Assembly: GCA_963804165.1 (NCBI GenBank) | Contig: CAWDPO010000001.1 | Location: forward strand, 125,381 to 189,380 | Source: an uncultured delta proteobacterium | GTDB lineage: Bacteria > Desulfobacterota > Binatia > UBA9968 | Direction of reading: 5' to 3' | Length of the DNA stretch: 64,000 nucleotides | Part shown: piece after piece, positions 1-64,000 of the stretch | Numbering within the stretch: position 1 is the first letter of the stretch | Layout of the letters: every line of letters begins with the position of its first letter | Notes under the pieces: model-generated | The model's database searches: none | What the model saw: only the letters and a program-made list of their open reading frames with translations | What the model was told of the DNA's origin: nothing | Program-made: the position numbers and the translations under genes

Positions 1-698
1 AATTTGAACTCGGATCGCCTGGTTTTCTGCTCCCAAGATAACCACCGCTCACTGGCGGTGAGCAAAGATCGTCAGTGCCGGCTGTGCCGTCGGGCTCAAC
101 AGTGAGCGTCGCGTTGGGTACCAACTCGAAGTCGCCATTGACGGTGCCTTCTGGGTTCAGCGAGGTCAGGAGCTGCGTCCAGGCAGCGGCGCAATCCACG
201 TTGCCCACGTTTCTCAGCACCCGGGCGCGGCGCATTGTGCGGATGCGCGCGGAAGTGTCGGCGCCTCCCAAAGCCGCTTCGAACAACTCTTTGTCTTCAA
301 CCGCCGACACCGGCTGCTGCCACACATCCAGCCAGACAAAGTCGAATTGCTGGGTCGTGGGCGCGGTTAGCGTCTCGCCCGGACGTGAACCCTGTTGTAA
401 CCAATCCTTCTGGAGGTTAAAGGGTTCGTCGCTCTCCAGTTCGAGACGAAGACCGCCGACGTAGAAGGTCCCGGCGCTCAATACCAGCTGACCAGCGACT
501 GATTTTGAGACGGAATCCGTCGTCTGGGCTTCCGGCCGGGCCAATCACATCCACGCGCACACGACGCGCGTCTTCGGCATCGAGCCGCTCGGCCTCGTTG
601 AAGTCGTCATCGGTCAGCACCCGGCCTTGTTGCATGTGCACACGGTCGTAGTGTTTTCGGTCATCGGTTGCGTCTCGTGAGATGTCGATATTAGGCAT
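1..698 (-). CDS. DUF6519-family eCIS-associated protein, 5' part (frameshifted near 450, runs off window)
   Basis: N-terminus MPNIDISRDATDDRKHYDRVHMQQGRVLTDDDFNE matches the xDxSR...HY...QQGRVxxDxDxNE start of DUF6519 proteins. Located at the distal end of the eCIS baseplate genes. Confidence 0.75.
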
Positions 699-709
699 AA
701 GTCCTCGAT

Positions 710-3113
710 TCAGGTTTCAAATACATAAACCTGCAGGAGCCCGAACGGAGCGAACTCCTCAACCTTGGCCCGTAAACTGTCGAGCCTAATGGGATTCAAC
801 AGACTGCTGAAGGCCCCTATTTCAGATTTGTTTTCCGCGCCCCGCCGCAGAAACTCCGGCGCGCTCTCCGCCAGTTGCGCATAGCCGGGTTGGCCAAAAA
901 TCAGCGAAGTAAACGCGCCATCGAATTCCCTCACAAAATATGATTCATACGGGTGGGGCACCCGACTGTGTGGCGAGGCGGGATTCAGCGGGTCCTGCCG
1001 TTCCAGTACGGCGCTGAAACGGAAACAACCTTCCTGTGTGTTGGTTACGTTCGTGAATCCGGTAATCAAAGTTTCTGAGGCGTCGAGCCACTCGACTTCA
1101 ACCTCACCAAAAACGGTGACGCTTCGCATGGTCGACGCGTCCCGCCGGCACGGAGATCACTGGCGCCGCGGAGTGCTGGCCATCGATGATGGAATCGCGA
1201 ATTTCGAGATTGGTAAGCTCGCCCGCGCCTTCGACACCGAACCGGGCCGACAATCGAATTCTCGATGATGAGTTTCTCGACGTTTCCGCGGATGCTCAAA
1301 GGCACGGGCATGATGGGATTTCCGGCTGCATCAACACCCCCCGGATCAAGCGTCATATGACGAAGGGTAACGCGCTTGTAATCACCTATCAACTGGATCT
1401 GAGAATGCACCGGTTGCGCCAATCCACAGCCCGTCGAGCGTGAGCTCGGAGTCGACGTTTGCCGATGTATTCAGTAGCCAGTTATGCGTCAAGCGCAGAT
1501 AGGGCCGCCTGCGATTGGCCGCGCGGAATTCGAGCTGAGTGATCTGATTGCGATTGTCGATTGGCGTGTAGTTAGCAGAATCGCGAACCTCGGCAACATC
1601 TCGGATCGACGCCCCCTGGCGGGAGGAAGTTCGGCTCCGCCTGGAACCGTCGTTTGAATGGCCCCGCCACCGCTGATCACGCGCGTGACCGCGGCCGTTA
1701 GTGCGTACCTGCGCGATCATAACCGCCGGCTCCGATGTCTCGCGGAGAAGCCGTAGTGATAACTGACGAGCGGCTGTGGCGCCGCGCCGCCTCCAACCCA
1801 GCGCAAGCGGCCGCGTCTTAGGATCGATGACCCAATCTTTCGCGACGCCGGCTAATGCTCGCCGTATAGTTTTCCAGGTCGCCCCCAACGATCAACTCTC
1901 GGGCTGCTGGAACAAAGCGCGGGAATACAGATCATTCCGAAATCGTCTTCACTACAACAGAAGCGTCGGATGTATCCTGCTGCCGTCGTGCTCGGCGCTG
2001 TATCTGCTGCATAAACGCCGATCGGAAGCAGCGCTCGTTTGCCGCATCGTCGATCGAGCGGCAACCAGGAGTGGATTCCAGACCAGAGGATTGCGTAGCG
2101 CGCTGATCACGCAGTGGTGCCGGCAAGCGCCGCGGAGATCTGAAACAGCCGCGCCTCGCTTGGAATGCGTTGCTGATGGAATCTACGCAACAACGCGAGG
2201 ATCACATCCGCATTGCGGGCGTAAGGGAAATTGGGGGGCACGTAAGAATGGGATTGAGCCGGCCAGAGACCTGTTCCGTGATGACAAACTCGGCATGATT
2301 CAGGACGACGACAACGCATAGGCGACGGGGACTTCCCATTCCTTTGCGGATATCCAGTCTTCCCAATCAAAACGTTCGCGATCGTCGGTGCGATGACGCC
2401 GCGCATAAATAGAGGTATGTCGCGTCCTGAAGGATCAAAAGTAAATGTGTCCGGCCAGCGGACCAGGCCGCGGCGTGATGTCGTCAAGTCGGGTTGACTT
2501 AGGCGGTAGAGATGAAAGCCGAGCTTCGCGATTCCGTAGCGGCCATCGCGTCCCCGAGGTCGTCTGACGTCGGCGTGTGATGAAACTCATCAAACGGCGA
2601 GTCGGCCAACTCGGCGCCATGTGCACTCCGAGATTGGCCCAACCGCCTGGCAGCGTTCCGGTAAGTAAACCCGCAAGCGGCGCGGGATGCGGATCTAAGC
2701 CATGACGCGTACGGCCCAGCCGGCGAAACTCCTCGACGAGCTTGCCTTCCCAACCCGTGATGTCGGCGATGAGTTCTTCAAGAATACGCGGAGTGCCGGC
2801 GCGCCGGCGGTAGTAGATCGTCTTCGCTACATCGACTCGACGCGCGCGCGGATTCAACGCCGAAACCAATCGAGTGGCGACAAGTTCGCCGATGATATGG
2901 AACGGCCCAATCCGCACACAGATCAATGAATTGTCGTCCCACAGTCGATCATTACTGCGACGCAACGTCGCCGCCTGTTGCGCGAGCACTTCAACGAATC
3001 CGCGCAGAACTCCCGGCGGTTCAGCCAGCCCATCTTCTTCGCGATAGTATTCCGGGATCAGCGCCCAGAGTCTTCTCCGCGTAGTAACGGTCAAAATGAT
3101 CGTGACATGCCAT
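710..3113 (-). CDS. eCIS phage-tail/baseplate wedge protein (several frameshifts)
   Basis: Fragments LWALIPEYYREEDG...RARRVDVAKTIYYRRRAGT and C-terminal FTSLIFGQPGYAQL...GAENKSEIGAF...EEFAPFGL are typical of eCIS tail proteins. ATG at 3113 with GGAG RBS. Confidence 0.7.
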
Positions 3114-3141
3114 CACTCTCCCTCCCATTCAGGAGAGACGG

Positions 3142-5563
3142 TTAGTGAAATCGAAGTAGTACCGGCCGGCGGCTTAATTCCGTAGTTCTGAAAACGGTGT
3201 TGAATCGAAAGTCGAGTCCGGTAACGGAAACGACGCCGGTGAGGTGCAGCAAGAACTCAAACAGCTGGCTGCGGAACAATGGTTTGCCGATACCCAGCCG
3301 TTCAGGTGGCAATAATCCGGTCTCAACATCCATCAATGCTGTGCGTGCAGCAGACAACACTTCGTCTTCAAATCGTTTTGGATCGTGAGTTAGTTGAATC
3401 GAAAGGTTTGCGACCGAGCAACTGCGCGCTCGACCTGAATTGGCGTGTCCGGCTGAGTCAAACCACGCAGGTGGCCCAGAATGAGCGCGGTGAGATCTCC
3501 GTCTGCGAGATACCAAACGTGCGCTGCGGGCACTTGAAGCTTCCGAACTCCAACGCCATTCAGCCGCGACAGCGCGAACTCCGGCATAACTCGCAGCGGC
3601 CGCTCCAAGGTCGGCAAGCGACACAGCGCGGCCGAACAGCAACGCCGATCGTGGCGCAAACTTCTGGAAACTGTTTGCCGGTTCTTCATCTGCTCCACCA
3701 TATGGAGCACAGGACTGAACGAACGCTCTTCAAGCCCTTTACCGGTTTGGCAATTGCTTGATCGAATCGGTCGGAGGCATCTTCGCGCCCGCCGCCATGA
3801 CGATAGTAGCCAACAACGGATGAGCCAGTGTTTAGTCGCTTTCCTGTACTCCATCTCCAAACGTGACAACGCTTTCGTTCTTGTCGTTCTGACGGACAAT
3901 GTAGATCTGCGCGTCTTCTTCTTGATCCGTAAAAACTCTTCACCTCAGTCCACTGCAACCCATCAACGTAAACTTTCAAGCTACTGGTTAAGCCCGAGGG
4001 TGTACTTTCTGAGGGCGACGGAAGGTAGGTGACCGGACTCTTCTTCAGCGTGAAACTTTGATTGGCGATTGAACGATCACCGGTGCCCAGCACCTCGCCG
4101 TTAACAGTTTCGCCGCGGGAAGTATGGATAACATTGCCGAATAGTCTGAGCGGCGTGGCCAAAGACATGGGCCATGGATCACCCTGAATAGAAAACACTC
4201 CGTTTGCGAAATTCAAACTTCCGGGCCGAAGCACTCCCCAAACCGTTTATGTCTTCAAGTTCAAATTCACCTGGTAGCGATGAATCGCGCGGCTGATCGA
4301 GCGGCGTTTGGACCCTCAGTGAATTCGTGTGAGTAATTTCCGTGAGAGATTCGACGGTTATCGTTCCTGCCGGTACAAACGTATGATGAACGATTAGTTC
4401 AACGGCTTGTGCGCTGCCGAAATTGATTGACGGTGTCTCAATCCTGGTTGTCTGGGCGGTAATCGCCGGAATCGGCACCCTCGCGATTAATACTCCGGGC
4501 GCGGTGCCGCCATCGCGAATCTCGGTCGTCGAGGCTGCTTGCAAAGTTATCGCGGCAACTTCGACTTTGGTGATCGCCCTGGCCGCAAGCAGAGGTGGTC
4601 CTTCAACAATGATGTTGTCGCCGGTCCGGAAGAAGGGGGAGACCGAGTCCAACAGTATGAACGACGTGCCCGAAGTGGTCCCGAATCCACCGGTCGTGCG
4701 CGACCACACTGCTGACGTAGCGGTTGGCTTAGTAAGTTCAACGTCACTGACACTCAAGTTACCCGGAACTGGAAGTGCATCCTCTAGAGTTACTGCGGTG
4801 TAGGTCAGATGGTCCGCGCCTTCATGATCCTCTACACGCGTCACCCGGCTCGGGTAATTCTCGGAAAGTATTCGGAGAGCAACGATGTCACCTTCTTCAA
4901 CTGATACGCTTCCGGCTTCAAACAGGAACGTTGATTGGTAATGGTTGTACAGTCCGAACGTGTTAGGTCGAACCGGTAAAAACGTCCATTCATTCAAGAG
5001 CGGATGAATCGTCGTCGCCCTGTCGAGTTCAAACACCTGAGGCGGATTTCCTTCGAACGCTCCGGATCTGAAAGCAGTGCCAACAGGCAGAGTCACTACC
5101 TGACGCCCATCTGCAAATGCGGCGAGCTCGGCCAGTGCAGCTACAGCAGGCCGCGGAAGGTAACCGAGTGGTGCGACCAGTTTTCGCAGCGACTCCCGTC
5201 GCCGTGCGGTGCGTACATACGACTCATGTGCAAGTACGTCGTCATAGAACGAAGTGAGGTCGCACACGTAAGCCCACATTTCAAGCAGCATCATTCCAAA
5301 ATCTTCCGGATGACGGCCACGCCAGGCGCCTATCGCGGAGAGTGTCTCTCTTCAAGCCATTGCGATCGCGTTCAATCAGAAACCGCAAGGACCAAAGTGG
5401 ATGATTCCCGAGTGAGGCGGTAGTTCGAATCGAAATTGCACGCAGCAATGCCCGCCGAAATTCCGCAAACGTGCCTGTTTGACGTGGCAATTCGGTGAGT
5501 CCGGCGACGATTGAGTTTAGGCGGGAAAGTAAAGATCGTCGCAGATGCAGTTTGTTCTGCCAT
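3142..5563 (-). CDS. eCIS baseplate J-like protein 2 (Afp11/12-like; frameshifted)
   Basis: MLLEMWAYVCDLTSFYDDVLAHESYVRTARRRESLRKLVAPLGYLPRP, GNVIHTSRGETVNGEVLGTGD...NQSFTLKKSP and RAVSLAD motifs, spread over ORFs 5372-5569, 4179-5294, 3686-4234 and 3142-3642. Confidence 0.8.
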
Positions 5564-5581
5564 GCGCACCTCCCTCCATCA

Positions 5582-8199
5582 CTAGTCTGACTGCTCCCCG
5601 TTCAGGCAACTCTCGATTGTTTTCGACGCGAATGATTTCGTCGTGCGCGACGTGTAGACCAATTCGTCGAAGAGTCGCTTGGGAAACCAGCCACGACGAC
5701 GGATGTAAATCTCTTCAACTGCGCGAACGCCTGGAACAGCTTGAATCGCAGCTTCCAGGCGTGCTCGTTCCAACGGAGTCGCCGAACGTCCAGTTGTCTG
5801 GAGAAAAGAAACCAGGACGTGGTCTAACACCACGTTGACCGAACAACGCTTCAAGCACAGCTTCCTTCACATCGCCAATGTACGAAGTCGGAGCAACGCA
5901 GATATGAATCTCCAGATCCAGATTCGCGAACTTGGGATTCAGTCCATAAGTCTCGCGTCCCGCAAGTCTGTAGCGATTGAGTTGACGTTCGAGGTCGATG
6001 CGTTGTTCTTCTGTTAACGTGAAGCTGCCTTTTGGATCTGGAGTCGCGAAGAGCGTGAGCCAACTTCCAGTCCAACGGAACTGCGCGCCAGCACGTTGTA
6101 CCCATCTGAGTTTCTCGACGGCAGCTGCGTAGTCTTCGGCGCGCACCGCGCGAAACGTCTCAGCGCGAAACGCGTCTGGTGCGACATGTCGAACGTCAGC
6201 AAAGGATTCGGGATCTACCGCATTCGCAAGACCAAACTGGAGATCATCAGCCGCAAATTCATTGTCAGTAATGCCGAGTGGATTTGTGACCGCGATAACG
6301 AAGGTGAGCGGCGCCGCGGGATCGAATTCAGTGAGCGAGTTTGCGCCGACGTTGTCACCTCGACCTCTGCCAAGTCGATAAACAGTGCGAAACTGCATCC
6401 CTCGTGTTGGTTGTTCTCCAAACAGATCGTTACCAAACTGAACACTCGCACCACGGCCGTTGGCATAATCGAAATGCACAAACTCCTGGACCGTATCGGT
6501 TTCATCGACACGGCGATAAGAAGAAACACGTCGCCACGAACCATCGTCGATCGTGAAGTGTTTGTCGGTAGGCAGAGAGGAACTAACACCCAACATCGCT
6601 CGTTTCCACTCCCACTCGCTGTCGGTCACCCAGTTCCCGAGCACACGTGTTCCATCCATAACCCGCACTTCAGGAGACGCATGTTCAAGCGTAGGACCGT
6701 GCGACACCACATCACGTTCTTCCGATCCGGGAAGCGTGAAAAGTAGAGCGGAACGTTCAACTGCGAACGCAGAAAAGTTCTCGTTGTACAAAGTGTTCGT
6801 GGTTGGCAAGTGTGCCGGCTGCAAAGGCGGCAGCAATGCGGCCTGCGGATTTGGTTCGATCTCGAAAAAGGCTTCGAGCGTTTCTCCCGCCGTTGCCGGA
6901 ACGATGTTGCCGCGAACGACTAGTGTTGGCAGCTCCATTTCGAACGGCAGCGCGTATGCAGGATCCCATTCCAGTCGTGTGAGGTTCGTGCCGGTGAGTG
7001 GATCCACCAACGTCGCGCCGGCATCGTCGACTTTGATCAAACGAACCAACCAGGTTCGTACCGGCACACTTGCATCGACTGGATTGGTTTTTAGTATTAC
7101 CCATTTCCCACGAACTTGCGGATTGGTGAAATCATCGAGCGGAAGATCGTTTTGGTGATGACCTGTGACATGTAAAAAAGTAGAGCCGACTAACAGGCAG
7201 GTATCGTTTTCATCCCACTGATACGCCGTAAGTTCGTTTGCGGCATTGCGTAGCTCAAAATCCGACGTTGGATAGAGGTTGCTCTGCGAAGGCAACACGC
7301 CGAGCGGCGGCGTTAGTCCCTTGTGACCTTGAACAATTCCATGTCCTACTTCATACACTGATGGACTTCGGTGACGTCGATCTGCAAGCGTCTCTCCCGG
7401 TACAGCAGCTGGCGGCGGTACCCATACTGGCGTGCCTGCAGAGACAATGTGCACAGCCGCCGAAGCATCAACCGTGAAATCAAGCCACGTCGCAGCACCC
7501 TTGCCGTCGTGGACGTGGTAATCAAGCAATCGCGCCTGACGACGAATCGATCGGCGCTGTGTTGCGGATTCAAAATAGCGCTTCGCGCGAAATGCGATCC
7601 TGGTAATAGGCAAACTCGTCGCCGACAGCGCTCATTAACTCGGTGAGCATCATGCCGACATCAGCTTCAAGCCGATCTTTCCATTGCGGATGCCAGTCCG
7701 AAGCGAAATCCAGCAGCGCCTGCCGAATACTCCAGAAGTCGCGGGCCAGATAGTTCACCGGGTAGTCGATCAACGTATCTTCAGGACACTCGTGAGGCCG
7801 CGCTTCACAATCAAGCTCGCTCGGACAATTCGCCTTGAAACTGAACCCGACTCTACTGAAATACGGATCGACCAATGGACTGGTGAGCTGAAATTCATAA
7901 CGTGAGAAGTCGCCGGGCTGTGAGGTAATCACGCGTAAAACTCGCCTGCCAAAACGTGTGACCCACGTCGGAGGAAAATTCGGATTGAGCGGCACAACCG
8001 GCAATGACTCCCCGCCACTTGGACTGATAATCTTGATCTGAGAAGGCTGGACCACACCAAGGATCTGTTCAGCATTCAACGTCGCGTTCGGATGAAATAA
8101 CACAAACAACGTCGTCTGGTTTTCGCGGACAAAGATAAAGTCGATGCCCACGATGTCGTCGCGCCCGCGAAGATTCTCGATGCGATCGATTGCAGCCAT
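5582..8199 (-). CDS. eCIS baseplate J-like protein 1 (Afp11-like; frameshifts near 7590 and 5760)
   Basis: VNYLARDFWSIRQALLD...EADVGMMLTELMSAVGDEFAYYQDRI, ATQRRSIRRQARLLDY, VQFGNDLFG and RAVRAEDY motifs. Confidence 0.85.
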
Positions 8200-8201
8200 G
8201 A

Positions 8202-8579
8202 TTAACGAGTCACTTCCAAATTCAGATAACGGCGTTCGCCACGTGCTTTGAGCGTGTAGGCAATCTTGATTTCCAGTCGTTCATCGATCGCCAGAGCCTT
8301 TACATCGTTAACGTCAATTGCTGAGCCCAGCCAATTGGTGAGTGCTTGATAAATCGTTACCTGAGCCAACGACGCCGATACTTCACTGTTAGGGGCAAAC
8401 ACCAGTCGCTTTATCCCGCAGCCGAAATCCGGTCGATTGACTCGCTCGCCGGGCGCTGTGAAAAGAACCTGGAACATCATCTGCTCGATGTGCTCAGCGT
8501 AGTTCTCTTCTTCGGCTAAACGTCCGCGGCCGAGATCAACCGCGAAAGGATGTCGTATGCTGGTGAATGGTTCGGCCAT
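8202..8579 (-). CDS. gp25/GPW-like baseplate protein (Afp9-like)
   Basis: HIEQMMFQVLFTAPGERVNRPDFGCGIKRLVFAPN is the GPW_gp25 signature. Confidence 0.92.
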   Translation of the reverse strand: MAEPFTSIRHPFAVDLGRGRLAEEENYAEHIEQMMFQVLFTAPGERVNRPDFGCGIKRLVFAPNSEVSASLAQVTIYQALTNWLGSAIDVNDVKALAIDERLEIKIAYTLKARGERRYLNLEVTR

Positions 8580-8581
8580 CG

Positions 8582-8926
8582 CTATAGGCTCTTCACTTTC
8601 GGTTGCGTGTTTACCTTCATCACGAGTCCCTGGGGTAACTGTTGCGCGTTCTGGCAAAGACCGATGCTGCTCATGCTCAGAGTTGGCGTGCTATTAACTT
8701 TCGCGCGCATATCAGTCAGGATCCAACGAACGGTCAAACATGGGCTGGGAATCGTGGTGACGCCCGCAGGAATCTGAAAAGGGCATCCGGAGATCAAATA
8801 CTGATCATTCGCCAATGCTCCGAATGCGCCACCAACCTTCACCCGACTGTTCGTGGTAATGATCTGGACCGATCCTCCGTGCGGACACATCAGAGTTGAA
8901 CTCACGTTGAGAGTGTTTCCAGCCAC
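8582..8926 (-). CDS. PAAR-like (DUF4280-type) spike tip protein
   Basis: MCPHGG...GCPF...PSPC...GLC Cys/His pattern. Sits between the gp5-like spike and gp25. Confidence 0.8.
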   Translation of the reverse strand: MAGNTLNVSSTLMCPHGGSVQIITTNSRVKVGGAFGALANDQYLISGCPFQIPAGVTTIPSPCLTVRWILTDMRAKVNSTPTLSMSSIGLCQNAQQLPQGLVMKVNTQPKVKSL

Positions 8927-8929
8927 TGC

Positions 8930-9487
8930 TTATGTAACCTCCCATGCGCCGTTGTTAACCTTCACAGTCGCCGCAGTGACTTCGACTTTTCCAGCTGACA
9001 ATTCACTGACGACACCTTTCGAGCTGATAGTATGTTTAGCGTTGCCCTTTTGACTCTTGATGTCTTTCGCGAGCGTCACTGTCGATTTGCTGGTTGTCGC
9101 GAGTTTCATTTCGTCGTTCTGATCGTCGATTCGCAGCGTCAACTTTTCCGTTTTCCAAATCTTGATCGGAGCGCCGCCCGGGTCTGGTAATTCGTTATCA
9201 GCCCAGAAACATCCACTCCAGATTGGATAACTGGGATCGCCAGCTTCGAATTCGACCCAAACACCCGTTCCGTTTTCCGGGAGACTGTAGAAGCCGACTT
9301 TCTTGCCTGCGTAAGGAACACAAGGCATGGCCCACGACTCGACGGTGCCGAGAACCGCGGGCACGCTGACTTTCAAACGCCCGCGATTAGTCGGATCGGC
9401 GTTGTCAGTTACGGTGCCGCGATACTTTCCGAAAAAGTGACCGCGGATCCACATGTAACATTGTTGAGTTAGGTCATCGCCATACAT
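8930..9487 (-). CDS. Phage baseplate assembly protein V / gp5 OB-fold spike (VgrG C-part)
   Basis: FFGKYRGTVTDNADPTNRGRLKVSVP...WAMPCVPYAG...GVWVEFEAGDPSYPIWSGCFW, followed by a short beta-repeat tail. Confidence 0.92.
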   Translation of the reverse strand: MYGDDLTQQCYMWIRGHFFGKYRGTVTDNADPTNRGRLKVSVPAVLGTVESWAMPCVPYAGKKVGFYSLPENGTGVWVEFEAGDPSYPIWSGCFWADNELPDPGGAPIKIWKTEKLTLRIDDQNDEMKLATTSKSTVTLAKDIKSQKGNAKHTISSKGVVSELSAGKVEVTAATVKVNNGAWEVT

Positions 9488-9491
9488 AACG

Positions 9492-10556
9492 TTACTCCGC
9501 CCATCCGTTGCGGATTAGATCGAATTCCATGAAGTGTTCTGCTGAGTCGATCGAATGTCGCACTGCTGAACAAAACCAGGTGCCACTGTGGCGAGTACCG
9601 ACGCCACGAAGATTCACAAGAGTGTGTGATCGCAAAACTTTCTTAAGGGCACTGAAAGTCGTCGTACCGGTCGCGCGCAAAAAGAAACCTGCATCGATGA
9701 GTGTTCCCTCGTTGCGCGCTTGCAGATCTCCGTTGTCGTCAACCGGCGCGTAAACATGGGCAACGCGAGAGCCGGCGGCGATCGTGGAAAGATCAGTGCC
9801 ACCGAGAGCTGTCAACGGCGACCGTTGAACTGATCCGCTAAGGTTCGACTTCGTGTTTAAGTCGACCTCCGTTGAATTCGTCGACGTCGCCCTCTCCACG
9901 TCAAAAGTGATATCGAGGTCAGTAACGTTGAACTTCGGATCGGTGAGATTGATGATCAAATCGCATTCTGGCTCGCCATCGAACTTGGGACGTTTAAAGT
10001 GCGCGGTCTCAATCCCAAACTCGTCGCAGGTGACCCAGAAATGAAATCCGTTGCGGCGCGCGAGACGCCGTATGAAACTCAAGTCTGTCTCGCGTTGAAC
10101 CAATGTGTGTTTCATCTCCATGTGTCCCGCCTGCGTTGTTTCAACATCGGGAAGAAGGCCCGCTTCCGAGAGAATCGAGGAGACGGCAGCGCTATCCGTT
10201 AGATTGCTCCACGCAACTGCCTTGTCTTCACGGTCGAGCTTGATTAGCGAATCCGCGCCCTGCACCGACAGAGTGGAACCGGAACCGCCCTGTTTGAATT
10301 GAATCTGTTGACCGTAAACAGGGCCTTTCACAAGACAGGCTGTGGTCGCGTCCGTTGGCACAAGCACCGAGATCTCAGAACCTGGACCAACACTCGCGTC
10401 CTTCAGCAACGGAAAGTCGCCGTCAGCTATGTCGAAGCTGTATTCAAGGCGATACTGCGTTGGTTCACCGACGCATTCAGTGACCTCAACGAACGCAGCA
10501 CTCGCCGCTGTTTCGTTCGGCGCTCCGTTCACTCTGATCGCTACTCCGAGTCCCAT
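9492..10556 (-). CDS. Phage late control D / gp27-like hub (VgrG N-part, Afp8-like)
   Basis: LVQRETDLSFIRRLARRNGF and VNLRGVGTRHSGTWFCSAVRHSI motifs. Confidence 0.88.
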   Translation of the reverse strand: MGLGVAIRVNGAPNETAASAAFVEVTECVGEPTQYRLEYSFDIADGDFPLLKDASVGPGSEISVLVPTDATTACLVKGPVYGQQIQFKQGGSGSTLSVQGADSLIKLDREDKAVAWSNLTDSAAVSSILSEAGLLPDVETTQAGHMEMKHTLVQRETDLSFIRRLARRNGFHFWVTCDEFGIETAHFKRPKFDGEPECDLIINLTDPKFNVTDLDITFDVERATSTNSTEVDLNTKSNLSGSVQRSPLTALGGTDLSTIAAGSRVAHVYAPVDDNGDLQARNEGTLIDAGFFLRATGTTTFSALKKVLRSHTLVNLRGVGTRHSGTWFCSAVRHSIDSAEHFMEFDLIRNGWAE

Positions 10557-10560
10557 TTGC

Positions 10561-10836
10561 TTACTTTCCCTTTACTGGAATCTCTACTTCTCGCGCTTCC
10601 GTTAATGCTTCAGGCAACATCACATCGTTCTGTTCAGCGATGCGCCAGAAGCCAGCGGGATCATTCGTATACTTGGCAGACAACAGATCCATCCGTTCAC
10701 CTTGCTTTAACAAATGAATTCCGAGCAGTACTTGATCTGGTGGTGGTGGCGGTGCAACTACAGTCACTAATCGACCGCGCTTGTCGGTCACCACGTAGGT
10801 TTCCGCTTTTAGATATCTACTCTTTGGATCGAACAT
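10561..10836 (-). CDS. LysM-like eCIS protein
   Basis: MFDPKSRY...HLLKQGERMDLLSAKYTNDPAGFWRIAEQN. Confidence 0.8.
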   Translation of the reverse strand: MFDPKSRYLKAETYVVTDKRGRLVTVVAPPPPPDQVLLGIHLLKQGERMDLLSAKYTNDPAGFWRIAEQNDVMLPEALTEAREVEIPVKGK

Positions 10837-10847
10837 AGATCTGTCCC

Positions 10848-11624
10848 CTATGTCGGCAGCATTCCGATTATCGATTCGACACTGTTTGCGAGATTGGCAG
10901 TTGCTAATGCTTCTTTTTGTGCTTGCGTGAATTTGTAACAGAGCTTCGCGAAGTCAACGATCAGCGACTGTCCAGGATCACCGGCCACATTCACGAGGTG
11001 GTTCTCATTGAGCACCGTTAGGCCAAGTGATACCTTCGCTCGTATCGGATAGAGCAATGGTGAATACTGCTGTTCTTCAACTGAGAAGCTCGTGATGCGG
11101 ACAGGAACGATGCGACCAGGCCCCCAGAAGAAAAGCACGACCGGTACTTGCAGCTTCGGCACGACATCAGCCGCAGTTCCGAGACCACCGATGCTGACGC
11201 CGCCCGTAAGCGAAACACTTACAGATACGTTGAGCAATCCGGCTAGCGCACTTGGTCCAGGCGGATAACAAAGCATCTCCATCGCTGAGATACGATCAGC
11301 AACACCGGCGATGGTCGCGATCGGATGCGTACTCGGCTCTTCCAAAGCGTCGGCGGCATCCAATTCGAGAGTAAGACTGAATGTTTCCTGCGGATCGAAT
11401 GGCTGGGCCAACTCGTTAAGAAACTCCGCTGCAGCTTTGTCTGCCGCTTCCTTGCTCTCGTAAGTGATCTTTTCCTTCGGCTTCCACGGGACAACCTGGC
11501 GCGTCATCGTTTCAGGGTTGTACTGAAAGATGATGATGTTCGGGATGGGCACCAGCATCGGCGCTGAGAATTGAATCAGCGCGCCTTTGAGAAGTTTTGG
11601 ACTTCTTGTGAATCCGTTCGCCAT
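10848..11624 (-). CDS. CIS tube-initiator protein (Afp7-like N-terminal domain)
   Basis: PKLLKGAL...IIFQYNPETMTR...VLFFWGPGRIVPVRITSFSVEEQQYSPLLYPIRAKVSLGL. Confidence 0.85.
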   Translation of the reverse strand: MANGFTRSPKLLKGALIQFSAPMLVPIPNIIIFQYNPETMTRQVVPWKPKEKITYESKEAADKAAAEFLNELAQPFDPQETFSLTLELDAADALEEPSTHPIATIAGVADRISAMEMLCYPPGPSALAGLLNVSVSVSLTGGVSIGGLGTAADVVPKLQVPVVLFFWGPGRIVPVRITSFSVEEQQYSPLLYPIRAKVSLGLTVLNENHLVNVAGDPGQSLIVDFAKLCYKFTQAQKEALATANLANSVESIIGMLPT

Positions 11625-11627
11625 GAA

Positions 11628-14600
11628 TTAGACCTTTTCGAAGTTCCAACCAAGTTCCAGCATGCCCGTGCGGTTATGTTCTTTAGCCTTCGCCGGGACC
11701 TTGTCGAGCAGTTCCTTGAAGTCGGCTTCATCTTTCGTAATCACATCCGGCTTCGTTTCGTCTGCAAGTTTGTATTGCGTTGTCTTTGCTATCTCTTTGT
11801 AGAACTCAAGTTCGAGCGTAGGCATCCGAGCTTTGAGCGCATCACTCATGCGGCGCTCAACCTCTTTGTAAGTTTTCTGCGCAGCTTGATAGGTCTCACT
11901 TGCGACGGTGTCGTCGCCGTGCTGCTTCCGATAATCTTTGAATGATTGTTCAGTCGAGACGAGCTCGGGAGGTACGTGTCGCTCGAATTCGTTATTCACC
12001 GCACCTGCCTGCGACGAACCTGAGGTGCCGCCAACGTCATCAGCCTCCGGCGTGATGTGCAAGCGTCCACTGCGGTGCGTCGATGCCGCGAGCGAAATTG
12101 TCGGCATCATCTTCCCACGAGTGGATGACGGGCCTTTGGTTTCGCCAACGAGGATTGCTTCCTTTTTGTCAGTCGCGTTCGGTTTTTCACTAATGTACTT
12201 AACCTCGTTGCCTTCCCACGTCAGCCCTGGATGGTTCCAGCTCTTCTTAAACGGCCGATGTGAGTTTGTAGGGGCAGATGAGAAGTAGTCGGCTATCAGA
12301 TATTGTGTGAGGTGATGCGACTCACGTCCCGGGCTCTTTTGGCTGTCGTCGTGTCCGTATTGGGCTAAGCGAAGTCCAACGTTCGGCTTCACGTCCTTGT
12401 TTGTCTCGGCGTAAATCTTCCAATGAGGCAGATCCTTTGGATCAAGTGTCGAGCCAGTGAGGGCATTCTTTACAAGCTCATCGACCTCTTTCTTGAAGAG
12501 GTAACTGAACATAAAGTCTTTCCCGAACAGAGCCCAGATGCCAACGACGATCCCTTTCTTCTCAAACAGCGCGCGGGTATGGATGCGAATCTTGGTGAGC
12601 TTGTCGTCATCCGCCCCGGGCCAAGCGTTCTTGACTGAGTCGATCCAAAGTGGCGAGCGACCGTCAATGTAGGGAAGGTAAATATTCAGGATCTTTATTT
12701 CTTTGAGCGGTTTTGTCTCATCGATGATCTCGACTTCCGTGCTGTCTGGGGCCGTTACCTTGGTGTGATTGAAGGAAAGGGAAAGCACAACACCTGTTTT
12801 TGCGATGATGTAGCCTTCGAGTGACCTCGCAAAGTGAGTTGGCTTGATGACCTGTTCGACGGCAGGAGTAGATTTCGCTTTCGTTCCCTTTGCCGGTTTC
12901 GGCACTGGAAGATCCATCAGCGATTCGAGCCCAATCTGAGAGGCAGCGATTCGAATAGGATCAGCGTAGATGTTGTTGTTGAGACGGCTGTGTATCAGCT
13001 TGACTGCCGCCGTAAAAACGTCGGGATATTTAAGGATTGTGGTGTGCGATTGTAGGTTGGTGAGAACTTCAACCGTCTTGTCTACCGTGTTTGCTTCGCG
13101 TGTTTTTAGTTTCGCTTTCTTCTTCGTATCGAGGAGTTCTTGCCGACGTTTAATGTCGGGCAGATCCGTAATCGTGTGTAAGAGTTTATGGATAGTGAAT
13201 AAGTTAATTCCTGAAGGTTGGAGACCTCCGTCCTCCTCGTTACCAACATCGGGTTGGGTGGCCAGCCGTCCTCCTGACTCAGCGATCTGATCCGCTATTC
13301 GTTCGCTAGCAGGATCGTATTTCAGTCCCATTTCTGGTTGGCCGGAAATAGGAGCAGTGTCGTTTGCCCTGCGACGCTTACCGGTTTGTTGCAGCACGTG
13401 GACCAACTCGTGCTGAAACACTTTCGCGCCACGACCGCTATAAACCGAAAGGCCGGGTCGCATGAAGACATGACTGCCCGTGGTTAGAGCATCGGCGCCA
13501 AATGTGTCTGTCATTGCAGCCGACTCAGATCCCGTGTGGAGTCGAACGTGTTTTAACGAACGACGAAACACAGATTCCGCACGTTGTAGTACTTCAGGAG
13601 TGAGTGGCTGACCTGGGCCATGCGAAGGAACATGTCTCGGTCGGAAGCGCAGAGGTCGATCTCAGTGAGGGGTAGGGATTCGTGGTAGCCGCTGCGACGG
13701 GAACATCTTCAACGTAGTCTTCGTGCGTTTCCGGGAAGGGATCGCCTTCAGGAGTGATTGCGAGCTTGTTTGCTTTTGGGATCGGCTTGAACACCCCTCC
13801 GAGAGCCTTAGCTCCGAGCAAATCGTTTATCTTCTTTACGACGTCATCGCGCGTCTCATTGAACTTAGTGGCAATCTCAGGAACGACCTGTTCTTGCCAG
13901 TAGATGTTTGGATCCACTCCTGCCGCTACGATCTCCTCTGCAACACGCTCGTTGAAGAAGTCGAGTGCGCCTGTCTTTTGCAGAATAAACAGAGCGGCCT
14001 TACCTTTGAGTCCCAGGTTCTTCAAGATAAAGCCTTCAAGAACACTCATAGCGCTCGCAATTATCGGTGGAAAATCGAGAATCTTTTCTGGCAGCTGGAA
14101 TTCTTCGACTTGCCTCAGGATGTCGTGGAAACGATCACCAAAGCTCTCCTGCTGCTCCTTCAGTGTGTCCTTCAGTTCTTGAGCAACACCCTTTTTTCTG
14201 TCTTCCTTTGTGCCGATCTCGTAGATGGTTGTCGCGATCTTGGCTATGGTGAATATGTTGTCGGCAATAAACTGGAGTGCAAACGAGAGGACCGGCCGCG
14301 ATGCTGCGAAAGTGTGAAAGTCCTCCATCGGTACCTGGACTTTGTCGTGAAGTTTTCGCAGGGCTTTAGCGAACGCCTTACCCAAACGACGAAACGCGGC
14401 TACTGCTTTTTTCGCTTTTGCGAACTTGTCTGTACCGCCTGAACTCGGTTTCGGATCGGCAGTTTCACCCTTTCCTATCGTACTTTTGGCGAGCAGCGAG
14501 TCGAGACGCGGGTCACCAAATAGCAGCAGTTGTATGAGGTTCTCCGGATCCGCGGCGTCTTTTATTCGCGTTAACAGGCCTTCCATGATCTCGCGAATTC

Positions 14601-17600
14601 CACCCGCAAGAATCTCCTTGACCTTCTTCCAATCACCGTCTGCCCAAAACATAGCGATCGTCGCGAGGACACGCGCTGCGGCGATTCCCTGGCCCACACC
14701 GGGAATAAACTCCGCCAGATCAAGCATCGTGTTGACGTACCACTCGATGCCGGCTTGTATGTTTCCCATTGCGCTGCCAAAAGCAGCCCACGCAAGTCCG
14801 TTGTGTATGTCAGCGAGGATCTCCGCATCTGCTGGGCCAACTTGCTTGGCTTCAAGGAGCACGTTTTTCTTGTTAAAGACTCGAACTTCCAGAAGTTTCT
14901 CGTCTTTCGCCAGAACGAGAGGTGTCTTATCGTCAAGCTCGAGGAATTTAGCCTCGGCGTACCCAGTTGCCGCAGTCTTCGTCTTCTTTTTCTTCGATCC
15001 TTTTCCCTCCGGCGCCTGGCCAGCGGTGCCATAGCCGTAAGCTGGATGGTAGATGTAGTCGCGGAGGATCTTTGTGACCTCGTAGTGAACGCTCTTTGGC
15101 TCACCGAGTATTGATTGACCTTCGCGTGGGTAAAGCTTTTGGCCCACTGGAATCCCACTGCTGTAGGCCATGAACACTTTGAATCCCTGATCCTTCGCAA
15201 AGGCTTTGTACCCAGACTTCTTTTGTACACTCTCGCGAACAGCCTTGAAGTGACTGGTGACCGCCTTTAAAGAAGCAACTCGAGGATCGAGCCACTCACT
15301 CTTGTTTTCATAGTCAGGCAAGAAAACATGACGGGCCTTTGGGTCCATTGCCAGGAACGTCGGCAGGTACTTCACGGCTGATTCCATCCATCCGAGCCAT
15401 GAATGCACGACATCGAACCGGCTCTCATTTTCGAACGCCGCTTCGAGCTTTGGCGCGATCTCCAGCATCAACGCAGTCATCTCGGCTTCGACGTCCTGCT
15501 CTTCCAACATCGACACTGCCACAAAGAAGCGAACAACCTGCTCCAACGCCTTATTCGGCTCGTCGAAGGCTCGCGTATCGTCGTATTTTATGAGGTGTTC
15601 GATACTCCACTTGGCAATAATCTGACGATCAAGACGTGAGCCTTTCTTGATCTGAAGGAGTAACTGCTCCCATGCCCGCTCGCGCTCGCCCTCCAGAGCA
15701 GACGTGATGCCGGCTTGAAGAGTTCGAAGTTCGTCCTTCGTCATCTTCTCGTCTTTGAGCTGCTTGGTTATGCGTTCGCTCAGTTTCTTGAGCCACGTGG
15801 GGTCGTCTAATTGTTTTGTTTGCTCGAGCTTCTTTTGGTCGTCTTTGCCTGGCATGCCGGCAGCAACTTGGGCGTTGAGGAGATCGATCCCGCGAAACGT
15901 GGGCATCACGGTCCAGATGTAGGGGACGAACCACGCAAAGACCTTTCCAGGTTCAAATGGCAGTATCCATGTCAAGCTGGCGGTCTTGCTGTGTTCGTCA
16001 ACCTCGTGGAAGGAATAGTGGGACTTAATGAGATCATCAAACGATTCTTTGCTTCCCTCCTTGATCGCAAAGTCATACGACTTAACTGTCCAAAACTCTG
16101 GAAATGGCAGTTTCTTAACTTCTTTATCAGCTTTGCCGGCGACGAAAGGTATTAATCCGCCAGCCTCAACCCACAGCTTCTCTTCCGCATCGCTTGTTGG
16201 CGTTAACTCTTTGATTTTCCCGGCGACCGCCTCGTAGTAGGATTTGCGATACAGAAGCGCCAGGTGTGTTCCAGTTAACGGTTCCCACGACTTGATGGAT
16301 TGCACTTGCGAAAGGTCTTCAATTGGCACTTCTGGCTTGTGATGCCAGAAGTTGCCATCCTCATATGGCAGTATCGCAAGAAGGCTCGTTTTCTCTTTCT
16401 TGGCGAAGATTATTGTGTCTGCTTCTTCAACAACCTCGGTCCAATCAAGCGCTCTCCCAAGCCATTTCGCTCGACGTGCAAAAATTAGCCGTTGATGTAT
16501 ACGCTGATCGACTAGCGCGACGTTGGGATTAGTGTCCGGGCCTGCCGCGACCCAGGCAAGGAAGCTCATCCACTCACGCACCCAGATCGTCAACCAGATA
16601 TAAGCGATTACGTCGTCTGTTTTTTGCTCATAGAGAAGTTTCGGTTGCGGTTTCTCGAGGTGCTCCTGAGAAAAACTCTTCAGTCGCTCTACTAAAGCTT
16701 CAGCTCGAGCACGAAACTCATCCGTAGGGGCGGGGCTTTCTTTTCCTTTACCGGGCCGGTTCAACTCGCGTAAGACATGAATTATCTCGGCGGGAAACCC
16801 GCTCTTTTCACCGGCTGCCTTTACTGCTTTTAACTTCTTGGTGGCTTCGGCGAGAGCTTTTGCTTCACCCTTGTCTCGACTTTCGTGGAATTGAGTGAAC
16901 GTCTGATCAAGCGCGCTCTGTCGATCCCAAAGATCAATCGCAGTGGTGCCAATTCCTTTGACACGCGCTCCCAGTTTCTTTAAGAGTGGCTCCCACGCTT
17001 TTCTTGCATCGGTGTCAATTGCGCCAGTGGTGTCTTTAAAAATGTCCGCAGTTGATTCAAGAAACTTGGAGCCCCACTGCTGAACCCCATCAGCGTAGCG
17101 ACGCTTCAAAAAGATCTGTCGCTCATTGGTTTTTTTCTGCTCCGCGATCGCATTGTTATTTATCTCAATGCATTTCTTCATACGGAGCTCATCAAGTTCT
17201 CGTATTCTGAACAGCGCCTCGTAAACCCATTCGGAGCTTGACAGTTTTTTGTTTTCACCCAAGTTATCTGACAACTCGGAGGCGTGCTCGGTAATGGTAT
17301 CGGTGCTGGTGTCTCCCTCTTTCAAACCGTAACGACGAAGTGTCGGAATGGGCGCGCTTAGTGGGCCAAGAATGAAGACACCAATCAGTCGAACCCATTC
17401 TTCGATGTACCACGCAAGCACCGGATGTTTTTCAGCAGCCTTAACGAATACCTCCTCACCTTTATTTCGATCCTTGAGAACCGGAACAAAACTATTGGTC
17501 CACGCAGCCGTACGGATGCGAATGCCGCCTTTAAAGTCGTCGCGTTCGATAAGCTGCGATGCGAGTTCGAATTTTTCGTAGCGTTTTAGTGTGTCGAAGA

Positions 17601-18333
17601 GGAGACTCTCCGCTTCAGAGGGCCAATCCTTGATTTCTGGAAGTGATTCCTGGAAAAACGTATCTAGCGATGCCTTCGGATCGGTCATCGCAACTCGTTT
17701 AGCCAACGCCTTAACGACTTCGTCATACTTATCCTTTTGATCTTTCTTCTTCGGAGCGTGTAGTTTCTTCAAAGTGTCAAACGGAGGAATCGCAGCTTCC
17801 AATTGCACGAGTCGATTGCCACGTTGCGGCGTTGCTTTCATCATGCCGTCTGTCGACAGGCGTCCAGTCTGTTGCAACACGTGTGTTAGCTCGTGGGCGA
17901 TCAGCAGTTTCCCTTCACGACTCTGAGGCTTGAACTTTCCTCTCGCGAAGTAAACATCTCGGCCGCTGGCGAAAGCGTTGGCGCAATGCTCTTGGGCCGC
18001 ATGAGCCGCATCAGAATCTTCGTGAATCCGAACGGCGGCGAAATTTGCACCGAACGATTCTTCGAGTTCCTCTCGCAAATCTTTATAGAGCGGAAGGCCA
18101 GCGCTCGCAGGTAACGAAAAATCCGCTGCTCCAGTGGGTGTTATTCGTCGCGCCAGTCCTTTCTCACCAGCAACGAAGCGTTCGGCAATATCGTCGGCCT
18201 GACGTTCGAGACCGTCTGCGCGCTTCCGATTCGCTGCTCCGGCTAGCCCCGGTTTCGCCTTCATTTGCACACGACCATGGCCCAGCTGCTTGGGCGAAGA
18301 CCGAGTTGCTGTTTTGAATTCCGTCGTGTTCAT
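11628..18333 (-). CDS. Giant eCIS cargo/core protein with two DUF4157 domains and candidate C-terminal nuclease (one frameshift near 13660)
   Basis: The 1579-aa ORF starts with DUF4157 (FAAVRIHED...AHELTHVLQQ). The 647-aa ORF has a second DUF4157 (KHVRLHT...QHELVHVLQQ), and its frame extends upstream as GPGQPLTPEVLQRAESVF, overlapping the end of the first ORF. The two therefore probably form one gene of about 2230 aa. Confidence 0.75.
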
Positions 18334-18341
18334 CGAATGAG

Positions 18342-18572
18342 TTAATTCACCCTGCGTCGAATGTGCGCTGTCACGTCACTTGCTAACCGATCGATTGAGC
18401 TAGTGGTCGATCGAAACTTGATCGAGATTTCGTTAATGGACTTAGTACCGTTCGTCTCGCTCGAAGCTTCACTCAAGCGCTTCGCTACGAGTTCACCCAA
18501 CCGGCGACCTTGCTCGCACGTCAGACCAGAAGCGCAGATTCGAAACTCCCGAATGTGAACCTTGCCTCTCAC
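18342..18572 (-). CDS. Small eCIS-associated hypothetical protein
   Basis: 76-aa ORF overlapping the ATPase stop (GTGA). VHIREFRI...LAS.V...I pattern seen in small eCIS genes. Confidence 0.65.
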   Translation of the reverse strand: MRGKVHIREFRICASGLTCEQGRRLGELVAKRLSEASSETNGTKSINEISIKFRSTTSSIDRLASDVTAHIRRRVN

Positions 18573-20776
18573 GCAGCAGCCTCTTCTAATCGCAGAATCT
18601 TGTCGCGTTCGCGTGGTCCAATCGCTCGTCCTTCTTTCGCGAGCTCCCGATCAAGCCCGATGAGCAAATGACCAGCATTTAGTGATTTGCGCTCAGCTCG
18701 TGCCGCGAACAAGGCTGCCAGCACGGCAAACTTGATTTGCGCGCCCGTGACGTCGGTCGCGGTGCTGAGAAGTTCAATGGCCTCGGCCAACGACTTCGCC
18801 CGTTTTTCGTCCACCAACCCCGTAATGAGTTTTGTCCACAGTTTGCGTTGCAGTGCTGCGTCAGGTGGCGTGAGCTCCACGTGGTAACGAATGCGCCGCA
18901 GAAACGCTGAGTCGATGTTGGATTTGAGGTTGGTGGCGAGTACCGCGATTCCGGGATAACTCTCGATCGCCTGCAACAGAAATGCGGTGTCCGTATTCGC
19001 GAAGCGATCCTGAGCATCGCGGATCTCAGCCGATCTTCGCGCAAACAGCGCATCCGCTTCATCGAAGAAAAGCACAGCGTCGTTCTCAGCGGCCACGCGA
19101 ATCACTTGTTCGGTGTTCTTTGCCGTCTCACCTACCCACTTGCTGACTAACTGCGCGACGTTAACGCGACACAAATCCTTCGTCAGTTGGGCGGCGATCA
19201 CCTGCGACGCCATCGTCTTGCCAGTGCCTGATGGTCCACTAAATAGCGCCACTAAACCACGGCCTTGCGGAAACAATCGTTGTGCTTCCTCGTGCTGCCA
19301 AAACGAAACACGTTCTTCTGCTTCGAACGCGATTGCCTGGAGCACCCTCTTTACTCCGTCAGGCAATACCAGGTCGTCCCAGGTAAACGGACATTCGAGA
19401 ATCTGTGCGAGATTTCCAAACCGCAATCTCGCACTCTCGCGCACGCGCGCCGCGGCTTCATCAGGGGTCTGCGCGCCAAGATGGATCGCGCGCTTAATGT
19501 CTCCCGGCCAAACGCTGTGGTGTTCGGCAAGTTTGCGAACTTGTTCGGCCGGCCATTTCGCCGCCTTAGGTGACGACTCCCGCCACAAACGTTCGCGCGT
19601 GCTTGCTTTCGGAATCGAAAGACGCACAACCTTGTCGACTATGCCACTTGTCTCGGTCGGTTCAGACCCGGGTTCGCACAAGACAAACTGAAGGGGAAAC
19701 ATCGATTGATTGGCAGGCCACAGTTGCCGTGTTGCTGCATCACCTTTCCAGCCGAGGACCGTCGCATCAAGAAAAGCCTGTCGTTGCGCGTGCAGAAACA
19801 TTCGCTTCCAATTCGACTCGTCGGTTGAATCCAACTGGACCACGAGCAGTGGCATTCCTAACTCAGCCGAAACAGCCGCAGCAAACTGTCGTTTTCCGCC
19901 GCCGCTCGGAGCGACGACAACGACACGCATGCGAATACGTGCTTCGCTGGCAAGCGACTGCTTGATCCAGTTCAGAACTTCTTCAAAAGGCCACTCGGGC
20001 AACGTCGCGTTTTGCGATTCACCGATCGCAGCTACGCCGATCAGTAACTCATCGAGACTACTGCTGCCTTCCAACCACTCCTTGATGTGCGGATCGCAAA
20101 CGAGGGCTAACGGTTCACCGACGCCCGTATCGCGCCGTTGAATCAATTCCCAGCGAAACACATTCATTTCTGGTGACCAGTTCACTTCACCGTTCAGTCG
20201 TAGCAGTCGCGCGGCGAGATCTTCCGTCAGATACGTCCTGCCTGAGTGGTCCTGCAGATATGCGCACACACGACTTAGTGAACTGTCCATAGCGACGGCT
20301 GCTGCAAGCTTCAGCAAGTCGAGTTCTGCCGGAGACAAACCAAGCACGCGGGCAATGCGCGCGAAGCGAGAGTTCTCCAATTCATCTAACTCGCGTTTGA
20401 TTGCGTCTGCTTCCGACAGCCAATGACGAACGGGTTCCTGACTCTGCGCCCACTCCGTTTCAGCTTCGAGCGAATCCTGATTAGCAAGAATGGCGGCGAG
20501 CTCAGCGTGAGTGACCGTTGCGCGACCATCGATCGATCCGTCGTTAATCCAGAGATGTTGCAACCACGCTCCCCGACAACGCGCAAGCAAGCGGAACCAC
20601 GCAAGCAACAATTCGCGTTCTCTCGCCGACGATTCGACCGGCGCAGTTTGATATTCGATTGGCTGCGACCCCGGTTTGCGCCTTCGCTTCGTTGACGCGC
20701 GCGTCGCTTTCGTCCCTTTCGCCCCTTTCTGGCGCGACGATGCTTTTCTCTTTTTTACTGCTCGTTTAGCCATCAT
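18569..20776 (-). CDS. eCIS AAA+ ATPase (Afp15/Pvc15-like)
   Basis: Walker A GPSGTGKT, LVSKWVGETAKN, Walker B LFFDEADALF, DRFAN, ATNLKSNIDSAFLRR. Also a degenerate first AAA module. Confidence 0.93.
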   Translation of the reverse strand: MMAKRAVKKRKASSRQKGAKGTKATRASTKRRRKPGSQPIEYQTAPVESSARERELLLAWFRLLARCRGAWLQHLWINDGSIDGRATVTHAELAAILANQDSLEAETEWAQSQEPVRHWLSEADAIKRELDELENSRFARIARVLGLSPAELDLLKLAAAVAMDSSLSRVCAYLQDHSGRTYLTEDLAARLLRLNGEVNWSPEMNVFRWELIQRRDTGVGEPLALVCDPHIKEWLEGSSSLDELLIGVAAIGESQNATLPEWPFEEVLNWIKQSLASEARIRMRVVVVAPSGGGKRQFAAAVSAELGMPLLVVQLDSTDESNWKRMFLHAQRQAFLDATVLGWKGDAATRQLWPANQSMFPLQFVLCEPGSEPTETSGIVDKVVRLSIPKASTRERLWRESSPKAAKWPAEQVRKLAEHHSVWPGDIKRAIHLGAQTPDEAAARVRESARLRFGNLAQILECPFTWDDLVLPDGVKRVLQAIAFEAEERVSFWQHEEAQRLFPQGRGLVALFSGPSGTGKTMASQVIAAQLTKDLCRVNVAQLVSKWVGETAKNTEQVIRVAAENDAVLFFDEADALFARRSAEIRDAQDRFANTDTAFLLQAIESYPGIAVLATNLKSNIDSAFLRRIRYHVELTPPDAALQRKLWTKLITGLVDEKRAKSLAEAIELLSTATDVTGAQIKFAVLAALFAARAERKSLNAGHLLIGLDRELAKEGRAIGPRERDKILRLEEAAA

Positions 20777-22089
20777 GGCACTTGCACCCAGCGCGGCGAG
20801 TTCTCAGCGCCGTTCACAATCACGCGCAACGGCAACGTCGATCCGCTGTTCAGGCCGACAATCGGAAACTGAATTCGAATTTGCGTCGCGCTCGTAATTT
20901 CGAAATGGCCCGCCGTTAAGGCGAGTGTCGGTTCGATAGGCACAGGCTCGCCACCAACGATCACGCGAACGTTCTCTGGTCGAACGTCAGCGTGTTGGAA
21001 CACAGCACCGTCCACCGTCACGATGTTGCCGACTGCTGTCGCAACAGTGTTGTAGGGAGGATTTGTAATCTGTGGCGCTACAACGAAGGGGACTTCGTTA
21101 GAAGCCTGCGGGAATGCGCGCATGCTACCGTCAGGCATTTGGCGAACCTGAGTGACGCGCGCGGCGGCAGTATAGAAGCCTGGAGCAATGTCTTCTGCGC
21201 CTGCGCGCTGATTGACCTGCGCCAGAATGAAATCGGTTCCTGCAACTACACCCCAGTCAAGACCAACCTCTTGCGGCGTATTCCAATCAGGTCTTTTGAT
21301 TAGGAGTGTTGTCGAGTCGCCTGCGAGATCGGTGCCCTCGAATGCAATGTTTTCACCGATCGCTGCTTCGCCTGGTCTAACATCCACAGTTCGATCAGCA
21401 ACTTCACCTGGTATGCGAAAAGTAACTGTGGCGCGGCTGGTATCTAGACGAGGCGCGCCATTAACAAAAATCTGGATACCGTAGCGAAGCACGCGTCCGC
21501 TAAGTAACTGGGGACGATCAGGTTCGAGGAGCGTTGCTGTGACTTCGTAATAGGCGGCGAGTCGAACAGCCTGTGTGCCAGCTGTCCAAAAGTTAGAAGC
21601 TTCGTTAGGAGCAATGTTTCGCTTAGAGATGCGAAAGACATTGTCTGTGTCTTGCAGTTCGGTAGGAAAGATCAAACCGCCGAACGACGTGTTTCGATCG
21701 AGACTGGGAAAATCGTGCAACGTCTTCAGCGCGAGACCGAACAGCCGTTGCGCTCGAAGCGCGGCAGCATGAGGGTTGTTCATTAGCTCGGCAGCAAGGA
21801 CGAACAGCTGATACTGAAGAATGACACCCATGGGCGTGAAGCGAACCGGCGGCTGATCTCTGTACACAGGCGGAAGGTTTTTAACGTGCGGATCTTCGTG
21901 TGCGTAGTAGAGAAACATTCCCAGCGCCTGGTCCGCAGTAAAGGTTGTAGACGGCGAAACCCCGGTGTAGGTAATCGCCGGCGCCGGGTTTGGCGCGAAG
22001 AATGCGGCCCAAAGAGGATCGACCCGCACCCGTAAGAGGTTCAGGAGTGTCGTCGTCACCAGTGATAAGTCGATTAACGGCATTGTCAA
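20773..22089 (-). CDS. DUF4255/Pvc16-like sheath terminator with C-terminal IPT/TIG-like domains
   Basis: LSLVTTTLLNLL...LGMFLY...EDPHVKN...ALKTLHDFP...AAYYEVT, followed by beta-rich Ig-like C-terminus ending LRVIVNGAEN. Confidence 0.85.
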   Translation of the reverse strand: MTMPLIDLSLVTTTLLNLLRVRVDPLWAAFFAPNPAPAITYTGVSPSTTFTADQALGMFLYYAHEDPHVKNLPPVYRDQPPVRFTPMGVILQYQLFVLAAELMNNPHAAALRAQRLFGLALKTLHDFPSLDRNTSFGGLIFPTELQDTDNVFRISKRNIAPNEASNFWTAGTQAVRLAAYYEVTATLLEPDRPQLLSGRVLRYGIQIFVNGAPRLDTSRATVTFRIPGEVADRTVDVRPGEAAIGENIAFEGTDLAGDSTTLLIKRPDWNTPQEVGLDWGVVAGTDFILAQVNQRAGAEDIAPGFYTAAARVTQVRQMPDGSMRAFPQASNEVPFVVAPQITNPPYNTVATAVGNIVTVDGAVFQHADVRPENVRVIVGGEPVPIEPTLALTAGHFEITSATQIRIQFPIVGLNSGSTLPLRVIVNGAENSPRWVQVP

Positions 22090-22949
22090 AAGCGACTGAA
22101 TCCGAAGCGGTGGGCCGACGGAACTCCAGCGCGTGTTCTTCTGCCACCGCCGATCACGACGACTTGACGTTGCGGCGTAACCACTGGTGTTGGCGCCGGC
22201 ACGATTTCAACAGACAGTTTTCCGATCACTAGCGACGGTGCTTCGTCGGTGGGTTCAGAAACTCGCGCCTGCGGAGTTGGAGGTTGCAACCGCGTGGCAG
22301 TTTGAATCGGCCTTTCTGATTTAGTCGCATGCTGTTGACTATGGTCTTCCTCACTTTCCGCTTGTTCGCGCTTGCTCGAGCGACGTTCAAACAAGCTGGC
22401 GATGAACGAATCAGCCTTTCGCAGGAGGACTGCTTGCTCGCTCTCGATGTTCACTAAACGGTCGGTCATTTCGTCATCGTGCGATGACTGCGACACTTCT
22501 GTTTCCTTTGAGGGAGTAGTTGGAACAAGACGCGGAGACGTGTGCGCTTCTGGTGATATCTGCTGCGGTTCGACGTGCGTAACCTTGCGAGTCTCGAAAA
22601 GGTCGCGCGGTGGAAGCTCAGATTCCTTGGTAGCTCGAGTTATCGGTTGCTCTGGTTCAGTCGAAGGTGGCGCAACGATGGTCGAGCTCTTGGGAGTTGG
22701 TGTGACAGTCGACTCGGTCTGAGGTCTTAGCTCGGTAGTTTTTGACGACGATTCTGAAACAGCGTTGCGTTCAGCCGGTAGTCGATCAGACGACGGGCTA
22801 GTGGGCCAGACAGTGGAATGATGCGTCGTGTCGGGCGAGGTGACAGTCGCCTCGAATGGATCGTGAGCCCTGCGAGCGTTGACGGATTTGGGTGCCGGTG
22901 CGTTTGCGAGTGTGGCGCGAGCGGCCAATTTTGCGAAATAGCTTTTCAT
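22086..22949 (-). CDS. Low-complexity Ser/Pro/Thr-rich eCIS protein
   Basis: MKSYFAKLAARA start, disordered middle and LVIGKLSVEIVP C-terminal motif. Overlaps the DUF4255 gene start. Confidence 0.7.
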   Translation of the reverse strand: MKSYFAKLAARATLANAPAPKSVNARRAHDPFEATVTSPDTTHHSTVWPTSPSSDRLPAERNAVSESSSKTTELRPQTESTVTPTPKSSTIVAPPSTEPEQPITRATKESELPPRDLFETRKVTHVEPQQISPEAHTSPRLVPTTPSKETEVSQSSHDDEMTDRLVNIESEQAVLLRKADSFIASLFERRSSKREQAESEEDHSQQHATKSERPIQTATRLQPPTPQARVSEPTDEAPSLVIGKLSVEIVPAPTPVVTPQRQVVVIGGGRRTRAGVPSAHRFGFSRF

Positions 22950-22964
22950 CAGAAAAGATGCGCA

Positions 22965-23747
22965 TTACGCGACGTATTCGTTTTCAATGAGTTCAACCAG
23001 GTGTCGTCGATCACTGCGTGTCAGCGAAAGAATTTCATCGAGGGACCATGAGTAAGCTGCGGCGATACAGTTAATATCGCCCAGTAGACGACGGCGTTCA
23101 GCGACGAGTGCTCCTAACAAGTAGGTTTGAATATCGAACTGGACCTTGTGAACGTGATTACACTCCGGACAGCGCGCTAACAATTCGAGATCGATTAGCG
23201 GCGCAACAAGTTCAAGCAGTTCCTCAAAGGCCACGGCACCTTCGGGCCACCCACGATCTTCGGTGCAGCGATTCAGCAGCAGTGATTCGACTTCCTGCGG
23301 CGTTGCGCCGATTGCAGCTAACTCGTCTCCTCCCGTCGGTAGACGAAAGCTGACACCATTCGCCGCTCTAAAACTTCCGTCGTCCAACTGCACACACTCG
23401 ACTGTTTCGTCCGCATTGCTGATCGAAGAGATCGCGCTCTGCAGTGAGAAATCGATATCGAAAGGTTGCTCGCATTTTGCACAGGTAAGTGTGCTCTCGA
23501 TGCGATCACCGAACGCAGTTCTGTAAACGGCAGCAAGCAGTCGATCGCGATCCGCAGCAACCAGATCTGCAGCGCGCAGCTTGTCTGTTCCGGTGGCCGG
23601 GTCTGGTTCCAGGAGCGAAGCCAGCAGCGCGATTGCGTTGGCGGTACTGGTCCCCATGACCGCGTATTCGTCTCGACCCGTAAGTTCTCGCAGCTGCGCG
23701 GTCCGTCGGGTCCCGGCGAAACGTAATGAAATGCTCTCGGCCATCAT
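22965..23747 (-). CDS. T4 gp26-like baseplate hub assembly protein
   Basis: DRDRLL...FGDRIESTLTCAKC...FRLPTG.D...CPEC...LAAAYSWSLDEILSL: two CxxC motifs, located downstream of the tube gene. Confidence 0.75.
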   Translation of the reverse strand: MMAESISLRFAGTRRTAQLRELTGRDEYAVMGTSTANAIALLASLLEPDPATGTDKLRAADLVAADRDRLLAAVYRTAFGDRIESTLTCAKCEQPFDIDFSLQSAISSISNADETVECVQLDDGSFRAANGVSFRLPTGGDELAAIGATPQEVESLLLNRCTEDRGWPEGAVAFEELLELVAPLIDLELLARCPECNHVHKVQFDIQTYLLGALVAERRRLLGDINCIAAAYSWSLDEILSLTRSDRRHLVELIENEYVA

Positions 23748-23773
23748 GGACGCATACCTGGTCCGCAAAAGAA

Positions 23774-24280
23774 CTAAGTCTGTACCGGTTCAGTCACTGC
23801 GAGGTCGCGCTCCCACCCTTCGTTTTGCAGCACCATGTGCTCGATCGCGACCGCATGGGCGTTTGCATCAAGTTCCGGCAGCGCCTGATACTCGCTGACC
23901 CAGCACCGATAGATCTTGTAGGCTTTCGCCACCACAGCCTGTTCGTTGAGAAGCTCGATAATGATGTCTTTGCGAAATTGCTCGAGCGAAATCGCCGCAT
24001 CGCCGTCGGTGTTGTAGATAAGGTTCGCCCACGCTTCAAACTCGGGATCGTGCGTGACGCCCCGTTCAAGTGTGATCGGCTCGAACTTCCAGACGCTGGG
24101 TGATACGCGCGACGTGCTGGGGTCGCCGCCTTCCCTATGGGTCACCGGCTCAGTGCTCTTTTTGAGCGCGCTGATCTTGCTGACGCCGGCGACGTATCTG
24201 CCGTCCCACTTGATCCGAAACTTCATGTTCTTGTAGGGATCGAAACGACTCGTGTTCACAGAAAATTGTGGTGCTGCCAT
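23774..24280 (-). CDS. Tail tube protein (T4 gp19-like, Afp1/5)
   Basis: RFDPYKNMKFRIKWDGRYVAGVSKISAL...ITLERGVTHDPEFEAWA...CWVSEYQALPELDAN. Confidence 0.96.
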   Translation of the reverse strand: MAAPQFSVNTSRFDPYKNMKFRIKWDGRYVAGVSKISALKKSTEPVTHREGGDPSTSRVSPSVWKFEPITLERGVTHDPEFEAWANLIYNTDGDAAISLEQFRKDIIIELLNEQAVVAKAYKIYRCWVSEYQALPELDANAHAVAIEHMVLQNEGWERDLAVTEPVQT

Positions 24281-24306
24281 GACTTATTTAGCTCCCATTC
24301 TTGAAG

Positions 24307-26637
24307 TTAGGTTTCGATCTGTCCCGCCATTTGCTGTATGTACAGAATCACGAATTCCGCCGGTTTCAGTGGCGCAAAACCAACCCAGATGTTTACAATG
24401 CCCAGGTTGCGATCGTTCTGGGTCGTGGTTTCGGTATCGCACTTAACAAAATAGGCGTCTCTTGGCTTCTGTCCCTGGAACGCGCCTTGGCGAAACAGGT
24501 TGTGCATGAAGGCGCCGACGTTGAGCCGGATCTGCGCATACAGCGGTTCGTCATTGGGTTCGAAGACGACCCACTTAAGCCCGCGATAGAGGCTCTCTTC
24601 TATGAACAATGCCAACCGGCGAATCGGAACGTATTTGTACTCGCTCGCAAAGGCATCATCTCCATCCATGGTGCGCGCGCCCCAGTTAACGATTCCGTTC
24701 GGGAAAATGCGGAGAGTATTAACTGCTCTGGGATTTAAAGTGCCGTTCTCATTGTCGGAGAACTTCAGTTTGAGGCCGACGATACCGCGCAGGTCCGCCT
24801 CTGTACCTGCGGGCGCCTTCCATACTCCGCGTCTGCCATCGATACGGGCACAAAGTCCGGCTATCGCGCCGGACGGACCAATGTTCTTCTTCAAACCATT
24901 CTCATCAATTGTGATTTGCGGGAAAAATACTGCGCTGTAGTCTTTCACCAGACCGGTCCGCAATAGATTGACTCCAGTCGAGGCACTTTGGGCATCGGTC
25001 CATGAATCCGGTGGATCCATCAGCAGAAACGCCCGGCGGTTCCGGCAGAAGTTGCTGGCGTTCGGATAGAGTGATTGAACCGAGACTGCAGCGTCAGGAG
25101 GCAGGACCATTAGATTGAAGAGGTCTACTTCCTTGTCAATCGTGTTGTAGGCGGCATCGTAATCGGCGGGAATCGGAGGTCCGCCATCATTACCAGAAAC
25201 CGGCAAAGTCTGCAGGCCGCTTCCCCCCAGGCCTAACCTGTAGTAGTGGACGTTTGGTGCCTGGAACATGGCTTGGAATGCTGGCGGCGCGGCAACCACC
25301 GCAACGAAGTCGTCGTCGAAAATGTTGCCGGGCTGAATCCCGAGTCGCGAGCCCCATACTTCCGCCTTCCAGGAGAATTTGGTCGTGGCCACAGGTGGAA
25401 CGAAGTTGTTGATTTGTTGCGCGATGAGCGCCAACTTTTCGCGAACACCATCGCTGTTACCGTTTGGCGAACTCGCGGCCGGCACCGCGTCAGTGAACAC
25501 GCGGCCACCCAGCACAGTCTCCACAGCAAGCGGAACAACCACCGCCACAACCGCTGGAGGACTCACGCTTGTATCAATGCCTTGCAGAGTTATTGAGTTC
25601 ACCGCGCTTGCATTCGCATTCGCAAAGGCATTGAACTGAGCCAATGTGGTAACTCGGGTCGCTATTCCCGTCGGTGCCGGGCGCCGCACCGCGTGCGCGG
25701 ATACTTCGATGCCGCCTTGTGCGGTTCCCAACATCATCGGCACGGCGAAATCTCCAGCCACCGGCGCCGGACGGATGAACACGTCACCGGCTCCCGCGGA
25801 TCTAATCTCGATTCGGTTACCCAGCCCCGGCAGTCCAGCAACAAAATTCACAGTAACCGTGGTGCCAGCTATTCCTTGAGTGATAAACTCGTTGTTGATT
25901 GCATTCTGGATTGACGCCGCGGTGGCTGTTGTGCCCACGTTGACCCTGATGTAACGGCTACCGTCGACGCTAATCTCAATTTGGTTTCGGGTGGCTAGCA
26001 AAGCTCCGAGATTAGCGGCGGTCATCGAACGGCCGCTGAGCGAAGATCCGTTCGCGGAAGACGCCACGCCCAGGTCGACCGCATCAACCAACCTGGAATT
26101 CTGCGTCAGGAAATCTTGGGCATAGGAAGGCGAAGCCGGGTCCATGCTCAGACCTGACCACATCTCGATGTCTGTCTTCACGCGCTGGCCCGACGAGTCA
26201 AGCGCGAAGCGGAACAACTCCAGGTTGAACGTTACCTCAGGCTGGGCTCCCGTATACGTTACGACTGCTCGGAGATCATTGCCGAGCACCCCGGCATCTT
26301 TGGCTGTGAGTCTCAGAGTATTGGTTCCAGCTTCGTTTTGTAGGACGATCTGTGACGCTACTTCACCGTTCGCAATCCTCATCACATAACAATCGGTGCC
26401 GCCATTTAGAAAGAACAGCTTGACGTAGCGAACCAGCTGTCCCCCACTCGGGTCCTCTCCGTAGGTTCGCGCGTAATCCATGTAGCTGGTGCATCGAATT
26501 GGCCGGTTGATGGGTCCTTGCTTTGCCGTACCGATGAACATGCCAATCGAAGTGCCGACACCCACAATCGTGCGGACTCCACTAGGAACTTCCTGAACAT
26601 AAACACCCGGATAACTTAACGCAGGCGTCGCTACCAT
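24307..26637 (-). CDS. Contractile tail sheath protein (Afp2/3/4-like) with large insertion
   Basis: SYPGVYVQEVPSGVRTI...FFLNGG and RGVWKAPAG...WGART...YVPIRRL...WVVFEPNDE...GFAPLKPAEFV. Strong AGGAGG RBS. Confidence 0.97.
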   Translation of the reverse strand: MVATPALSYPGVYVQEVPSGVRTIVGVGTSIGMFIGTAKQGPINRPIRCTSYMDYARTYGEDPSGGQLVRYVKLFFLNGGTDCYVMRIANGEVASQIVLQNEAGTNTLRLTAKDAGVLGNDLRAVVTYTGAQPEVTFNLELFRFALDSSGQRVKTDIEMWSGLSMDPASPSYAQDFLTQNSRLVDAVDLGVASSANGSSLSGRSMTAANLGALLATRNQIEISVDGSRYIRVNVGTTATAASIQNAINNEFITQGIAGTTVTVNFVAGLPGLGNRIEIRSAGAGDVFIRPAPVAGDFAVPMMLGTAQGGIEVSAHAVRRPAPTGIATRVTTLAQFNAFANANASAVNSITLQGIDTSVSPPAVVAVVVPLAVETVLGGRVFTDAVPAASSPNGNSDGVREKLALIAQQINNFVPPVATTKFSWKAEVWGSRLGIQPGNIFDDDFVAVVAAPPAFQAMFQAPNVHYYRLGLGGSGLQTLPVSGNDGGPPIPADYDAAYNTIDKEVDLFNLMVLPPDAAVSVQSLYPNASNFCRNRRAFLLMDPPDSWTDAQSASTGVNLLRTGLVKDYSAVFFPQITIDENGLKKNIGPSGAIAGLCARIDGRRGVWKAPAGTEADLRGIVGLKLKFSDNENGTLNPRAVNTLRIFPNGIVNWGARTMDGDDAFASEYKYVPIRRLALFIEESLYRGLKWVVFEPNDEPLYAQIRLNVGAFMHNLFRQGAFQGQKPRDAYFVKCDTETTTQNDRNLGIVNIWVGFAPLKPAEFVILYIQQMAGQIET

Positions 26638-26700
26638 TACACTCCTCCTTCCTCAGTCCATCGCTGTCTCTGAAATGCCCATACCTTGCGAGGCACTTTT

Positions 26701-27489
26701 CTAAAGTTTCGCCAAAATTTCGTCGACCCGATTTCGGTCGATTATCTCTAGCTGACTCTTGAGGCTTTCCGCTTCCGCTCTAGCACTATCTAACGCTAAC
26801 TCCTTCTCAGCTAGAGTTTCTCTCGCTGAATTTAGTGAATTGAAAGCTTTGGTTATCTCCGCAACTAATGTCCTGTAGGGCTTTAGCTGCGTTTTACCAA
26901 GTAGAACTTTCAACTCCTCGTTTAAAAAAAACTTATTTCTATGATTTTGTTCTTTTTCGATCCGTTGCTTTTGATTTCTAAGTTCAACAAAGGACTTTTC
27001 TATTTCTTGTTGATAGTTCGGCACCGCCTGGTAATCCTTCTCTGCTCGGTCAAAGAGTTTTTTGGCAGCCTCGCATTCCTGGTTTGCCTTATCTTCCTTG
27101 ATCTTCGCCACCTCGTAGTCCCTTGCTTTACCGTCCCGATACTCATCATATCGTGTCTTTAATTTTTCGATGGCCGCAGTTTTATTCTTCAAAACAGAAA
27201 GCGAGTTCTTTCTCTGTTTGCTATACTCTTGTTCAAATGTTTTCCGTTCACGGTCCAGAATCATCAATGTAGTACGATAGCGTTCCAAAGCAGACTTACT
27301 CTCCGCGGCCGTTTTCTCCATCTGAGTTGCCGTATTTTTCATTCGATCTATTCTCTTATTCTCTACAACTCTTCGGCTTTCCAAGTTTTGAATCTGCGAA
27401 CGCATCTGACCGAGTTTAGTTGTGAATATTCCCGACGTAGTTAGTTTTTCCCTCGTCTTTTTGTGCTTTGCCATTTTACGCTTTGCCAT
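26701..27489 (-). CDS. Coiled-coil hypothetical protein upstream of sheath
   Basis: 262-aa K/E-rich helical ORF with heptad character, co-oriented with the eCIS operon. Confidence 0.7.
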   Translation of the reverse strand: MAKRKMAKHKKTREKLTTSGIFTTKLGQMRSQIQNLESRRVVENKRIDRMKNTATQMEKTAAESKSALERYRTTLMILDRERKTFEQEYSKQRKNSLSVLKNKTAAIEKLKTRYDEYRDGKARDYEVAKIKEDKANQECEAAKKLFDRAEKDYQAVPNYQQEIEKSFVELRNQKQRIEKEQNHRNKFFLNEELKVLLGKTQLKPYRTLVAEITKAFNSLNSARETLAEKELALDSARAEAESLKSQLEIIDRNRVDEILAKL

Positions 27490-27574
27490 TGCTCACCCGT
27501 TCTTCCGCGAAGCTAGAGGGAAGTCGTCGCCCCTTGAGAAGTATGTAGATCAAACGCTCGCGCTTGCGCGCCGT

Positions 27575-27889
27575 CTATTTCGTAACCGTGCTCAAACCGC
27601 TCAGAAATTCTGTGATCTCCGGCAGTTTTTCTTTGCTCACTCCGTAGATTTCCTCAGATTCGCGGATCGTCCGGCTGGTGATCCAACCTTTGGCCGTTAA
27701 AAATTTCAGTGCTATCCTTACTTCTTCCGCGCTCCAGTTTGTTTCGGCCGCCGCAAACCACCAGGTTAGAATCCCTTCGACCGTGTCTTTGGCCTCGGGA
27801 TGTTCGACGCAGTACGCTAGGATCGCTCGGACTAATTCTTCTCGTCGGTTGCTTTGAGTGAACGTCGGCTGCACCAACGATTTTTTCAC
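27575..27889 (-). CDS. Small winged-helix-like protein leading the eCIS operon
   Basis: ILAYCVEHPEAKDTVEGILTWW...ALKFLTAKGWI, a pattern recalled from small proteins next to sigma54 regulators of CIS loci. True start uncertain. Confidence 0.65.
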   Translation of the reverse strand: MKKSLVQPTFTQSNRREELVRAILAYCVEHPEAKDTVEGILTWWFAAAETNWSAEEVRIALKFLTAKGWITSRTIRESEEIYGVSKEKLPEITEFLSGLSTVTK

Positions 27890-27902
27890 TTAGGTTGGCA
27901 TG

Positions 27903-27919
27903 AGCAAACGAGGCGCCAA
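27903..27919 (-). promoter_or_regulatory. sigma54 (-24/-12) promoter for the eCIS operon
   Basis: Minus strand TTGGCGCCTCGTTTGCT has GG-N10-GC spacing and TTGC, directly upstream of the first eCIS gene. Confidence 0.7.
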
Positions 27920-27981
27920 GCGGCTGCGACGTGCAGTTACCAGATTTTGTAGAGTATTTATGAAATCGGCGATCGGCAGAG

Positions 27982-28068
27982 CGCGACAAATCCGCCGCAG
28001 CAAAAGCTACCAAGGACTGGCGAACTCCAAAAACATCAATGCCTTAGCAATGCGGGATTTCTGCCGCG
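27982..28068. promoter_or_regulatory. Candidate enhancer (UAS) pair with IHF-like site
   Basis: CGCGACAAATCCGCCGCA (27982-27999) and its inverted imperfect copy TGCGGGATTTCTGCCGCG (28051-28068) lie about 60-150 bp upstream of the sigma54 promoter. An ATCAA-N4-TTA sequence lies between them. Confidence 0.4.
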
Positions 28069-28107
28069 GCGCCGCTGCACACGCGCCGCATCTGGAAACG
28101 GATCAAC

Positions 28108-29490
28108 TCAGCCTTTGAAAGCCGCGCGATCCAAGCAATATTTTCGCACGAGTCTCTGCAAAGTGCGGCGGTCTTTTCCCGCCGCCTTAGCCGCGAGGGT
28201 GATATTTCCCTGATGACGGGCGAGCAAGTCCGCCACGTACGCGCACTCGAACTCCCCGACGATGTAGGACTTGGCGCGACGGAGCGATTCATGGCGCAGT
28301 GTTTCTTTGGACTGCCCGTCGGAAAGCTCAATGTCAACCGCATGCAAGATTCCCGTTCCGTTCAGAACCGCCGCTCTTTGAATGACCGCTTGCAGCTCGC
28401 GAACGTTTCCGGGCCAACGATAGTCGAGTAGCTTTTGCCGCGCCGCCTCGGAAAGAACCGGTCGTTGGCAGCCCTGCGGGTTGCTGTAAAGTTCCAAAAA
28501 GTGATCGGCAAGAAACAGCGTATCAGCGCCGCGCTCTCTCAACGGCGGCAAGGACAGCGACAGGACGTTTAAACGGTAATAAAGGTCCTCGCGAAAATGC
28601 TTCAGCTGAACCTTCTCCTTAAGATCGCAGTTGGCGGCAGCGATCACGCGTACGTCGCCAATGAGGGCGCGCGACGAGCCGAGCGGACGGTATTCACCGT
28701 TCTGCAAGAAGCGCAAAAGTTTGACCTGAGCCGACGGGCTCAACGCGTCTACCTCGTCGAGAAAAAGAGTTCCCCCTTCGGCCTCAGCGATCAGACCTTG
28801 CTCTGCAGACGAAGCGTCTGTAAAGGCCCCTTTATTGTGTCCGAACAGCTCATTCTCAAACAGATGATCCGGCAAAGCGCCACAGTTGACCGGAATGAAT
28901 GGCTTTGACCGTCGTACTCCTTGGTAATGGATCGCCCGCGCAACCAGTTCTTTGCCGCTGCCGGTCTCACCCGAAACTAATACCGTGGCGTCGGTGCGCG
29001 CCAAAGCGGCAGTCTTGTTGATCACGGCTAGAAACGCCGGGCTTTGACCGACCAGCGGCAGGTTTGCCGAAATTTCTTTGAACGGCCGACTACGGAGCTC
29101 CACTTTGGCTTGGCGGCGCAAAAGCAGCCGCTCGCTACGCAAGATCAGTTCCCGTTCGATGGCTGAGCAAAACAGAAACTCATCCGCCGCCGAAAGTACA
29201 GGTTGCAGCTGAGTGCTAACCTGGTCAGAGGGGTAACATAGGATTGCCATGATCGCCGCTTCGCTCCAGCGCGCGCGGCAGCGCTCGACCATTTGTTTGC
29301 CGTCCGAATCCTTTGTTATTCGAAGAAATACAATCTCAGGCTCCAACGAGAGTGCCGTCAAAGGAACGCTGGCGGGAAATTCAGTCGGATCGCCGAAGGA
29401 TTTCGCCTGCGCAATTAACGCTCGTAATGAATCGCAGCGCTTTTCGCTACACGGCGACGTGTGCTGATTGAGAAACAGGGCCTTGGTCAT
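28108..29490 (-). CDS. sigma54-dependent Fis-family enhancer-binding protein with degenerate receiver domain
   Basis: GETGSGKE, NCGAL, ENELFGHNKGAFTDA, LFLDEV, FREDLYYRL, WPGNVREL and C-terminal HTH. The N-terminal REC-like region lacks an obvious phospho-acceptor Asp. Confidence 0.92.
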   Translation of the reverse strand: MTKALFLNQHTSPCSEKRCDSLRALIAQAKSFGDPTEFPASVPLTALSLEPEIVFLRITKDSDGKQMVERCRARWSEAAIMAILCYPSDQVSTQLQPVLSAADEFLFCSAIERELILRSERLLLRRQAKVELRSRPFKEISANLPLVGQSPAFLAVINKTAALARTDATVLVSGETGSGKELVARAIHYQGVRRSKPFIPVNCGALPDHLFENELFGHNKGAFTDASSAEQGLIAEAEGGTLFLDEVDALSPSAQVKLLRFLQNGEYRPLGSSRALIGDVRVIAAANCDLKEKVQLKHFREDLYYRLNVLSLSLPPLRERGADTLFLADHFLELYSNPQGCQRPVLSEAARQKLLDYRWPGNVRELQAVIQRAAVLNGTGILHAVDIELSDGQSKETLRHESLRRAKSYIVGEFECAYVADLLARHQGNITLAAKAAGKDRRTLQRLVRKYCLDRAAFKG

Positions 29491-29693
29491 CGCTGAGTCT
29501 CGACCTCTCGGAATCAAGTTCCTTGTGGCAACCTACCACGAACAATTCGAACAATTCCGAACAAACGTTTTAAAAGGCCGTGCAATCCCTACAAACACGA
29601 CAAGCGGTTTCACGACTCCGATCGGTGAAACGCCAGGCGGTCAGTTTGAATGCAAAAACAAAGACCGAGCTTAAATTATTTGACTGCAAAAAA

Positions 29694-29709
29694 AGCAACC
29701 TACGTGCCA
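29694..29709 (-). promoter_or_regulatory. sigma54 (-24/-12) promoter for the 28108-29490 regulator
   Basis: Minus strand TGGCACGTAGGTTGCT is a perfect TGGCACG-N4-TTGCT consensus. Confidence 0.82.
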
Positions 29710-30322
29710 CAAAAAATAGCAGAATGATAGGAACATATTGGTAACAATTTCGTTCAACTTTTGCCATGAATTCTTTCTCTGAGTCGAGGTCGATACAAAA
29801 GAGCCACAAACGAATACATCTCTAGTTACTGGTTTACAGAAGTGTATACAGAGTCATCATTGCGTTAGGTCTCGCCGCTGCATTCCATTTCCATGACGCG
29901 ATATAAGATTGCGTTGCTGAGATGTTCTAAAGTTTAGAACAGCAGTCGAATCCGTGATGATTTTTCGCTTCGTATTTCTCTTTGCGAATTCGGCGTACGA
30001 GTTCGACTGGTCAGATGGGAGCTTTGACAGGTCGCCGTCGTTGGCCAATCTGCCGCGTCGCTGCGACGCGCGTCACGAGAGTGCGATAACGATAACGAAA
30101 TCTGTTGCTACAGTAAGCTTAACGCTGATGGACCTGTGTCACATCGCGCGCGGCCAATCGCAGAACTCCATTGCTCAAGCTGCTCATGGCGAGACGACCA
30201 AAGCGCGGTTGCCGACGACTATCTTGCGGCGGTTTACCTCAAAATCCTATTTTAGCGTAAAACCTGTTCACATTGCGCAACTTACGTTGACAGCGTTTCT
30301 CTGATTGTGTAATTCAGAAGCC

Positions 30323-31888
30323 ATGACTTTGGGAGATTCCACTCACGATCACCAGAAAGAACCCCGAGCCGGCCAGGAACATGTAGAAAAGCTACGGGCG
30401 GTTCTCAACATCTGTCGGCGCATGAGCTCCATGACAGACCTGGCCTCGCTGCAATCGCTGATCACCCGTGAAGCTAAAGAGTTGCTGCAAGCGGAACGCG
30501 TGAGCATTTTCCTTTTCGATCGCGACAACTGCGAGCTTTGGTCGGCGATCTCCCAAGAGGGCAAGATCATGCGGTTTGACGCCCGGTTGGGAATCGCCGG
30601 AGCCGTCGCCATGACCGGCCAAACGATTAATGTCGACGACGCGTACCAGCATCCGCTCTTTTATAAGGAAGTGGACGTCGAGACCGGCTATCAAACAAAA
30701 ACCCTGCTTGCCGTGCCGTTGCATAGCCTGGCGGGCGCGGTGATCGGGGTCGGGGAGGCGTCGAACAAGCTCGGCGGAGTCTTTACCAACGAAGATGCTG
30801 AGGTCCTCACCACATTGGCGGCGCGGCTAACCGATGTTTTCGAGAACTCGGCGCTCGCCGCGGAACTAAAGGCGCAAAACACCGAACGGGCTAACTATCC
30901 CGCGACACAATTTATCAGCGGCTTCTCGACGCAGAATATTGTCGGTATGAGTCACCGAATTAGATCGATTATCCGGCTGATCGACCAGATTCGACCGAGC
31001 TCAGTGGATGTGCTGATCCAGGGCGAAAGCGGCACGGGCAAGGAACTGATCGCGAAAGCCCTGCACTTCACCAGCCCCCTGGCCAAACATCCGTTTGTCG
31101 CTGTCAATTGCGCCGCGTTGCCCGACAATCTAGTCGAGGCAGAACTTTTTGGAATTGAAAAGGGCGTCGCCACCGGCGTCGACCGGCGCATTGGCAAGTT
31201 CGAGGCTGCCCACGAGGGCACGCTATTCCTGGATGAAATAGGCGACTTGAGCCTAGCAGCTCAAGCAAAAATTCTTCGCGTTCTGCAGGAGCGCTCCGTC
31301 GACCGTGTCGGCGGCCGGGCTCCGATACCCATCAACGTGCGGGTGATCGCCGCCACCAACCGCAATCTGGAAGCATGCACGAGAGAAAAACAATTTCGCG
31401 AAGACTTATACTACCGCCTGAGCGTCGTTAATATTCAAACGCCGGCATTACGGGAAACCCCCGAGGATATACCGATCCTGGCAAATCACTTTCTGCAAAA
31501 GCACTGCGCGATGATGTCCGTCGAGCCCAAGCAATTTACCGCCGCAGCGATCGATCGCTTATCGGCCTACCACTGGCCGGGAAACTCGCGCCAGCTCGAA
31601 AATGAAGTGAAGCGATTGGTAGCCTCGGTACGGAGCAAAATCATTACCGAAGACCAGATCGCCATCCAACCAGAGTCGAAATCAGTCCAAAAACGGGTCG
31701 AGATTCCGGCCGTATCGCAGGGCTCCGGTAAATTGCTTTTCGAAGCCGTCGAGGCGCTCGAGCGCCAGATGATTCAAGACGCCCTTAAGCAATCTGGCGG
31801 TAATAAGCTTCGGGCTGCGCAGATTCTCGGCTTGAGCCGTCAAGGATTCCTGAAAAAACTCAAGAAGCTCGAACTCTCCGCTACCTGA
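30323..31888 (+). CDS. GAF-domain sigma54-interaction (Fis family) transcriptional regulator
   Basis: GAF: GIAGAVAMTGQTINVDDAYQHPLF..EVDVETGYQTKTLLAVPL...NKLGGVFTNED. AAA: GESGTGKE, EAELFG, GVATGV, LFLDEI, FREDLYYRL, WPGNSRQL. C-terminal HTH. Confidence 0.92.
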   Translation: MTLGDSTHDHQKEPRAGQEHVEKLRAVLNICRRMSSMTDLASLQSLITREAKELLQAERVSIFLFDRDNCELWSAISQEGKIMRFDARLGIAGAVAMTGQTINVDDAYQHPLFYKEVDVETGYQTKTLLAVPLHSLAGAVIGVGEASNKLGGVFTNEDAEVLTTLAARLTDVFENSALAAELKAQNTERANYPATQFISGFSTQNIVGMSHRIRSIIRLIDQIRPSSVDVLIQGESGTGKELIAKALHFTSPLAKHPFVAVNCAALPDNLVEAELFGIEKGVATGVDRRIGKFEAAHEGTLFLDEIGDLSLAAQAKILRVLQERSVDRVGGRAPIPINVRVIAATNRNLEACTREKQFREDLYYRLSVVNIQTPALRETPEDIPILANHFLQKHCAMMSVEPKQFTAAAIDRLSAYHWPGNSRQLENEVKRLVASVRSKIITEDQIAIQPESKSVQKRVEIPAVSQGSGKLLFEAVEALERQMIQDALKQSGGNKLRAAQILGLSRQGFLKKLKKLELSAT

Positions 31889-32013
31889 GGAAAGCCGGGC
31901 GCCGTTCACCCGCCCACGGCTGTGTTGCGCGTCTTCATTGCTTAGGCAACCGACAAGACGAATTCGGCTCTCTCGCGATCGCAGCATGCCAAGAGTGCCG
32001 CTCTCCCCTTTGG

Positions 32014-32244
32014 CTATTTCATCTTGTTGAAGATGTCTTTGGCGGCTTGCTGCAAGAGTGGATTGCGCACGATGACTTTGCTGATCGCGCTGCGTAACTT
32101 TGCCTTGTTGTCTTTCGACTTCGAGGCTTTTCTGAGCGCGTTCACGGCAGCCTGGAGGTCTTTGTTTTCTTTGATGACCGCGCGTATGCCCTTTCTGACT
32201 TTCTCGGCTTTTGCCACGGATAACTTCGGTCCACCTTTTCCCAT
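32014..32244 (-). CDS. Highly basic 76-aa peptide with two internal repeats
   Basis: Strong GGGAGG RBS, last gene of the NRPS operon, 21 K/R against 5 D/E. Confidence 0.75.
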   Translation of the reverse strand: MGKGGPKLSVAKAEKVRKGIRAVIKENKDLQAAVNALRKASKSKDNKAKLRSAISKVIVRNPLLQQAAKDIFNKMK

Positions 32245-32302
32245 GTTAACCTCCCTGGTGTGAAGAAAATTTTCATCACGCTAACCTTAACAATTTTCGA
32301 AA

Positions 32303-34105
32303 TCAAGAATTCTTCTCGCACTTCGCTCCTAGAGTTGGATCGCGCGTACGGTCGCGCGCCTTAAGCACGGCCAGTTTTGCGCGGATCCCGCTCTTGGCGC
32401 GAAACTGCGCCACGTTCGTGGACATTTTCACGAAATCCTCTAACAACCCGGCAAATCGTTTACTCCAAATCGACGGGTCCGAACCCTCATAAAGGTTACC
32501 GACGCTCAAGTCGTGACCTAATCCACGAAATTCCAACAGTACGCCGCGGCCGTCTCTAAGTCCGTTAACGAGAAAGTCTTCCGCCTGGCACCCTGCGACA
32601 ATCGTATCGCGGCTTCCCTTGATCAGGAGCGTCGCGGTCTCATGGCGAAAATCCGCGGGATTCCATGGGCAAATTTTTTCATCGGCGACGATGCCAATCC
32701 TTTTAGCTTGATCACGGCCAAACTTCTTGTCGTCTCCCGGGCCCGTTGCAAAACGTTCCAGGTCCTTTCCGGAATAGCACGCCTTCTCGCCCATCATCAC
32801 GGATATCCAGCGCGCCACGCCGTCGTACACGCCATATACATAGTTGCCCCGTCGCGACTCGCGTCCTCCCATGCGCACGCGCAGTTCGTCTCTGGCGGCT
32901 TTGAGTCTCTCGCAGTATTCACAGTCCGCCGCCGCGCCGCTAAACGGCGCGTCTTTCAAGCTGCAGCGGCTAGGATTCTCTGCCGTTAAATAATGCGCCA
33001 GCAGCAGCGCCGCGTTGATGCGGTTGCGGCTGTCCGCGACAAAAACCAGCGCGTCCTTTTCCGGCGCGCCGGTCATTTGCAGATAGCGCAACGCGGCAAA
33101 GAATTCTTTCGGGAACTGAGCGAATTGTTTTTGAAAGATCTGATCCTTATTGAGCGCGCCAAAGTTATCCACGATAAAATCAGCCGAGCCGTAGTTTTCA
33201 TCGATCTCGGGGATGATTTTTTCCAATCGCTTGACGATTTTATCGACCAGATCACTTTTCAGGAAGCAAAAATTGTCGCTCGACCCGAGGCGGTTATCCA
33301 TGATCGTGATTTGCGGGTCGGAAAAATCGGTGACGAGCTGCTTCAGAAACGACCCTGATGAGCACTGGCAATGGGCCACGCCCTGGGAACGATAGTAGCC
33401 ATAAATCGCTTTGAGGTTTTCGATCGTCATGCGGGTGCGCGCGATCTGGGTCTCGGCCCGATGCCGGTCCACCGGCCCCGACAGGATCAGGCTCAGCACC
33501 TTCGGGCTCGGCTCCTTCGGCTTGCCGTATTTTGCCGCATAGCGCTGCGCGATGACCGTGCCCCAACTATGCGCGTAGATCGCATCCCACGCCCTCGTCC
33601 CGAGAATCTCTCGGCGCAGTTTTTCTATATCCTCCACGACATATTCGGCGCGCAGGAACTGATCGTATTCCTTGTTGCCGTCGATGGCGCTTTTTGCCAT
33701 GCCGCGCGGGTGGAAATACACGACGTTGTGCTTCTTTTCCAACAGCCTCAAAGTCGCGGATCTGCTGTCCGAGTCGACGATCGCCCCCGGCCCGCCGGGA
33801 ATATAGAGGATGTTTAATCGCTGCTTTTTGCTTAAGTCGAATCCCGCCGCGAAAAAATAAGCGAGCTGGAAGGCGCATGCTGACGGCCTCTCGTTGCAAC
33901 GAAAGTTGGCCGGAAAGAGTTTGCCGTCCGGCAGCAAACTTAATTTGAGTAGCTTGTCTTCCGCCTCTCCCGGCTCGCCCATATCCTTGCCTGTCCACGA
34001 ATCGACTGAACTATCCGCAGCGAGAGCCGGCGGCGCAAAGATAAGCAGCAATAAGAAATAGAACGTCAATAAACGGGCCAGCATAATCTTGAATCCTTTT
34101 GTCAT
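32303..34105 (-). CDS. Secreted alpha/beta-hydrolase (proline iminopeptidase/TAP-like peptidase)
   Basis: ATGA overlap with the NRPS stop, signal peptide (LLTFYFLLLLIFAPPALAA), YIPGGPG, HPRG, nucleophile AHSWG, GSRD and GLGH. Confidence 0.85.
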   Translation of the reverse strand: MTKGFKIMLARLLTFYFLLLLIFAPPALAADSSVDSWTGKDMGEPGEAEDKLLKLSLLPDGKLFPANFRCNERPSACAFQLAYFFAAGFDLSKKQRLNILYIPGGPGAIVDSDSRSATLRLLEKKHNVVYFHPRGMAKSAIDGNKEYDQFLRAEYVVEDIEKLRREILGTRAWDAIYAHSWGTVIAQRYAAKYGKPKEPSPKVLSLILSGPVDRHRAETQIARTRMTIENLKAIYGYYRSQGVAHCQCSSGSFLKQLVTDFSDPQITIMDNRLGSSDNFCFLKSDLVDKIVKRLEKIIPEIDENYGSADFIVDNFGALNKDQIFQKQFAQFPKEFFAALRYLQMTGAPEKDALVFVADSRNRINAALLLAHYLTAENPSRCSLKDAPFSGAAADCEYCERLKAARDELRVRMGGRESRRGNYVYGVYDGVARWISVMMGEKACYSGKDLERFATGPGDDKKFGRDQAKRIGIVADEKICPWNPADFRHETATLLIKGSRDTIVAGCQAEDFLVNGLRDGRGVLLEFRGLGHDLSVGNLYEGSDPSIWSKRFAGLLEDFVKMSTNVAQFRAKSGIRAKLAVLKARDRTRDPTLGAKCEKNS

Positions 34106-37100
34106 CGCAGTGCCAAGCCGCTGATACGCCGCTCCGGATGCGCGACCATTTGCGCCAATATCCCGTAATAGTTTTGCAAAACCTTGGTGATCGCCGCGAT
34201 GTCGAACAAATCGGTCTTGTAGTTTACAGCTCCCGTCAACCTCGTTGGCATCTCGTGCAAATGAAAGTTTACATCGAGCCGGGAAATCGCTATGCCTGGG
34301 TCCCCCACGCGATTTTTTCCGTTCCAAGACGCAATCGTTAGGCCATTACTTTCAGCTGGCGGAGTCGACAGATTTCTGTAGTTAAGCATCACCTGATATA
34401 GGGGAACTTTGCTTCTCCCTCGCCGCTTCTCGACCAGCGCTTCGACATACTCGAACGGCACGTCCTGATGGGCATACGCCTCGACGCAGGTCCGGCGCAC
34501 GATTTTAAGAAATTCAGCCACGTTCATTTTTGGTTGAATCGGCGTGCGCAGAACCAGCGCGTTGACGAAATAACCGATCATGCCATCAGTTCCGGGCTGA
34601 GCCCGGTTGGCGACCAGCGTGCCGATTCGAATGTCGAGCTGCCCCGTATAACGATAGAGGAGAATGTTTAAAGCCGCGATGAAGACCATGAACGGGGTAC
34701 AGTTCTGTTCGCGCGCGAATGCTTTGATCCGCCCAAACAGTGCTGTGTCAATTTCAATAGGACGGCGCGAACTGTGAAAGCGCGCCGGCTTGCTGTTTTT
34801 GCCGTCGCGGCGAAAATCGAGCTTGCCCGGCGGCCCGCTGAGCTGATTTCGCCAGTAGGAAATCTGTCGATCGAAAAATCCTTGCTTGAGCAGATCTCGT
34901 TGCCAAGCGACGAAGTCGGCAAATTGCACAGGAAGCCCAGGCAACGGCGAAGGCAATCCTCTTGTGTATGCTTCATAGAGCGCGGCTAGTTCTTTACGAA
35001 AGAGTCCCATGGACCACTGGTCGGTAATGATGTGGTGCATGGTCACGAGCAGCACATGCTGCTCTTCCGCCAAGCGGAGCAATGTCGTTCTCATGAGCGG
35101 CGGCTTCTCGACGTCGAAGGATTGCGCCGCATCCTGCTTAGAAATCTGCTCCAGCTTTGATTTCTTTTGTGGTTCCGGCAGTCGTGCAAGATCGATAAGA
35201 GTCAAGGACGGCTTCACCTGCGACCGAACAAACTGCCGCGGTCCCGCCGCCGTCTCACAAAATCCCGCGCGCAACACGTCGTGGCGCTTGACGATCTCGA
35301 GAATCGCTCGCCGCAATGCGGTCGCGTCCAGCCGTCCATCGAGCCGATAGGCGTAAGGCATGTTAAGGAAATCTCCGCCGCCGAACAATTGACTGAAGAG
35401 AAACAACGGCTCCTGACCGAGCGATAAAGAAGACACGCGCTTGTTCGCCGCGGCCTTGATCGGCGGAAAGTTTTCTTGACCGTTAACTTGAACCCTCCGC
35501 TCCAGTGCCGCGGCGAGGCCGGCAACCGTGGGCGCCTCGAAAAGATCGCGCAGCGATAGCGGGCGGGCAAACACTTCGCGCAGCTTTGCCGTAACGACGG
35601 ATGCCGACAGCGAATGCCCTCCGAGATCGAAAAAGTTATCGTCCACTGCAATCGTTTCCAGCCGCAACACCTGCCGCCAGATCTGCGCAATGAGCAGTTC
35701 CGTCTCGCTGCGCGGCTCCATCGTTGTGCCGATACAAGTTTCTTTAAACGCAACCGGCTCCGGCAATGCCCGGCGGTCGATTTTGCCATTCGGTAACAAC
35801 GGCAGGCGTTCGAGCATGACGAAAGCTGTCGGCAGCATGTAATCCGGTAGCCGTTCTTTTAAAAAACCTCGCAGCTCGCTCGCCGTTGGCGGGCGCTCGC
35901 CTGCAAGGACATAGGCGGTAAAGGATGGGGCGAATTTTGGATTTTGAATCCTCGATTTTGGATTGTCGGCGTCGGGCGGCGTTTCTCCTCGCACAACCGC
36001 GCAACATTCGCGTACTTCAGGATGGCGGCTGAGCGCCGCCTCGACTTCACCGAGCTCAACCCGGTAGCCACGTATCTTAACTTGGTCGTCGGTGCGACCC
36101 AAGAATTCGAGATTGCCATCCGCACAATAGCGCGCCAGATCGCCGGTTCGGAAAAGACGGGAATTTGAGCCCGCGTCAAAAGGATTCGCGACAAACTTTT
36201 CTGCCGTTAATGCCGGCTGATGGAGATAGCCGCCCGCTAGATTATCGCCGCTGACGTACAACTCGCCGCGCGTCCCGACCGGCACGGGTTGCATGCGGGA
36301 ATCGAGCAGATAAGTTTGCGTATTGTGAATCGGCCGACCGATCAAAACCTGCGCGCGATTCGAATCAGCGCGGACATCATAATACGTCACATCCGCTGAA
36401 ACCTCCGAGGAACCATAAAGATTCACCAGCCGGCACTTAGGAACCGCCTCGCGGAATTGCCCAGCCAACTCGGCGGGCAAAGGTTCGCCGCTGCTGAAGC
36501 AGAATTGAAGCCGGACCAAGTGCTTGTTCAGCTCAGGATATCGCATGATTTCACTTAACAATGACGGGACCAACACGATCCGTGTCACTCGATGCCGCGC
36601 CAGATATCGCACGAGCCGTTCAGCCTCGCGGGTCACAGTCTCAGGCACGATCACCGTCGGAATACCTCGGAGCAACGCGCCGAAGATTTCCCAAACCGAA
36701 TCGACGAAGCTAAGCGAGGTTTTTTGGCAAGTTTTCTCGCCGGGGCTGAATGGGTACGTTGTCCACATCCAGGCGAAACGATTGACCGCGCCTCGATGGA
36801 GCCCCACTACCCCTTTTGGAGTTCCGGTCGAACCCGAAGTGTAAATAACATAGGCAGGGCTATCGGCAGTTGCGCCATTCCTTGGATTCGCTGTGCGCTT
36901 AGCCGTGCTGCGGCGCGACTCGTCGACGAAAAGCGTCGCGTCGCTGCCGCCAATTCGATGCGCGAATTTGCGCTGTGTCAGCAAAATGGCAATCCCGGCA
37001 TCGGCCACCATGAATTTCAAACGTTCGGTTGGATAGGCCGGATCCAGCGGCACGTAAGCACCGCCGGTTTTTAGAATCGCAAGCAGGCTCAGCACCATCT

Positions 37101-38887
37101 CGAAAGAACGATCGATCATAACGCCGACGAGTTTTCCGGGGTCGGCGCCGAGTTCGATGAGTTCGCTTGCGAGCCGGTTGGCTCGATTGTTAAGGTCTTG
37201 ATAGTTCCAGGCGCTGTTTTCAAACTCCAACGCAACTGCTTCCGGCGCCCGCTCGACCTGCGCCTCAAATAATTCGTGGATGCACGCGCTCGCGTGGGTA
37301 CTCCGCCGCCGTATTATTCCATTCGACGAGCAGTTGTCGGCGTTCCGTCGCGCTAATCATCGGCAGCGCCGCGATGGAGCGGTCGGCATCGGTGACGAAT
37401 GCCCTCGAGTAAAGTTTGAAAATGACCGGTCATCCTTTCGATGGTCGCTTGATCAAAAAGCTCCGTCGCGTACTCGATGAAGCCTCGCAGCGTGCCCTCG
37501 CGCTCGCGCAAGTACAGCGACAGATCGAACTGCGCCGTTTGGTTGTCGATTTCGATGGGCTGCAAACCGATGCCAGGCGGAGCGGCACGCCGACGTGGTG
37601 TGTTTTGCAACACCAACATTGTCTGGAAAATAGGGTTACGGTTCAGGTCGCGCCGGGGGTTCAACGCCTCCACGACTTTTTCGAACGGCACCGCCTGATG
37701 CGCGTAGGCGTCGAGACAAACCTCGCGCGCGCGCTGGAGTAGCTCCCGAAAGCTCGGCTGACCGGAAAGATCCACGCGCAAGGCTAGAGTATTGACGAAA
37801 AAGCCGATAACCCCCTCGATCTCGCTCTGTTCGCGATTGGCAACCGGCGCGCCGACAATAATATCTTCTTGTCCGGTATAGCGATAAAGCAAAAGTTGAA
37901 AGGCCGCGAATAGCGTCATGAACAACGTGACGCCTTCGCGCTGGCTCAGATCGTTGAGTGCTGCCGTCAATGTAGGAGGCAGCTCCAATGGCTGCCTCCT
38001 GCCCTGAAAACTCTGCGTCGCCGGCCGAGGATGATCCGTCGATAGGTCGAGATACGGAGCGTTGGCAAGGTGCTGCTTCCAGTACGTCAAATGCGCCTCA
38101 AGCAAATCACCTTGAAGTTCTCGCCGTTGCCAGACAGCGTAGTCTCGGTACCGCACCGTTAGCTCCTGCAGCATTGGAGCAGCTAGCGTTGACGAAATCG
38201 TTATAGAGCGACCACAGCTCATGTGTGAAAATTCCCATCGACCACGCGTCTGAGATCATGTGATGCATGCAGAAAACCAGCACATGCACATCGTTGCGGT
38301 CTTTGAGTAGCTGGATTCTGAGCAACCGGTCGCGCGATAAATCGAACGGTTGCCGCGCCTCCTCAAGAAGTAAGTGCGTCGGTTTGCTTTTTTCGTTCCT
38401 CTTCCAACAGCGCGCTGAGATCGGTGGGATTCAGGAGCAGAGATCTCTGCCACGGTTGCGCATTGAAGCGCGCGGCCCTCGACAGCGACAAACTTTGTCC
38501 GCAGCGACTCGTGGCGGCGAATAAGCTCATTCTAAGGACAATTCGAGCGCGCGAATATCCAGCGGACCGATGATGCGTACAGCGCGAGCGAGATTGTAAA
38601 CCGAACGTCCCGGCTCCAATTGCTCCAAGAGCCACAAGCGCTCTTGAGCGAACGACAGCGGCGACGGCTGATCGTCGGCGCTGTGCAGAATGCGTGTCCC
38701 AGAGGTTTCTAACGGCGCGATTTGCGCGCTCCAAAAACCGGATGATCTCCTTCTTGTGTTTGGCAATCTGCTCACTCAGGGCGGGAGTCAGAGTACCGCG
38801 CGGCGCGTTCACGCGCAGGTGCTCCCCGGCCACGGAGAGGCGGATATCGAGGCTACGAAGCTGTTCGAAGAGTGCGGCGGTGTTTAT
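34102..38887 (-). CDS. NRPS 3: TubC-like docking domain-C-A-T-C(terminal) (frameshifts between 37.3 and 38.8 kb)
   Basis: LRVNAPRGTLT docking motif, C HHMISDAWS, A YTSGSTGTPKG / KTSLSFVDSVWEIF, T LGGHSL, terminal C HHIITDQWS, no TE. The start codon reads ATA at the position of an expected ATGA overlap. Confidence 0.88.
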
Positions 38888-41800
38888 AACTCGATCTCCT
38901 CTCGTTTGTCCGCGTGCGGATCGATTCCGGCATCGGCAGAAATTTCTGCAGATTCGAGGCGCTTGGCCAGCGTCGCCACCGTCGGCGCTTGCAGGAAGGT
39001 TCGCAGATCCAAACTCATCTGCATAGTTTCGCGAATCCTTGCAGCAGCCTGGGCGGCGAGTAAGGAATGGCCGCCGAGTTCGAAAAAATTGTCCAGCCTG
39101 CCGACTCGTTCGACACCGAGCACATCCGCAAAAATTTTGCCGAGTCGTTGTTCCATCGCGGTGCGCGGCGCTTCGAAAGGAATCCGCCTTTCGCGGTCGC
39201 GCTCCTCAAAGGCCGGCAAACTGAAATAGTCGATCTTGCCGTTGGGGCTGATCGGCAATCGGTCCATGAAATGAAAATAGAATGGGATCATATAATGTGG
39301 CAGCCTTGCGCTTAAAAACGCGCGCAAATCGTCTGCGCCGAGATCGCAATCTTTTTCGCGCTCGACGTAGGCTACCAGTCGCGCTTCTCTCATTCCCATG
39401 GCGTCGCCGCTGTCGAATTCCCGGGCCGCAACTGCAACGACGTGCACACCCGCGCATTGGGCGAGCGCTGATTCCACCTCCGGCAGTTCGACGCGGAAGC
39501 CGCGGATGCTCACGCGACGGTCCCGCCGTCCCGCCCATTCGACGTTTCCATCCGGCAAATATCTGCCGAGCTCCCCGGTTCGGTAAAGCCGATCGCGCTC
39601 ATCGCCTGTAAAAGGACTCATCATGAAATTCGACTCGGTTTGCGCGTCGTCGCCGACGTAGCCCGCGGCCAGATGCGGGCTGCGCACATAAATCTCGCCC
39701 CGCTCGCCCACACCCGCTTGTTGGCGATCGGCATTTAATATGAGGAGCTGTACATCCTTGACGCCGTTACCCGTCGGAACCGTTTCCTTTGCGGCGCCGC
39801 CACGCATGAATAAATGGTTGGGAACGACATTGTAGCCGACCGCGCGCTGGGTTTCGGTGGCGCCGTAAAAACTCACGATCGACGCGTTCGGCGCGGCCTC
39901 GTGCATGGCGCAAACATCTTGCCGGGTCAACACATCGCCGCCGAAAAATACCCGGCGCACTGACGGCAGTTGGATGCTTCTTGCGGTTCGAAGCAGCCGC
40001 CCCAGCGCGGGCGTGAGATGAAGGATCGAAATCTCTCGGCGCTGCAGCCAATGAACCAGTTGCTCCGCGTCTTTCAATTGCTCGTCGGTCGGAACGTATA
40101 CTGTCGCGCCGGACGCGAGTGCGGTAAAAAGCTCGCGCTGCAGATGATTGTAACCGAGGCCGGATAACAAACTGTAACGGTCTGAGTTTTTTAACTCGAA
40201 GGTTTTCTCCTGCCACGGCAGAAAATGCGTGATCGGACCATGCCGGCACAGAACGCCTTTCGGCTCACCGGTCGAGCCCGAGGTAAAGGCGACGTAAGCG
40301 GAATCATCTGCTTTAAGCGCGATATCCGGCACACGTCCCAGGTCCCGCTTCAGGAGCCAAGTGATTTCCTGGCGTGCGCGCGGCAAGTCGATCCGGCAGG
40401 AAATCTCCGTTGTCCCAATGAAGCGCGCGAGTTCCTGCGGCGGCGCGCCGGCCCCCGCCATGTGTATCCAGCCTTTGGGTTGTACGATACGAAGATAATC
40501 GAGCAAACGTGCCGCCGGATACGCCGGGTCGAGAATGACGAATACCGCGCCCGCTTTGAGGACGCCGAGGATCGCCAACGCGAGCGTCGCGTCGCGATGC
40601 GCGTAGATCGCGACGACATCCCTTGGATGAATATGCTGCTGAATCAGCAAACCGGCCAACCGACTGGTCACCGCATCGAGCTCTTGGTATGTCCAACTGG
40701 CATCTTCATCGGCAACGGCGGCTTTCTTAGTAGATTTCTCGGCCTGGCGTAGAACGAGCGAATGTATCGTCCCGAACCAAGTTTCGTCGAGCCGCTCCCC
40801 GGGATCGGGCAAAATCGTTTTTGCCAGCGCAGTCACCAGAGTGAATTGCTCTATCTTTTTATTTGGCTCACTGACAGCCTGCGATAGTAAATTGCTCCAT
40901 TGATCGATCAGCGCCGTCATTCTCGCCTCGGAAAAAAGATCGGCATTGTAAACCACTGTCAACTCGATCCGGCCATCGGTTTGCGGTGCTTGCAACACCA
41001 GATCGAATTTTGCGCCAGGTGCGGCTTGACTAATTCTCTCTGTTTCGCAACCAGTCAAGACGAGTTCGCGCTCGGCAACATCCGCCATGTTAAACAGCAC
41101 CTGGAAAATCGGATTGCGGCTCAAATCGCGCCCCGGATTGATCTCCTCGACGACTCGTTCGAACGGCAAGTCCTGATGCGTGTAGGCGTCCAGGCATGTT
41201 TCGCGAACGCGCGTGAGTAATTCGACAAACGTCGGACTGCCGGACAGATCCGTGCGCAAAGCCACCGCGTTGATGAAAAATCCGATGAGGCCGTCCAGCT
41301 CCGGCCGGTTTCGCCCTGCCACAGTCGAGCCGACAACAACGTCGTCTTGACCTGCCAAGCGCGATAGTAGAATTTTGAGCGCGGCCAACAGCGTCATGAA
41401 TAGCGTCGCGCTCTGCTGCCGGCTCAGCTGTTTCAGCGCGTCGGTAAGCTCTTTCGACAATCGCTCGGTTACCCTGGCGCCTCGATAAGTCGGCGCGCCT
41501 GGGCGTAAGTAATCCGTCGGTAGATTGAGAAAGCGCAATCCGCTTCCGAGCCGGTGTTTCCAGTAGATCAGTTGCGGCGCTGAGGCCTTGCTTCGAAGCC
41601 AATCCTCCTGCCACGCGGCGAAGTCGGCGTAATGCGTGGTGAGCGCCGGTAACGCCACGCGCTTCTCCGCCAGCCTGGCTTCATAAACTCGCGCCAGTTC
41701 CCGATAGAATATCGCCAACGATGAGCCGTCGCAGATGAGGTGATGAAAATTCAATATCAGGAAGAAATCCTCGGCGCCGAGCCGAAGCAGCTTGGCGCGC

Positions 41801-44800
41801 ATCAATGGCGCGCGGCTAAAATCGAACGGCTGGCGAGCGTCAGCGTTAAAAATCCGTTCCGCTTCTTTTTCCGCTTGCTCCAGCCGAAGCCGGCGTAGGT
41901 CGATCACGTCCAAGTCCAAGTGTGCCAACGCTTGAACTTGTTGAAATGGCTCGCCATCGATTTCGGCAATCACCGTGCGCAGCGTCTCGTGTCTGCGCAC
42001 GATCTCATCGAGAGACGCTTCGAGCGCCGCAATATTCAGCGGCCCGCGCACGCGATGAGAAACCGGCATATTGTACGCGGTCAGGTCGGCATCCAGTTTG
42101 TGCAGAAACCACACCCGCCGCTGCGCAAAGGAAAGCGGAATGCCCCATCGCGCCGCACGGCAACAATCGGCGGCGTATTTACGCCGCGCGTGCTGCGGCA
42201 CAGCCGGTCGATCTCTGCCCCGAGCAACGCCACGGTCGGCAATTCAAAGAGCCTGCGCAAAGGCAGATCCACGTTGAAATTCGTGCGCAATCGCCCGGCC
42301 ACGCGGGCGGCAAGCAACGAGTGGCCGCCCAACTCGAAGAAGTTGTCGTGTACACCGACCCGGTCGAGTTTAAGAATCTCGCGCCAAGTCTGCGCGATCA
42401 ATTCTTCGCTCTCCGTGCGTGACGCCACGTAATCGTGAATCGACTGAGACAAGCCGCCGTCGGGGTACGGCAGCGCGCGGCGATCGACTTTGCCGTTGGG
42501 GGTCAATGGCAACCCATCCAGCGGAACGAACACCGCGGGAATCATGTATTCAGGCAACGTCTGGCACAAGGCGTTGCGCAACTCGCTCCCCGACGCGAAC
42601 ATCGAGCCGTTGAAAACCAAGTACGCAACCAGTTGTCGGTCGGATTTCGGATTAGAGGATAGATTCGGGTCGTCAGCCGTCATGTCCCGCGCGACGACGA
42701 CGCTTTCGCGAATTGCCGGATGCCGGTTGAGCGCCGCTTCGACCTCGCCAAGCTCGATGCGGTAACCGCGGATCTTAATCTGATTGTCGACCCGCCCGAG
42801 GTATTCGATGTTGCCGTCGACGTCGTATCGCGCCAAATCCCCGGTCCGATACATGCGTGCTTTCGCACTGCGCGCGAACGGATCGCGCAGAAATTTCTCG
42901 GCGGTTAATTGCGGTCGGTTCAAGTAACCGCGCGCGACGCCGGCGCCGCCGATAAAGAGCTCACCCGCCACGCCGATGGGCACGGGCCGAAGCGCGCCGT
43001 CGAGCAGATAAGTCTTCGTGTTGGCGATCGGTCGCCCGATCGTCGCCTTGCCGTCTTTCTTGCGCAAAGTGAAAGTCGAGTAAGTCGTAGTTTCGGACGG
43101 CCCGTAAAGATCATAAACTTGTTTGACCGTGTCGGTTTCATAGATCCGCTCGACAAGCTCCGTCCTCAACGGCTCCCCGGCAAGATTCACGGTTCGGACC
43201 GTGGGCGGCAGTGCGCCGAGATCGAGCAGTTCGCCGATTGCCGACGGCACGGTATTGACCAGCGTAACTTTGCCCGTCCCCGCCAGACTGTGAAGCGCCA
43301 AAGCGTTGTCGACCATGATCGCTTTGCCGCCCCAACAAAGCGGCGCGAACAATTCAAAGACCGAAAGATCGAAACAGATCGACGTCGATGCCAAAACGCC
43401 GGCGAGTTGCTCGGCAGAAAAAACTCGCTTAGCCCAACACAAAAAAGCAACCGCGTTTCTGTGCTCGATCGCGACCCCTTTCGGCTCGCCGGTCGATCCC
43501 GATGTGTAGATCACGTAGGCTAAATTGTTGGAGCCAGCCTTGTTCGAAAGTTGCCGGGAATCTTCCCTCGCGATCTTCGTCCATTCGGCGTCGATGCAAA
43601 CTACATTGGGTCTTCGGCCCAATGACTGAACACTTACCGCCGGCAACCGACGAGTCGTTGACAACTTCTTGTGAGTTAACAGCACTTCAACGCCTGCGTC
43701 CTTGAGCATGAATGCGGTCCGGGCCGGCGGATATTTAGGATCCAGCGGCACGTAGGCACCACCAGCTTTCAAGATCCCGAGCAAGCCTACGACCATTTCC
43801 AGGGATCGCTCGACGCAAATACCAACCCGGCTTTCCGCCCCGACACCAAGCTTACGCAGGTAACGCGCCAGCTGGTTCGCCCGGCAATTTAGTTCGCGGT
43901 AAGTGAGAGTTTGACCGGCGCACTCGACGGCAGTCGCGCGCGGAGTTCGCGCAGCCTGAGCTTCGAATAGCTCGTGGATACAGCGGTCTTTGGGGTAAAT
44001 CGCCGTGGTCCGGTTCCATCGAACCAGTATCTGCTCACGCTCGCGCTTGGATAGCAGCGCCACGTCCCCGATAAGCTCTTCGGGATGAGCCGCGATGCGA
44101 CGCAGAAGCGTCAAAAGATGGCGTGCCATCCGCGCAATCGTCGGCCGATCAAAAAGGTCGGTGCTGTATTCGAAGAAGCCTCTTAATTCCGCGTCGCGCT
44201 CGGCCAACGACAGTGTGAGGTCAAATTTTGCCGTCGACCCCGCCAAGTCCAACGCTTCGACCTGAAGCCCTGGAAGCTTGAGCTCCGCGGTCGGATAATT
44301 CTGGTACGCCAACATCACATCAAACAATGGATTTCGACCGAGATCGCGCTCCAGACGCAACTCTTCGACTAATTGATCGAAGGGCAAATCCTGATGCGCC
44401 AGGGCGCCGTTGCAATGCATGCGCACGCGACGCAGCAGCTCGCGAAACGTCGGGCTTCCGGACAGGTCAGTGCGCAACACCAGCGTGTTGACGAAGGGAC
44501 CCATCAAGTTTTCGGTACCGGTCTGACTGCGATTCGCAGCCGGGAATCCGACGCGGATATCGTCCTGACTCGAGTAGCGCCACAACAAAACGTTAAAGGC
44601 GGCCATCAACGTCATGAAGAGCGTCGTACCCTCTTCAGCGCTCAGTTTCTTTAATCCTCGAACCAGCGCTTTGGGAATCGCCAGAGGAAGCCGCGCGCCG
44701 CGGAACGATTGCACGTTTGGCCGGCGACGATCGGTCGGCAGCGCGATTCCCACGGCGGCACTGTTACACAGGCGTTCCTTCCAATAAGTAAGTTGACTTT

Positions 44801-45497
44801 GCAGTACGTTGCTCTGAAACAATTGTCTCTGCCGATAGGCGTAGGTGCCATAATGAATCGGCAGCTCGGGAAGGTCGAATTTTCGACTCGTTACAAAGGC
44901 CCGATAAAAGGTTTCTAGCTCGCGCAGAAACAGGCTCATCGACCAACCGTCGCAAACTATCTGATGCAGGACTACCAGCAACACGTGATCGGTGTCGGCG
45001 ACCTGGATCAGTTTCGCTCTGATCAACGGCCCGCGCGCGAGATCGAACGGCGCCGCCGCGTCAGCGTTAAGCGCACGTGACGTCTCGGCCGAGTGCTGCT
45101 GTCTCGACAAACCGCGTAGATCGATCACGGGCAAAGGTATCAACAATTCCGGCGTGACGGTCGCAACCGGTTTTTCGTTTACACTGGGAAACGCCGTGCG
45201 CAGGATTTCATGGCGCCGGACAATCGCATTAATTCCGTTGCCGAGTGCGTGGCGATCTATGCGGCCCTTCAGTCTCCAAGCGCGAGAGATGTGATAGACG
45301 GCGCTCGCGGGATAGAGCTGATCGAGAAACCAGAACCGCTCCTGGGAAAATGACAGCGCGCCTTCGCCCGACATAATTTCCGCAAGCGGCCGGCGGGCGG
45401 GCAGGTCGATCCCATCTTTCTTAAGCAGCCGTGTCAGCAGTTTGCGCCGCGCCATATCCTGTACGCCAAGCGCGCTTCCCGGCTGCCTTTCAGCCAT
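38884..45497 (-). CDS. NRPS 2: C-A(Ala)-T-C-A(Lys2-like)-T (frameshift near 42150)
   Basis: C HQIVCDG, A with code DLFNNALTYK, T LGGHSL, C HHLICDG, A FTSGSTGEPKG / YGATETQRAVGY, T LGGHSL. Confidence 0.9.
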
Positions 45498-47431
45498 CGC
45501 TCTTGGTTCCTTCCGGATTCCGCACGGCGCGCAACACTTCAGCATCCGACATCGCTTCGACTTGAAGGAACACCGCCGCGATCTTCCGCGCTTGTTCTGG
45601 CTGGCTCTCATGATCCATGATGAAACGAGCTAATTCCGCGACGGTCGGCGTCGCGAATAGATTCGTCAGTGGCACTCGGAGCGAAAACAAGCCAGCGATT
45701 TTTGTGACCAGCCGCACCGCGAGCAACGAATCCCCGCCCAGTTGCGTGAAATCGTCGACAATGCCCACGGTGTCAAGATTCAGGACATCGCGCCACATCA
45801 TCACCAGCGCTCTTTCGACGGCGTCGCGCGGCTCGACCAATGTCGTGTCGACACTGCGTTGATTTCTCTCGGGAGCCGGCAAAGCGCTTCGGTCGACTTT
45901 GCCGCCGGCATTCACCGGTAGACTTTGCTGCAGCATGAAGGAATCAGGAATCATGTACGCCGGCAACTTGGATTTCAGTTGCGTTCGTATCCGCTCAACG
46001 TCAAACGCGGTAGCTTTTTTAGGAACGACATAGGCAATCAGCCGGCTGCCCTTCGCTGCGTCCTGCCGGGCCACAACGACAGCCTGACGGATCGAAGGAA
46101 TCTCATTGAGCGCTGCTTCGACCGCGGCAACCTCCACTCGATATCCCTTCACCTTCGCTTGAAGATCTTTTCGCCCGACGTGAAACAAACAACCATCCGG
46201 CAACTGATAGCCGAGATCGCCCGTCAGATAAGTGCGCATCTCGCCTTCTCTAGAATCGGCAAGAAATTTCGCGCGCGTGAGCTCGGGTTGGCACCAGTAT
46301 CCCAAGGCCAAGTAAGGGCTGCGAACGGCGATCTCGCCCATCGTCCCCGCATTTGCCTCGTCCCCATCGTCGTCGAGGATAAGAACCTCATTGCCCTCCA
46401 AAGGATATCCTACGGGAACGTGAGTCACCGTGAATTTTCGTATCCTGGTTCAAGAAAAAATACGAAACCGCCTGCGTCTCGCTGATGCTGTAGCGCGAGA
46501 CAAACAGGCAGTCGTCGGAAAAATGTCTACGGAACAGATCCACGTCGGTTTTGTAAATCGGTTCGCCGCCGATGTGAATCAGCCGAACGGCGGGGAATTT
46601 CTCCGCTCCGCCGACGCCGTTGACCGACTGGCGAAACACGGTCGCCACGCATGTGAACACGCTGATTTCCTCATCGCGCAGCCAATCTCCCAATGTCGCC
46701 AAGCCACCGGCGCCGAGATCGAGAAGGATCAGCGCAGCGCCGTTGAGCAGTGCCAGAAACATATCCCGGGCCGCGCCGACGTTATTGGCGCGCAACAAAC
46801 TGATGCGGTCGGTTGACGCGATATGCAGCGCGTTGGTTTTCGTGCGGATGCCGAACAGCTCGCTGCGATGATTCCACATCACGCCCTTGGGCGCGCCCGT
46901 CGAACCGGAAGTAAAATTGATATAAGCCAACGCATCCGGCGACACCAACAATTCCAGGTTTTCACGGTAGGGATATCGATCGAGAGCGTCGATGTTCAAG
47001 ACCTGCTTAACGTCGCCGGCGATTTCCATGGCAGCATCGAAGTTATTTTCGTCAGACAGCACGAGACAGCCACCGAGTGTCGCCAAAATCTCCTGAAGTT
47101 TAATCTTGGGCAGCTGGGGGTTCAGCGGCACAAACGCCTTTCCGGCTTTCAACGCGCCAAGAATAGCGACGACCATGGGCGTGCCGGCGTTGCAGAGAAT
47201 CGCGATCCGGTGCGCCTCGGTTCCGCCGTGGCCCGAGATCGCGTGTGCGACGCCGTTAGCCAAAGCGTTGAGCTCGCTATAAGTAAGCGACTGCTTCCCG
47301 GCCTTTACTGCGAGGCGTTCAGGATACCGTCGTGCCTGAAGTTCGAAACGTTGCGCAATCGTTTGGTCAATATCCGCAAGGGGAAATTCGACGAAGGGAT
47401 TAGTCGGGAACAAGGCTCGGCTGGAGATCAT
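45490..47431 (-). CDS. NRPS 1: starter A-T didomain (frameshift near 46420)
   Basis: FTSGSTGAPKG, GEIAVRSPYLALGYW, TGDLG, GKVDR, T LGGDSL. The A4 region lacks the amino-binding Asp. Confidence 0.88.
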
Positions 47432-47485
47432 GGACGCATTATTGCGGTCGGGAAACTTGCATCCGGTTGGGATTGTTTCCGTGAT

Positions 47486-50400
47486 TCAATCGGACAAGGT
47501 CTTGAGGGCGGCCTCCGCGCGATCTTTCCACCTTGTCATCGCCATTTCGCTATATTGCTCACGCGCCGCGGCTATTTCGATACGCGCTTGATCGAGCGCG
47601 CCGCGGGCCGCGTGAGCCGAGCCGAGACCCATCTGACAATGTGCCATGAGCGGACGCATGCCCATTTCTTCGCTGAGCGCCAGGGCCTGACCAAAGCGTG
47701 CTTCGGCGCCCGACGGATCGCGCCGGCTTTCGTGCGATGAAATATCGCCGAGCAACTTGAGCGCCCAGGCTTGATGGCCCGCGTTCCTTGTACTGCAGTG
47801 CAAGATCAAGGGCGCGCTCGGCCATCTCGCTTGCCTCCTCGGTACGGCCGGAGAACAAATATCCCTCGCCGAGCGATGCCGTGCTCATCGCCAGAAAGGC
47901 AGCGCGGCCGCCGGGTGCGTACTGCCGGCGCCTTGCTCCAAATACGGAATGGCCTCCGAGACTCGCCCGGAGTGAGCATAGGCGCATCCGAGGCGTGATG
48001 CGACGAACGGCACATAGACCGGGATGTTGAGCTGAAGCGCAAAGTTCGAGTGCTCTTTCGAGCACGGGTATCGCCTTGTCCAAATCGCCTTTCAGCAAAT
48101 GCATCATTCCGACACTACACTTCATGTGGATCAGGCTCGTCGCATGCTCGACTTCTTCGCCGATGCGCACCCCTTCTTCGCCGAATCCGATCGCTTCGGC
48201 GAAACGGCCCATGGCGGCGAGACATTGAACGAGATGGCTGCGGCAGATCACTGATAACACCGCTGCAGTTCCAAAGCGTTCACGGCGATGTTCCGCGCCG
48301 AGGTTTTTCAGTCCCTGGGTCAACGATTCGATCGCCTGAGCATATTGGCCGGTCTTGTTATAAGCCGCGCCCAAGTAGTAGTAAGTCACAGTGCTCGAAG
48401 CGAGATCGCTCTGCACGACGCCGAGTCGGAGCGCGCGCTGGCCGATCTCGATGGCCCGCTCCGGGTCACCGGCCAGGCCGTAATAACTGTTCAGAAAATT
48501 CAGCACCCGGGCAAAGCGTGGTTCATCACCGAGTTGCTCCGCCAATGCTTCCGCGGCGTGCAGGTGTGCCGCGACACTCTTTAAGTCCCCGAGCAAGAAC
48601 AACACGTTTCGCGCGTCGAGGTGAAGGTCGATTTCTTCCGCGAGCCTTCGCCGGCGAGTCGGCCTGATGAGTCAACGCGACCAGCGCGTTCTGGTAATCA
48701 GCCAGGGCCTCCAGGAATGCCGAACGCGACATCGCTTTGGCGCCGGCTTGACGCAAATAACGAACCGCTGAACCCCACAGCTCGCCTTGAAAAGCATGAT
48801 GCGCGAGAGCTTCGAGATGATCGTATACATCGTCGCCGGCGATCGTCTCCAGCGCCTGAACGATGCTTCCGTGGAGCGCAGACCTGCGCTCATGCAGCAG
48901 CGCGCCATAGACGACTTCGTTGGTGAGCGCATGCTTGAAACTGTACTCCAAGTCGGGAAATAAATTGCTCTCAAAGAGAAATTCCGCCGCTTGCAGATTG
49001 GACAAATACCGTTGCAGATCCTCTTCCGGCAGCTCGGTCACGACTTGTAGCAAACGCAGCGGCACAACCACGCCGACCACCGCCGCGGTCTGGAGCAATT
49101 GTTTTTCCGCGGCGGGCAGGCGATCGACGCGATCGGCAAGCACTGTCCGCACCGTGCCCGGGACGCGAATGCTGTCGATCGCCGCTCCCAGGGAATACGC
49201 GCCTGGGGAACCGACCAACGCACCCGTCTCGACCAACGAGCGAACGATTTCTTCGATGAAAAACGGATTGCCCTCCGTGCGTTTAATTAGCAGTTCGCGG
49301 AGCGATGATAGCTCTGGGTGGTTGCCAACCAGCGACGCGAGCAATTCGTCGGCGCCGGCGGGCGAGAGAGGGTCCAGCCGCACACGAGTATAATATTCCT
49401 TGTTGGCCCAAGTATGCGTATAACCCGGTCGATAATTGACCAGGAGCAGGACCTGCGCCTGGTCAAGGCTTTCAACAAGGGCATCGAGAAATGATTGCGT
49501 CTCGCTGTCGATCCAATGCAGATCCTCGAAAACGACCAGCAGGGGTTTTTCCCGGCCCTCGCGCAGCAACAGGCGGACAAGCGCTTCAAAGGTCTGGGGC
49601 CGTTTTTCCTGCGGTTCCATGTCCTGGAAATTTACCATCGCCTCGAGAATCGCCGGCTGGTCATGCATAGAAGTTTCGGTCAGATCGTTTGCCGGCAACA
49701 ACGGCAGAGCGTCCAACAGCGCTAAAAGCGGCGGCACCGTGTCGCCCAGCGTTGGATCGAGCTCCAAGACTCGCGCCACGACTTTCGTCCTAACGCTGCG
49801 GACGTCTTCACCGGGGCCGACGGCAAAATAGCGCCGCAATAAGTCGACCACCGGAAAGTACGGCGACGCTTTGCCGTACGAAACCGAGAACGCTTGCATG
49901 ATCTGCCAGCCGGACGGCAGGTGATTTTCGATATACTCCCGAAAGAGCCGCGACTTTCCCATGCCGGCTTCGCCGACCAGCGCAAGGACTCGCCCGCTCC
50001 TGGAATCGGCTTCAGCCGTGCAGCGCCGGAACGCGTCGATTTCCCCCTGTCGGCCGACAAAGGTGGAGAGCCCACGCGATGCCTGAGCCTGCAAACGGTT
50101 CTTCGCCGTAGTCGCGCCGAGCAGCTCGAACGCCTGCACCGCATTGGAAAATCCTTTTAATGCTTGCGCGCCGAGCGAACGCACCTCGACGAATCCTTCG
50201 ACCTCACGCAGGGTCTCGGCGGTCAGCAAGATCGACCCCGCGCCGGCCAGCGATTCCATCCGCGCCGCCAAGTGGGTCGTCTGCCCCAGCGCGGCATAGT
50301 CGATATTGAGGTCATTGGTGATCGACCGGACGACCACTTCGCCGGAATTGATGCCGATGCCGATTTTCATCCGATCCGCCGCGTTTTCCGTGAAGCGGCG

Positions 50401-50907
50401 CATTTCTTCCTGCATCGCGAGAGCGGCGTAGCAGGCGCGCAGTGCGTGGTCCTCATGAGTCAGCGGCGCGCCGAAGAGAGCCATGACACCGTCGCCGAGA
50501 ACCTGATTGACCGTGCCTTCGTAGCGGTGCACGGCATCCATCATGATGTGCAGGATCGGATCGAAGTGCTTTCGCACCTCCTCGGGATCGAGCTTTTCAA
50601 TCACGCTGGTGGAGCCGCGGATGTCGGCAAACAAGACCGTAACTTGTTTTCGTTCCCCTTCAATGAACCTTCGCGACGCCAGGATTTTTTCCGCCAGATG
50701 TTTCGGGACAACGGATTTCCCCGACGATGCCGCGGCAGTCTTCTCGACCCCTGGAGCACCAACGCGCTGACCACACTTCTTGCAAAACTTTGCGCTCGGC
50801 CGGTTCGACTCGCCACAGTGATCGCAGATCACGTCGATCGCGGCGCCGCACTCGTCGCAAAAGCTCGCGTCGTTGGCGTTAACCGCCTGGCAGTGGGAAC
50901 AGTTCAT
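47486..50907 (-). CDS. Zinc ribbon-class III adenylate/guanylate cyclase-AAA ATPase-TPR protein (frameshifted)
   Basis: Double zinc ribbon CxxC, VLFADIRGST, LGDGVMALFG, GINSGEV, HLAARME, GEAGMGKS, FEDLHWID, TEGNPFFIEE, C-terminal TPR-like helices. Confidence 0.9.
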
Positions 50908-50988
50908 AGGTCAAATCTGGGCTTCTTGTTTCGTCGACGCTACTCTGAGAATCGCGGGGAAGTAATTCGTCGTGACTCGGTCATGCGG

Positions 50989-52154
50989 CTACTGCCGCGC
51001 TCGGTTCAATTGGAAAAACTTGGCCGCATTGCCGCCAAGAAGTCCATTCCTTTCGTCTTCTGGCAGTCCAGCGCAAATATCGTCAGTGACGCGCCGCGAA
51101 TTCGGCCAGTCGCCGGCGGAGTGGGGAAATCGTTGCCCCACATGATCTTGTCGACGCCGATCATCATAGCGCAGCCGCAATACCGATGCGGTCGTAAATA
51201 AATCCCCAGCAAAAATGCTCGCGAAAATATTGCGCTCGGCTCTTTGCCTAAGTGGCTTTAATCCAAAGTAGCGCTCCATCCAATGTTTGCTGCGTTTATA
51301 CACGTCGTCGAGCTGATCGTAGTAATAAGGCAGCCAGCCGATCTGGGTTTCCGCCCAATAGATTTTCAATTTGGGAAAGCGGTCGAAGACGCCGGAAAGC
51401 AACAACTGCACGGCATTGAGCCCGCTATTGCCGCCGAAACGCGTCAGCACCCGGATCGGATCGCCACCGAATGCGACCTCGCCTGGATTCTTTGTCGTAT
51501 TTGAAAAGCGGCCCGTCGGGCAGTTGCATCGCCACATGCACCGACAGCGGCATATTCAAATCCATCGCCGCCGCGTAGAATCGATCGTCCTCCGTCGATG
51601 GGATAGGAATTGCCACTCGGAAACGTGTTGAGCATCATGCCTTTCAGTCCGGCCTTGGCGCAGTACTCCAATTCTCTTACCGCAGCATCGACGGAATGAG
51701 TCGGCATCGCGCCCAACGCCAATCAACCGGTCGCGGTTCGCTGCGCAGTATTCTTCGGCCAGGAATGTATTGTAGGCGTGAAGCGTTGCCAGATAGGCGT
51801 CGTCATTTTTGATGCCGCGCCAAAAACTCAGGTTGCCGGCCGAAGTGTAAAGAATCTCGCCGTCGACGCCGTCCTTGATCCTGTTCTTTAAGCCGTTGTT
51901 CCGGCGAGCCGGCCCCTTCCGAACCTTCGTAGTTAACCCCCCTAAGCTCATGCCGCTCATAGGGCTTCCCGGCAATCGCGAGACCCGACCACATAAAGCG
52001 GCCGCCCTTCGACAATGATGCCGTCGCCGCCGTTGGCGAGTTTGACCAACCGTGGCGCCCGGTCGCGATACTTCGCCGGCACGCGATCAGTCCAACGCGA
52101 CGGTGAAATTTCTAAATGTGAATCGGCGGAGAACAAACGATACTTACTGGCCAT
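50989..52154 (-). CDS. Amidohydrolase family protein (amidohydro_2-like; frameshifted)
   Basis: SADSHL, GVDGEILY, SVHV, GVFDRFPKLKIYWAETQIGW, IMWGNDFPH. Confidence 0.85.
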
Positions 52155-52221
52155 GATCTAACTCCTTCTAGATTTGACTAAAATCTTCAATCGTTCCAAC
52201 CTTGAATTTTGAACGACATAT

Positions 52222-53409
52222 TCACCGCGGCGTCTGCAACCACTTCTCCGGCTCCAGCCCCGGCCGGTCTTTATACTTCTCGGCGATCGCGCGCACTTTC
52301 GGATGATCCGCCGCGGTAATTCTCCCGTCCTTGTAGACGTAGTTCTCGCCGATCTTAAGATTGCCGCCGCGCAGTTCTGCCGAGATATGCATCAAGTAGG
52401 GAAACGTCTTGCTGCGCCGGCTGTTGCCCATATGAAAGTGAAAACTGCTCCAGTGATGGTGCTCGATGAAGTGGCGGTACGGCGCGTTGGGGCACTGGTG
52501 CGGCTCGAGGATCGCCGACGGATGGACGCCGCCGTGAAAACCGCGCACTTCGTAGGCCGCGTCGCCTAAATATTTTGAAATGAATTGGTAGAAGCGCGTC
52601 AGCGTCTCGGCTTCGGCGCCGCCTTCGAATTTTTTGATCTGGCCTTTTTCGATGAACACTTTCACCGGCTGTTTGAACGGACAAGGCACGCCGATATGGC
52701 GCGCCCAGATCACGCCGATCTCGTTGATGATGCCGACGCCCTCGGCGTCGCGCGCGCTAATCGACGACCAGACGCCTTCGGGAAATGGCCGGTAGACGCC
52801 GATGTCGCGGTAGTGCGCGTAGTCATCCATGTCTTCCGGCTTTACCACATAACCTTCGATGTGCGAACCGTTGGGATGGGTCATCACCCACTTGGCGCCC
52901 GGCACCGCCAGCGCATTAGCTTGGATCCGGATCTCAGAGACCAATTCGTAAGGCGTCAAGCCCCAGTTGCTCGTCAGCAGCGAGCCGGTCGTCGCCATGT
53001 TGCGCGCGTATGGTGATATTGTGCTCTTCGAGAATGTCCGCGGTCTCGCGCAGCTCTTCTTCGAAGGTCAGATCGACGGCGTTGCTGATGATGCAGTCGG
53101 CGCCCTTCATGGCGGCGGCGACAATCTTCGGCACGCGCCACGCTTTGCCGGGATCGGCGCCCTCGCCCCAAAGCACCATCGGCCGATAAGGAATATCGCA
53201 CCACACCACCGTCGCATCAGCGCCGCGCTGGACGATCGCCGATGCAGCCACGAGATGGTTTCCGAGTCGACGATATTGACGCCGCCATACATGCCGTCGT
53301 TGCCGGCAACCAGCAGCACATTCATCCCCGGCTTCACCTTGGCGCAGTTGTCGACCATGTCGCCGACGGCGATCGCCGCCTGTTTGGGAATCAACGGCAC
53401 AGAGCTCAT
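52222..53409 (-). CDS. M29 aminopeptidase-fold / NicX-like metalloenzyme (frameshifted)
   Basis: CAKVKPGMNVLLV, THPNGS, PFPEG, GFHGGVHP, FHFHMG. The fold call is moderate and the exact reaction is unknown. Confidence 0.55.
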
Positions 53410-53429
53410 AGGTTTCTCCATCCAAGTTT

Positions 53430-53508
53430 GTTCAAATGTTCAAGGTTCAAAAGTTCAAGGTCAGACTCGAACTCGAACCTTGAACTTTGAACTCTTGAAC
53501 CCTTGAAC
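53430..53508. repeat. Palindromic heptamer/octamer repeat element
   Basis: Four GTTCAA units followed by four inverted TTGAAC units, forming an imperfect hairpin in the intergenic space. Confidence 0.8.
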
Positions 53509-53521
53509 TGAGCCAAATAAC

Positions 53522-54496
53522 TTATGACGCCGCTTTCGCCTGCCCTCGCTCGCCTCGACCAACGGCCGATACTTGGCGCACAGCGCCTTCCAGCCCTCGG
53601 CCTTTTTCTTCGCGCGCTCGATCGGCGGTATCGGAAAATTTCACGATCGGCGTGCGCGCCGGACCTGGATTGACATAGCCGGCGAATTCAATGGGCAACT
53701 TCGCCGTCGCGCCTTCGTTGCCGCCTGGCCGCTCGCCGCCGGCGGCAGCCATGATTTCGCTGATGACTTGCAACGCTTCTTGATCCTTTCCCGCGCGCAC
53801 CAGATTTCGCAGATGTAGCACCGGCCACGGCCCCATCCAGGCGTCGATCGACCAGCAGCCCGCCGAGCCCATCCGGTAGTAGGGAAACATCTGCGCCTGA
53901 TTGGTCATCACGCTGATCTTGCCGCGGATGATTTCCATCAGCCGGAGAAACTCGCGCGTGTCGCGATGGCTGTCTTTCATGCCGACGATGTTCGGACATT
54001 TGACCAGTCGCGGAAACACCGACACCGGAATTTTGACTTTGTGATTGACCGGATTGTGGTAGATCAGAAAGCGCCAGCTTGGGAAACATCTCGGCGATCT
54101 GGGTGTAGAAGTCCGCCATGTATTCCGGCGACTGCGCGTCGTAATACGGCACGCCGAGCAGCGTGCCATCGCCGCCGATGTCTTGGACGAATTTCAACCG
54201 CTCGACGACTTCGCGCGCGTTCGGGCTGGTTGCGCCGATGAACAACGGCACGCGCTTTTTCACCGCGTCGACGGCTGCCGCCGCCAGAGTCTTGTACTCG
54301 TCCCAATCAGGTTGTAACACTCGCCAAAACTTCCCGTCGTGGTAATTACATCGATGCCGTCGTTGATCATCCTGTCGACGCCGGCTTTGAGATTATCGAC
54401 GTCGATGGTGTTCTTCGGCCTCAGATCGCCGGCATCTTTGGTTGAAAACGACGGCATCATCGCCATCACGCCTTGCACATCTTTCGCCGTAACCAT
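53522..54496 (-). CDS. DHDPS-family hydratase-aldolase (NahE/PhdJ-like; frameshifted)
   Basis: MVTAKDVQGVMAMMPSFST...TIDVD...TTGSFGECYNL, IYHNP, Schiff-base GMKDS, MGPWP. Resembles the NahE N-terminus. Confidence 0.75.
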
Positions 54497-54615
54497 AACG
54501 AACCTCCTTAAAATTGGCGAATATTTTCTAAACTCATAGCTGGAAACAGTTGCGATTGTAAAGCCTAGTGTAACTCTTACCCATAGTTTTGCCAAGAATG
54601 GCAGGGAGAAATTAC

Positions 54616-55613
54616 GGGGTCAGACTTCTACGACTCAACTATCTCGTTCAGCCGCTCGATCTCCCGTCTGGCCGTATCATTTGCTTGCACCCGATCGCTC
54701 AGCCGTGCGAGCAAGGTCGCGAGTGTCGCCATGTCTCTGCCAAAATAGGCCGCCACATCGCTTAACCGATAGCCAAGTCTCCGAACCAATACGTACGCCG
54801 CTATCGTGCGCGCTTTCGATATCGCCCAACCCCGATCCCGACTACGCAGCGCTTGGACATCAATTTTCAATAGCTTCGCCAGCTCTCTCGCCACCGTCTC
54901 GATGGACCGCCGGGTGCGCCTTTTGCCCGACAAGCCCGTTTCCTTCTTCAGCAACCTTTCTCCGAACCCTTCCGCGCCTAGAAATCTCTGGTCCTCCACC
55001 GCATAGTATTCCTCCTTATGCCCTTCGCTCAAACCGTCTTGAACAAACCTTCGATAGGCCTGTTTCCCTCCCAACATCGATAGAACTGTCGCCGGATCTA
55101 TGGTTTCCGTAGCCTTCCCCTGCAGATAAACGTGATCCCCCGAGTACCGATAGCGCTCCGGACTTCTTACCATGCCGGCGCGCACCGGGTTGAGATGAAT
55201 ATAACGGATCAGCTGAAGGAGATACTCGTCTTTCTGGCAAAGGATTGCTTTGTAGCGCCCTTCAAACACGTGTCCGGTCTTGCGATGTTTACGATTGAAA
55301 TATTGGCTGTAGGATTGTTGCAGCCCTTGCATGAATTTCGCCAGTGGCTGTTCGGAGCTTTCAACGAGCAGATGGACATGGTTGGGCATCAGGCAGTAGG
55401 CGTGCAACACATAGTCATATTTCTTGCGGTACCGTGCCAGCCGTTCAATATAGGCCTGATAATCACTTTCCGCAGTGAAGGTCTTCTGCCGCTGGTTGCC
55501 GCGTACAATCACGTGATAGAGAACCCCCGCGGCAAATAGTCGTGGCCGGCGCGCCATGATGCAAGTCCATATCAAGGTGAATCGAGATAGTCAATTTATA
55601 GAAGTCTGACCCC
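54616..55613. mobile_element. RAYT element bounded by perfect 15-bp inverted repeats
   Basis: GGGGTCAGACTTCTA (54616-54630, includes the stop codon) and TAGAAGTCTGACCCC (55599-55613). Confidence 0.75.
54628..55557 (-). CDS. REP-associated tyrosine (Y1 HUH) transposase with C-terminal HTH
   Basis: MARRPR...YHVIVRGNQRQ, AYCLMPNHVHLL (HUH), GHVFEGRY, YIHLNPVRAG. Confidence 0.92.
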   Translation of the reverse strand: MARRPRLFAAGVLYHVIVRGNQRQKTFTAESDYQAYIERLARYRKKYDYVLHAYCLMPNHVHLLVESSEQPLAKFMQGLQQSYSQYFNRKHRKTGHVFEGRYKAILCQKDEYLLQLIRYIHLNPVRAGMVRSPERYRYSGDHVYLQGKATETIDPATVLSMLGGKQAYRRFVQDGLSEGHKEEYYAVEDQRFLGAEGFGERLLKKETGLSGKRRTRRSIETVARELAKLLKIDVQALRSRDRGWAISKARTIAAYVLVRRLGYRLSDVAAYFGRDMATLATLLARLSDRVQANDTARREIERLNEIVES

Positions 55614-55644
55614 ATAGCTTCCCCTGACCCCCATAGCTTCCCCC

Positions 55645-55896
55645 TCGCTGCGTCTTCCCGGTCCACCAAAGGCCTTTGCTCCGCGTTTGCCCAACTGCTC
55701 CTTCCACTTGTAAAGCTGATTGCGCCGTACGCCTAGTTGCCGGGCAACTTCAGACGATGGCTTCTCCGAACTTTCCATCAGCCGCACTGCTTCTCGCTTG
55801 AACTCTGATGTGTATTTCTTCCGCTTGGTCATCGAACACCTCCTTAAAGGTTATTTGTCCCTTATCTAAGGTGTCCGTCAAACCGGGGTTAACTCA
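55645..55896 (-). mobile_element. Truncated IS3-family element (left end plus partial orfA)
   Basis: Left end TGAGTTAACCCCGGTTTGACGGACACC. OrfA MTKRKKYTSEFKREAVRL...VARQLGV...LYKWK. No orfB. Confidence 0.85.
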
Positions 55897-55965
55897 GTCT
55901 GACCCAAGAATTGTGTGACCCCAAGAATTTGATCCTTTGGTCCGACCCGGAGTATGGGCGGGCCC

Positions 55966-56713
55966 TTACCGTAGCGTCACCAGATCATCATCTAAACCGT
56001 GACGCAGGATGTCGAGTTTGGAGGAAGTTGATAGCAAACGGTCGGCATGAATCGACTTGAGTCGAAACGGGAAGAGACTTGGGCTCTCGATGAGTTCCTT
56101 CAGTGGGACAGAGCCGTTGTCGCGTGCTCGCAGCATCGCTTCAATCAACCAGCCAAGTAGCTTCGGATCATCGATATCCAGCAACATGCCGGGATGGTAA
56201 ATTCCCTTGGTCACTGTTTCGCTGAGCACGCCCCAATCATGAAACGACCGGAGAACCCGTCGGGCTGCTCTCGAAACGGTCTCCCTCTCGCCATACTGCT
56301 CCCGGACTCGGCGCTGTACCTGTGCTGCAACCGCAGATCCTTGAAGCTTTAGAAGTCGGCCGACTTGCGCGGCTACGCCGGCCCAAAAGGGATAGGTGGC
56401 CATGACCATCCCCCAATGCACGGCGAGGTGTTCTGGACGTGATATCTCTCTCAACAGATTCAAGCCTTCGGAGACGCAGAGACTCCAGTTCTTTGGGTAC
56501 CGTAACCCATACCTTCAAGAGAATTGTAATGATTTTCTCGCGATTGCCTCGTACCGCTTGACCGCCAACGGACACTTTTTCCTTCAGCAGTTCCTGTAAA
56601 GCATCATCAACAGCCGCCTTGTCGTTGCCTGCCAAGACATAGTTGGCCGTCTGCTCAAGCCATTCCAAACGCACTCGCTGACTGAACCCGATCTGATTCG
56701 CTCGCCCGGTCAC
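55966..56713 (-). CDS. brxA: BREX type 3 BrxA-like protein (frameshift near 56470)
   Basis: IGFSQRVRLEWLE...HWGMVMATYPFW...YGERETVSRAARRVLRSFHDWGVL, directly downstream of pglZ. Confidence 0.65.
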
Positions 56714-58720
56714 AAGGTGTTCCTCTCGATCTCGACCAACGGCACGATGATCTCCTCAACTGAAATTCCGCCGTGACTCACGCTCCGGCTGCCTTCGCGA
56801 ATAAAAGCCCGCCGGTTAGGTGCGAGAAGAGCCAGATACGTATCTGGCAGACCTAAAGGCGGCCATTCAAGTGCAGTCGGAAATCGCTCTTTAACTCCTT
56901 GGCGAAGTATCACGTCCGAATAGATTCGGACCCGTTCCCCGCGCAAATCTGCCACGGCCCCTTCCGATGGACGGCCGCAGCCATCTGCTTCAATGTTACC
57001 GTGATCGGAAGTCAAGTAAATGCGGAATCCGCGATTAAGAAGCAGCTCCAGAAGGCTGCACATGTAAGGCTGCTGGGCCCACTGACGCACCTGGTTGTGC
57101 ATTCCTGCCGTACCCAATTCCATCCCGTGCATGATCTTATCGACCTTGTCGATAACCAGTCCGGCGACCCTTACCTTGGGATGGGAAAGTGCTTCGGAAA
57201 CACTCTCGAGCTTTCCGTCACCAAGTCCTTTTACATAAACGATCTCGTTAGGTGTGAGGCCCTGGTCGGCCCAGAACTGTGCCCACAGCCCAGGCTCTTT
57301 GTCTGTAGTGTGAATGCTGTTGGGAAAGAAAATGGGCGGCTTTCCGGCAAAAACAGCCTGCCGTCGAAACGGAAGTGATCGTTGGAATCCAGGCAAAGAC
57401 CGCCTGCTCCCGGAATCGGAAATCTGCCTGTCGCGTGGCGATCGCTTCTCGCATGACAAGCCACTGGTCCAGTGAAAGGCCATCGACCACGAGGAGCGCA
57501 ATCTTCTTTTTCCGGTCTTCTACTACTTCCCGGGCAAGAAATCTCGGAACATGGTGAAGCATGACCGGAGGCACTGGCGGAAGATTGACAAGACCAACGT
57601 AACGCTTCGAAATCCACGTGGTGAAAGCGCTGTCCACTTGAGATTGCAGGTTCTTGATACCTTGTCTTGCAGTTTCCGAAATGCGGTCGTTCCGCTCGTT
57701 TGACAGCAAAACCAGTTCAGCCCATCCACGGCCAAAATGTAGCCACTCACCGTACCTAGCATCTTCAGCCGGAATAGATGCTTGCAACGTCTCAATGAGT
57801 TTGGTCAGGCGACATGACCGGTTCTCCGATGGGTCGGTACGAATGCCGATACCAACCCAGGTCTTGGAAAGATTTCCTGCACTCTTGTGGGGCACAGGCT
57901 GCAGCAGTCCTTCAAGAAACAGATTGTCGATATAGACACGAACGTCTTGGTGATCAAAAGGCAGATCGACTGGCCCAACAATCGCCATGCCGTAAGGCTT
58001 TGAATCTTCCTCAACAGTAGGTTTCTTCTCGGCTGCAATGCGGTCGAGAAACTTCGGCCAGCGCTCCTGAAGAAACACGAAAAACTTCTCCCGATCTCCG
58101 AGTAGAATCTCAAGAGGCCAACCATCAAAAGCGGTATTGTGACGCAGCAATTGGATAAGGCGTTCGTCGAGCATACGTGGAATTTGCTGACCGCTGATAA
58201 TGGCGGCGAAGGAGAACTCGCAATAGATCGGACGGCTGCTTGATCAGCTCCGGCGCGATTTCAAACACGTGCCGGAGGGCGAACTCCTTCGTGGCATTGT
58301 CTCCCAATTGGCCAGGCGCATGTCGCTGCTGGGCTTCATACAAAGCATCCAGATCCCCTCGGTCGAGGGCCGTCAGGACCGGATAGCTGAGGTTCGGAAA
58401 AATATCACCGAGATTGAACGAGAGCCTGCGGCCGACTTGCAAAAGATCATAAGGTAGAGACGCCGAGTTCGCTGGCTTGAGCGCACAGTACAACAACAAG
58501 GTCCGTCTGTTCGCCCCGGTCCCAGCGGGAGCGGAATTTGGATTCATAGGCGTAGCGGAACGCAATATGGTCTTCAAAAGGAATCAGTTCGAACCCACGA
58601 TCTCGAATACCTGCCAGAATCCCTTCTTCGAGCAAGAAGCCCATCAGGGTCGGCTACCAAGGTGAGTCGTGCGACGTTCGGCGTGAACTCCTTGAGGATT
58701 TGGTCGCGCCAGCTACTCAT
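56710..58720 (-). CDS. pglZ: BREX-3 phosphatase PglZ (frameshifted)
   Basis: MSSWRDQILKEF...LTLVADPDGLL, LLVVDGLSLDQW, WIPTITSVS, LTSDHGN, HGGISVEEIIVP. Confidence 0.9.
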
Positions 58721-61578
58721 GGCCTCCCGCCCTCCACCCGAATCATGAGCAAGGGGCACCATCTCGGGATAGGCGTGGGCTTTCTGGTCGAGCTGCTTCT
58801 GGAAACTTCGCTCTTCCTGGTCGAGCAGGTTCAGGCGATAGTTGCGGACCTGGGGCAGTCCGATCCGCTCGATGGTCTTGCGGCGGGCGGCAAAGGCGTA
58901 GTTGGCCTTCTCTCGCTCACGTGCGATGCGGGCCCGGTGCTCCTGCACGAGCGCCTCGTAGATGGGCTTTCCATGTTCCTCTGCGGCTTTCTGCAGCTTT
59001 GCGTAGGCGGCTTCGGAGACCGAAGTTCCGCACGAGCATGACCGGACTTGGTGCTTGCCGCTAAGAGTTGATCCCAGACATGTCTGGCCGTCGGCATGTA
59101 GACCATGCCGTTGTCGGCCAGGAAGAGGGGCATGATCCTGCGGCGGTTCCACTCCATCGGTCGGCGATGGCGATCCGCCACAGCGACCAGATACCTTGGA
59201 CTTCTCGGCGATACCTGGGATCGATACGACCGGAACCGGCTGGCCTGGCGCGAAGCGGGGAAGCCGCATGGCCAGACCGCGCACCTTCGGCTCTTCCAGG
59301 GTGAGGTGCCGGGCGGCAGGAAATTTTTCGGCTTCCTTGCCTGTAAAGACCACATTGTCGTATGTTTCGCCGTCAGGCCAAGTGAGGTTCCAGCTCTGGC
59401 TTTTTTCTCGGCCTGGCCGCCGTGGGCCTTTAGATAGCTCACGGTCATGCGCTCGACCCAATAGGGCAAGGGATGAGTCAGTAGCTGCTGGGCTTCGCCG
59501 GATTCCAGGTCCTCGGTTGCGCCAAGCACGGATGCGGTTGTGCGCGCTTCACGAGCCTGCTCCTGCAAGCGGGCGACCACATTCTCCACGGAGTCTTCGA
59601 CCTTTTCGGGGTTGAGGATTGCCTCGACATATATATCATCGAACATCCGCCCGGCCTGGGCCGAATCGAGGACGTCACCGGTCTTGTCGATGCCGAACTC
59701 CTCGAAGATGACGGCGAGCTTCTGCTCCAGAACCTCCCGGACCCGGTGCTCGACCGAGTCCTCGAAGACGAAATTGACCGCGCGGACGATGTGGGATTGA
59801 CCGATACGATCCACCCGGCCGATCCGCTGTTCGAGCCGCATCGGGATTCCAGGGGATGTCGTAGTTGATCACGACATGGCAGAACTGGAGGTTCAAGCCT
59901 TCCCCGCCGGCGTCGGTGGAGATGAGGATGCGGGCATCCCGGGCGAAGGCCTCCTGGACCCGCTTGCGTTCTTCCATGTCCATGGAGCCGTTCAGGCAGA
60001 CGACCGAGAATCCGCGCTCGGTCAGGAACCGTCGCAGCATCTCCTGGGTGGGCACGAACTCGGTGAACACCAGCGCCTTGAGTTCCGGGTCGCCTTCTTC
60101 GGACTGGAGGCGGTAGAGCCAGTCGAGCAGCGCCTCGGCCTTGGCATCCGGTCCGGTCTGCTCGCAGCGGGCCGCGGCATCCAGGAGGAGCTTGACCTCG
60201 GCACGCTCGTTCTTCAGCGCCTTGAGCCGGGTGTGAAGCAGCATGTCGATCTGCTCCTGGCCATCCAGGTCCGCCCATTCCTCCTCGGAGGTGAGTCGGG
60301 AACAGAGCGTCAGCTGCTCCTCGGGCGCGGCCAGCGCTTCGAGCCGCTTTTCGAGCGTGGTCCGGATGGCGCTCGTGCTGGAGACCACCAGCCGCTGCAT
60401 CAGGATCATGCAGGAAGCCGATGTAGCTTCGCTTCTCCCGCATAGCCTGGTTGTAGCCTTCCCGGACATATTCGGTGACCGCCTCGTAGAGGAGCTGTTG
60501 ATCGCGGTGACGCTCTTCCCAGGAGACCGGGACAAGCTGTGTGCGCCGGGGTTTGAACAGCGGTTTCCCCTCGGCGTCGATGGCGCGGCGCTTTTCGGTG
60601 CGGATGACATGCGGCTGGACCCGCTCGCGGGTGACACTGGCGACGTCCGGGAAATTCCTGAGCGTCGATCAGGGACACCAGCCGGTGAAAGGCATCGGTC
60701 TTGCCCTGATGCGGAGTGGCCGAAAGCAGCAGGAAATATGGGGCGGCCTCGGACAGTCCCTGGCCCAGCTTGAAGCGGGCCACTTGGTCGGTGCTGCCCC
60801 CAAGCGGTGCGCCTCATCCACGATGACCAGGTCCCATCCAGCAGAGATCAGGTCCTCGAACCGCTCGCGGTTGTACTCGTCCACCTGGGCGGCGCTCCAC
60901 CCACGGCGCTTGTCCAGGGGCTTGACCGAGTCCATCGGCACGACCACCTGCGAGAACATCTGCCAGGCGTTGGCGGGCAGGGCATTCCGGCTCGTGATTA
61001 CCCTTGTCTCCGTCTTTCCGGACCGTCGCCGGGGCGATCCGTTCAATGTCTTGATGTCCTCGGGGAGCACAAGCTGGAAGGTCTCTCCGAAATGGAAGCG
61101 CATCTCGCTGACCCACTGGCTCACCAAGCCCTTTGGGGCGATAACCAGCGTCCGCTTGACCAGCCCGCGGAGCTTGAGCTCCCGCATGATGAGACCCGGC
61201 CTCGATGGTCTTGCCCAAGCCGACCTCGTCCGCCAGGAGATAGCGCACCCGGTCATTGGCGATAGCGCGGGACAGGGCCCGAATCTGGTGCGGCAGCGGG
61301 ATGACGGAGGACTCGATGGGCGCGAGCAGGACATCCTGGGTCAGGGCGTCAGCCACCCGTGCGGCAGCAGCGACGTAGGCGATATCGTCCGGCGAGCCGG
61401 TGCCTGCGCTCCAGGGACTTGAGCCTGGACGTGGAATGCGGACCACGGAGTCGCTGCCGGGCAGCCAGACGCGGCACGTCGTCTCACCCCAGAGCGTCTG
61501 GGTTTCGATAACTTGACAAAGCTGCCCGTGTTCAGCGGCCCAGAACCATTCTCCAGAATGTGGGCCTTTTTGTGTCAT
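58717..61578 (-). CDS. brxHII: BREX-3 SNF2-like helicase BrxHII (frameshifted)
   Basis: PLPHQ, LLADEVGLGKT, VDEAH, LSATPHQG, STDAGGEGLNLQ, NYDIPWNP, EQRIGRVDRIGQ. ATGA overlap with pglZ. Confidence 0.85.
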
Positions 61579-62649
61579 AGAATTGTCAGTTCATCCTTGT
61601 CACCCACATTTGCGAACTCGATGGTTCCGTCCAACAAGCTTCCAACGTGGACGGAAAGCCGGCCCCTTCTTCGTAAGATGAGTTCTACATGCGATGGCGC
61701 CATCATGCCTCGTGCGTTGGCGTGGCGAGTCAGCACTGACGCGGAAGACGTCGATAGAATGTTTCGGAATGCTCAGAATGATTCGAGCACAAGATTCGAT
61801 TAGCAGGCTCGCGTAGTCGCTTCGACTCCCGAACCCCCAGGTACGCGCAGACTCGAGAAAGTGCGCTCCCAATGTAAATCGTGTTCTTCTCGTCTCACTT
61901 ACCCCAGAAGCTCACCAATTCGCCTATACAAGCTTCAATCGCATCAGTGGCGGCCTGATCCTCTGCTGCACGTTCCCACACTTCCCAAATGCCAAGTTGC
62001 CGCAGAAGTGTGCTGTGACTCGTTGCGAAAGGTATTCTACCCGCAACAGCCATAGGCAATGAAGGCAGAGAATGACGCGCTTCAGTTAACCACTGCCAAT
62101 CGTGTAATTCCGCGTCACATTGAACATCTGCCAGGTCGGCATACTCATCCTGCCAGCTCAAAGGCCGATGCAATGAATATTTGCTGAGGGCGTACTGCGG
62201 TAGTTGCATGCTGTTCTACCAACAAGATCACAAGCATCTCGATGAACGCCAGCTCGAGTCTTGCTCTTGAGGCGATTCACGAGCGTCTGGCGCAACACGC
62301 GTCTTCGTGTCCTCAATCAGTATTGCCTTAACTCCGTAGAAGTCCTCCAGGGACGGAGTGCGATCGAGTAGATTTTGCGTCAGGCGGCATATCGTTTCGT
62401 GGTCCACAACTTCGTACCGGTGTTCCCGCAAAAGATCTCGTAACCTGTGCTGATGTGGATACTCACCGTCCTCTAGTAAGGCTATGCGTGTACCATCGGA
62501 GACAAGCAAACACACATTCTGTCGCCGTAGCATATTGCTCCCAGCCGAGCAAAGCATCGACAAACGACTCTATTTGCTCCAATGAATTACCAGGGTCAGG
62601 GAGGACACATGAGGTAAGGATCGATGGCAAGCTCGAGAGTGTCAGGCAT
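61575..62649 (-). CDS. Hypothetical protein coupled to the upstream ATPase and to brxHII (frameshifted)
   Basis: Pieces run from MPDTLELAIDPYL to ...RTHLTKKGPAFR...EFANVGDKDELTIL*. Its stop overlaps the brxHII ATG. Confidence 0.55.
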
Positions 62650-64000
62650 AGGTTTACTTTCCCGCTTCGCGCCGTTTCTGTTTTTTCGCCATAGCTGCGC
62701 GCAAGATGTCCTCTGCTTCGCGTGGACTCTGGTCGAGAAGAATCCTTCCGGCCAATCCAGGATGGCGCCGTATTCGTTAATTCTCACCTCACGGAACATA
62801 GAGCCTTCGACGCCTTTCTCAACGAAATAAACCTTGAGCTTTGATGCCCAGCTAGTATTTTCAGCTGCGGCTGCGGCGCGAAATCGAAGGCGATTAATTA
62901 AGTATTCGCTATGCGTTTCCACCAGGCATTGCTTTCCAAGCACAATCATGGAAAGGAAAAAATCCGCCAAACGGGTTTGAACTTTAGGATGAAGGTGAAG
63001 TTCTGGTTGTTCAAAGATAAGCGTACTATCGTCTCAGCCAAAAGGCTACTCACTAAAATGGGGAGGACTTGACTGACACCTACTCCCACATGCGTCAGGT
63101 CGTGTGATTGTGGTTCGTCGCTTACATTACTTTTAGTTCGTGTCCGAACTTACCGCGATCACGACTGTTGACCGACGAGGCGACTCCCAAATACTGCAGC
63201 CAGTCGACTACGGCCGATTCAAGCGAGCGAGTCGTAGTGTTGAATTGCTATATCTGTAGAGGCAAAGCAGTTGCTCGGAATGTACACGATCTGACGGGTT
63301 TGTTTACGTCAAGAACCGCGGCCGTATGCTCGCCACGAAGCCCACGTCCGCTTGGGTCGTGCGCGCCCGAGAGCGGGTACATCGCCTTTGGCTCGTCACG
63401 CAGAGGTCCAAAATATTTGAGGAAACCCTGAGAAGAAGCGCTCCAGATAGAGAGACACCTGGCTCGCAAGCTACCTGGTAATCGATACGTAACCAATTCG
63501 TAGGCCGGGGCCATGTTTTGCTGGTAAGCTGCCGCGATTTTCTCGCGAATTTCCGGATCCCTATTCATCGCGCGTCGCAACGACGATCTTTGACGATTGG
63601 AAGAGCTCGAAAGCTCTCCGACCATCGTGCCAACGTCATCGGAGAACGAAGGCTTTCCGCAAACAAGTTCTCTAACTCCACCAAATTGTCTTGTTCAGAG
63701 TGTAGCGATTCGTTGAGAAGGTTCCTTACGATTCAACCACGTTTTCGGGCACATAAATATCCTCTGCACGGGAGAAGCGGCGTAGACGAATGGGAACGTT
63801 CTTCCGCGGAAAGCCGTGGCAAGTAGAATGGAGTCCTCGACGGTTCGATTAATACGGAGCGAGAGACGCGGTCGGAAGAAAATGACGAAGCACACACCCG
63901 ACAGCTTCCGCGGTTTGAAATCCCTCCTTAATTTCTTCCCGTGACGATTCGTCCAAGACTACATTCCAATCTAAGCTCGATTTCGCCGTCTCGCTAATTG
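62642..64000 (-). CDS. ABC-type AAA ATPase with DUF3696-like C-terminus, 3' part (frameshifted; start outside window)
   Basis: YFGPLRDEP, HVGVGVSQVLPIL (signature), IFEQPELHLHP (Walker B), VETHSEYLINRLR, INEYGAILDWPEGFF. Confidence 0.8.

Follow-up and report, generated by a model that had tools for sequence, protein, structure and literature searches.

The closest described counterparts of the operon analysed here are the Afp/PVC-type eCIS (Serratia Afp, Photorhabdus PVC), with which it has in common the sheath, a gp19-type tube and a gp25/gp6/VgrG baseplate, as well as a Pvc16-type cap domain, an AAA+ ATPase and DUF4157 (eCIS_core) proteins, one of which carries a toxin domain. In the main texts of two eCIS surveys, the regulators given are TetR (Afp6), GerE/LuxR, BTAD and RfaH, and the word "sigma" does not occur (PMC6899500, PMC8213781). 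In contrast to these surveyed systems, the operon found in our window (the whole stretch of 64,000 nt) has at its head two sigma-54 promoters, an activator of the NtrC type with an apparently dead receiver and a putative PadR-like gene. We found no description of such sigma-54/bEBP1 control of eCIS in the literature.

The eCIS operon and its control head

The window comes from the genome of a soil acidobacterium (Pyrinomonadaceae, Acidobacteriota). As judged by comparison with related loci, the region is a variable locus with a mosaic structure, in which three units are separable: an eCIS cassette (unit B), a regulator gene (unit G) and a biosynthetic cassette (unit A). No unrelated gene lies between the eCIS, bEBP1, GAF-bEBP, NRPS and cyclase features within the window, as the original prediction had it. 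Features of unit B are as follows.

1..26637, minus strand: eCIS structural and cargo genes (Pfam, PHROGs); the operon continues past the window start
5715-7613, minus strand: baseplate wedge (PHROGs)
8202-8657, minus strand: gp25 (Pfam)
8930-9487, minus strand: VgrG OB domain (Pfam)
9492-10556, minus strand: gpD (Pfam)
11628-13571, minus strand: eCIS_core (DUF4157) protein with Ntox14 (Pfam)
13594-18333, minus strand: eCIS_core (DUF4157) protein (Pfam)
18569-20776, minus strand: AAA (AAA+ ATPase; Pfam)
20773-22089, minus strand: Pvc16_N, cap (Pfam)
22965-23768, minus strand: T4_baseplate (Pfam)
23774-24280, minus strand: gp19 tube (Pfam)
24307-26637, minus strand: sheath (Pfam)
26701-27489, minus strand: coiled-coil ORF (262 aa), flanked by small104 and the sheath gene (sequence)
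27575-27889, minus strand: small104, 104 aa, first operon gene, of a conserved 90-120-aa family
27903-27918, minus strand: sigma-54 promoter TGGCGCCTCGTTTGCT at the operon head, a GG-N10-GC element
27982-27999, 28051-28068 and 28073-28090, no strand: enhancer-type palindromes TGCGG-N8-CCGCA with 2, 1 and 2 mismatches, respectively
28108-29490, minus strand: bEBP1, NtrC-family sigma-54 activator with loop GAFTDA and an N-terminal pseudo-receiver (Pfam)

The distal end of the operon reaches about 3.6 kb beyond window position 1 and encodes DUF6519, beta-helix and CarboxypepD_reg proteins; the sheath gene is the only one in the genome. An eCIS operon headed by a sigma-54 promoter had been predicted, and the minus-strand Pfam genes behind TGGCGCCTCGTTTGCT agree with it; the head also holds the 104-aa gene and the coiled-coil ORF. 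The latter matches no Pfam or PHROG family and has no homologue in any of the fetched loci or in the rest of the genome, being by this comparison unique to this genome.

Conservation of the head is extensive. The small104 gene was found in 21 of the 22 loci of the set (the sole exception is G079), directly 3′ of bEBP1 in 19 of 20 bEBP1 loci and followed by the sheath gene in 18 of 20. In 19/21 loci the gene is preceded, at a distance of 40-65 nt, by a GG-N10-GC element (no more than 2 mismatches), compared with about 0.05 expected by chance per 200-nt window. Between bEBP1 and the small gene, 18/21 loci have at least one TGCGG-N8-CCGCA copy with at most one mismatch, and triplets are present in 9 loci; the genome background of this motif is 415 sites in 7.5 Mb. 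Gene order, promoter and enhancer triplet are kept in about 20 loci, and the upstream neighbours of bEBP1 in other lineages are mutually unrelated (BNR, lactonase, NicO, an ECF sigma factor, cytochromes). Taken together, these patterns make the predicted control of eCIS by sigma-54 and bEBP1 well supported. The genome has a single rpoN copy and 34 Sigma54_activat matches, 28 of them with at least 216 bits. Among the sequencing runs listed, none of RNA contained this sequence.

In a profile search against the PDB, the receiver domains of NtrC1, NtrC4 and LuxO align with the N-terminus of bEBP1. Among the aligned sequences, the phospho-acceptor Asp is replaced by Arg or Leu, and the conserved Lys by Cys in 8/9 and by Tyr in one. 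The receiver is degenerate and predicted to be phosphorylation-dead, which would leave bEBP1 without a working signal input of its own. Small104 has no Pfam family; its AlphaFold2 model (pLDDT 80.7) resembles LmrR and PadR in Foldseek (TM 0.6-0.7, E ~2e-3), which suggests a winged-helix fold of the PadR/LmrR type. Such a protein could also occupy the TGCGG-N8-CCGCA palindromes in place of bEBP1.

We propose that unit B, an eCIS cassette of the Afp/PVC type, is self-contained and carries its own switch. The most likely binder of the TGCGG-N8-CCGCA sites between the bEBP1 gene and the operon would be bEBP1, which would open the promoter at 27903-27918 to express first the PadR-like small gene and, behind it, the entire eCIS, and a second sigma-54 promoter would read the bEBP1 gene itself. 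Given a dead receiver and a sigma-54 promoter of its own, the switch would be set by how much bEBP1 is present and not by its phosphorylation. We consider this three-unit mosaic with a self-contained eCIS switch a somewhat probable explanation of the region as a whole.

The bEBP1 promoter and the divergent GAF regulator

29694-29709, minus strand: sigma-54 promoter of bEBP1, TGGCACGTAGGTTGCT, exact match about 200 nt 5′ of bEBP1
29924-29940, no strand: perfect palindrome GTTCTAAAGTTTAGAAC, candidate enhancer site about 215 nt 5′ of the bEBP1 promoter
30287-30315, plus strand: candidate sigma-70 promoter of GAF-bEBP, TTGACA-N17-TAATTC, directly 5′ of the ATG (sequence reading)
30323-31888, plus strand: GAF-AAA+-HTH_8 regulator (GAF-bEBP; Pfam GAF/Sigma54_activat/HTH_8); ORF 30305-31888, likely start ATG 30323

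The perfect sigma-54 promoter predicted for the activator is indeed there: TGGCACGTAGGTTGCT, 5′ of 28108-29490, is the sole exact TGGCAC-N5-TTGCW within the window, and the genome contains 17 such matches against 7.5 expected from base composition. With at most one mismatch, the element occupies the same place in 6/6 loci with a divergent GAF-bEBP. It also occurs in 4/12 loci without an adjacent GAF-bEBP (G074, G028, G034 and G019; no GAF orthologue was found in G034 or G019, genomes only 66-71% complete), and six bEBP1 genes lack a sigma-54 promoter altogether. Palindrome GTTCTAAAGTTTAGAAC is the only window match with fewer than 3 mismatches; it is perfect in G068 too, degenerate in G061 and G055, and was not seen in G066 or G079. 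TGCGG-N8-CCGCA is present upstream of the bEBP1 promoter in 0/10 loci, which argues against simple upstream autoregulation.

GAF-bEBP is divergent from bEBP1, and, in keeping with its candidate sigma-70 promoter, a TGTCAA block is kept in the orthologous intergenic regions. The gene and domains of the predicted GAF activator are as expected but its L1 loop, the sigma-54 contact, reads GVATGV instead of the canonical GAFTGA. This variant is found in 18/18 readable orthologues and 112/112 evaluable database relatives, and 27 of the 28 other bEBPs of this genome have G(A/S)(F/Y)T.A. The Phe of the GAFTGA loop contacts sigma-54 in PspF (PMC3467059), and in a loop without it action on sigma-54 promoters is not assured.

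Closest solved relatives of the GAF domain are CyaB2 (1.9e-33) and PDE2A (2e-30), and its NK...F...D.E motif is kept in 120/120 relatives, so that the domain is probably of the cAMP/cGMP-binding type and the protein a cyclic-nucleotide-sensing regulator. In 13/17 loci tested, the GAF activator has a class III cyclase no more than about 21 kb away, in STAND-TPR, CHASE2, REC and short stand-alone architectures or as a 761-aa frame of unassigned architecture. A cNMP cue for this domain, one of the ideas of the original prediction, has gained in plausibility, its best solved relatives being cAMP/cGMP binders and the cyclases near orthologues having at least four architectures; a link from cyclase to GAF is plausible. 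In 14/20 loci the GAF activator has a divergent sigma-54 promoter (at most one mismatch), where chance would give about 0.03 per locus. The gene opposite it in G076 and G051 is haem-oxygenase-like; in this genome that gene is located on contig C41 and retains a sigma-54 promoter of its own.

We read unit G as a backbone regulator gene under a sigma-70-type promoter, whose GAF domain most likely binds cyclic nucleotide from a nearby class III cyclase and whose product may act on the sigma-54 promoter facing away from its own gene. Among candidate activators of the bEBP1 promoter, we rank the GAF regulator first for this genus, although we name it only tentatively; positive autoregulation of bEBP1 would be nearly as likely.

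The latter is central to an alternative that we hold tenable without calling it probable, namely that bEBP1 drives both sigma-54 promoters, looping from the enhancers 1.6 kb downstream of its own promoter, and that GAF regulator and NRPS are unrelated to the eCIS, the former serving other promoters. The result would be a self-reinforcing, possibly bistable switch damped by the PadR-like protein. It agrees with the four bEBP1 promoters that have no adjacent GAF gene and with an eCIS module that moves as a unit while its neighbours vary. Regulatory head and structural genes have unlike closest relatives, which points to cassette exchange, and contig C41 holds another sigma-54 target matching the G076 partner of the GAF gene. 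Against it stand the enhancer motif missing 5′ of the bEBP1 promoter, the six bEBP1 genes without a sigma-54 promoter, which means that self-activation is not constant in the module, and the persistence of the GAF-bEBP1 pair across six congeneric genomes. These six genomes are kin and a single event may underlie all of them.

The biosynthetic cassette and the arrangement of the three units

32303-34327, minus strand: alpha/beta-hydrolase-domain protein, last cassette gene, convergent on GAF-bEBP (Abhydrolase_1, E = 3.6e-11)
34102-38833, minus strand: NRPS2, C-A-T-C with a terminal condensation domain (Pfam)
38884-47431, minus strand: NRPS1, A-T-C-A-T-C-A-T (Pfam)
47559-50907, minus strand: zinc-ribbon/class III cyclase/AAA_16 (STAND) NTPase/TPR, first cassette gene (Pfam)

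A TE-less NRPS operon converging on the GAF activator and preceded by a class III cyclase had been predicted. No Thioesterase (PF00975) match was found in 34102-47431 and the cyclase does come first, but the last gene encodes a hydrolase, the cyclase domain is fused to AAA_16 (STAND) and TPR, and frames are broken. A frame break near 48646 splits the cyclase gene into ORFs 48526-50907 (class III cyclase domain) and 47559-48605, while the G075 orthologue of this gene is a single 1159-aa ORF ending 7 nt before NRPS1. Similarly, NRPS1 is spread over four frames (46388-47431, 45490-46428, 42081-45611 and 38884-42201) and corresponds to a single 2832-aa ORF in G075, with tblastn frame changes near 46424, 45480 and 42150; the base at 46424 is absent from a short-read contig of a 92%-identical relative. 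NRPS2 occupies at least three frames (38363-38833, 37353-38222 and 34102-37230) against a single 1579-aa ORF in G075, and a short-read contig of a relative differs from the window over 38181-38719 in six deletions and one insertion, each of 1 nt. Overall, NRPS and cyclase genes present at least six frame breaks relative to the intact G075. Those in the NRPS genes may signal cassette decay in this strain. The true start of the hydrolase is probably near 34030, and the alignment with its G075 orthologue (597 aa, 71% identical) begins at 34027; a sequence search for PDB relatives returned only a weak partial match (SDR, E = 0.0022).

The cyclase retains both metal-binding Asp and the Arg. At the presumed substrate Lys and Asn positions it has Gln and His, kept in 8/8 orthologues, and with these residues at two catalytic/specificity positions both its product and its activity are putative. 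In G076, a cupin gene replaces the 18.6-kb cassette at the GAF gene between flanks 78-94% and 51% identical, so unit A is by this comparison an indel between conserved flanks. We read it as an inserted biosynthetic cassette of a cyclase-STAND-TPR gene, two NRPS genes (four modules) and a hydrolase gene, the first of which may supply the cyclase for the GAF regulator.

The full three-block order recurs in the congeneric G068 and G066; G079 shows it minus the eCIS, and G061 and G055 have the divergent regulator pair in common. Each block is also found alone: the eCIS module occurs without NRPS or GAF activator in 15 loci, and GAF activator plus NRPS without any eCIS in 7. Block adjacency is kept within one genus only, and of the two-tier sigma-54 cascade originally predicted, the tier from bEBP1 through a sigma-54 promoter to the eCIS stands, while the upper one, from GAF-bEBP to bEBP1, we infer. 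The prediction of one integrated system is supported only in part: the cassette is an indel, relatives have the blocks apart, and in 7 genomes neither the cyclase gene nor the NRPS genes have a sigma-54 promoter 5′ of them. As the three blocks occur apart too, a single wired system of eCIS, GAF regulator and peptide cluster is only possible. Comparison shows that the units are separable, that promoters and enhancer sites are conserved and to which types the domains belong; from these we infer protein-site pairing, ligand and any signal passing to unit B from A or G.

In a refined form of the original idea, such wiring would be a relay in which the STAND-TPR cyclase, co-expressed as the first gene of the NRPS operon, makes cNMP for the GAF regulator, which activates the bEBP1 promoter, and bEBP1 in turn activates the eCIS, peptide and injector being co-deployed. 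We consider it rather unlikely. It would fit the near-perfect sigma-54 promoter toward bEBP1 in the divergent pair of 6/6 genomes, a pair retained despite differing eCIS types behind it and in the eCIS-less G079. Elsewhere, 10 further loci have a sigma-54 promoter opposite the GAF orthologue, bEBP1 seems to lack an input, and the GAF domain belongs to the type that binds cNMP; the 7-nt spacing in G075 and the position of the cassette, which in 3 genera is bordered by the cyclase and the GAF gene, point the same way. The relay is at odds with the bEBP1 promoters of G074, G028, G034 and G019, with the haem-oxygenase-like partner of the GAF gene in G076 and G051, which in this genome keeps its own sigma-54 promoter on another contig, and with the non-canonical GVATGV loop. 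Furthermore, no enhancer motif common to GAF-linked promoters was found, and the GAF gene flanks vary on both sides, as an insertion hotspot predicts.

That the NRPS peptide is the GAF ligand and so the eCIS trigger, as also suggested originally, is very improbable: adjacency is all that speaks for it (cassette and GAF gene are convergent in 10/20 loci), the domain groups with cAMP/cGMP-binding GAF domains, orthologues with 50-73% identity lie near cyclases without NRPS in G032, G001, G015, G007 and G076, and no NRPS adjoins the GAF gene in G076 and G051. An assembly chimera, raised by a MAG of 46 contigs (81% complete, 5% contamination) with many single-base frame breaks, can be set aside almost entirely, since the full order recurs in independent assemblies (G068, G066; parts in G079, G061, G055), near-identical short contigs from a soil run span the GAF/hydrolase gene join (31755-32329) and GC content has no step across the block joins.

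Comparison with known regulatory systems

The self-contained eCIS switch with its GAF and cyclase neighbours can be set beside several known systems. VasH-type sigma-54 activators are encoded within type VI secretion clusters, so that there, as in the window, a contractile injection cluster encodes its own sigma-54 enhancer-binding protein; reviews link RpoN to T6SS. The T6SS, however, is membrane-anchored and not an eCIS, and the N-terminal domain of VasH differs from that of bEBP1; we know of no PadR-like first gene or TGCGG-N8-CCGCA triplet in VasH/T6SS clusters. Two-tier sigma-54 cascades are found in flagellar systems (FleQ then FleR, FlrA then FlrC) and among the enhancer-binding proteins of Myxococcus. 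Like bEBP1, these include activator genes read from a sigma-54 promoter, and one enhancer-binding protein can control the next. In these cascades the second-tier protein is a response regulator that a kinase of its own can phosphorylate, whereas bEBP1 has a receiver without the acceptor Asp and its first tier is putative.

The best matches of the window GAF domain are those of Anabaena CyaB2 and mammalian PDE2A, PDE5 and PDE10 (PDB 1ykd, 1mc0, 2zmf; E 1.9e-33 to 1e-15). These control a cyclase or phosphodiesterase, whereas the window domain, with predicted ligand binding, is fused to an AAA+ activator core. Mycobacterial Rv0386-type cyclases consist of a class III cyclase, an ATPase, TPR and a LuxR helix-turn-helix. 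The window cyclase has in common with them the class III cyclase, STAND-type NTPase and TPR as well as Gln at the substrate Lys; it differs by the absence of the C-terminal DNA-binding domain, an added N-terminal double zinc ribbon, His at the catalytic Asn position and its place at the head of an NRPS operon.

HrpR and HrpS are input-less sigma-54 activators of an injection apparatus, a co-dependent paralogue pair upstream of an ECF sigma factor, and the small regulon protein HrpV feeds back on them. This Pseudomonas syringae system is the subject of PMC3105312. An input-less activator together with a small regulon-encoded protein resembles what we propose for bEBP1 and small104, with the difference that HrpRS stand as paralogues above an ECF sigma factor and that small104 has a modelled PadR-like DNA-binding fold.

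The eCIS operon and its sigma-54 control head

Comparison of the aligned loci gives good support to the view that the eCIS cassette of the window bears a sigma-54 switch of its own, with a defined promoter and putative enhancer elements, which would make it a new regulatory variant of a known machine. The relevant features, including the NtrC-type sigma-54 activator bEBP1 and small104, the 104-aa gene heading the operon, are:

23774-24280, minus strand: gp19 tube gene (Phage_T4_gp19, E = 9.4e-40)
24307-26637, minus strand: sheath gene (Phage_sheath_1 and Phage_sheath_1C, Pfam)
Elsewhere in the window, minus strand: other eCIS parts, namely a T4_baseplate protein, gpD, a VgrG OB domain, gp25 and wedge proteins (Pfam, PHROGs)
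27575-27889, minus strand: small104
27903-27918, minus strand: sigma-54 promoter at the operon head, one mismatch to TGGCAC-N5-TTGCW
27982, 28051 and 28073, no strand: weaker copies of the palindrome TGCGG-N8-CCGCA (2, 1 and 2 mismatches, respectively)
28108-29490, minus strand: bEBP1
29694-29709, minus strand: sigma-54 promoter of bEBP1, ~200 nt before the gene and the window's single exact match to TGGCAC-N5-TTGCW

Both promoters agree with the original prediction, which had placed a sigma-54 promoter at the head of the eCIS operon and a perfect one before a sigma-54 activator. Genome-wide, the exact consensus occurs 17 times against 7.5 expected from base composition; there is one rpoN gene, and the sigma-54 interaction domain gives 34 matches, 28 of them scoring at least 216 bits.

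By gene content the operon can be classed as an Afp/PVC-like eCIS, since it joins sheath and tube to a baseplate and spike set (GPW_gp25, Phage_base_V, the phrog_219 wedge and Phage_GPD, the last at 24.5 bits and thus under its 30.1-bit cut-off), a Pvc16_N cap protein (E = 8.6e-17), an Afp15-type AAA+ ATPase (AAA, E = 6e-25) and two DUF4157/eCIS_core proteins (E = 3e-26 and 3.4e-15), one of which has an Ntox14 toxin domain. Capsid, portal, terminase and TssJLM families had no match among the scanned window ORFs, several of which belong to no family; small104, orf262, orf287 and several baseplate ORFs matched neither Pfam nor PHROG families. The operon extends ~3.6 kb beyond window position 1 and holds the sole sheath locus of the genome. 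About 4 kb past its distal end (~8 kb left of the window), beside short-chain dehydrogenase genes, lies a third enhancer-binding protein of 731 aa with two GAF domains (L065:8561-10756, corresponding to C1:115560-117755); together with bEBP1 and the GAF regulator divergent from it, this makes three enhancer-binding regulators in ~42 kb.

A sheath-based search returned 12 loci, eight of them close, and the closest eCIS loci among public genomes carry Pyrinomonadaceae or Acidobacteriota titles, which suggests a soil acidobacterium of the former family. In a comparison of 23774-29490 with L008, L002-L009, L045, L056 and L028, bEBP1 and small104 are nearest to congeners (56-75% and 47-58% identity), whereas the sheath, tube, cap and ATPase are nearest to another lineage (74-97% identity) whose bEBP1 is only ~50% identical. 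These differing closest relatives suggest a resident head behind which one eCIS cassette was exchanged for another. A coiled-coil ORF of 262 aa (26701-27489), unique to this genome, sits between small104 and the sheath gene, at the junction of head and structural genes.

Across 20 bEBP1 loci (window included), small104 lies directly 3′ of bEBP1 in 19 and is followed by the sheath gene in 18, the exceptions being G079, where an MFS transporter comes next, and L064; in two further loci (L005, L006) small104 and the eCIS are present with no adjacent bEBP1. A search with the bEBP1 N-terminal domain matched 14 of 81 genomes and added nine new loci, and the near-identical L058 and L059 were scored as one piece of evidence. 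At 40-65 nt before small104, 19 of 21 loci have a GG-N10-GC element with at most two mismatches to the sigma-54 consensus, whereas the background of these loci predicts ~0.05 per 200 nt. With the sequences anchored on this promoter, the 18-bp palindrome TGCGG-N8-CCGCA came to light, arranged as two copies 22-23 nt apart and a third 70-90 nt closer to the promoter. In 18 of 21 loci the stretch separating bEBP1 from small104 has at least one copy with no more than one mismatch, and nine loci have full triplets; the genome background for sites of this type is 415 in 7.5 Mb. Upstream neighbours of bEBP1 in other lineages are mutually unrelated (lactonase/phosphoesterase, BNR, NicO, an ECF sigma with its anti-sigma, cytochromes c), indicating that the control module starts at bEBP1.

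The AAA+ core of bEBP1 is canonical (Sigma54_activat, E = 6.1e-64; L1 loop GAFTDA) and is followed by a C-terminal Fis-type helix-turn-helix (HTH_8, E = 6.6e-5), consistent with a sigma-54 enhancer-binding protein whose putative targets are the conserved -24/-12 element and the palindromes. Its first ~140 residues gave no Response_reg match in the Pfam scan but, in a profile search against solved structures, align to the receiver domains of LuxO and of the Aquifex proteins NtrC1 and NtrC4. Arg or Leu stands where the phospho-acceptor Asp would be, and the otherwise conserved Lys is replaced by Cys in eight of nine aligned sequences and by Tyr in that of L007; the N-terminus is a pseudo-receiver. 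For small104, the predicted fold combines a winged helix and a C-terminal helix (pLDDT 80.7), weakly matched by LmrR and PadR regulators at best (TM 0.6-0.7, E about 2e-3) and with no Pfam PadR match. The ~190-nt bEBP1 leader contains a block, TAAAACGYTTGTT, at 29553-29573 that is kept at the same place in all six loci with a divergent GAF gene (the window, L027, L028, L032, L045 and L056) and is missing from three compared leaders without one (L058, L060, L061).

The divergent GAF regulator and its contact loop

Opposite bEBP1 lies the second regulator of the window:

30323-31888, plus strand (divergent): gene with GAF, Sigma54_activat and HTH_8 domains (Pfam)

A divergent GAF-domain activator had been proposed here and the domains are as expected, but the L1 loop reads GVATGV where GAFTGA is standard, with the Thr retained and the Phe replaced by Ala, even though Sigma54_activat still scores 1.1e-63. 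Every one of the 18 orthologues with a readable loop has this variant, as do all 112 evaluable proteins of the 120 nearest database clusters (GVATGV 99, GVASGV 11, GFATGV 1, GIATGV 1; eight regex mis-hits dropped), compared with a G(A/S)(F/Y)T.A loop in 27 of the 28 other bEBPs of the genome. The GAFTGA loop of PspF is described as contacting sigma-54 region I through its Phe and Thr (PMC3467059), and GAFTGA mutants are described as mostly incapable of activation (PMC7175178). By sequence, then, the family is not one of canonical sigma-54 activators. The GVATGV/GVASGV clade is large, and its members carry the automatic annotations 'Nif-specific regulatory protein' or 'sigma-54-dependent Fis family regulator' (L027-L046; P0002-P0121).

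Despite the loop, the family adjoins sigma-54 promoters far above chance. Of 20 loci collected with the GAF regulator from 81 family genomes, 14 have a sigma-54 element (at most one mismatch) 170-740 nt upstream and facing away from the GAF gene, where ~0.03 per locus is expected; the genes behind these divergent promoters differ between loci. The GAF gene itself has a conserved TTGACA-N17-TAATTC ahead of its ATG, which we read as its candidate promoter.

The regulator gene belongs to the backbone, and its product is probably a cyclic-nucleotide sensor. At least 36 of 80 family genomes have, among the matches listed, one that covers its GAF region with no less than 50% identity, a tally that takes in the unpublished genomes G005 and G011. 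NKFDE-type motifs mark cNMP-binding GAF domains, and NK..F..D.E is found in 120 of 120 relatives, with the Glu displaced by one residue. Its best solved relatives are the cAMP-binding GAF domains of Anabaena CyaB2 (1ykd, 1.9e-33) and the cGMP/cAMP-binding ones of PDE2A (1mc0, 2e-30), PDE10A and PDE5, those of other regulators scoring far lower.

A class III cyclase lies within ~21 kb of the GAF orthologue in 13 of the 17 loci tested, three short contigs falling outside the test. These cyclases are of different kinds: STAND-TPR heading the NRPS cassette (three genera), CHASE2 (G032, a genome with just four cyclases in 7.1 Mb), REC (G015) and, in G001, a short cyclase standing alone; G007 has a 761-aa frame, and G076 one of 306 aa at a distance of 17 kb. 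The REC-cyclase of G015 and a transporter with a cNMP_binding domain adjoin a 53%-identical orthologue of the regulator (L041:3502-9136), a second sign of cyclic-nucleotide signalling around the family.

The biosynthetic cassette and its frame breaks

Convergent on the GAF gene is a minus-strand cassette (32303-50907) of a cyclase-STAND-TPR gene, two NRPS genes and an alpha/beta-hydrolase gene:

34102-47431, minus strand: NRPS with no thioesterase domain, the preceding gene with a class III cyclase domain

Pfam thus bears out both halves of the expected arrangement, a TE-less NRPS preceded by a class III cyclase. The NRPS comprises four A-T modules linked by three C domains, with a fourth C domain at the end, and the hydrolase gene comes next; the NRPS frames are broken in the assembly. 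The intact reference is G075, in which a zinc-ribbon/cyclase/AAA_16/TPR gene of 1159 aa has its stop 7 nt ahead of NRPS1 (2832 aa, A-T-C-A-T-C-A-T), followed by NRPS2 (1579 aa, C-A-T-C), an alpha/beta-hydrolase-domain protein of 597 aa and the convergent GAF gene. Sequence comparison gave the hydrolase no solved relative apart from one weak partial match.

Relative to G075, frame changes fall near 48646, 46424, 45480, 42150, 37410 and 37288 and in a cluster at 38181-38719. The extra base at 46424 is absent from short-read soil contigs of 88-92% identical relatives, and across the cluster the contigs differ from the window by six 1-nt deletions and one insertion; most breaks therefore read as assembly indel errors. 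Decay of the cassette in this strain is a less probable alternative. Fragmentation is alike in G068 and G066. The breaks have no long homopolymers around them, so that context alone is insufficient to separate error from mutation. The window is the final 64 kb of contig C1 in a MAG of 7.5 Mb (46 contigs, 80.9% complete, 5.0% contamination), and single-base runs elsewhere in the assembly (A x183, G x189, A x52, G x21) look like assembly or read artefacts, consistent with a draft bearing indel errors. About 3.7 kb past the cyclase gene, an ORF at 54628-55575 has both a DnaA C-terminal helix-turn-helix and an IS200-like Y1 transposase domain, and the genes between this ORF and the cyclase gene (Amidohydro_2, DHDPS-like) are likewise fragmented.

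The cassette cyclase is predicted to be an atypical member of class III. We take the informative positions to be two metal-binding Asp, a Lys/Asp (or Glu/Cys) pair that sets the substrate, and the Asn and Arg of the transition state. Aligned to solved cyclases, both Asp and the Arg are present, while Gln takes the place of the Lys and His that of the Asn, substitutions conserved in eight of eight orthologues. From 1.5 kb upstream of the cyclase through the NRPS start in seven genomes, sigma-54 promoter searches returned 2-mismatch hits only, with no common position outside coding sequence.

Linkage of the blocks and firing of the bEBP1 promoter

That cassette, regulators and eCIS form one system, as the original prediction held, is partly supported. 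The order cassette, GAF gene, bEBP1, small104, eCIS is seen again in G068 and G066, so NRPS and eCIS do co-occur in related genomes and the layout is no artefact of a chimeric join. Soil-run contigs, which share 6-7% of the sampled words, cover the join at 31755-32329, but at 88% likeness their coverage is patchy and mostly from relatives, and they are informative solely there and at two frame-break sites. The divergent regulator pair is common to G061, G055 and the window, G075 retains an 80-aa bEBP1 remnant, and a near-perfect sigma-54 promoter precedes bEBP1 in six of six GAF-bEBP1 pairs. Behind the pair the eCIS differs, with at least three types seen (long sheath in the window; short sheath in G066, G061 and G055; Pvc16-first in G068), which argues that the pair has outlasted its cargo. 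In G079 the same order persists with the eCIS lost: GAF regulator, sigma-54 promoter and bEBP1 are kept (L032:5577-8548, L053), the MFS transporter stands in the eCIS position and neither small104 nor an eCIS gene occurs within 27 kb. A 93-aa ORF after its bEBP1, considered as small104, proved unrelated.

On the other hand, the blocks also occur apart. Seven loci combine GAF gene and cassette with no eCIS (G075, G074, G024, G038, G060, G054, G063), others including G076 and G051 have the GAF gene with neither, and 15 have bEBP1 and eCIS with neither GAF gene nor NRPS. In G076 a cupin gene replaces the 18.6-kb cassette, and counterparts of the genes that flank the cassette here at 51004-54496 (identities 78-94% and 51%) directly join the GAF gene. 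On the other side of the GAF gene, the sigma-54 promoter of G076 and G051 is followed by a haem-oxygenase-like gene; a 75%-identical homologue of that gene lies in this genome on contig C41, its own sigma-54 promoter kept. Sigma-54 promoters also precede bEBP1 with no adjacent GAF gene (G074, G028, G034, G019), six other bEBP1 genes lack one, and none was found ahead of the cyclase or the NRPS in the seven genomes. Since the six pair-sharing congeners are all kin, their arrangement may go back to one single joining event, and the proposed link from GAF regulator to bEBP1 is drawn from adjacency inside one genus.

Activation of the bEBP1 promoter by the GAF regulator is put forward tentatively. 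When the unlinked C41 promoter was aligned with the GAF-facing promoters of G076 and G051, no motif common with 29710-30300 emerged, and no convincing repeat is common to the two sigma-54 promoter regions of the window. A perfect palindrome, GTTCTAAAGTTTAGAAC, at 29924-29940, 215 nt upstream of the bEBP1 promoter, was set aside as an enhancer site of the regulator, its full match elsewhere being in G068 only. In the same alignment, TGCGG-N8-CCCGA, which resembles the bEBP1-type palindrome with one half imperfect, precedes the GAF-facing promoter of the haem-oxygenase-like gene in G076 and G051 (L030:11090-11110, L033). We give the same limited credence to activation by bEBP1 itself. TGCGG-N8-CCGCA is found upstream of its promoter in none of 10 loci, which speaks against simple autoregulation, though bEBP1 might act through a loop from the sites 1.6 kb downstream. 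Some other activator is a slightly less likely third candidate.

The cue originally proposed for the eCIS was the NRPS product or a cyclic nucleotide; only the latter gained support, through the kinship of the GAF domain to cAMP/cGMP binders and the nearby cyclases. Taking activation by the GAF regulator further, an admittedly unlikely relay can be drawn in which the STAND-TPR cyclase, translated along with the NRPS, would make a cyclic nucleotide; the GAF-AAA+ regulator, from a large unstudied clade with GVATGV for GAFTGA, would sense it and turn on bEBP1; and bEBP1, lacking signal input, would fire the eCIS. If this is true, a natural enhancer-binding protein acts on sigma-54 without the conserved phenylalanine, and peptide synthesis and injection machine are connected through a second messenger.

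Our literature search found no description of sigma-54 or enhancer-binding-protein control of eCIS or of an NRPS-eCIS linkage, its matches concerning T6SS or unrelated subjects. Two large eCIS surveys (one of them PMC8213781) name TetR, GerE (LuxR), BTAD and RfaH regulators, 'sigma' being absent from their main text; the supplement of PMC8213781 tabulates Pfam families enriched around eCIS loci, and Sigma54_activat may be among them. The region would thus offer a compact, conserved and directly testable eCIS control unit in a family of common soil bacteria, made of two sigma-54 promoters, a sensor-less activator, three copies of an 18-bp candidate enhancer palindrome and a small protein of winged-helix fold, with a cyclic nucleotide sensed by the GAF regulator as a concrete candidate for the upstream signal. 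A large clade with an altered sigma-54 contact loop beside sigma-54 promoters also bears on how strict the GAFTGA rule is. To our knowledge, little has been described of what triggers eCIS particles; the nearest known logic is that of sigma-54 control of T6SS, the two-tier sigma-54 flagellar cascades and HrpRS/HrpV.

Follow-up and report, generated by a model that had tools for sequence, protein, structure and literature searches.

A giant protein with two DUF4157 domains and an Ntox14 region is probably a conserved component of one eCIS lineage

In a 64,000-nucleotide stretch of the genome of an uncultured delta proteobacterium (contig CAWDPO010000001.1, referred to here as the window), two reading frames on the minus strand at 11628-18333, ORF1 (13594-18333) and an open frame that follows it (13661-11628), encode a protein of ~250 kDa within the core of an eCIS locus. 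It carries two DUF4157 domains and, towards its C-terminus, an Ntox14 region. We consider it probable that this giant protein is the product of one gene and that one eCIS lineage has it as a conserved, non-exchangeable component.

Results and discussion

Two reading frames form one gene

ORF1 starts at an ATG and has 1579 codons, and in the second frame the earliest ATG, GTG or TTG is a GTG at 13571. When the translations are aligned with homologous proteins, ORF1 tracks them as far as NPYPSL and the second frame tracks them from DRPLRFRP onwards, and the frames rejoin as NPYPSL-DRPLRF once one base near 13662-13663 is skipped. The DNA at this junction reads TCACTGAGATCG in the window versus TCACT-AGATCG in L013, an 80%-identical metagenome contig. 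Read through in this way, the protein has 1557 + 677 = 2234 residues and is homologous to its relatives over its whole length, with 27-80% identity in alignments that cover ORF1 and the second frame completely and in the same domain order; identity reaches 80% for ORF1 (closest homologue) and 78-83% for the second frame (two closest). Because the PF13699 match in the second frame begins 12 codons upstream of the GTG, the second DUF4157 domain starts ahead of any usable start codon. A reading made earlier from the sequence alone (the sequence-only reading) had noticed this early domain start and had joined the two frames by one frameshift into a gene of ~2230 codons; the alignment, L013 and the homologues agree with it. 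The evidence thus supports a single gene, split by a single-base frameshift.

The extra base is most likely an assembly error

L013 holds an intact ORF of 2237 codons without the extra base, a single uninterrupted frame is found in each of 131 full-length homologues, and 10 homologues of 2184-2244 aa have PF13699 together with PF15522. When 15.9 kb of the window are aligned with L013, just two uncompensated indels within genes have a length not divisible by three. Both are +1 bases on the window's side, at 13663 and at 7579, and the one at 7579 splits the baseplate-J-like gene of the same locus. At least three further Pfam domains in the window (AMP-binding, DHDPS and PglZ) are each divided between frames, and at the alaS locus of the same assembly (81% complete, 46 contigs) the longest frame is at most 351 codons against ~880 expected. 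Since the relatives are unbroken, baseplate J has a second +1, domains are split and alaS is fragmented, the extra base at ~13663 is most likely an assembly indel error, and otherwise no more than a very recent mutation. As rpoB, rpoC, dnaE, mfd, secA and uvrA (~20 kb) are unbroken, such breaks may cluster in accessory or low-coverage DNA; gyrA was also looked for in the genome and was not found.

A real base would make the gene either a fresh pseudogene or the source of two separate products, one of 1579 residues without the second module and one of 647 residues that starts at GTG 13571 with a truncated DUF4157. We regard this as quite improbable. A start at the GTG would cut the first 12 positions off the Pfam domain, and the frame stays open for 677 codons with an identity to relatives as high downstream of the break as upstream. 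The breakage of baseplate J would be expected of a decaying eCIS, but unrelated genes of the window are split as well; likewise, the six long housekeeping genes are intact, but alaS, which is essential, is fragmented. The same gene lies in three pieces in L026, a locus from another MAG, so such breaks recur in assemblies. The read data leave some room for a real base, as the single contig from one public read run (0.06 share of sampled words) spans 13000-13119 only and not the junction.

Programmed +1 ribosomal frameshifting at CUG-A-GAU, which would yield products of 1579 and 2234 residues, is extremely unlikely. Skipping the base does restore the conserved sequence exactly, and the 0-frame codon that follows CUG is AGA, a codon that is rare in many bacteria; however, the site is not conserved, since L013 and all 131 full-length relatives have a single frame, an equivalent +1 break occurs 6 kb off in a gene unrelated to this one, and inspection of the sequence indicates that the CUG-decoding tRNA would not re-pair on the +1-frame UGA.

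Domain architecture

Table 1. Features of the giant gene and of its locus, in window coordinates
Feature	Position	Strand	Basis or remark
Pvc16_N cap protein	20773..22089	-	Pfam
AAA+ ATPase (Afp15/Pvc15-like), directly upstream of the giant gene	18569..20776	-	Pfam
ORF1	13594..18333	-	1557 residues of the giant protein, then 22 out-of-frame residues and stop
N-terminal 80 residues, Ala/Gly/Arg/Lys/Thr-rich; candidate disordered loading signal	18094..18333	-	composition
DUF4157/eCIS_core domain 1, HELTH at residue 147	17863..18093	-	PF13699, ORF1 residues 81-157
Middle module, residues 158-1190	14764..17862	-	AlphaFold2 model; fold searches without convincing match
Residues 1191-1540, most conserved region of the family	13714..14763	-	representative search, hydropathy, pLDDT, consensus
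DLAEFIPGVGQGIAAA, conserved P-G-x-G-Q turn between two helices	14674..14721	-	ORF1 residues 1205-1220
One-extra-base site that splits the giant gene	13662..13663	-	CTG A GAT vs CTA GAT in L013
Second frame, C-terminal part of the giant protein	11628..13661	-	677 codons stop to stop
DUF4157/eCIS_core domain 2 (HELVH), zincin-like fold	13377..13607	-	PF13699 and VIA-align
Alpha/beta region between DUF4157-2 and Ntox14	12363..13166	-	frame residues 166-433; model, no fold match
Pfam Ntox14 region	12051..12362	-	PF15522, 52.3 bits, cut-off 25
C-terminal tail, frame residues 538-677	11631..12050	-	helical from ~residue 550
CIS_tube-like protein, tube-initiator position	10848..11624	-	weak Pfam match
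Baseplate-J-like gene, same locus	5715..8199	-	split by one extra base at ~7579

The features of the gene and its neighbours are collected in Table 1. Both of the HExxH-bearing DUF4157 domains claimed from the sequence alone are recovered by PF13699 (cut-off 22), with 91.8 bits in ORF1 (HELTH) and 64.9 bits at second-frame residues 19-95 (HELVH, residue 84). The two motifs are distant, as had been said, and their spacing read through is ~1494 residues rather than ~1400. The modelled fold of the second domain is zincin-like: in VIA-align it matches the VgrG2b effector domain (6h56_B) with Z 8.6 and rmsd 3.8 over 115 aligned residues, and other zincins with Z 5-6.

The N-terminal 80 residues appear, from their composition only, to be disordered, and a local profile of this segment has a match in 74 of the 115 relatives of at least 2000 aa; by analogy with the NTD of the AlgoCIS proteins Cgo1/Cgo2 it is a candidate loading signal. 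The long middle of the protein had been called unassignable. This stands in that no solved or viral fold matches it convincingly, but AlphaFold2 folds it with high confidence: the model has confident folded domains at ORF1 residues 382-1190, mostly helical with some beta, and the block-mean pLDDT over model residues 1-810 is at least 83, and mostly >90, except for two short dips. In VIA-align, the ORF1 model gives helical-bundle rows only, with Z of at most 8.5, a range that the tool rates as uninformative; these include the ClyA-type toxins MakA, YaxB and MakB (Z 7.5-7.8). The second-frame model gives a weak match of residues 414-672 to 9j9w_B (Z 6.6), and beyond this and the zincin rows no VIA-align match. 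Foldseek against the PDB returned nothing at E <= 0.001 for either model, and a PDB sequence-profile search with the whole-family alignment returned designed helical repeats only (E >= 0.05). There was nothing relevant, and no tape-measure match, for either ORF in PHROGs at E <= 1, no match in BFVD at E <= 0.001 (the weak rows, several of which are tape measures, have E >= 0.006 and TM ~0.07) and no usable match in the ESM Atlas.

Residues 1191-1540 are predicted to form long helices, with a lower pLDDT of 40-78 and moderate hydrophobicity. Across five family members the hydropathy peaks lie at ~1195-1230, 1345-1365 and 1417-1440 and are moderate (Kyte-Doolittle 1.5-1.9 over 19 residues), and in ORF1 alone the threshold is exceeded only at 314-332 and 1418-1436. 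The hydrophobic motif reported ahead of the second domain is present, at 14674-14721 and not at 14690-14725. This motif, DLAEFIPGVGQGIAAA, sits in a low-confidence loop of the AlphaFold2 model, ~340 residues ahead of the second DUF4157 and ~790 ahead of the Ntox14 region.

The PF15522 match is partial (profile positions 112-216 of 218), and R-x-S-H-H-x-T-Q ... R-G-x-x-M-P ... T-H ... H is conserved in this region family-wide. The Foldseek and VIA-align searches gave no match from which a fold could be assigned to Ntox14, and no nuclease-family Pfam match was found on the giant protein.

A family with a fixed architecture

To define the family we searched with ORF1 382-1579, which holds neither DUF4157 nor Ntox14, and obtained 197 clusters at E <= 0.001. 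Both DUF4157 domains are present in all 115 matches of at least 2000 aa, and the Ntox14 region in 113 of these; the 115 have a median length of 2217 residues, and 99 of them fall at 2100-2299 aa. Among sampled full-length relatives, two PF13699 matches and Ntox14 were found by Pfam in 21 of 21. Two DUF4157 domains, a median of 1480 aa apart, are present in 128 of the 131 relatives, and the HExxH motif is kept in both domains in all 128, which fits a catalytic role.

In the window's own genome PF13699 has two matches only, both in the giant gene, and in a sample of 400 other genomes from the phylum the conserved helical region was not found. Searches with ORF1 or the second frame among relatives and within the genus (41 and 31 genomes, overlapping, with the window's own included) gave only DUF4157 matches elsewhere. 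The named relatives and loci belong to five groups, namely an Acidobacteria/Pyrinomonadaceae group, Alphaproteobacteria, Myxococcales, Actinomycetes and a Chloroflexota MAG; no relative from Streptomyces came up. This taxonomic spread rests on few named proteins, because a scan of the genome collection with patterns drawn from DUF4157 confirmed one locus, L026. A stand-alone second module was not found: there were five short matches to it, which we take to be fragments because all are on contigs of 1.7-4.7 kb.

The sequence-only reading took the protein for a polymorphic cargo, possibly one that processes itself into two delivered parts. As a polymorphic toxin it would keep its N-terminal part constant, have a pre-toxin segment like PT-TG and vary in its C-terminal toxin. 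DUF4157 proteins in general are described as variable at the C-terminus (Zhang et al. 2012, PMC3482391), and more distant giant DUF4157 proteins do end in other Pfam families, e.g. PF13930, PF14410 and PF07591, but these distant giants align to the giant protein through DUF4157 alone. Relatives that share the middle region keep the Ntox14 region (113/115 and 21/21), and the search for homologues with swapped C-termini, which had been proposed as a check, turned up none. The pre-toxin likeness of the motif fares no better, as ORF1 has no PT-TG Pfam match at E <= 0.01, the strict form F[IVL]PGxG is present in just 50 of 131 relatives and the motif lies far from Ntox14. With no immunity gene adjacent and no stand-alone second module beyond the five short matches, we consider an exchangeable toxin very improbable here. 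For this family the polymorphic toxin reading is contradicted by the invariant C-terminal Ntox14 region.

Genomic context and the question of a ruler

That the gene lies inside the eCIS core, as first read, is borne out by its Pfam-typed neighbours: ATPase, cap, tube-like, spike and baseplate. The order is cap, ATPase, giant gene, tube-like, small ORF, GPD-like hub, OB spike, PAAR-like, gp25 and J, and it is common to three loci (the window, L013 and L026), as judged by Pfam for the window and L026 and, for L013, by how large its ORFs are and which window proteins they match. In all three the giant gene is flanked by the AAA+ ATPase gene on one side and by the genes for tube initiator and spike on the other. 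No ORF of the cluster is larger, and the tube-initiator/baseplate genes come directly after the giant gene; in the window the CIS_tube-like gene begins 3 bases past its stop codon. In none of the three loci does an immunity-type gene follow the giant gene, the tube-like gene being within 3-12 bases of it. A missing immunity gene is unusual for an antibacterial toxin.

The protein might instead be mainly structural and serve this eCIS lineage as its tape measure or tube-plug, the zincin and Ntox14 parts having a role in penetration and not that of a cargo toxin. Its place just ahead of the genes for tube initiator and hub, its size as the largest ORF, an architecture that is invariant among the relatives examined and a length tightly held despite 20-40% identity (99 of 115 at 2100-2299 aa) are all consistent with this, and the rest of the cluster offers no ORF of the length that a ruler would need, the unassigned ones having 262, 267 and 287 aa. 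The Tme effector of Streptomyces davawensis has, moreover, been argued to derive from tape measures (PMC11126660). However, PHROGs and BFVD gave no match at the thresholds above, ~800 residues model as compact (pLDDT mostly >90) and not as extended helix, and 2200 helical residues would, at 0.15 nm per residue, span ~330 nm. The eCIS particles described are, in our impression, shorter. We regard a mainly structural protein as unlikely.

A related proposal, which we also regard as unlikely, is that a distinct eCIS lineage has no separate tape measure and that the giant protein is its bifunctional polyprotein, ruler and payload in one. Here the ~2200-residue length would set or fill the tube, and zincin cuts after ejection would release a membrane-active translocator module and a His-dependent Ntox14 enzyme module. 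If true, the presence of giants of ~2200 residues at the equivalent position in CIS lineages that are unrelated (Tme has 2247 aa) would point to a common length constraint.

Proposed mechanism

By analogy with Cgo1/Cgo2 and Tme, we read the giant protein as a lumen-loaded, Tme-like two-module cargo, and it is from these systems that we infer its loading, ejection, membrane action, toxicity and processing, whereas the unity of the gene, its family with a fixed architecture, the synteny and the zincin fold are results of the analyses above. Along the chain lie the low-complexity segment, the first zincin, ~1030 residues of folded helical domains, ~350 residues of conserved and moderately hydrophobic long helices, a linker, the second zincin, the alpha/beta region, the Ntox14 region and the helical tail. 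The neighbouring AAA+ ATPase would recognise the N-terminal segment, and the protein would be threaded into the tube lumen beside the tube-initiator/spike complex encoded just downstream and be expelled upon contraction. The helical/hydrophobic module could then work at the membrane of the target, with the His-rich Ntox14 module as the enzyme, and the two zincin domains may cleave the chain into modules.

The ~800 residues of the middle that model as compact would need unfolding to fit a tube lumen, and the hydrophobic segments are no more than moderate; both observations run against this reading.

Implications

If a conserved cargo is the correct reading, one eCIS lineage has fixed a 250-kDa two-zincin protein and not exchangeable small toxins, and Pfam Ntox14 is, in the relatives examined, a constant part of a giant protein and no free toxin cassette. 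This bears on the function of DUF4157, on the loading of very large cargo into a narrow tube and on what measures the tube in clusters without a recognisable tape measure; cultured carriers exist, among them Novosphingobium and Hoeflea strains, and these questions are therefore testable. For annotation, the window and L026 illustrate how easily indels in MAG assemblies split giant eCIS genes, the pieces of which should not be tallied as separate cargo genes.

Comparison with known systems

The closest known proteins are the S. davawensis Tme effector and AlgoCIS Cgo1/Cgo2. Tme (BN159_7576), a tapemeasure-related effector of the S. davawensis CIS, is described as a 2247-aa protein with an N-terminal DUF4157, the gene for which lies directly upstream of baseplate genes and which co-purifies with tip, spike and tube initiator; it is in this account that descent from tape measures is argued (PMC11126660). 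As far as that description goes, it resembles the giant protein in size (2247 against ~2234 residues), in the N-terminal DUF4157, in its hydrophobic and helical segments, in an enzymatic domain near the C-terminus and in being the largest ORF of its cluster, directly upstream of tube-initiator, spike and baseplate genes. The C-termini differ, Tme having an EndA-like DNA/RNA nuclease where the giant protein has Ntox14 and no nuclease-family Pfam match. Of the further traits of Tme-like effectors (Nagakubo et al. 2024), predicted transmembrane helices have the moderate hydropathy peaks as their only counterpart here, and remote homology to phage tape measure proteins has the weak BFVD rows. Tme is described as ~70% disordered, whereas ~800 residues are modelled as folded in the giant protein, and members of the giant family as a rule have a further, internal DUF4157, which goes unmentioned in the parts of the Tme account used here, the two being compared by description only.

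The sequence-only reading had named DUF4157 as an eCIS-associated domain, in line with the accounts of AlgoCIS, in which the DUF4157 proteins of the CIS cluster, Cgo1 and Cgo2, are shown by experiment to be lumen cargo, of the form NTD-DUF4157-CTD (PMC8894135; bioRxiv 10.64898/2026.05.27.728243). According to these accounts, loading needs the NTD and DUF4157 is dispensable for it, and the toxicity of Cgo1 is independent of the motifs, which tempers the catalytic role that would fit the kept HExxH motifs of the giant family. Like the giant protein, both are encoded within a CIS cluster alongside an AAA+ ATPase and consist of an N-terminal low-complexity segment, DUF4157 and a C-terminal part. 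Cgo1 (498 aa) and Cgo2 (1228 aa) are, as described, the products of separate genes with one DUF4157 each, whereas the giant protein unites two DUF4157-headed modules in one chain, and AlgoCIS has a separate tape measure, Alg14, where none is recognisable in the giant's locus.

In the survey of Zhang et al. 2012 (PMC3482391), DUF4157 is the PVC-metallopeptidase, Ntox14 is listed with the PVC export route and the PVC-metallopeptidase, and many PVC-metallopeptidase toxins are described without adjacent immunity genes. The giant family differs from the toxins described there in its invariant architecture and in the place of its second peptidase domain, which is mid-chain and not at the extreme C-terminus. 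The C-terminal metallopeptidase domain of VgrG2b (PDB 6h56), the best structural match of DUF4157-2 at 17% identity, belongs to a T6SS spike-fused periplasmic toxin and is uninformative on the other 2000 residues of the giant protein.

A single gene interrupted by one extra base

The giant gene sits inside an eCIS cluster in which every listed gene is on the minus strand. The description of it in the sequence-only reading was accurate: HExxH is found in each of two DUF4157 domains, the second of which starts, by its Pfam boundaries, upstream of the first canonical start of its frame, and the DLAEFIPGVGQGIAAA motif is present.

Features of the giant gene and of the surrounding eCIS cluster
Feature	Position	Strand	Remark
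Sheath	24307-26637	minus	
Tube	23774-24280	minus	
gp48/54-like protein	22965-23768	minus	
287-aa unknown	22086-22949	minus	
Pvc16 cap	20773-22089	minus	
AAA+ ATPase	18569-20776	minus	
Giant gene	11628-18333	minus	two frames
ORF1	18333-13594	minus	1579 codons
Second frame	open 13661 to 11628	minus	677 codons; first canonical start GTG at 13571
eCIS_core (DUF4157) domain 1	ORF1 residues 81-157		Pfam
eCIS_core (DUF4157) domain 2	residues 19-95 of 677-codon frame		Pfam
Ntox14	residues 434-537 of 677-codon frame		Pfam
DLAEFIPGVGQGIAAA motif	14674-14721		within ORF1
CIS_tube-like protein	10848-11624	minus	
91-aa ORF	10561-10836	minus	
GPD-like hub	9492-10556	minus	
OB-fold spike	8930-9487	minus	
PAAR-like ORF	8582-8926	minus	
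gp25	8202-8657	minus	
Baseplate J	5715-8199	minus	209-aa and 632-aa frames, split at ~7579

A word-indexed protein search with ORF1 residues 160-1579 returned ten proteins of 2184-2244 residues, all ten containing PF13699 (DUF4157) and PF15522 (Ntox14). In the protein alignment, relatives are tracked by ORF1 as far as ...NPYPSL and by the second frame from DRPLRFRP onwards. The giant gene is an intact ORF of 2237 codons in L013, a 17.5-kb metagenome contig with the same eCIS gene order and 78% DNA identity over the locus; at the junction the window reads TCACTGAGATCG and L013 reads TCACT-AGATCG. When window positions 6440-23900 were aligned with L013 and every gap was listed, all but two of the gaps within genes were multiples of three or were compensated a few bases away. 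In both remaining cases the window carries a single additional base: the giant gene has one at 13663, and baseplate J, which is one ORF in L013, has the other at 7579.

The VgrG-like spike of this locus is encoded by two genes, one for a GPD-like hub of ~354 aa, the other for an OB-fold protein of ~185 aa. This split looks natural and not erroneous, since the reading frames of the two differ in all three loci compared: the window (8930-10556, minus strand), L013 (13361-14988) and L026, from a Candidatus Flexifilum affinis MAG (14014-15680). Just upstream of the cluster lie two sigma-54 enhancer-binding activators (28108-29517, minus; 30305-31888, plus), one with GAF, which are possible regulators of the cluster. 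A 262-aa protein encoded next to the sheath gene, on its upstream side (26701-27489, minus) matches coiled-coil families (SMC, golgin) weakly and lacks the length of a conventional tape measure.

Assembly artefact or biology

The extra base in the giant gene is, on indirect evidence, probably an assembly artefact. Errors are unevenly spread in the window's genome, since rpoB, rpoC, dnaE, mfd, secA and one uvrA are intact, and this favours a real recent mutation, which we nevertheless regard as unlikely. Other Pfam domains of the window are likewise divided between overlapping frames, namely AMP-binding (positions 1-335 in 46388-47431 and 342-384 in 45490-46428), DHDPS (52-125 and 131-275) and PglZ (1-59 and 48-174). 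The genome's alaS match consists of three consecutive pieces in alternating frames, and its locus (G000:C13:105700-108700) has at least four frames, the longest of at most 351 codons; alaS is essential and could not be so broken in a living cell. Neither gyrA nor a full-length ileS was found in this genome, whose completeness is 81% despite only 46 contigs. The assembly is locally poor, which matters for the interpretation of every broken gene called in it.

A recent mutation is also opposed by the frame past the break, which is open for 677 codons and as similar to the relatives as the upstream part, and by L026, a MAG of another phylum that carries the giant gene in three pieces. Apart from these breaks its eCIS gene order is identical to the window's; the three frames overlap (6363-12934), and the first DUF4157 is itself cut, at profile position 52/58. 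Programmed frameshifting at the junction is highly improbable, because the site is missing from every relative.

The window also holds an NRPS cluster (32303-47431, minus) with condensation, AMP-binding and PP-binding domains and a TubC_N docking domain; at least one adenylation domain is divided between overlapping frames at ~46400, and overlaps of 120-225 bases occur between several ORFs. A gene with a PglZ domain, of the kind found in BREX-type defence (56710-58174, minus), is divided between two frames, and near it lies an IS200-like transposase fused to the DnaA C-terminal helix-turn-helix (54628-55575, minus).

A family of near-constant length

ORF1 residues 382-1579, a query without DUF4157 or Ntox14, matched 197 clusters at E <= 0.001 (140 at E <= 1e-10) among 1.84 billion cluster representatives. 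The sequence-only reading had proposed a polymorphic cargo and suggested looking for homologues with swapped C-termini. Pfam found two PF13699 stretches and Ntox14 in 21 of 21 full-length matches spread over the whole ranking, and profiles made from an alignment of full-length relatives with the giant gene product placed both DUF4157 domains in all 115 matches of at least 2000 residues and the Ntox14 region in 113. The 115 span 2041-2520 residues (median 2217), with 99 between 2100 and 2299. Enlarging the full-length set with matches of a further search gave 131 members, across which R, H-H, Q, R-G, P and two more H of the Ntox14 region are conserved at 90% or above; two DUF4157 domains occur in 128, all with HExxH in both, spaced by 1369-1712 residues (median 1480). 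Since relatives keep both DUF4157 domains and Ntox14 at near-constant length, the architecture is, as judged from these sequences, fixed and the C-terminus not exchanged. Matches to the region beyond the second DUF4157 came from only five proteins of 372-1185 residues; because each lies on a contig of 1.7-4.7 kb, we consider them fragments, and this search found no stand-alone second module.

Family distribution is patchy, with named members in Novosphingobium, Hoeflea, Myxococcales MAGs, an Actinomycetes MAG, a Pyrinomonadaceae MAG, an Acidobacteria MAG (a fragment) and Candidatus Flexifilum. A sample of 400 other genomes of the window's phylum yielded no match to the conserved helical region. 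In the relatives and genus genome sets, ORF1 and second-frame queries matched other genomes through DUF4157 only, in smaller tandem DUF4157 genes, and the window's genome has no further DUF4157 gene.

Other giant DUF4157 proteins match the family through DUF4157 only. P0175, among the unrelated giants P0175-P0181, has DUF4157 domains at 266, 1694 and 3167. Such giants contain two or three DUF4157 domains, separated by 400-2000 residues, together with different C-terminal Pfam families, which suggests that chains of repeated DUF4157-headed modules are a general design, wider than this family.

Structure models and proposed mechanism

In the second-frame model (mean pLDDT 73.6), DUF4157 superposes on the metallopeptidase effector domain of VgrG2b (Z 8.6, rmsd 3.8, 115 residues) and scores Z 5-6 against other zincins; the remainder had no convincing structural partner. 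The model of ORF1 residues 382-1579, built from 44 aligned sequences (mean pLDDT 81.7), comprises ~800 residues of high pLDDT, mostly >90, predicted as helical domains with some beta, followed by long helices (pLDDT 40-78) containing a conserved P-G-x-G-Q turn. It matched no solved or viral structure above the tools' uninformative level. Hydropathy of the giant protein is moderate only.

The mechanism that we infer, in all its steps, as most likely is lumen loading, ejection and then action of two modules on the target. The N-terminal segment would serve loading by the adjoining ATPase, and the protein would leave with the tube contents on ejection; two modules would then act on the target, one helical and membrane-active, the other enzymatic (Ntox14), possibly separated from each other by the zincins. 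The protein could also act as a ruler, as its architecture is fixed, its length varies little and no tape measure is recognisable.

Comparison with known systems

DUF4157 was named PVC-metallopeptidase in the text of Zhang et al. 2012, where toxin release by autoproteolysis was proposed, Ntox14 was listed with this domain and immunity genes were described as often missing. Geller et al. 2021 describe DUF4157 as an eCIS core domain and note linkers of >1000 residues. In AlgoCIS, the cluster encodes two DUF4157 proteins that are carried as cargo in the lumen, and loading requires their disordered N-terminus but not DUF4157. The literature passages on DUF4157 covered here yielded no description of the family with two DUF4157 domains and Ntox14.

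Tme of Streptomyces davawensis (PMC11126660) has 2247 residues and combines a DUF4157 at the N-terminus with hydrophobic helices and, at the C-terminus, an EndA-like nuclease; its gene is directly upstream of baseplate genes, and the protein co-purifies with tip, spike and tube initiator. The same paper defines tme-like genes, present in several phyla, by ORF length, N-terminal DUF4157 and synteny. The giant protein belongs with these by size, N-terminal DUF4157 and gene position, but differs from Tme in having a second zincin, a middle predicted to be folded, and Ntox14 where Tme has its nuclease.
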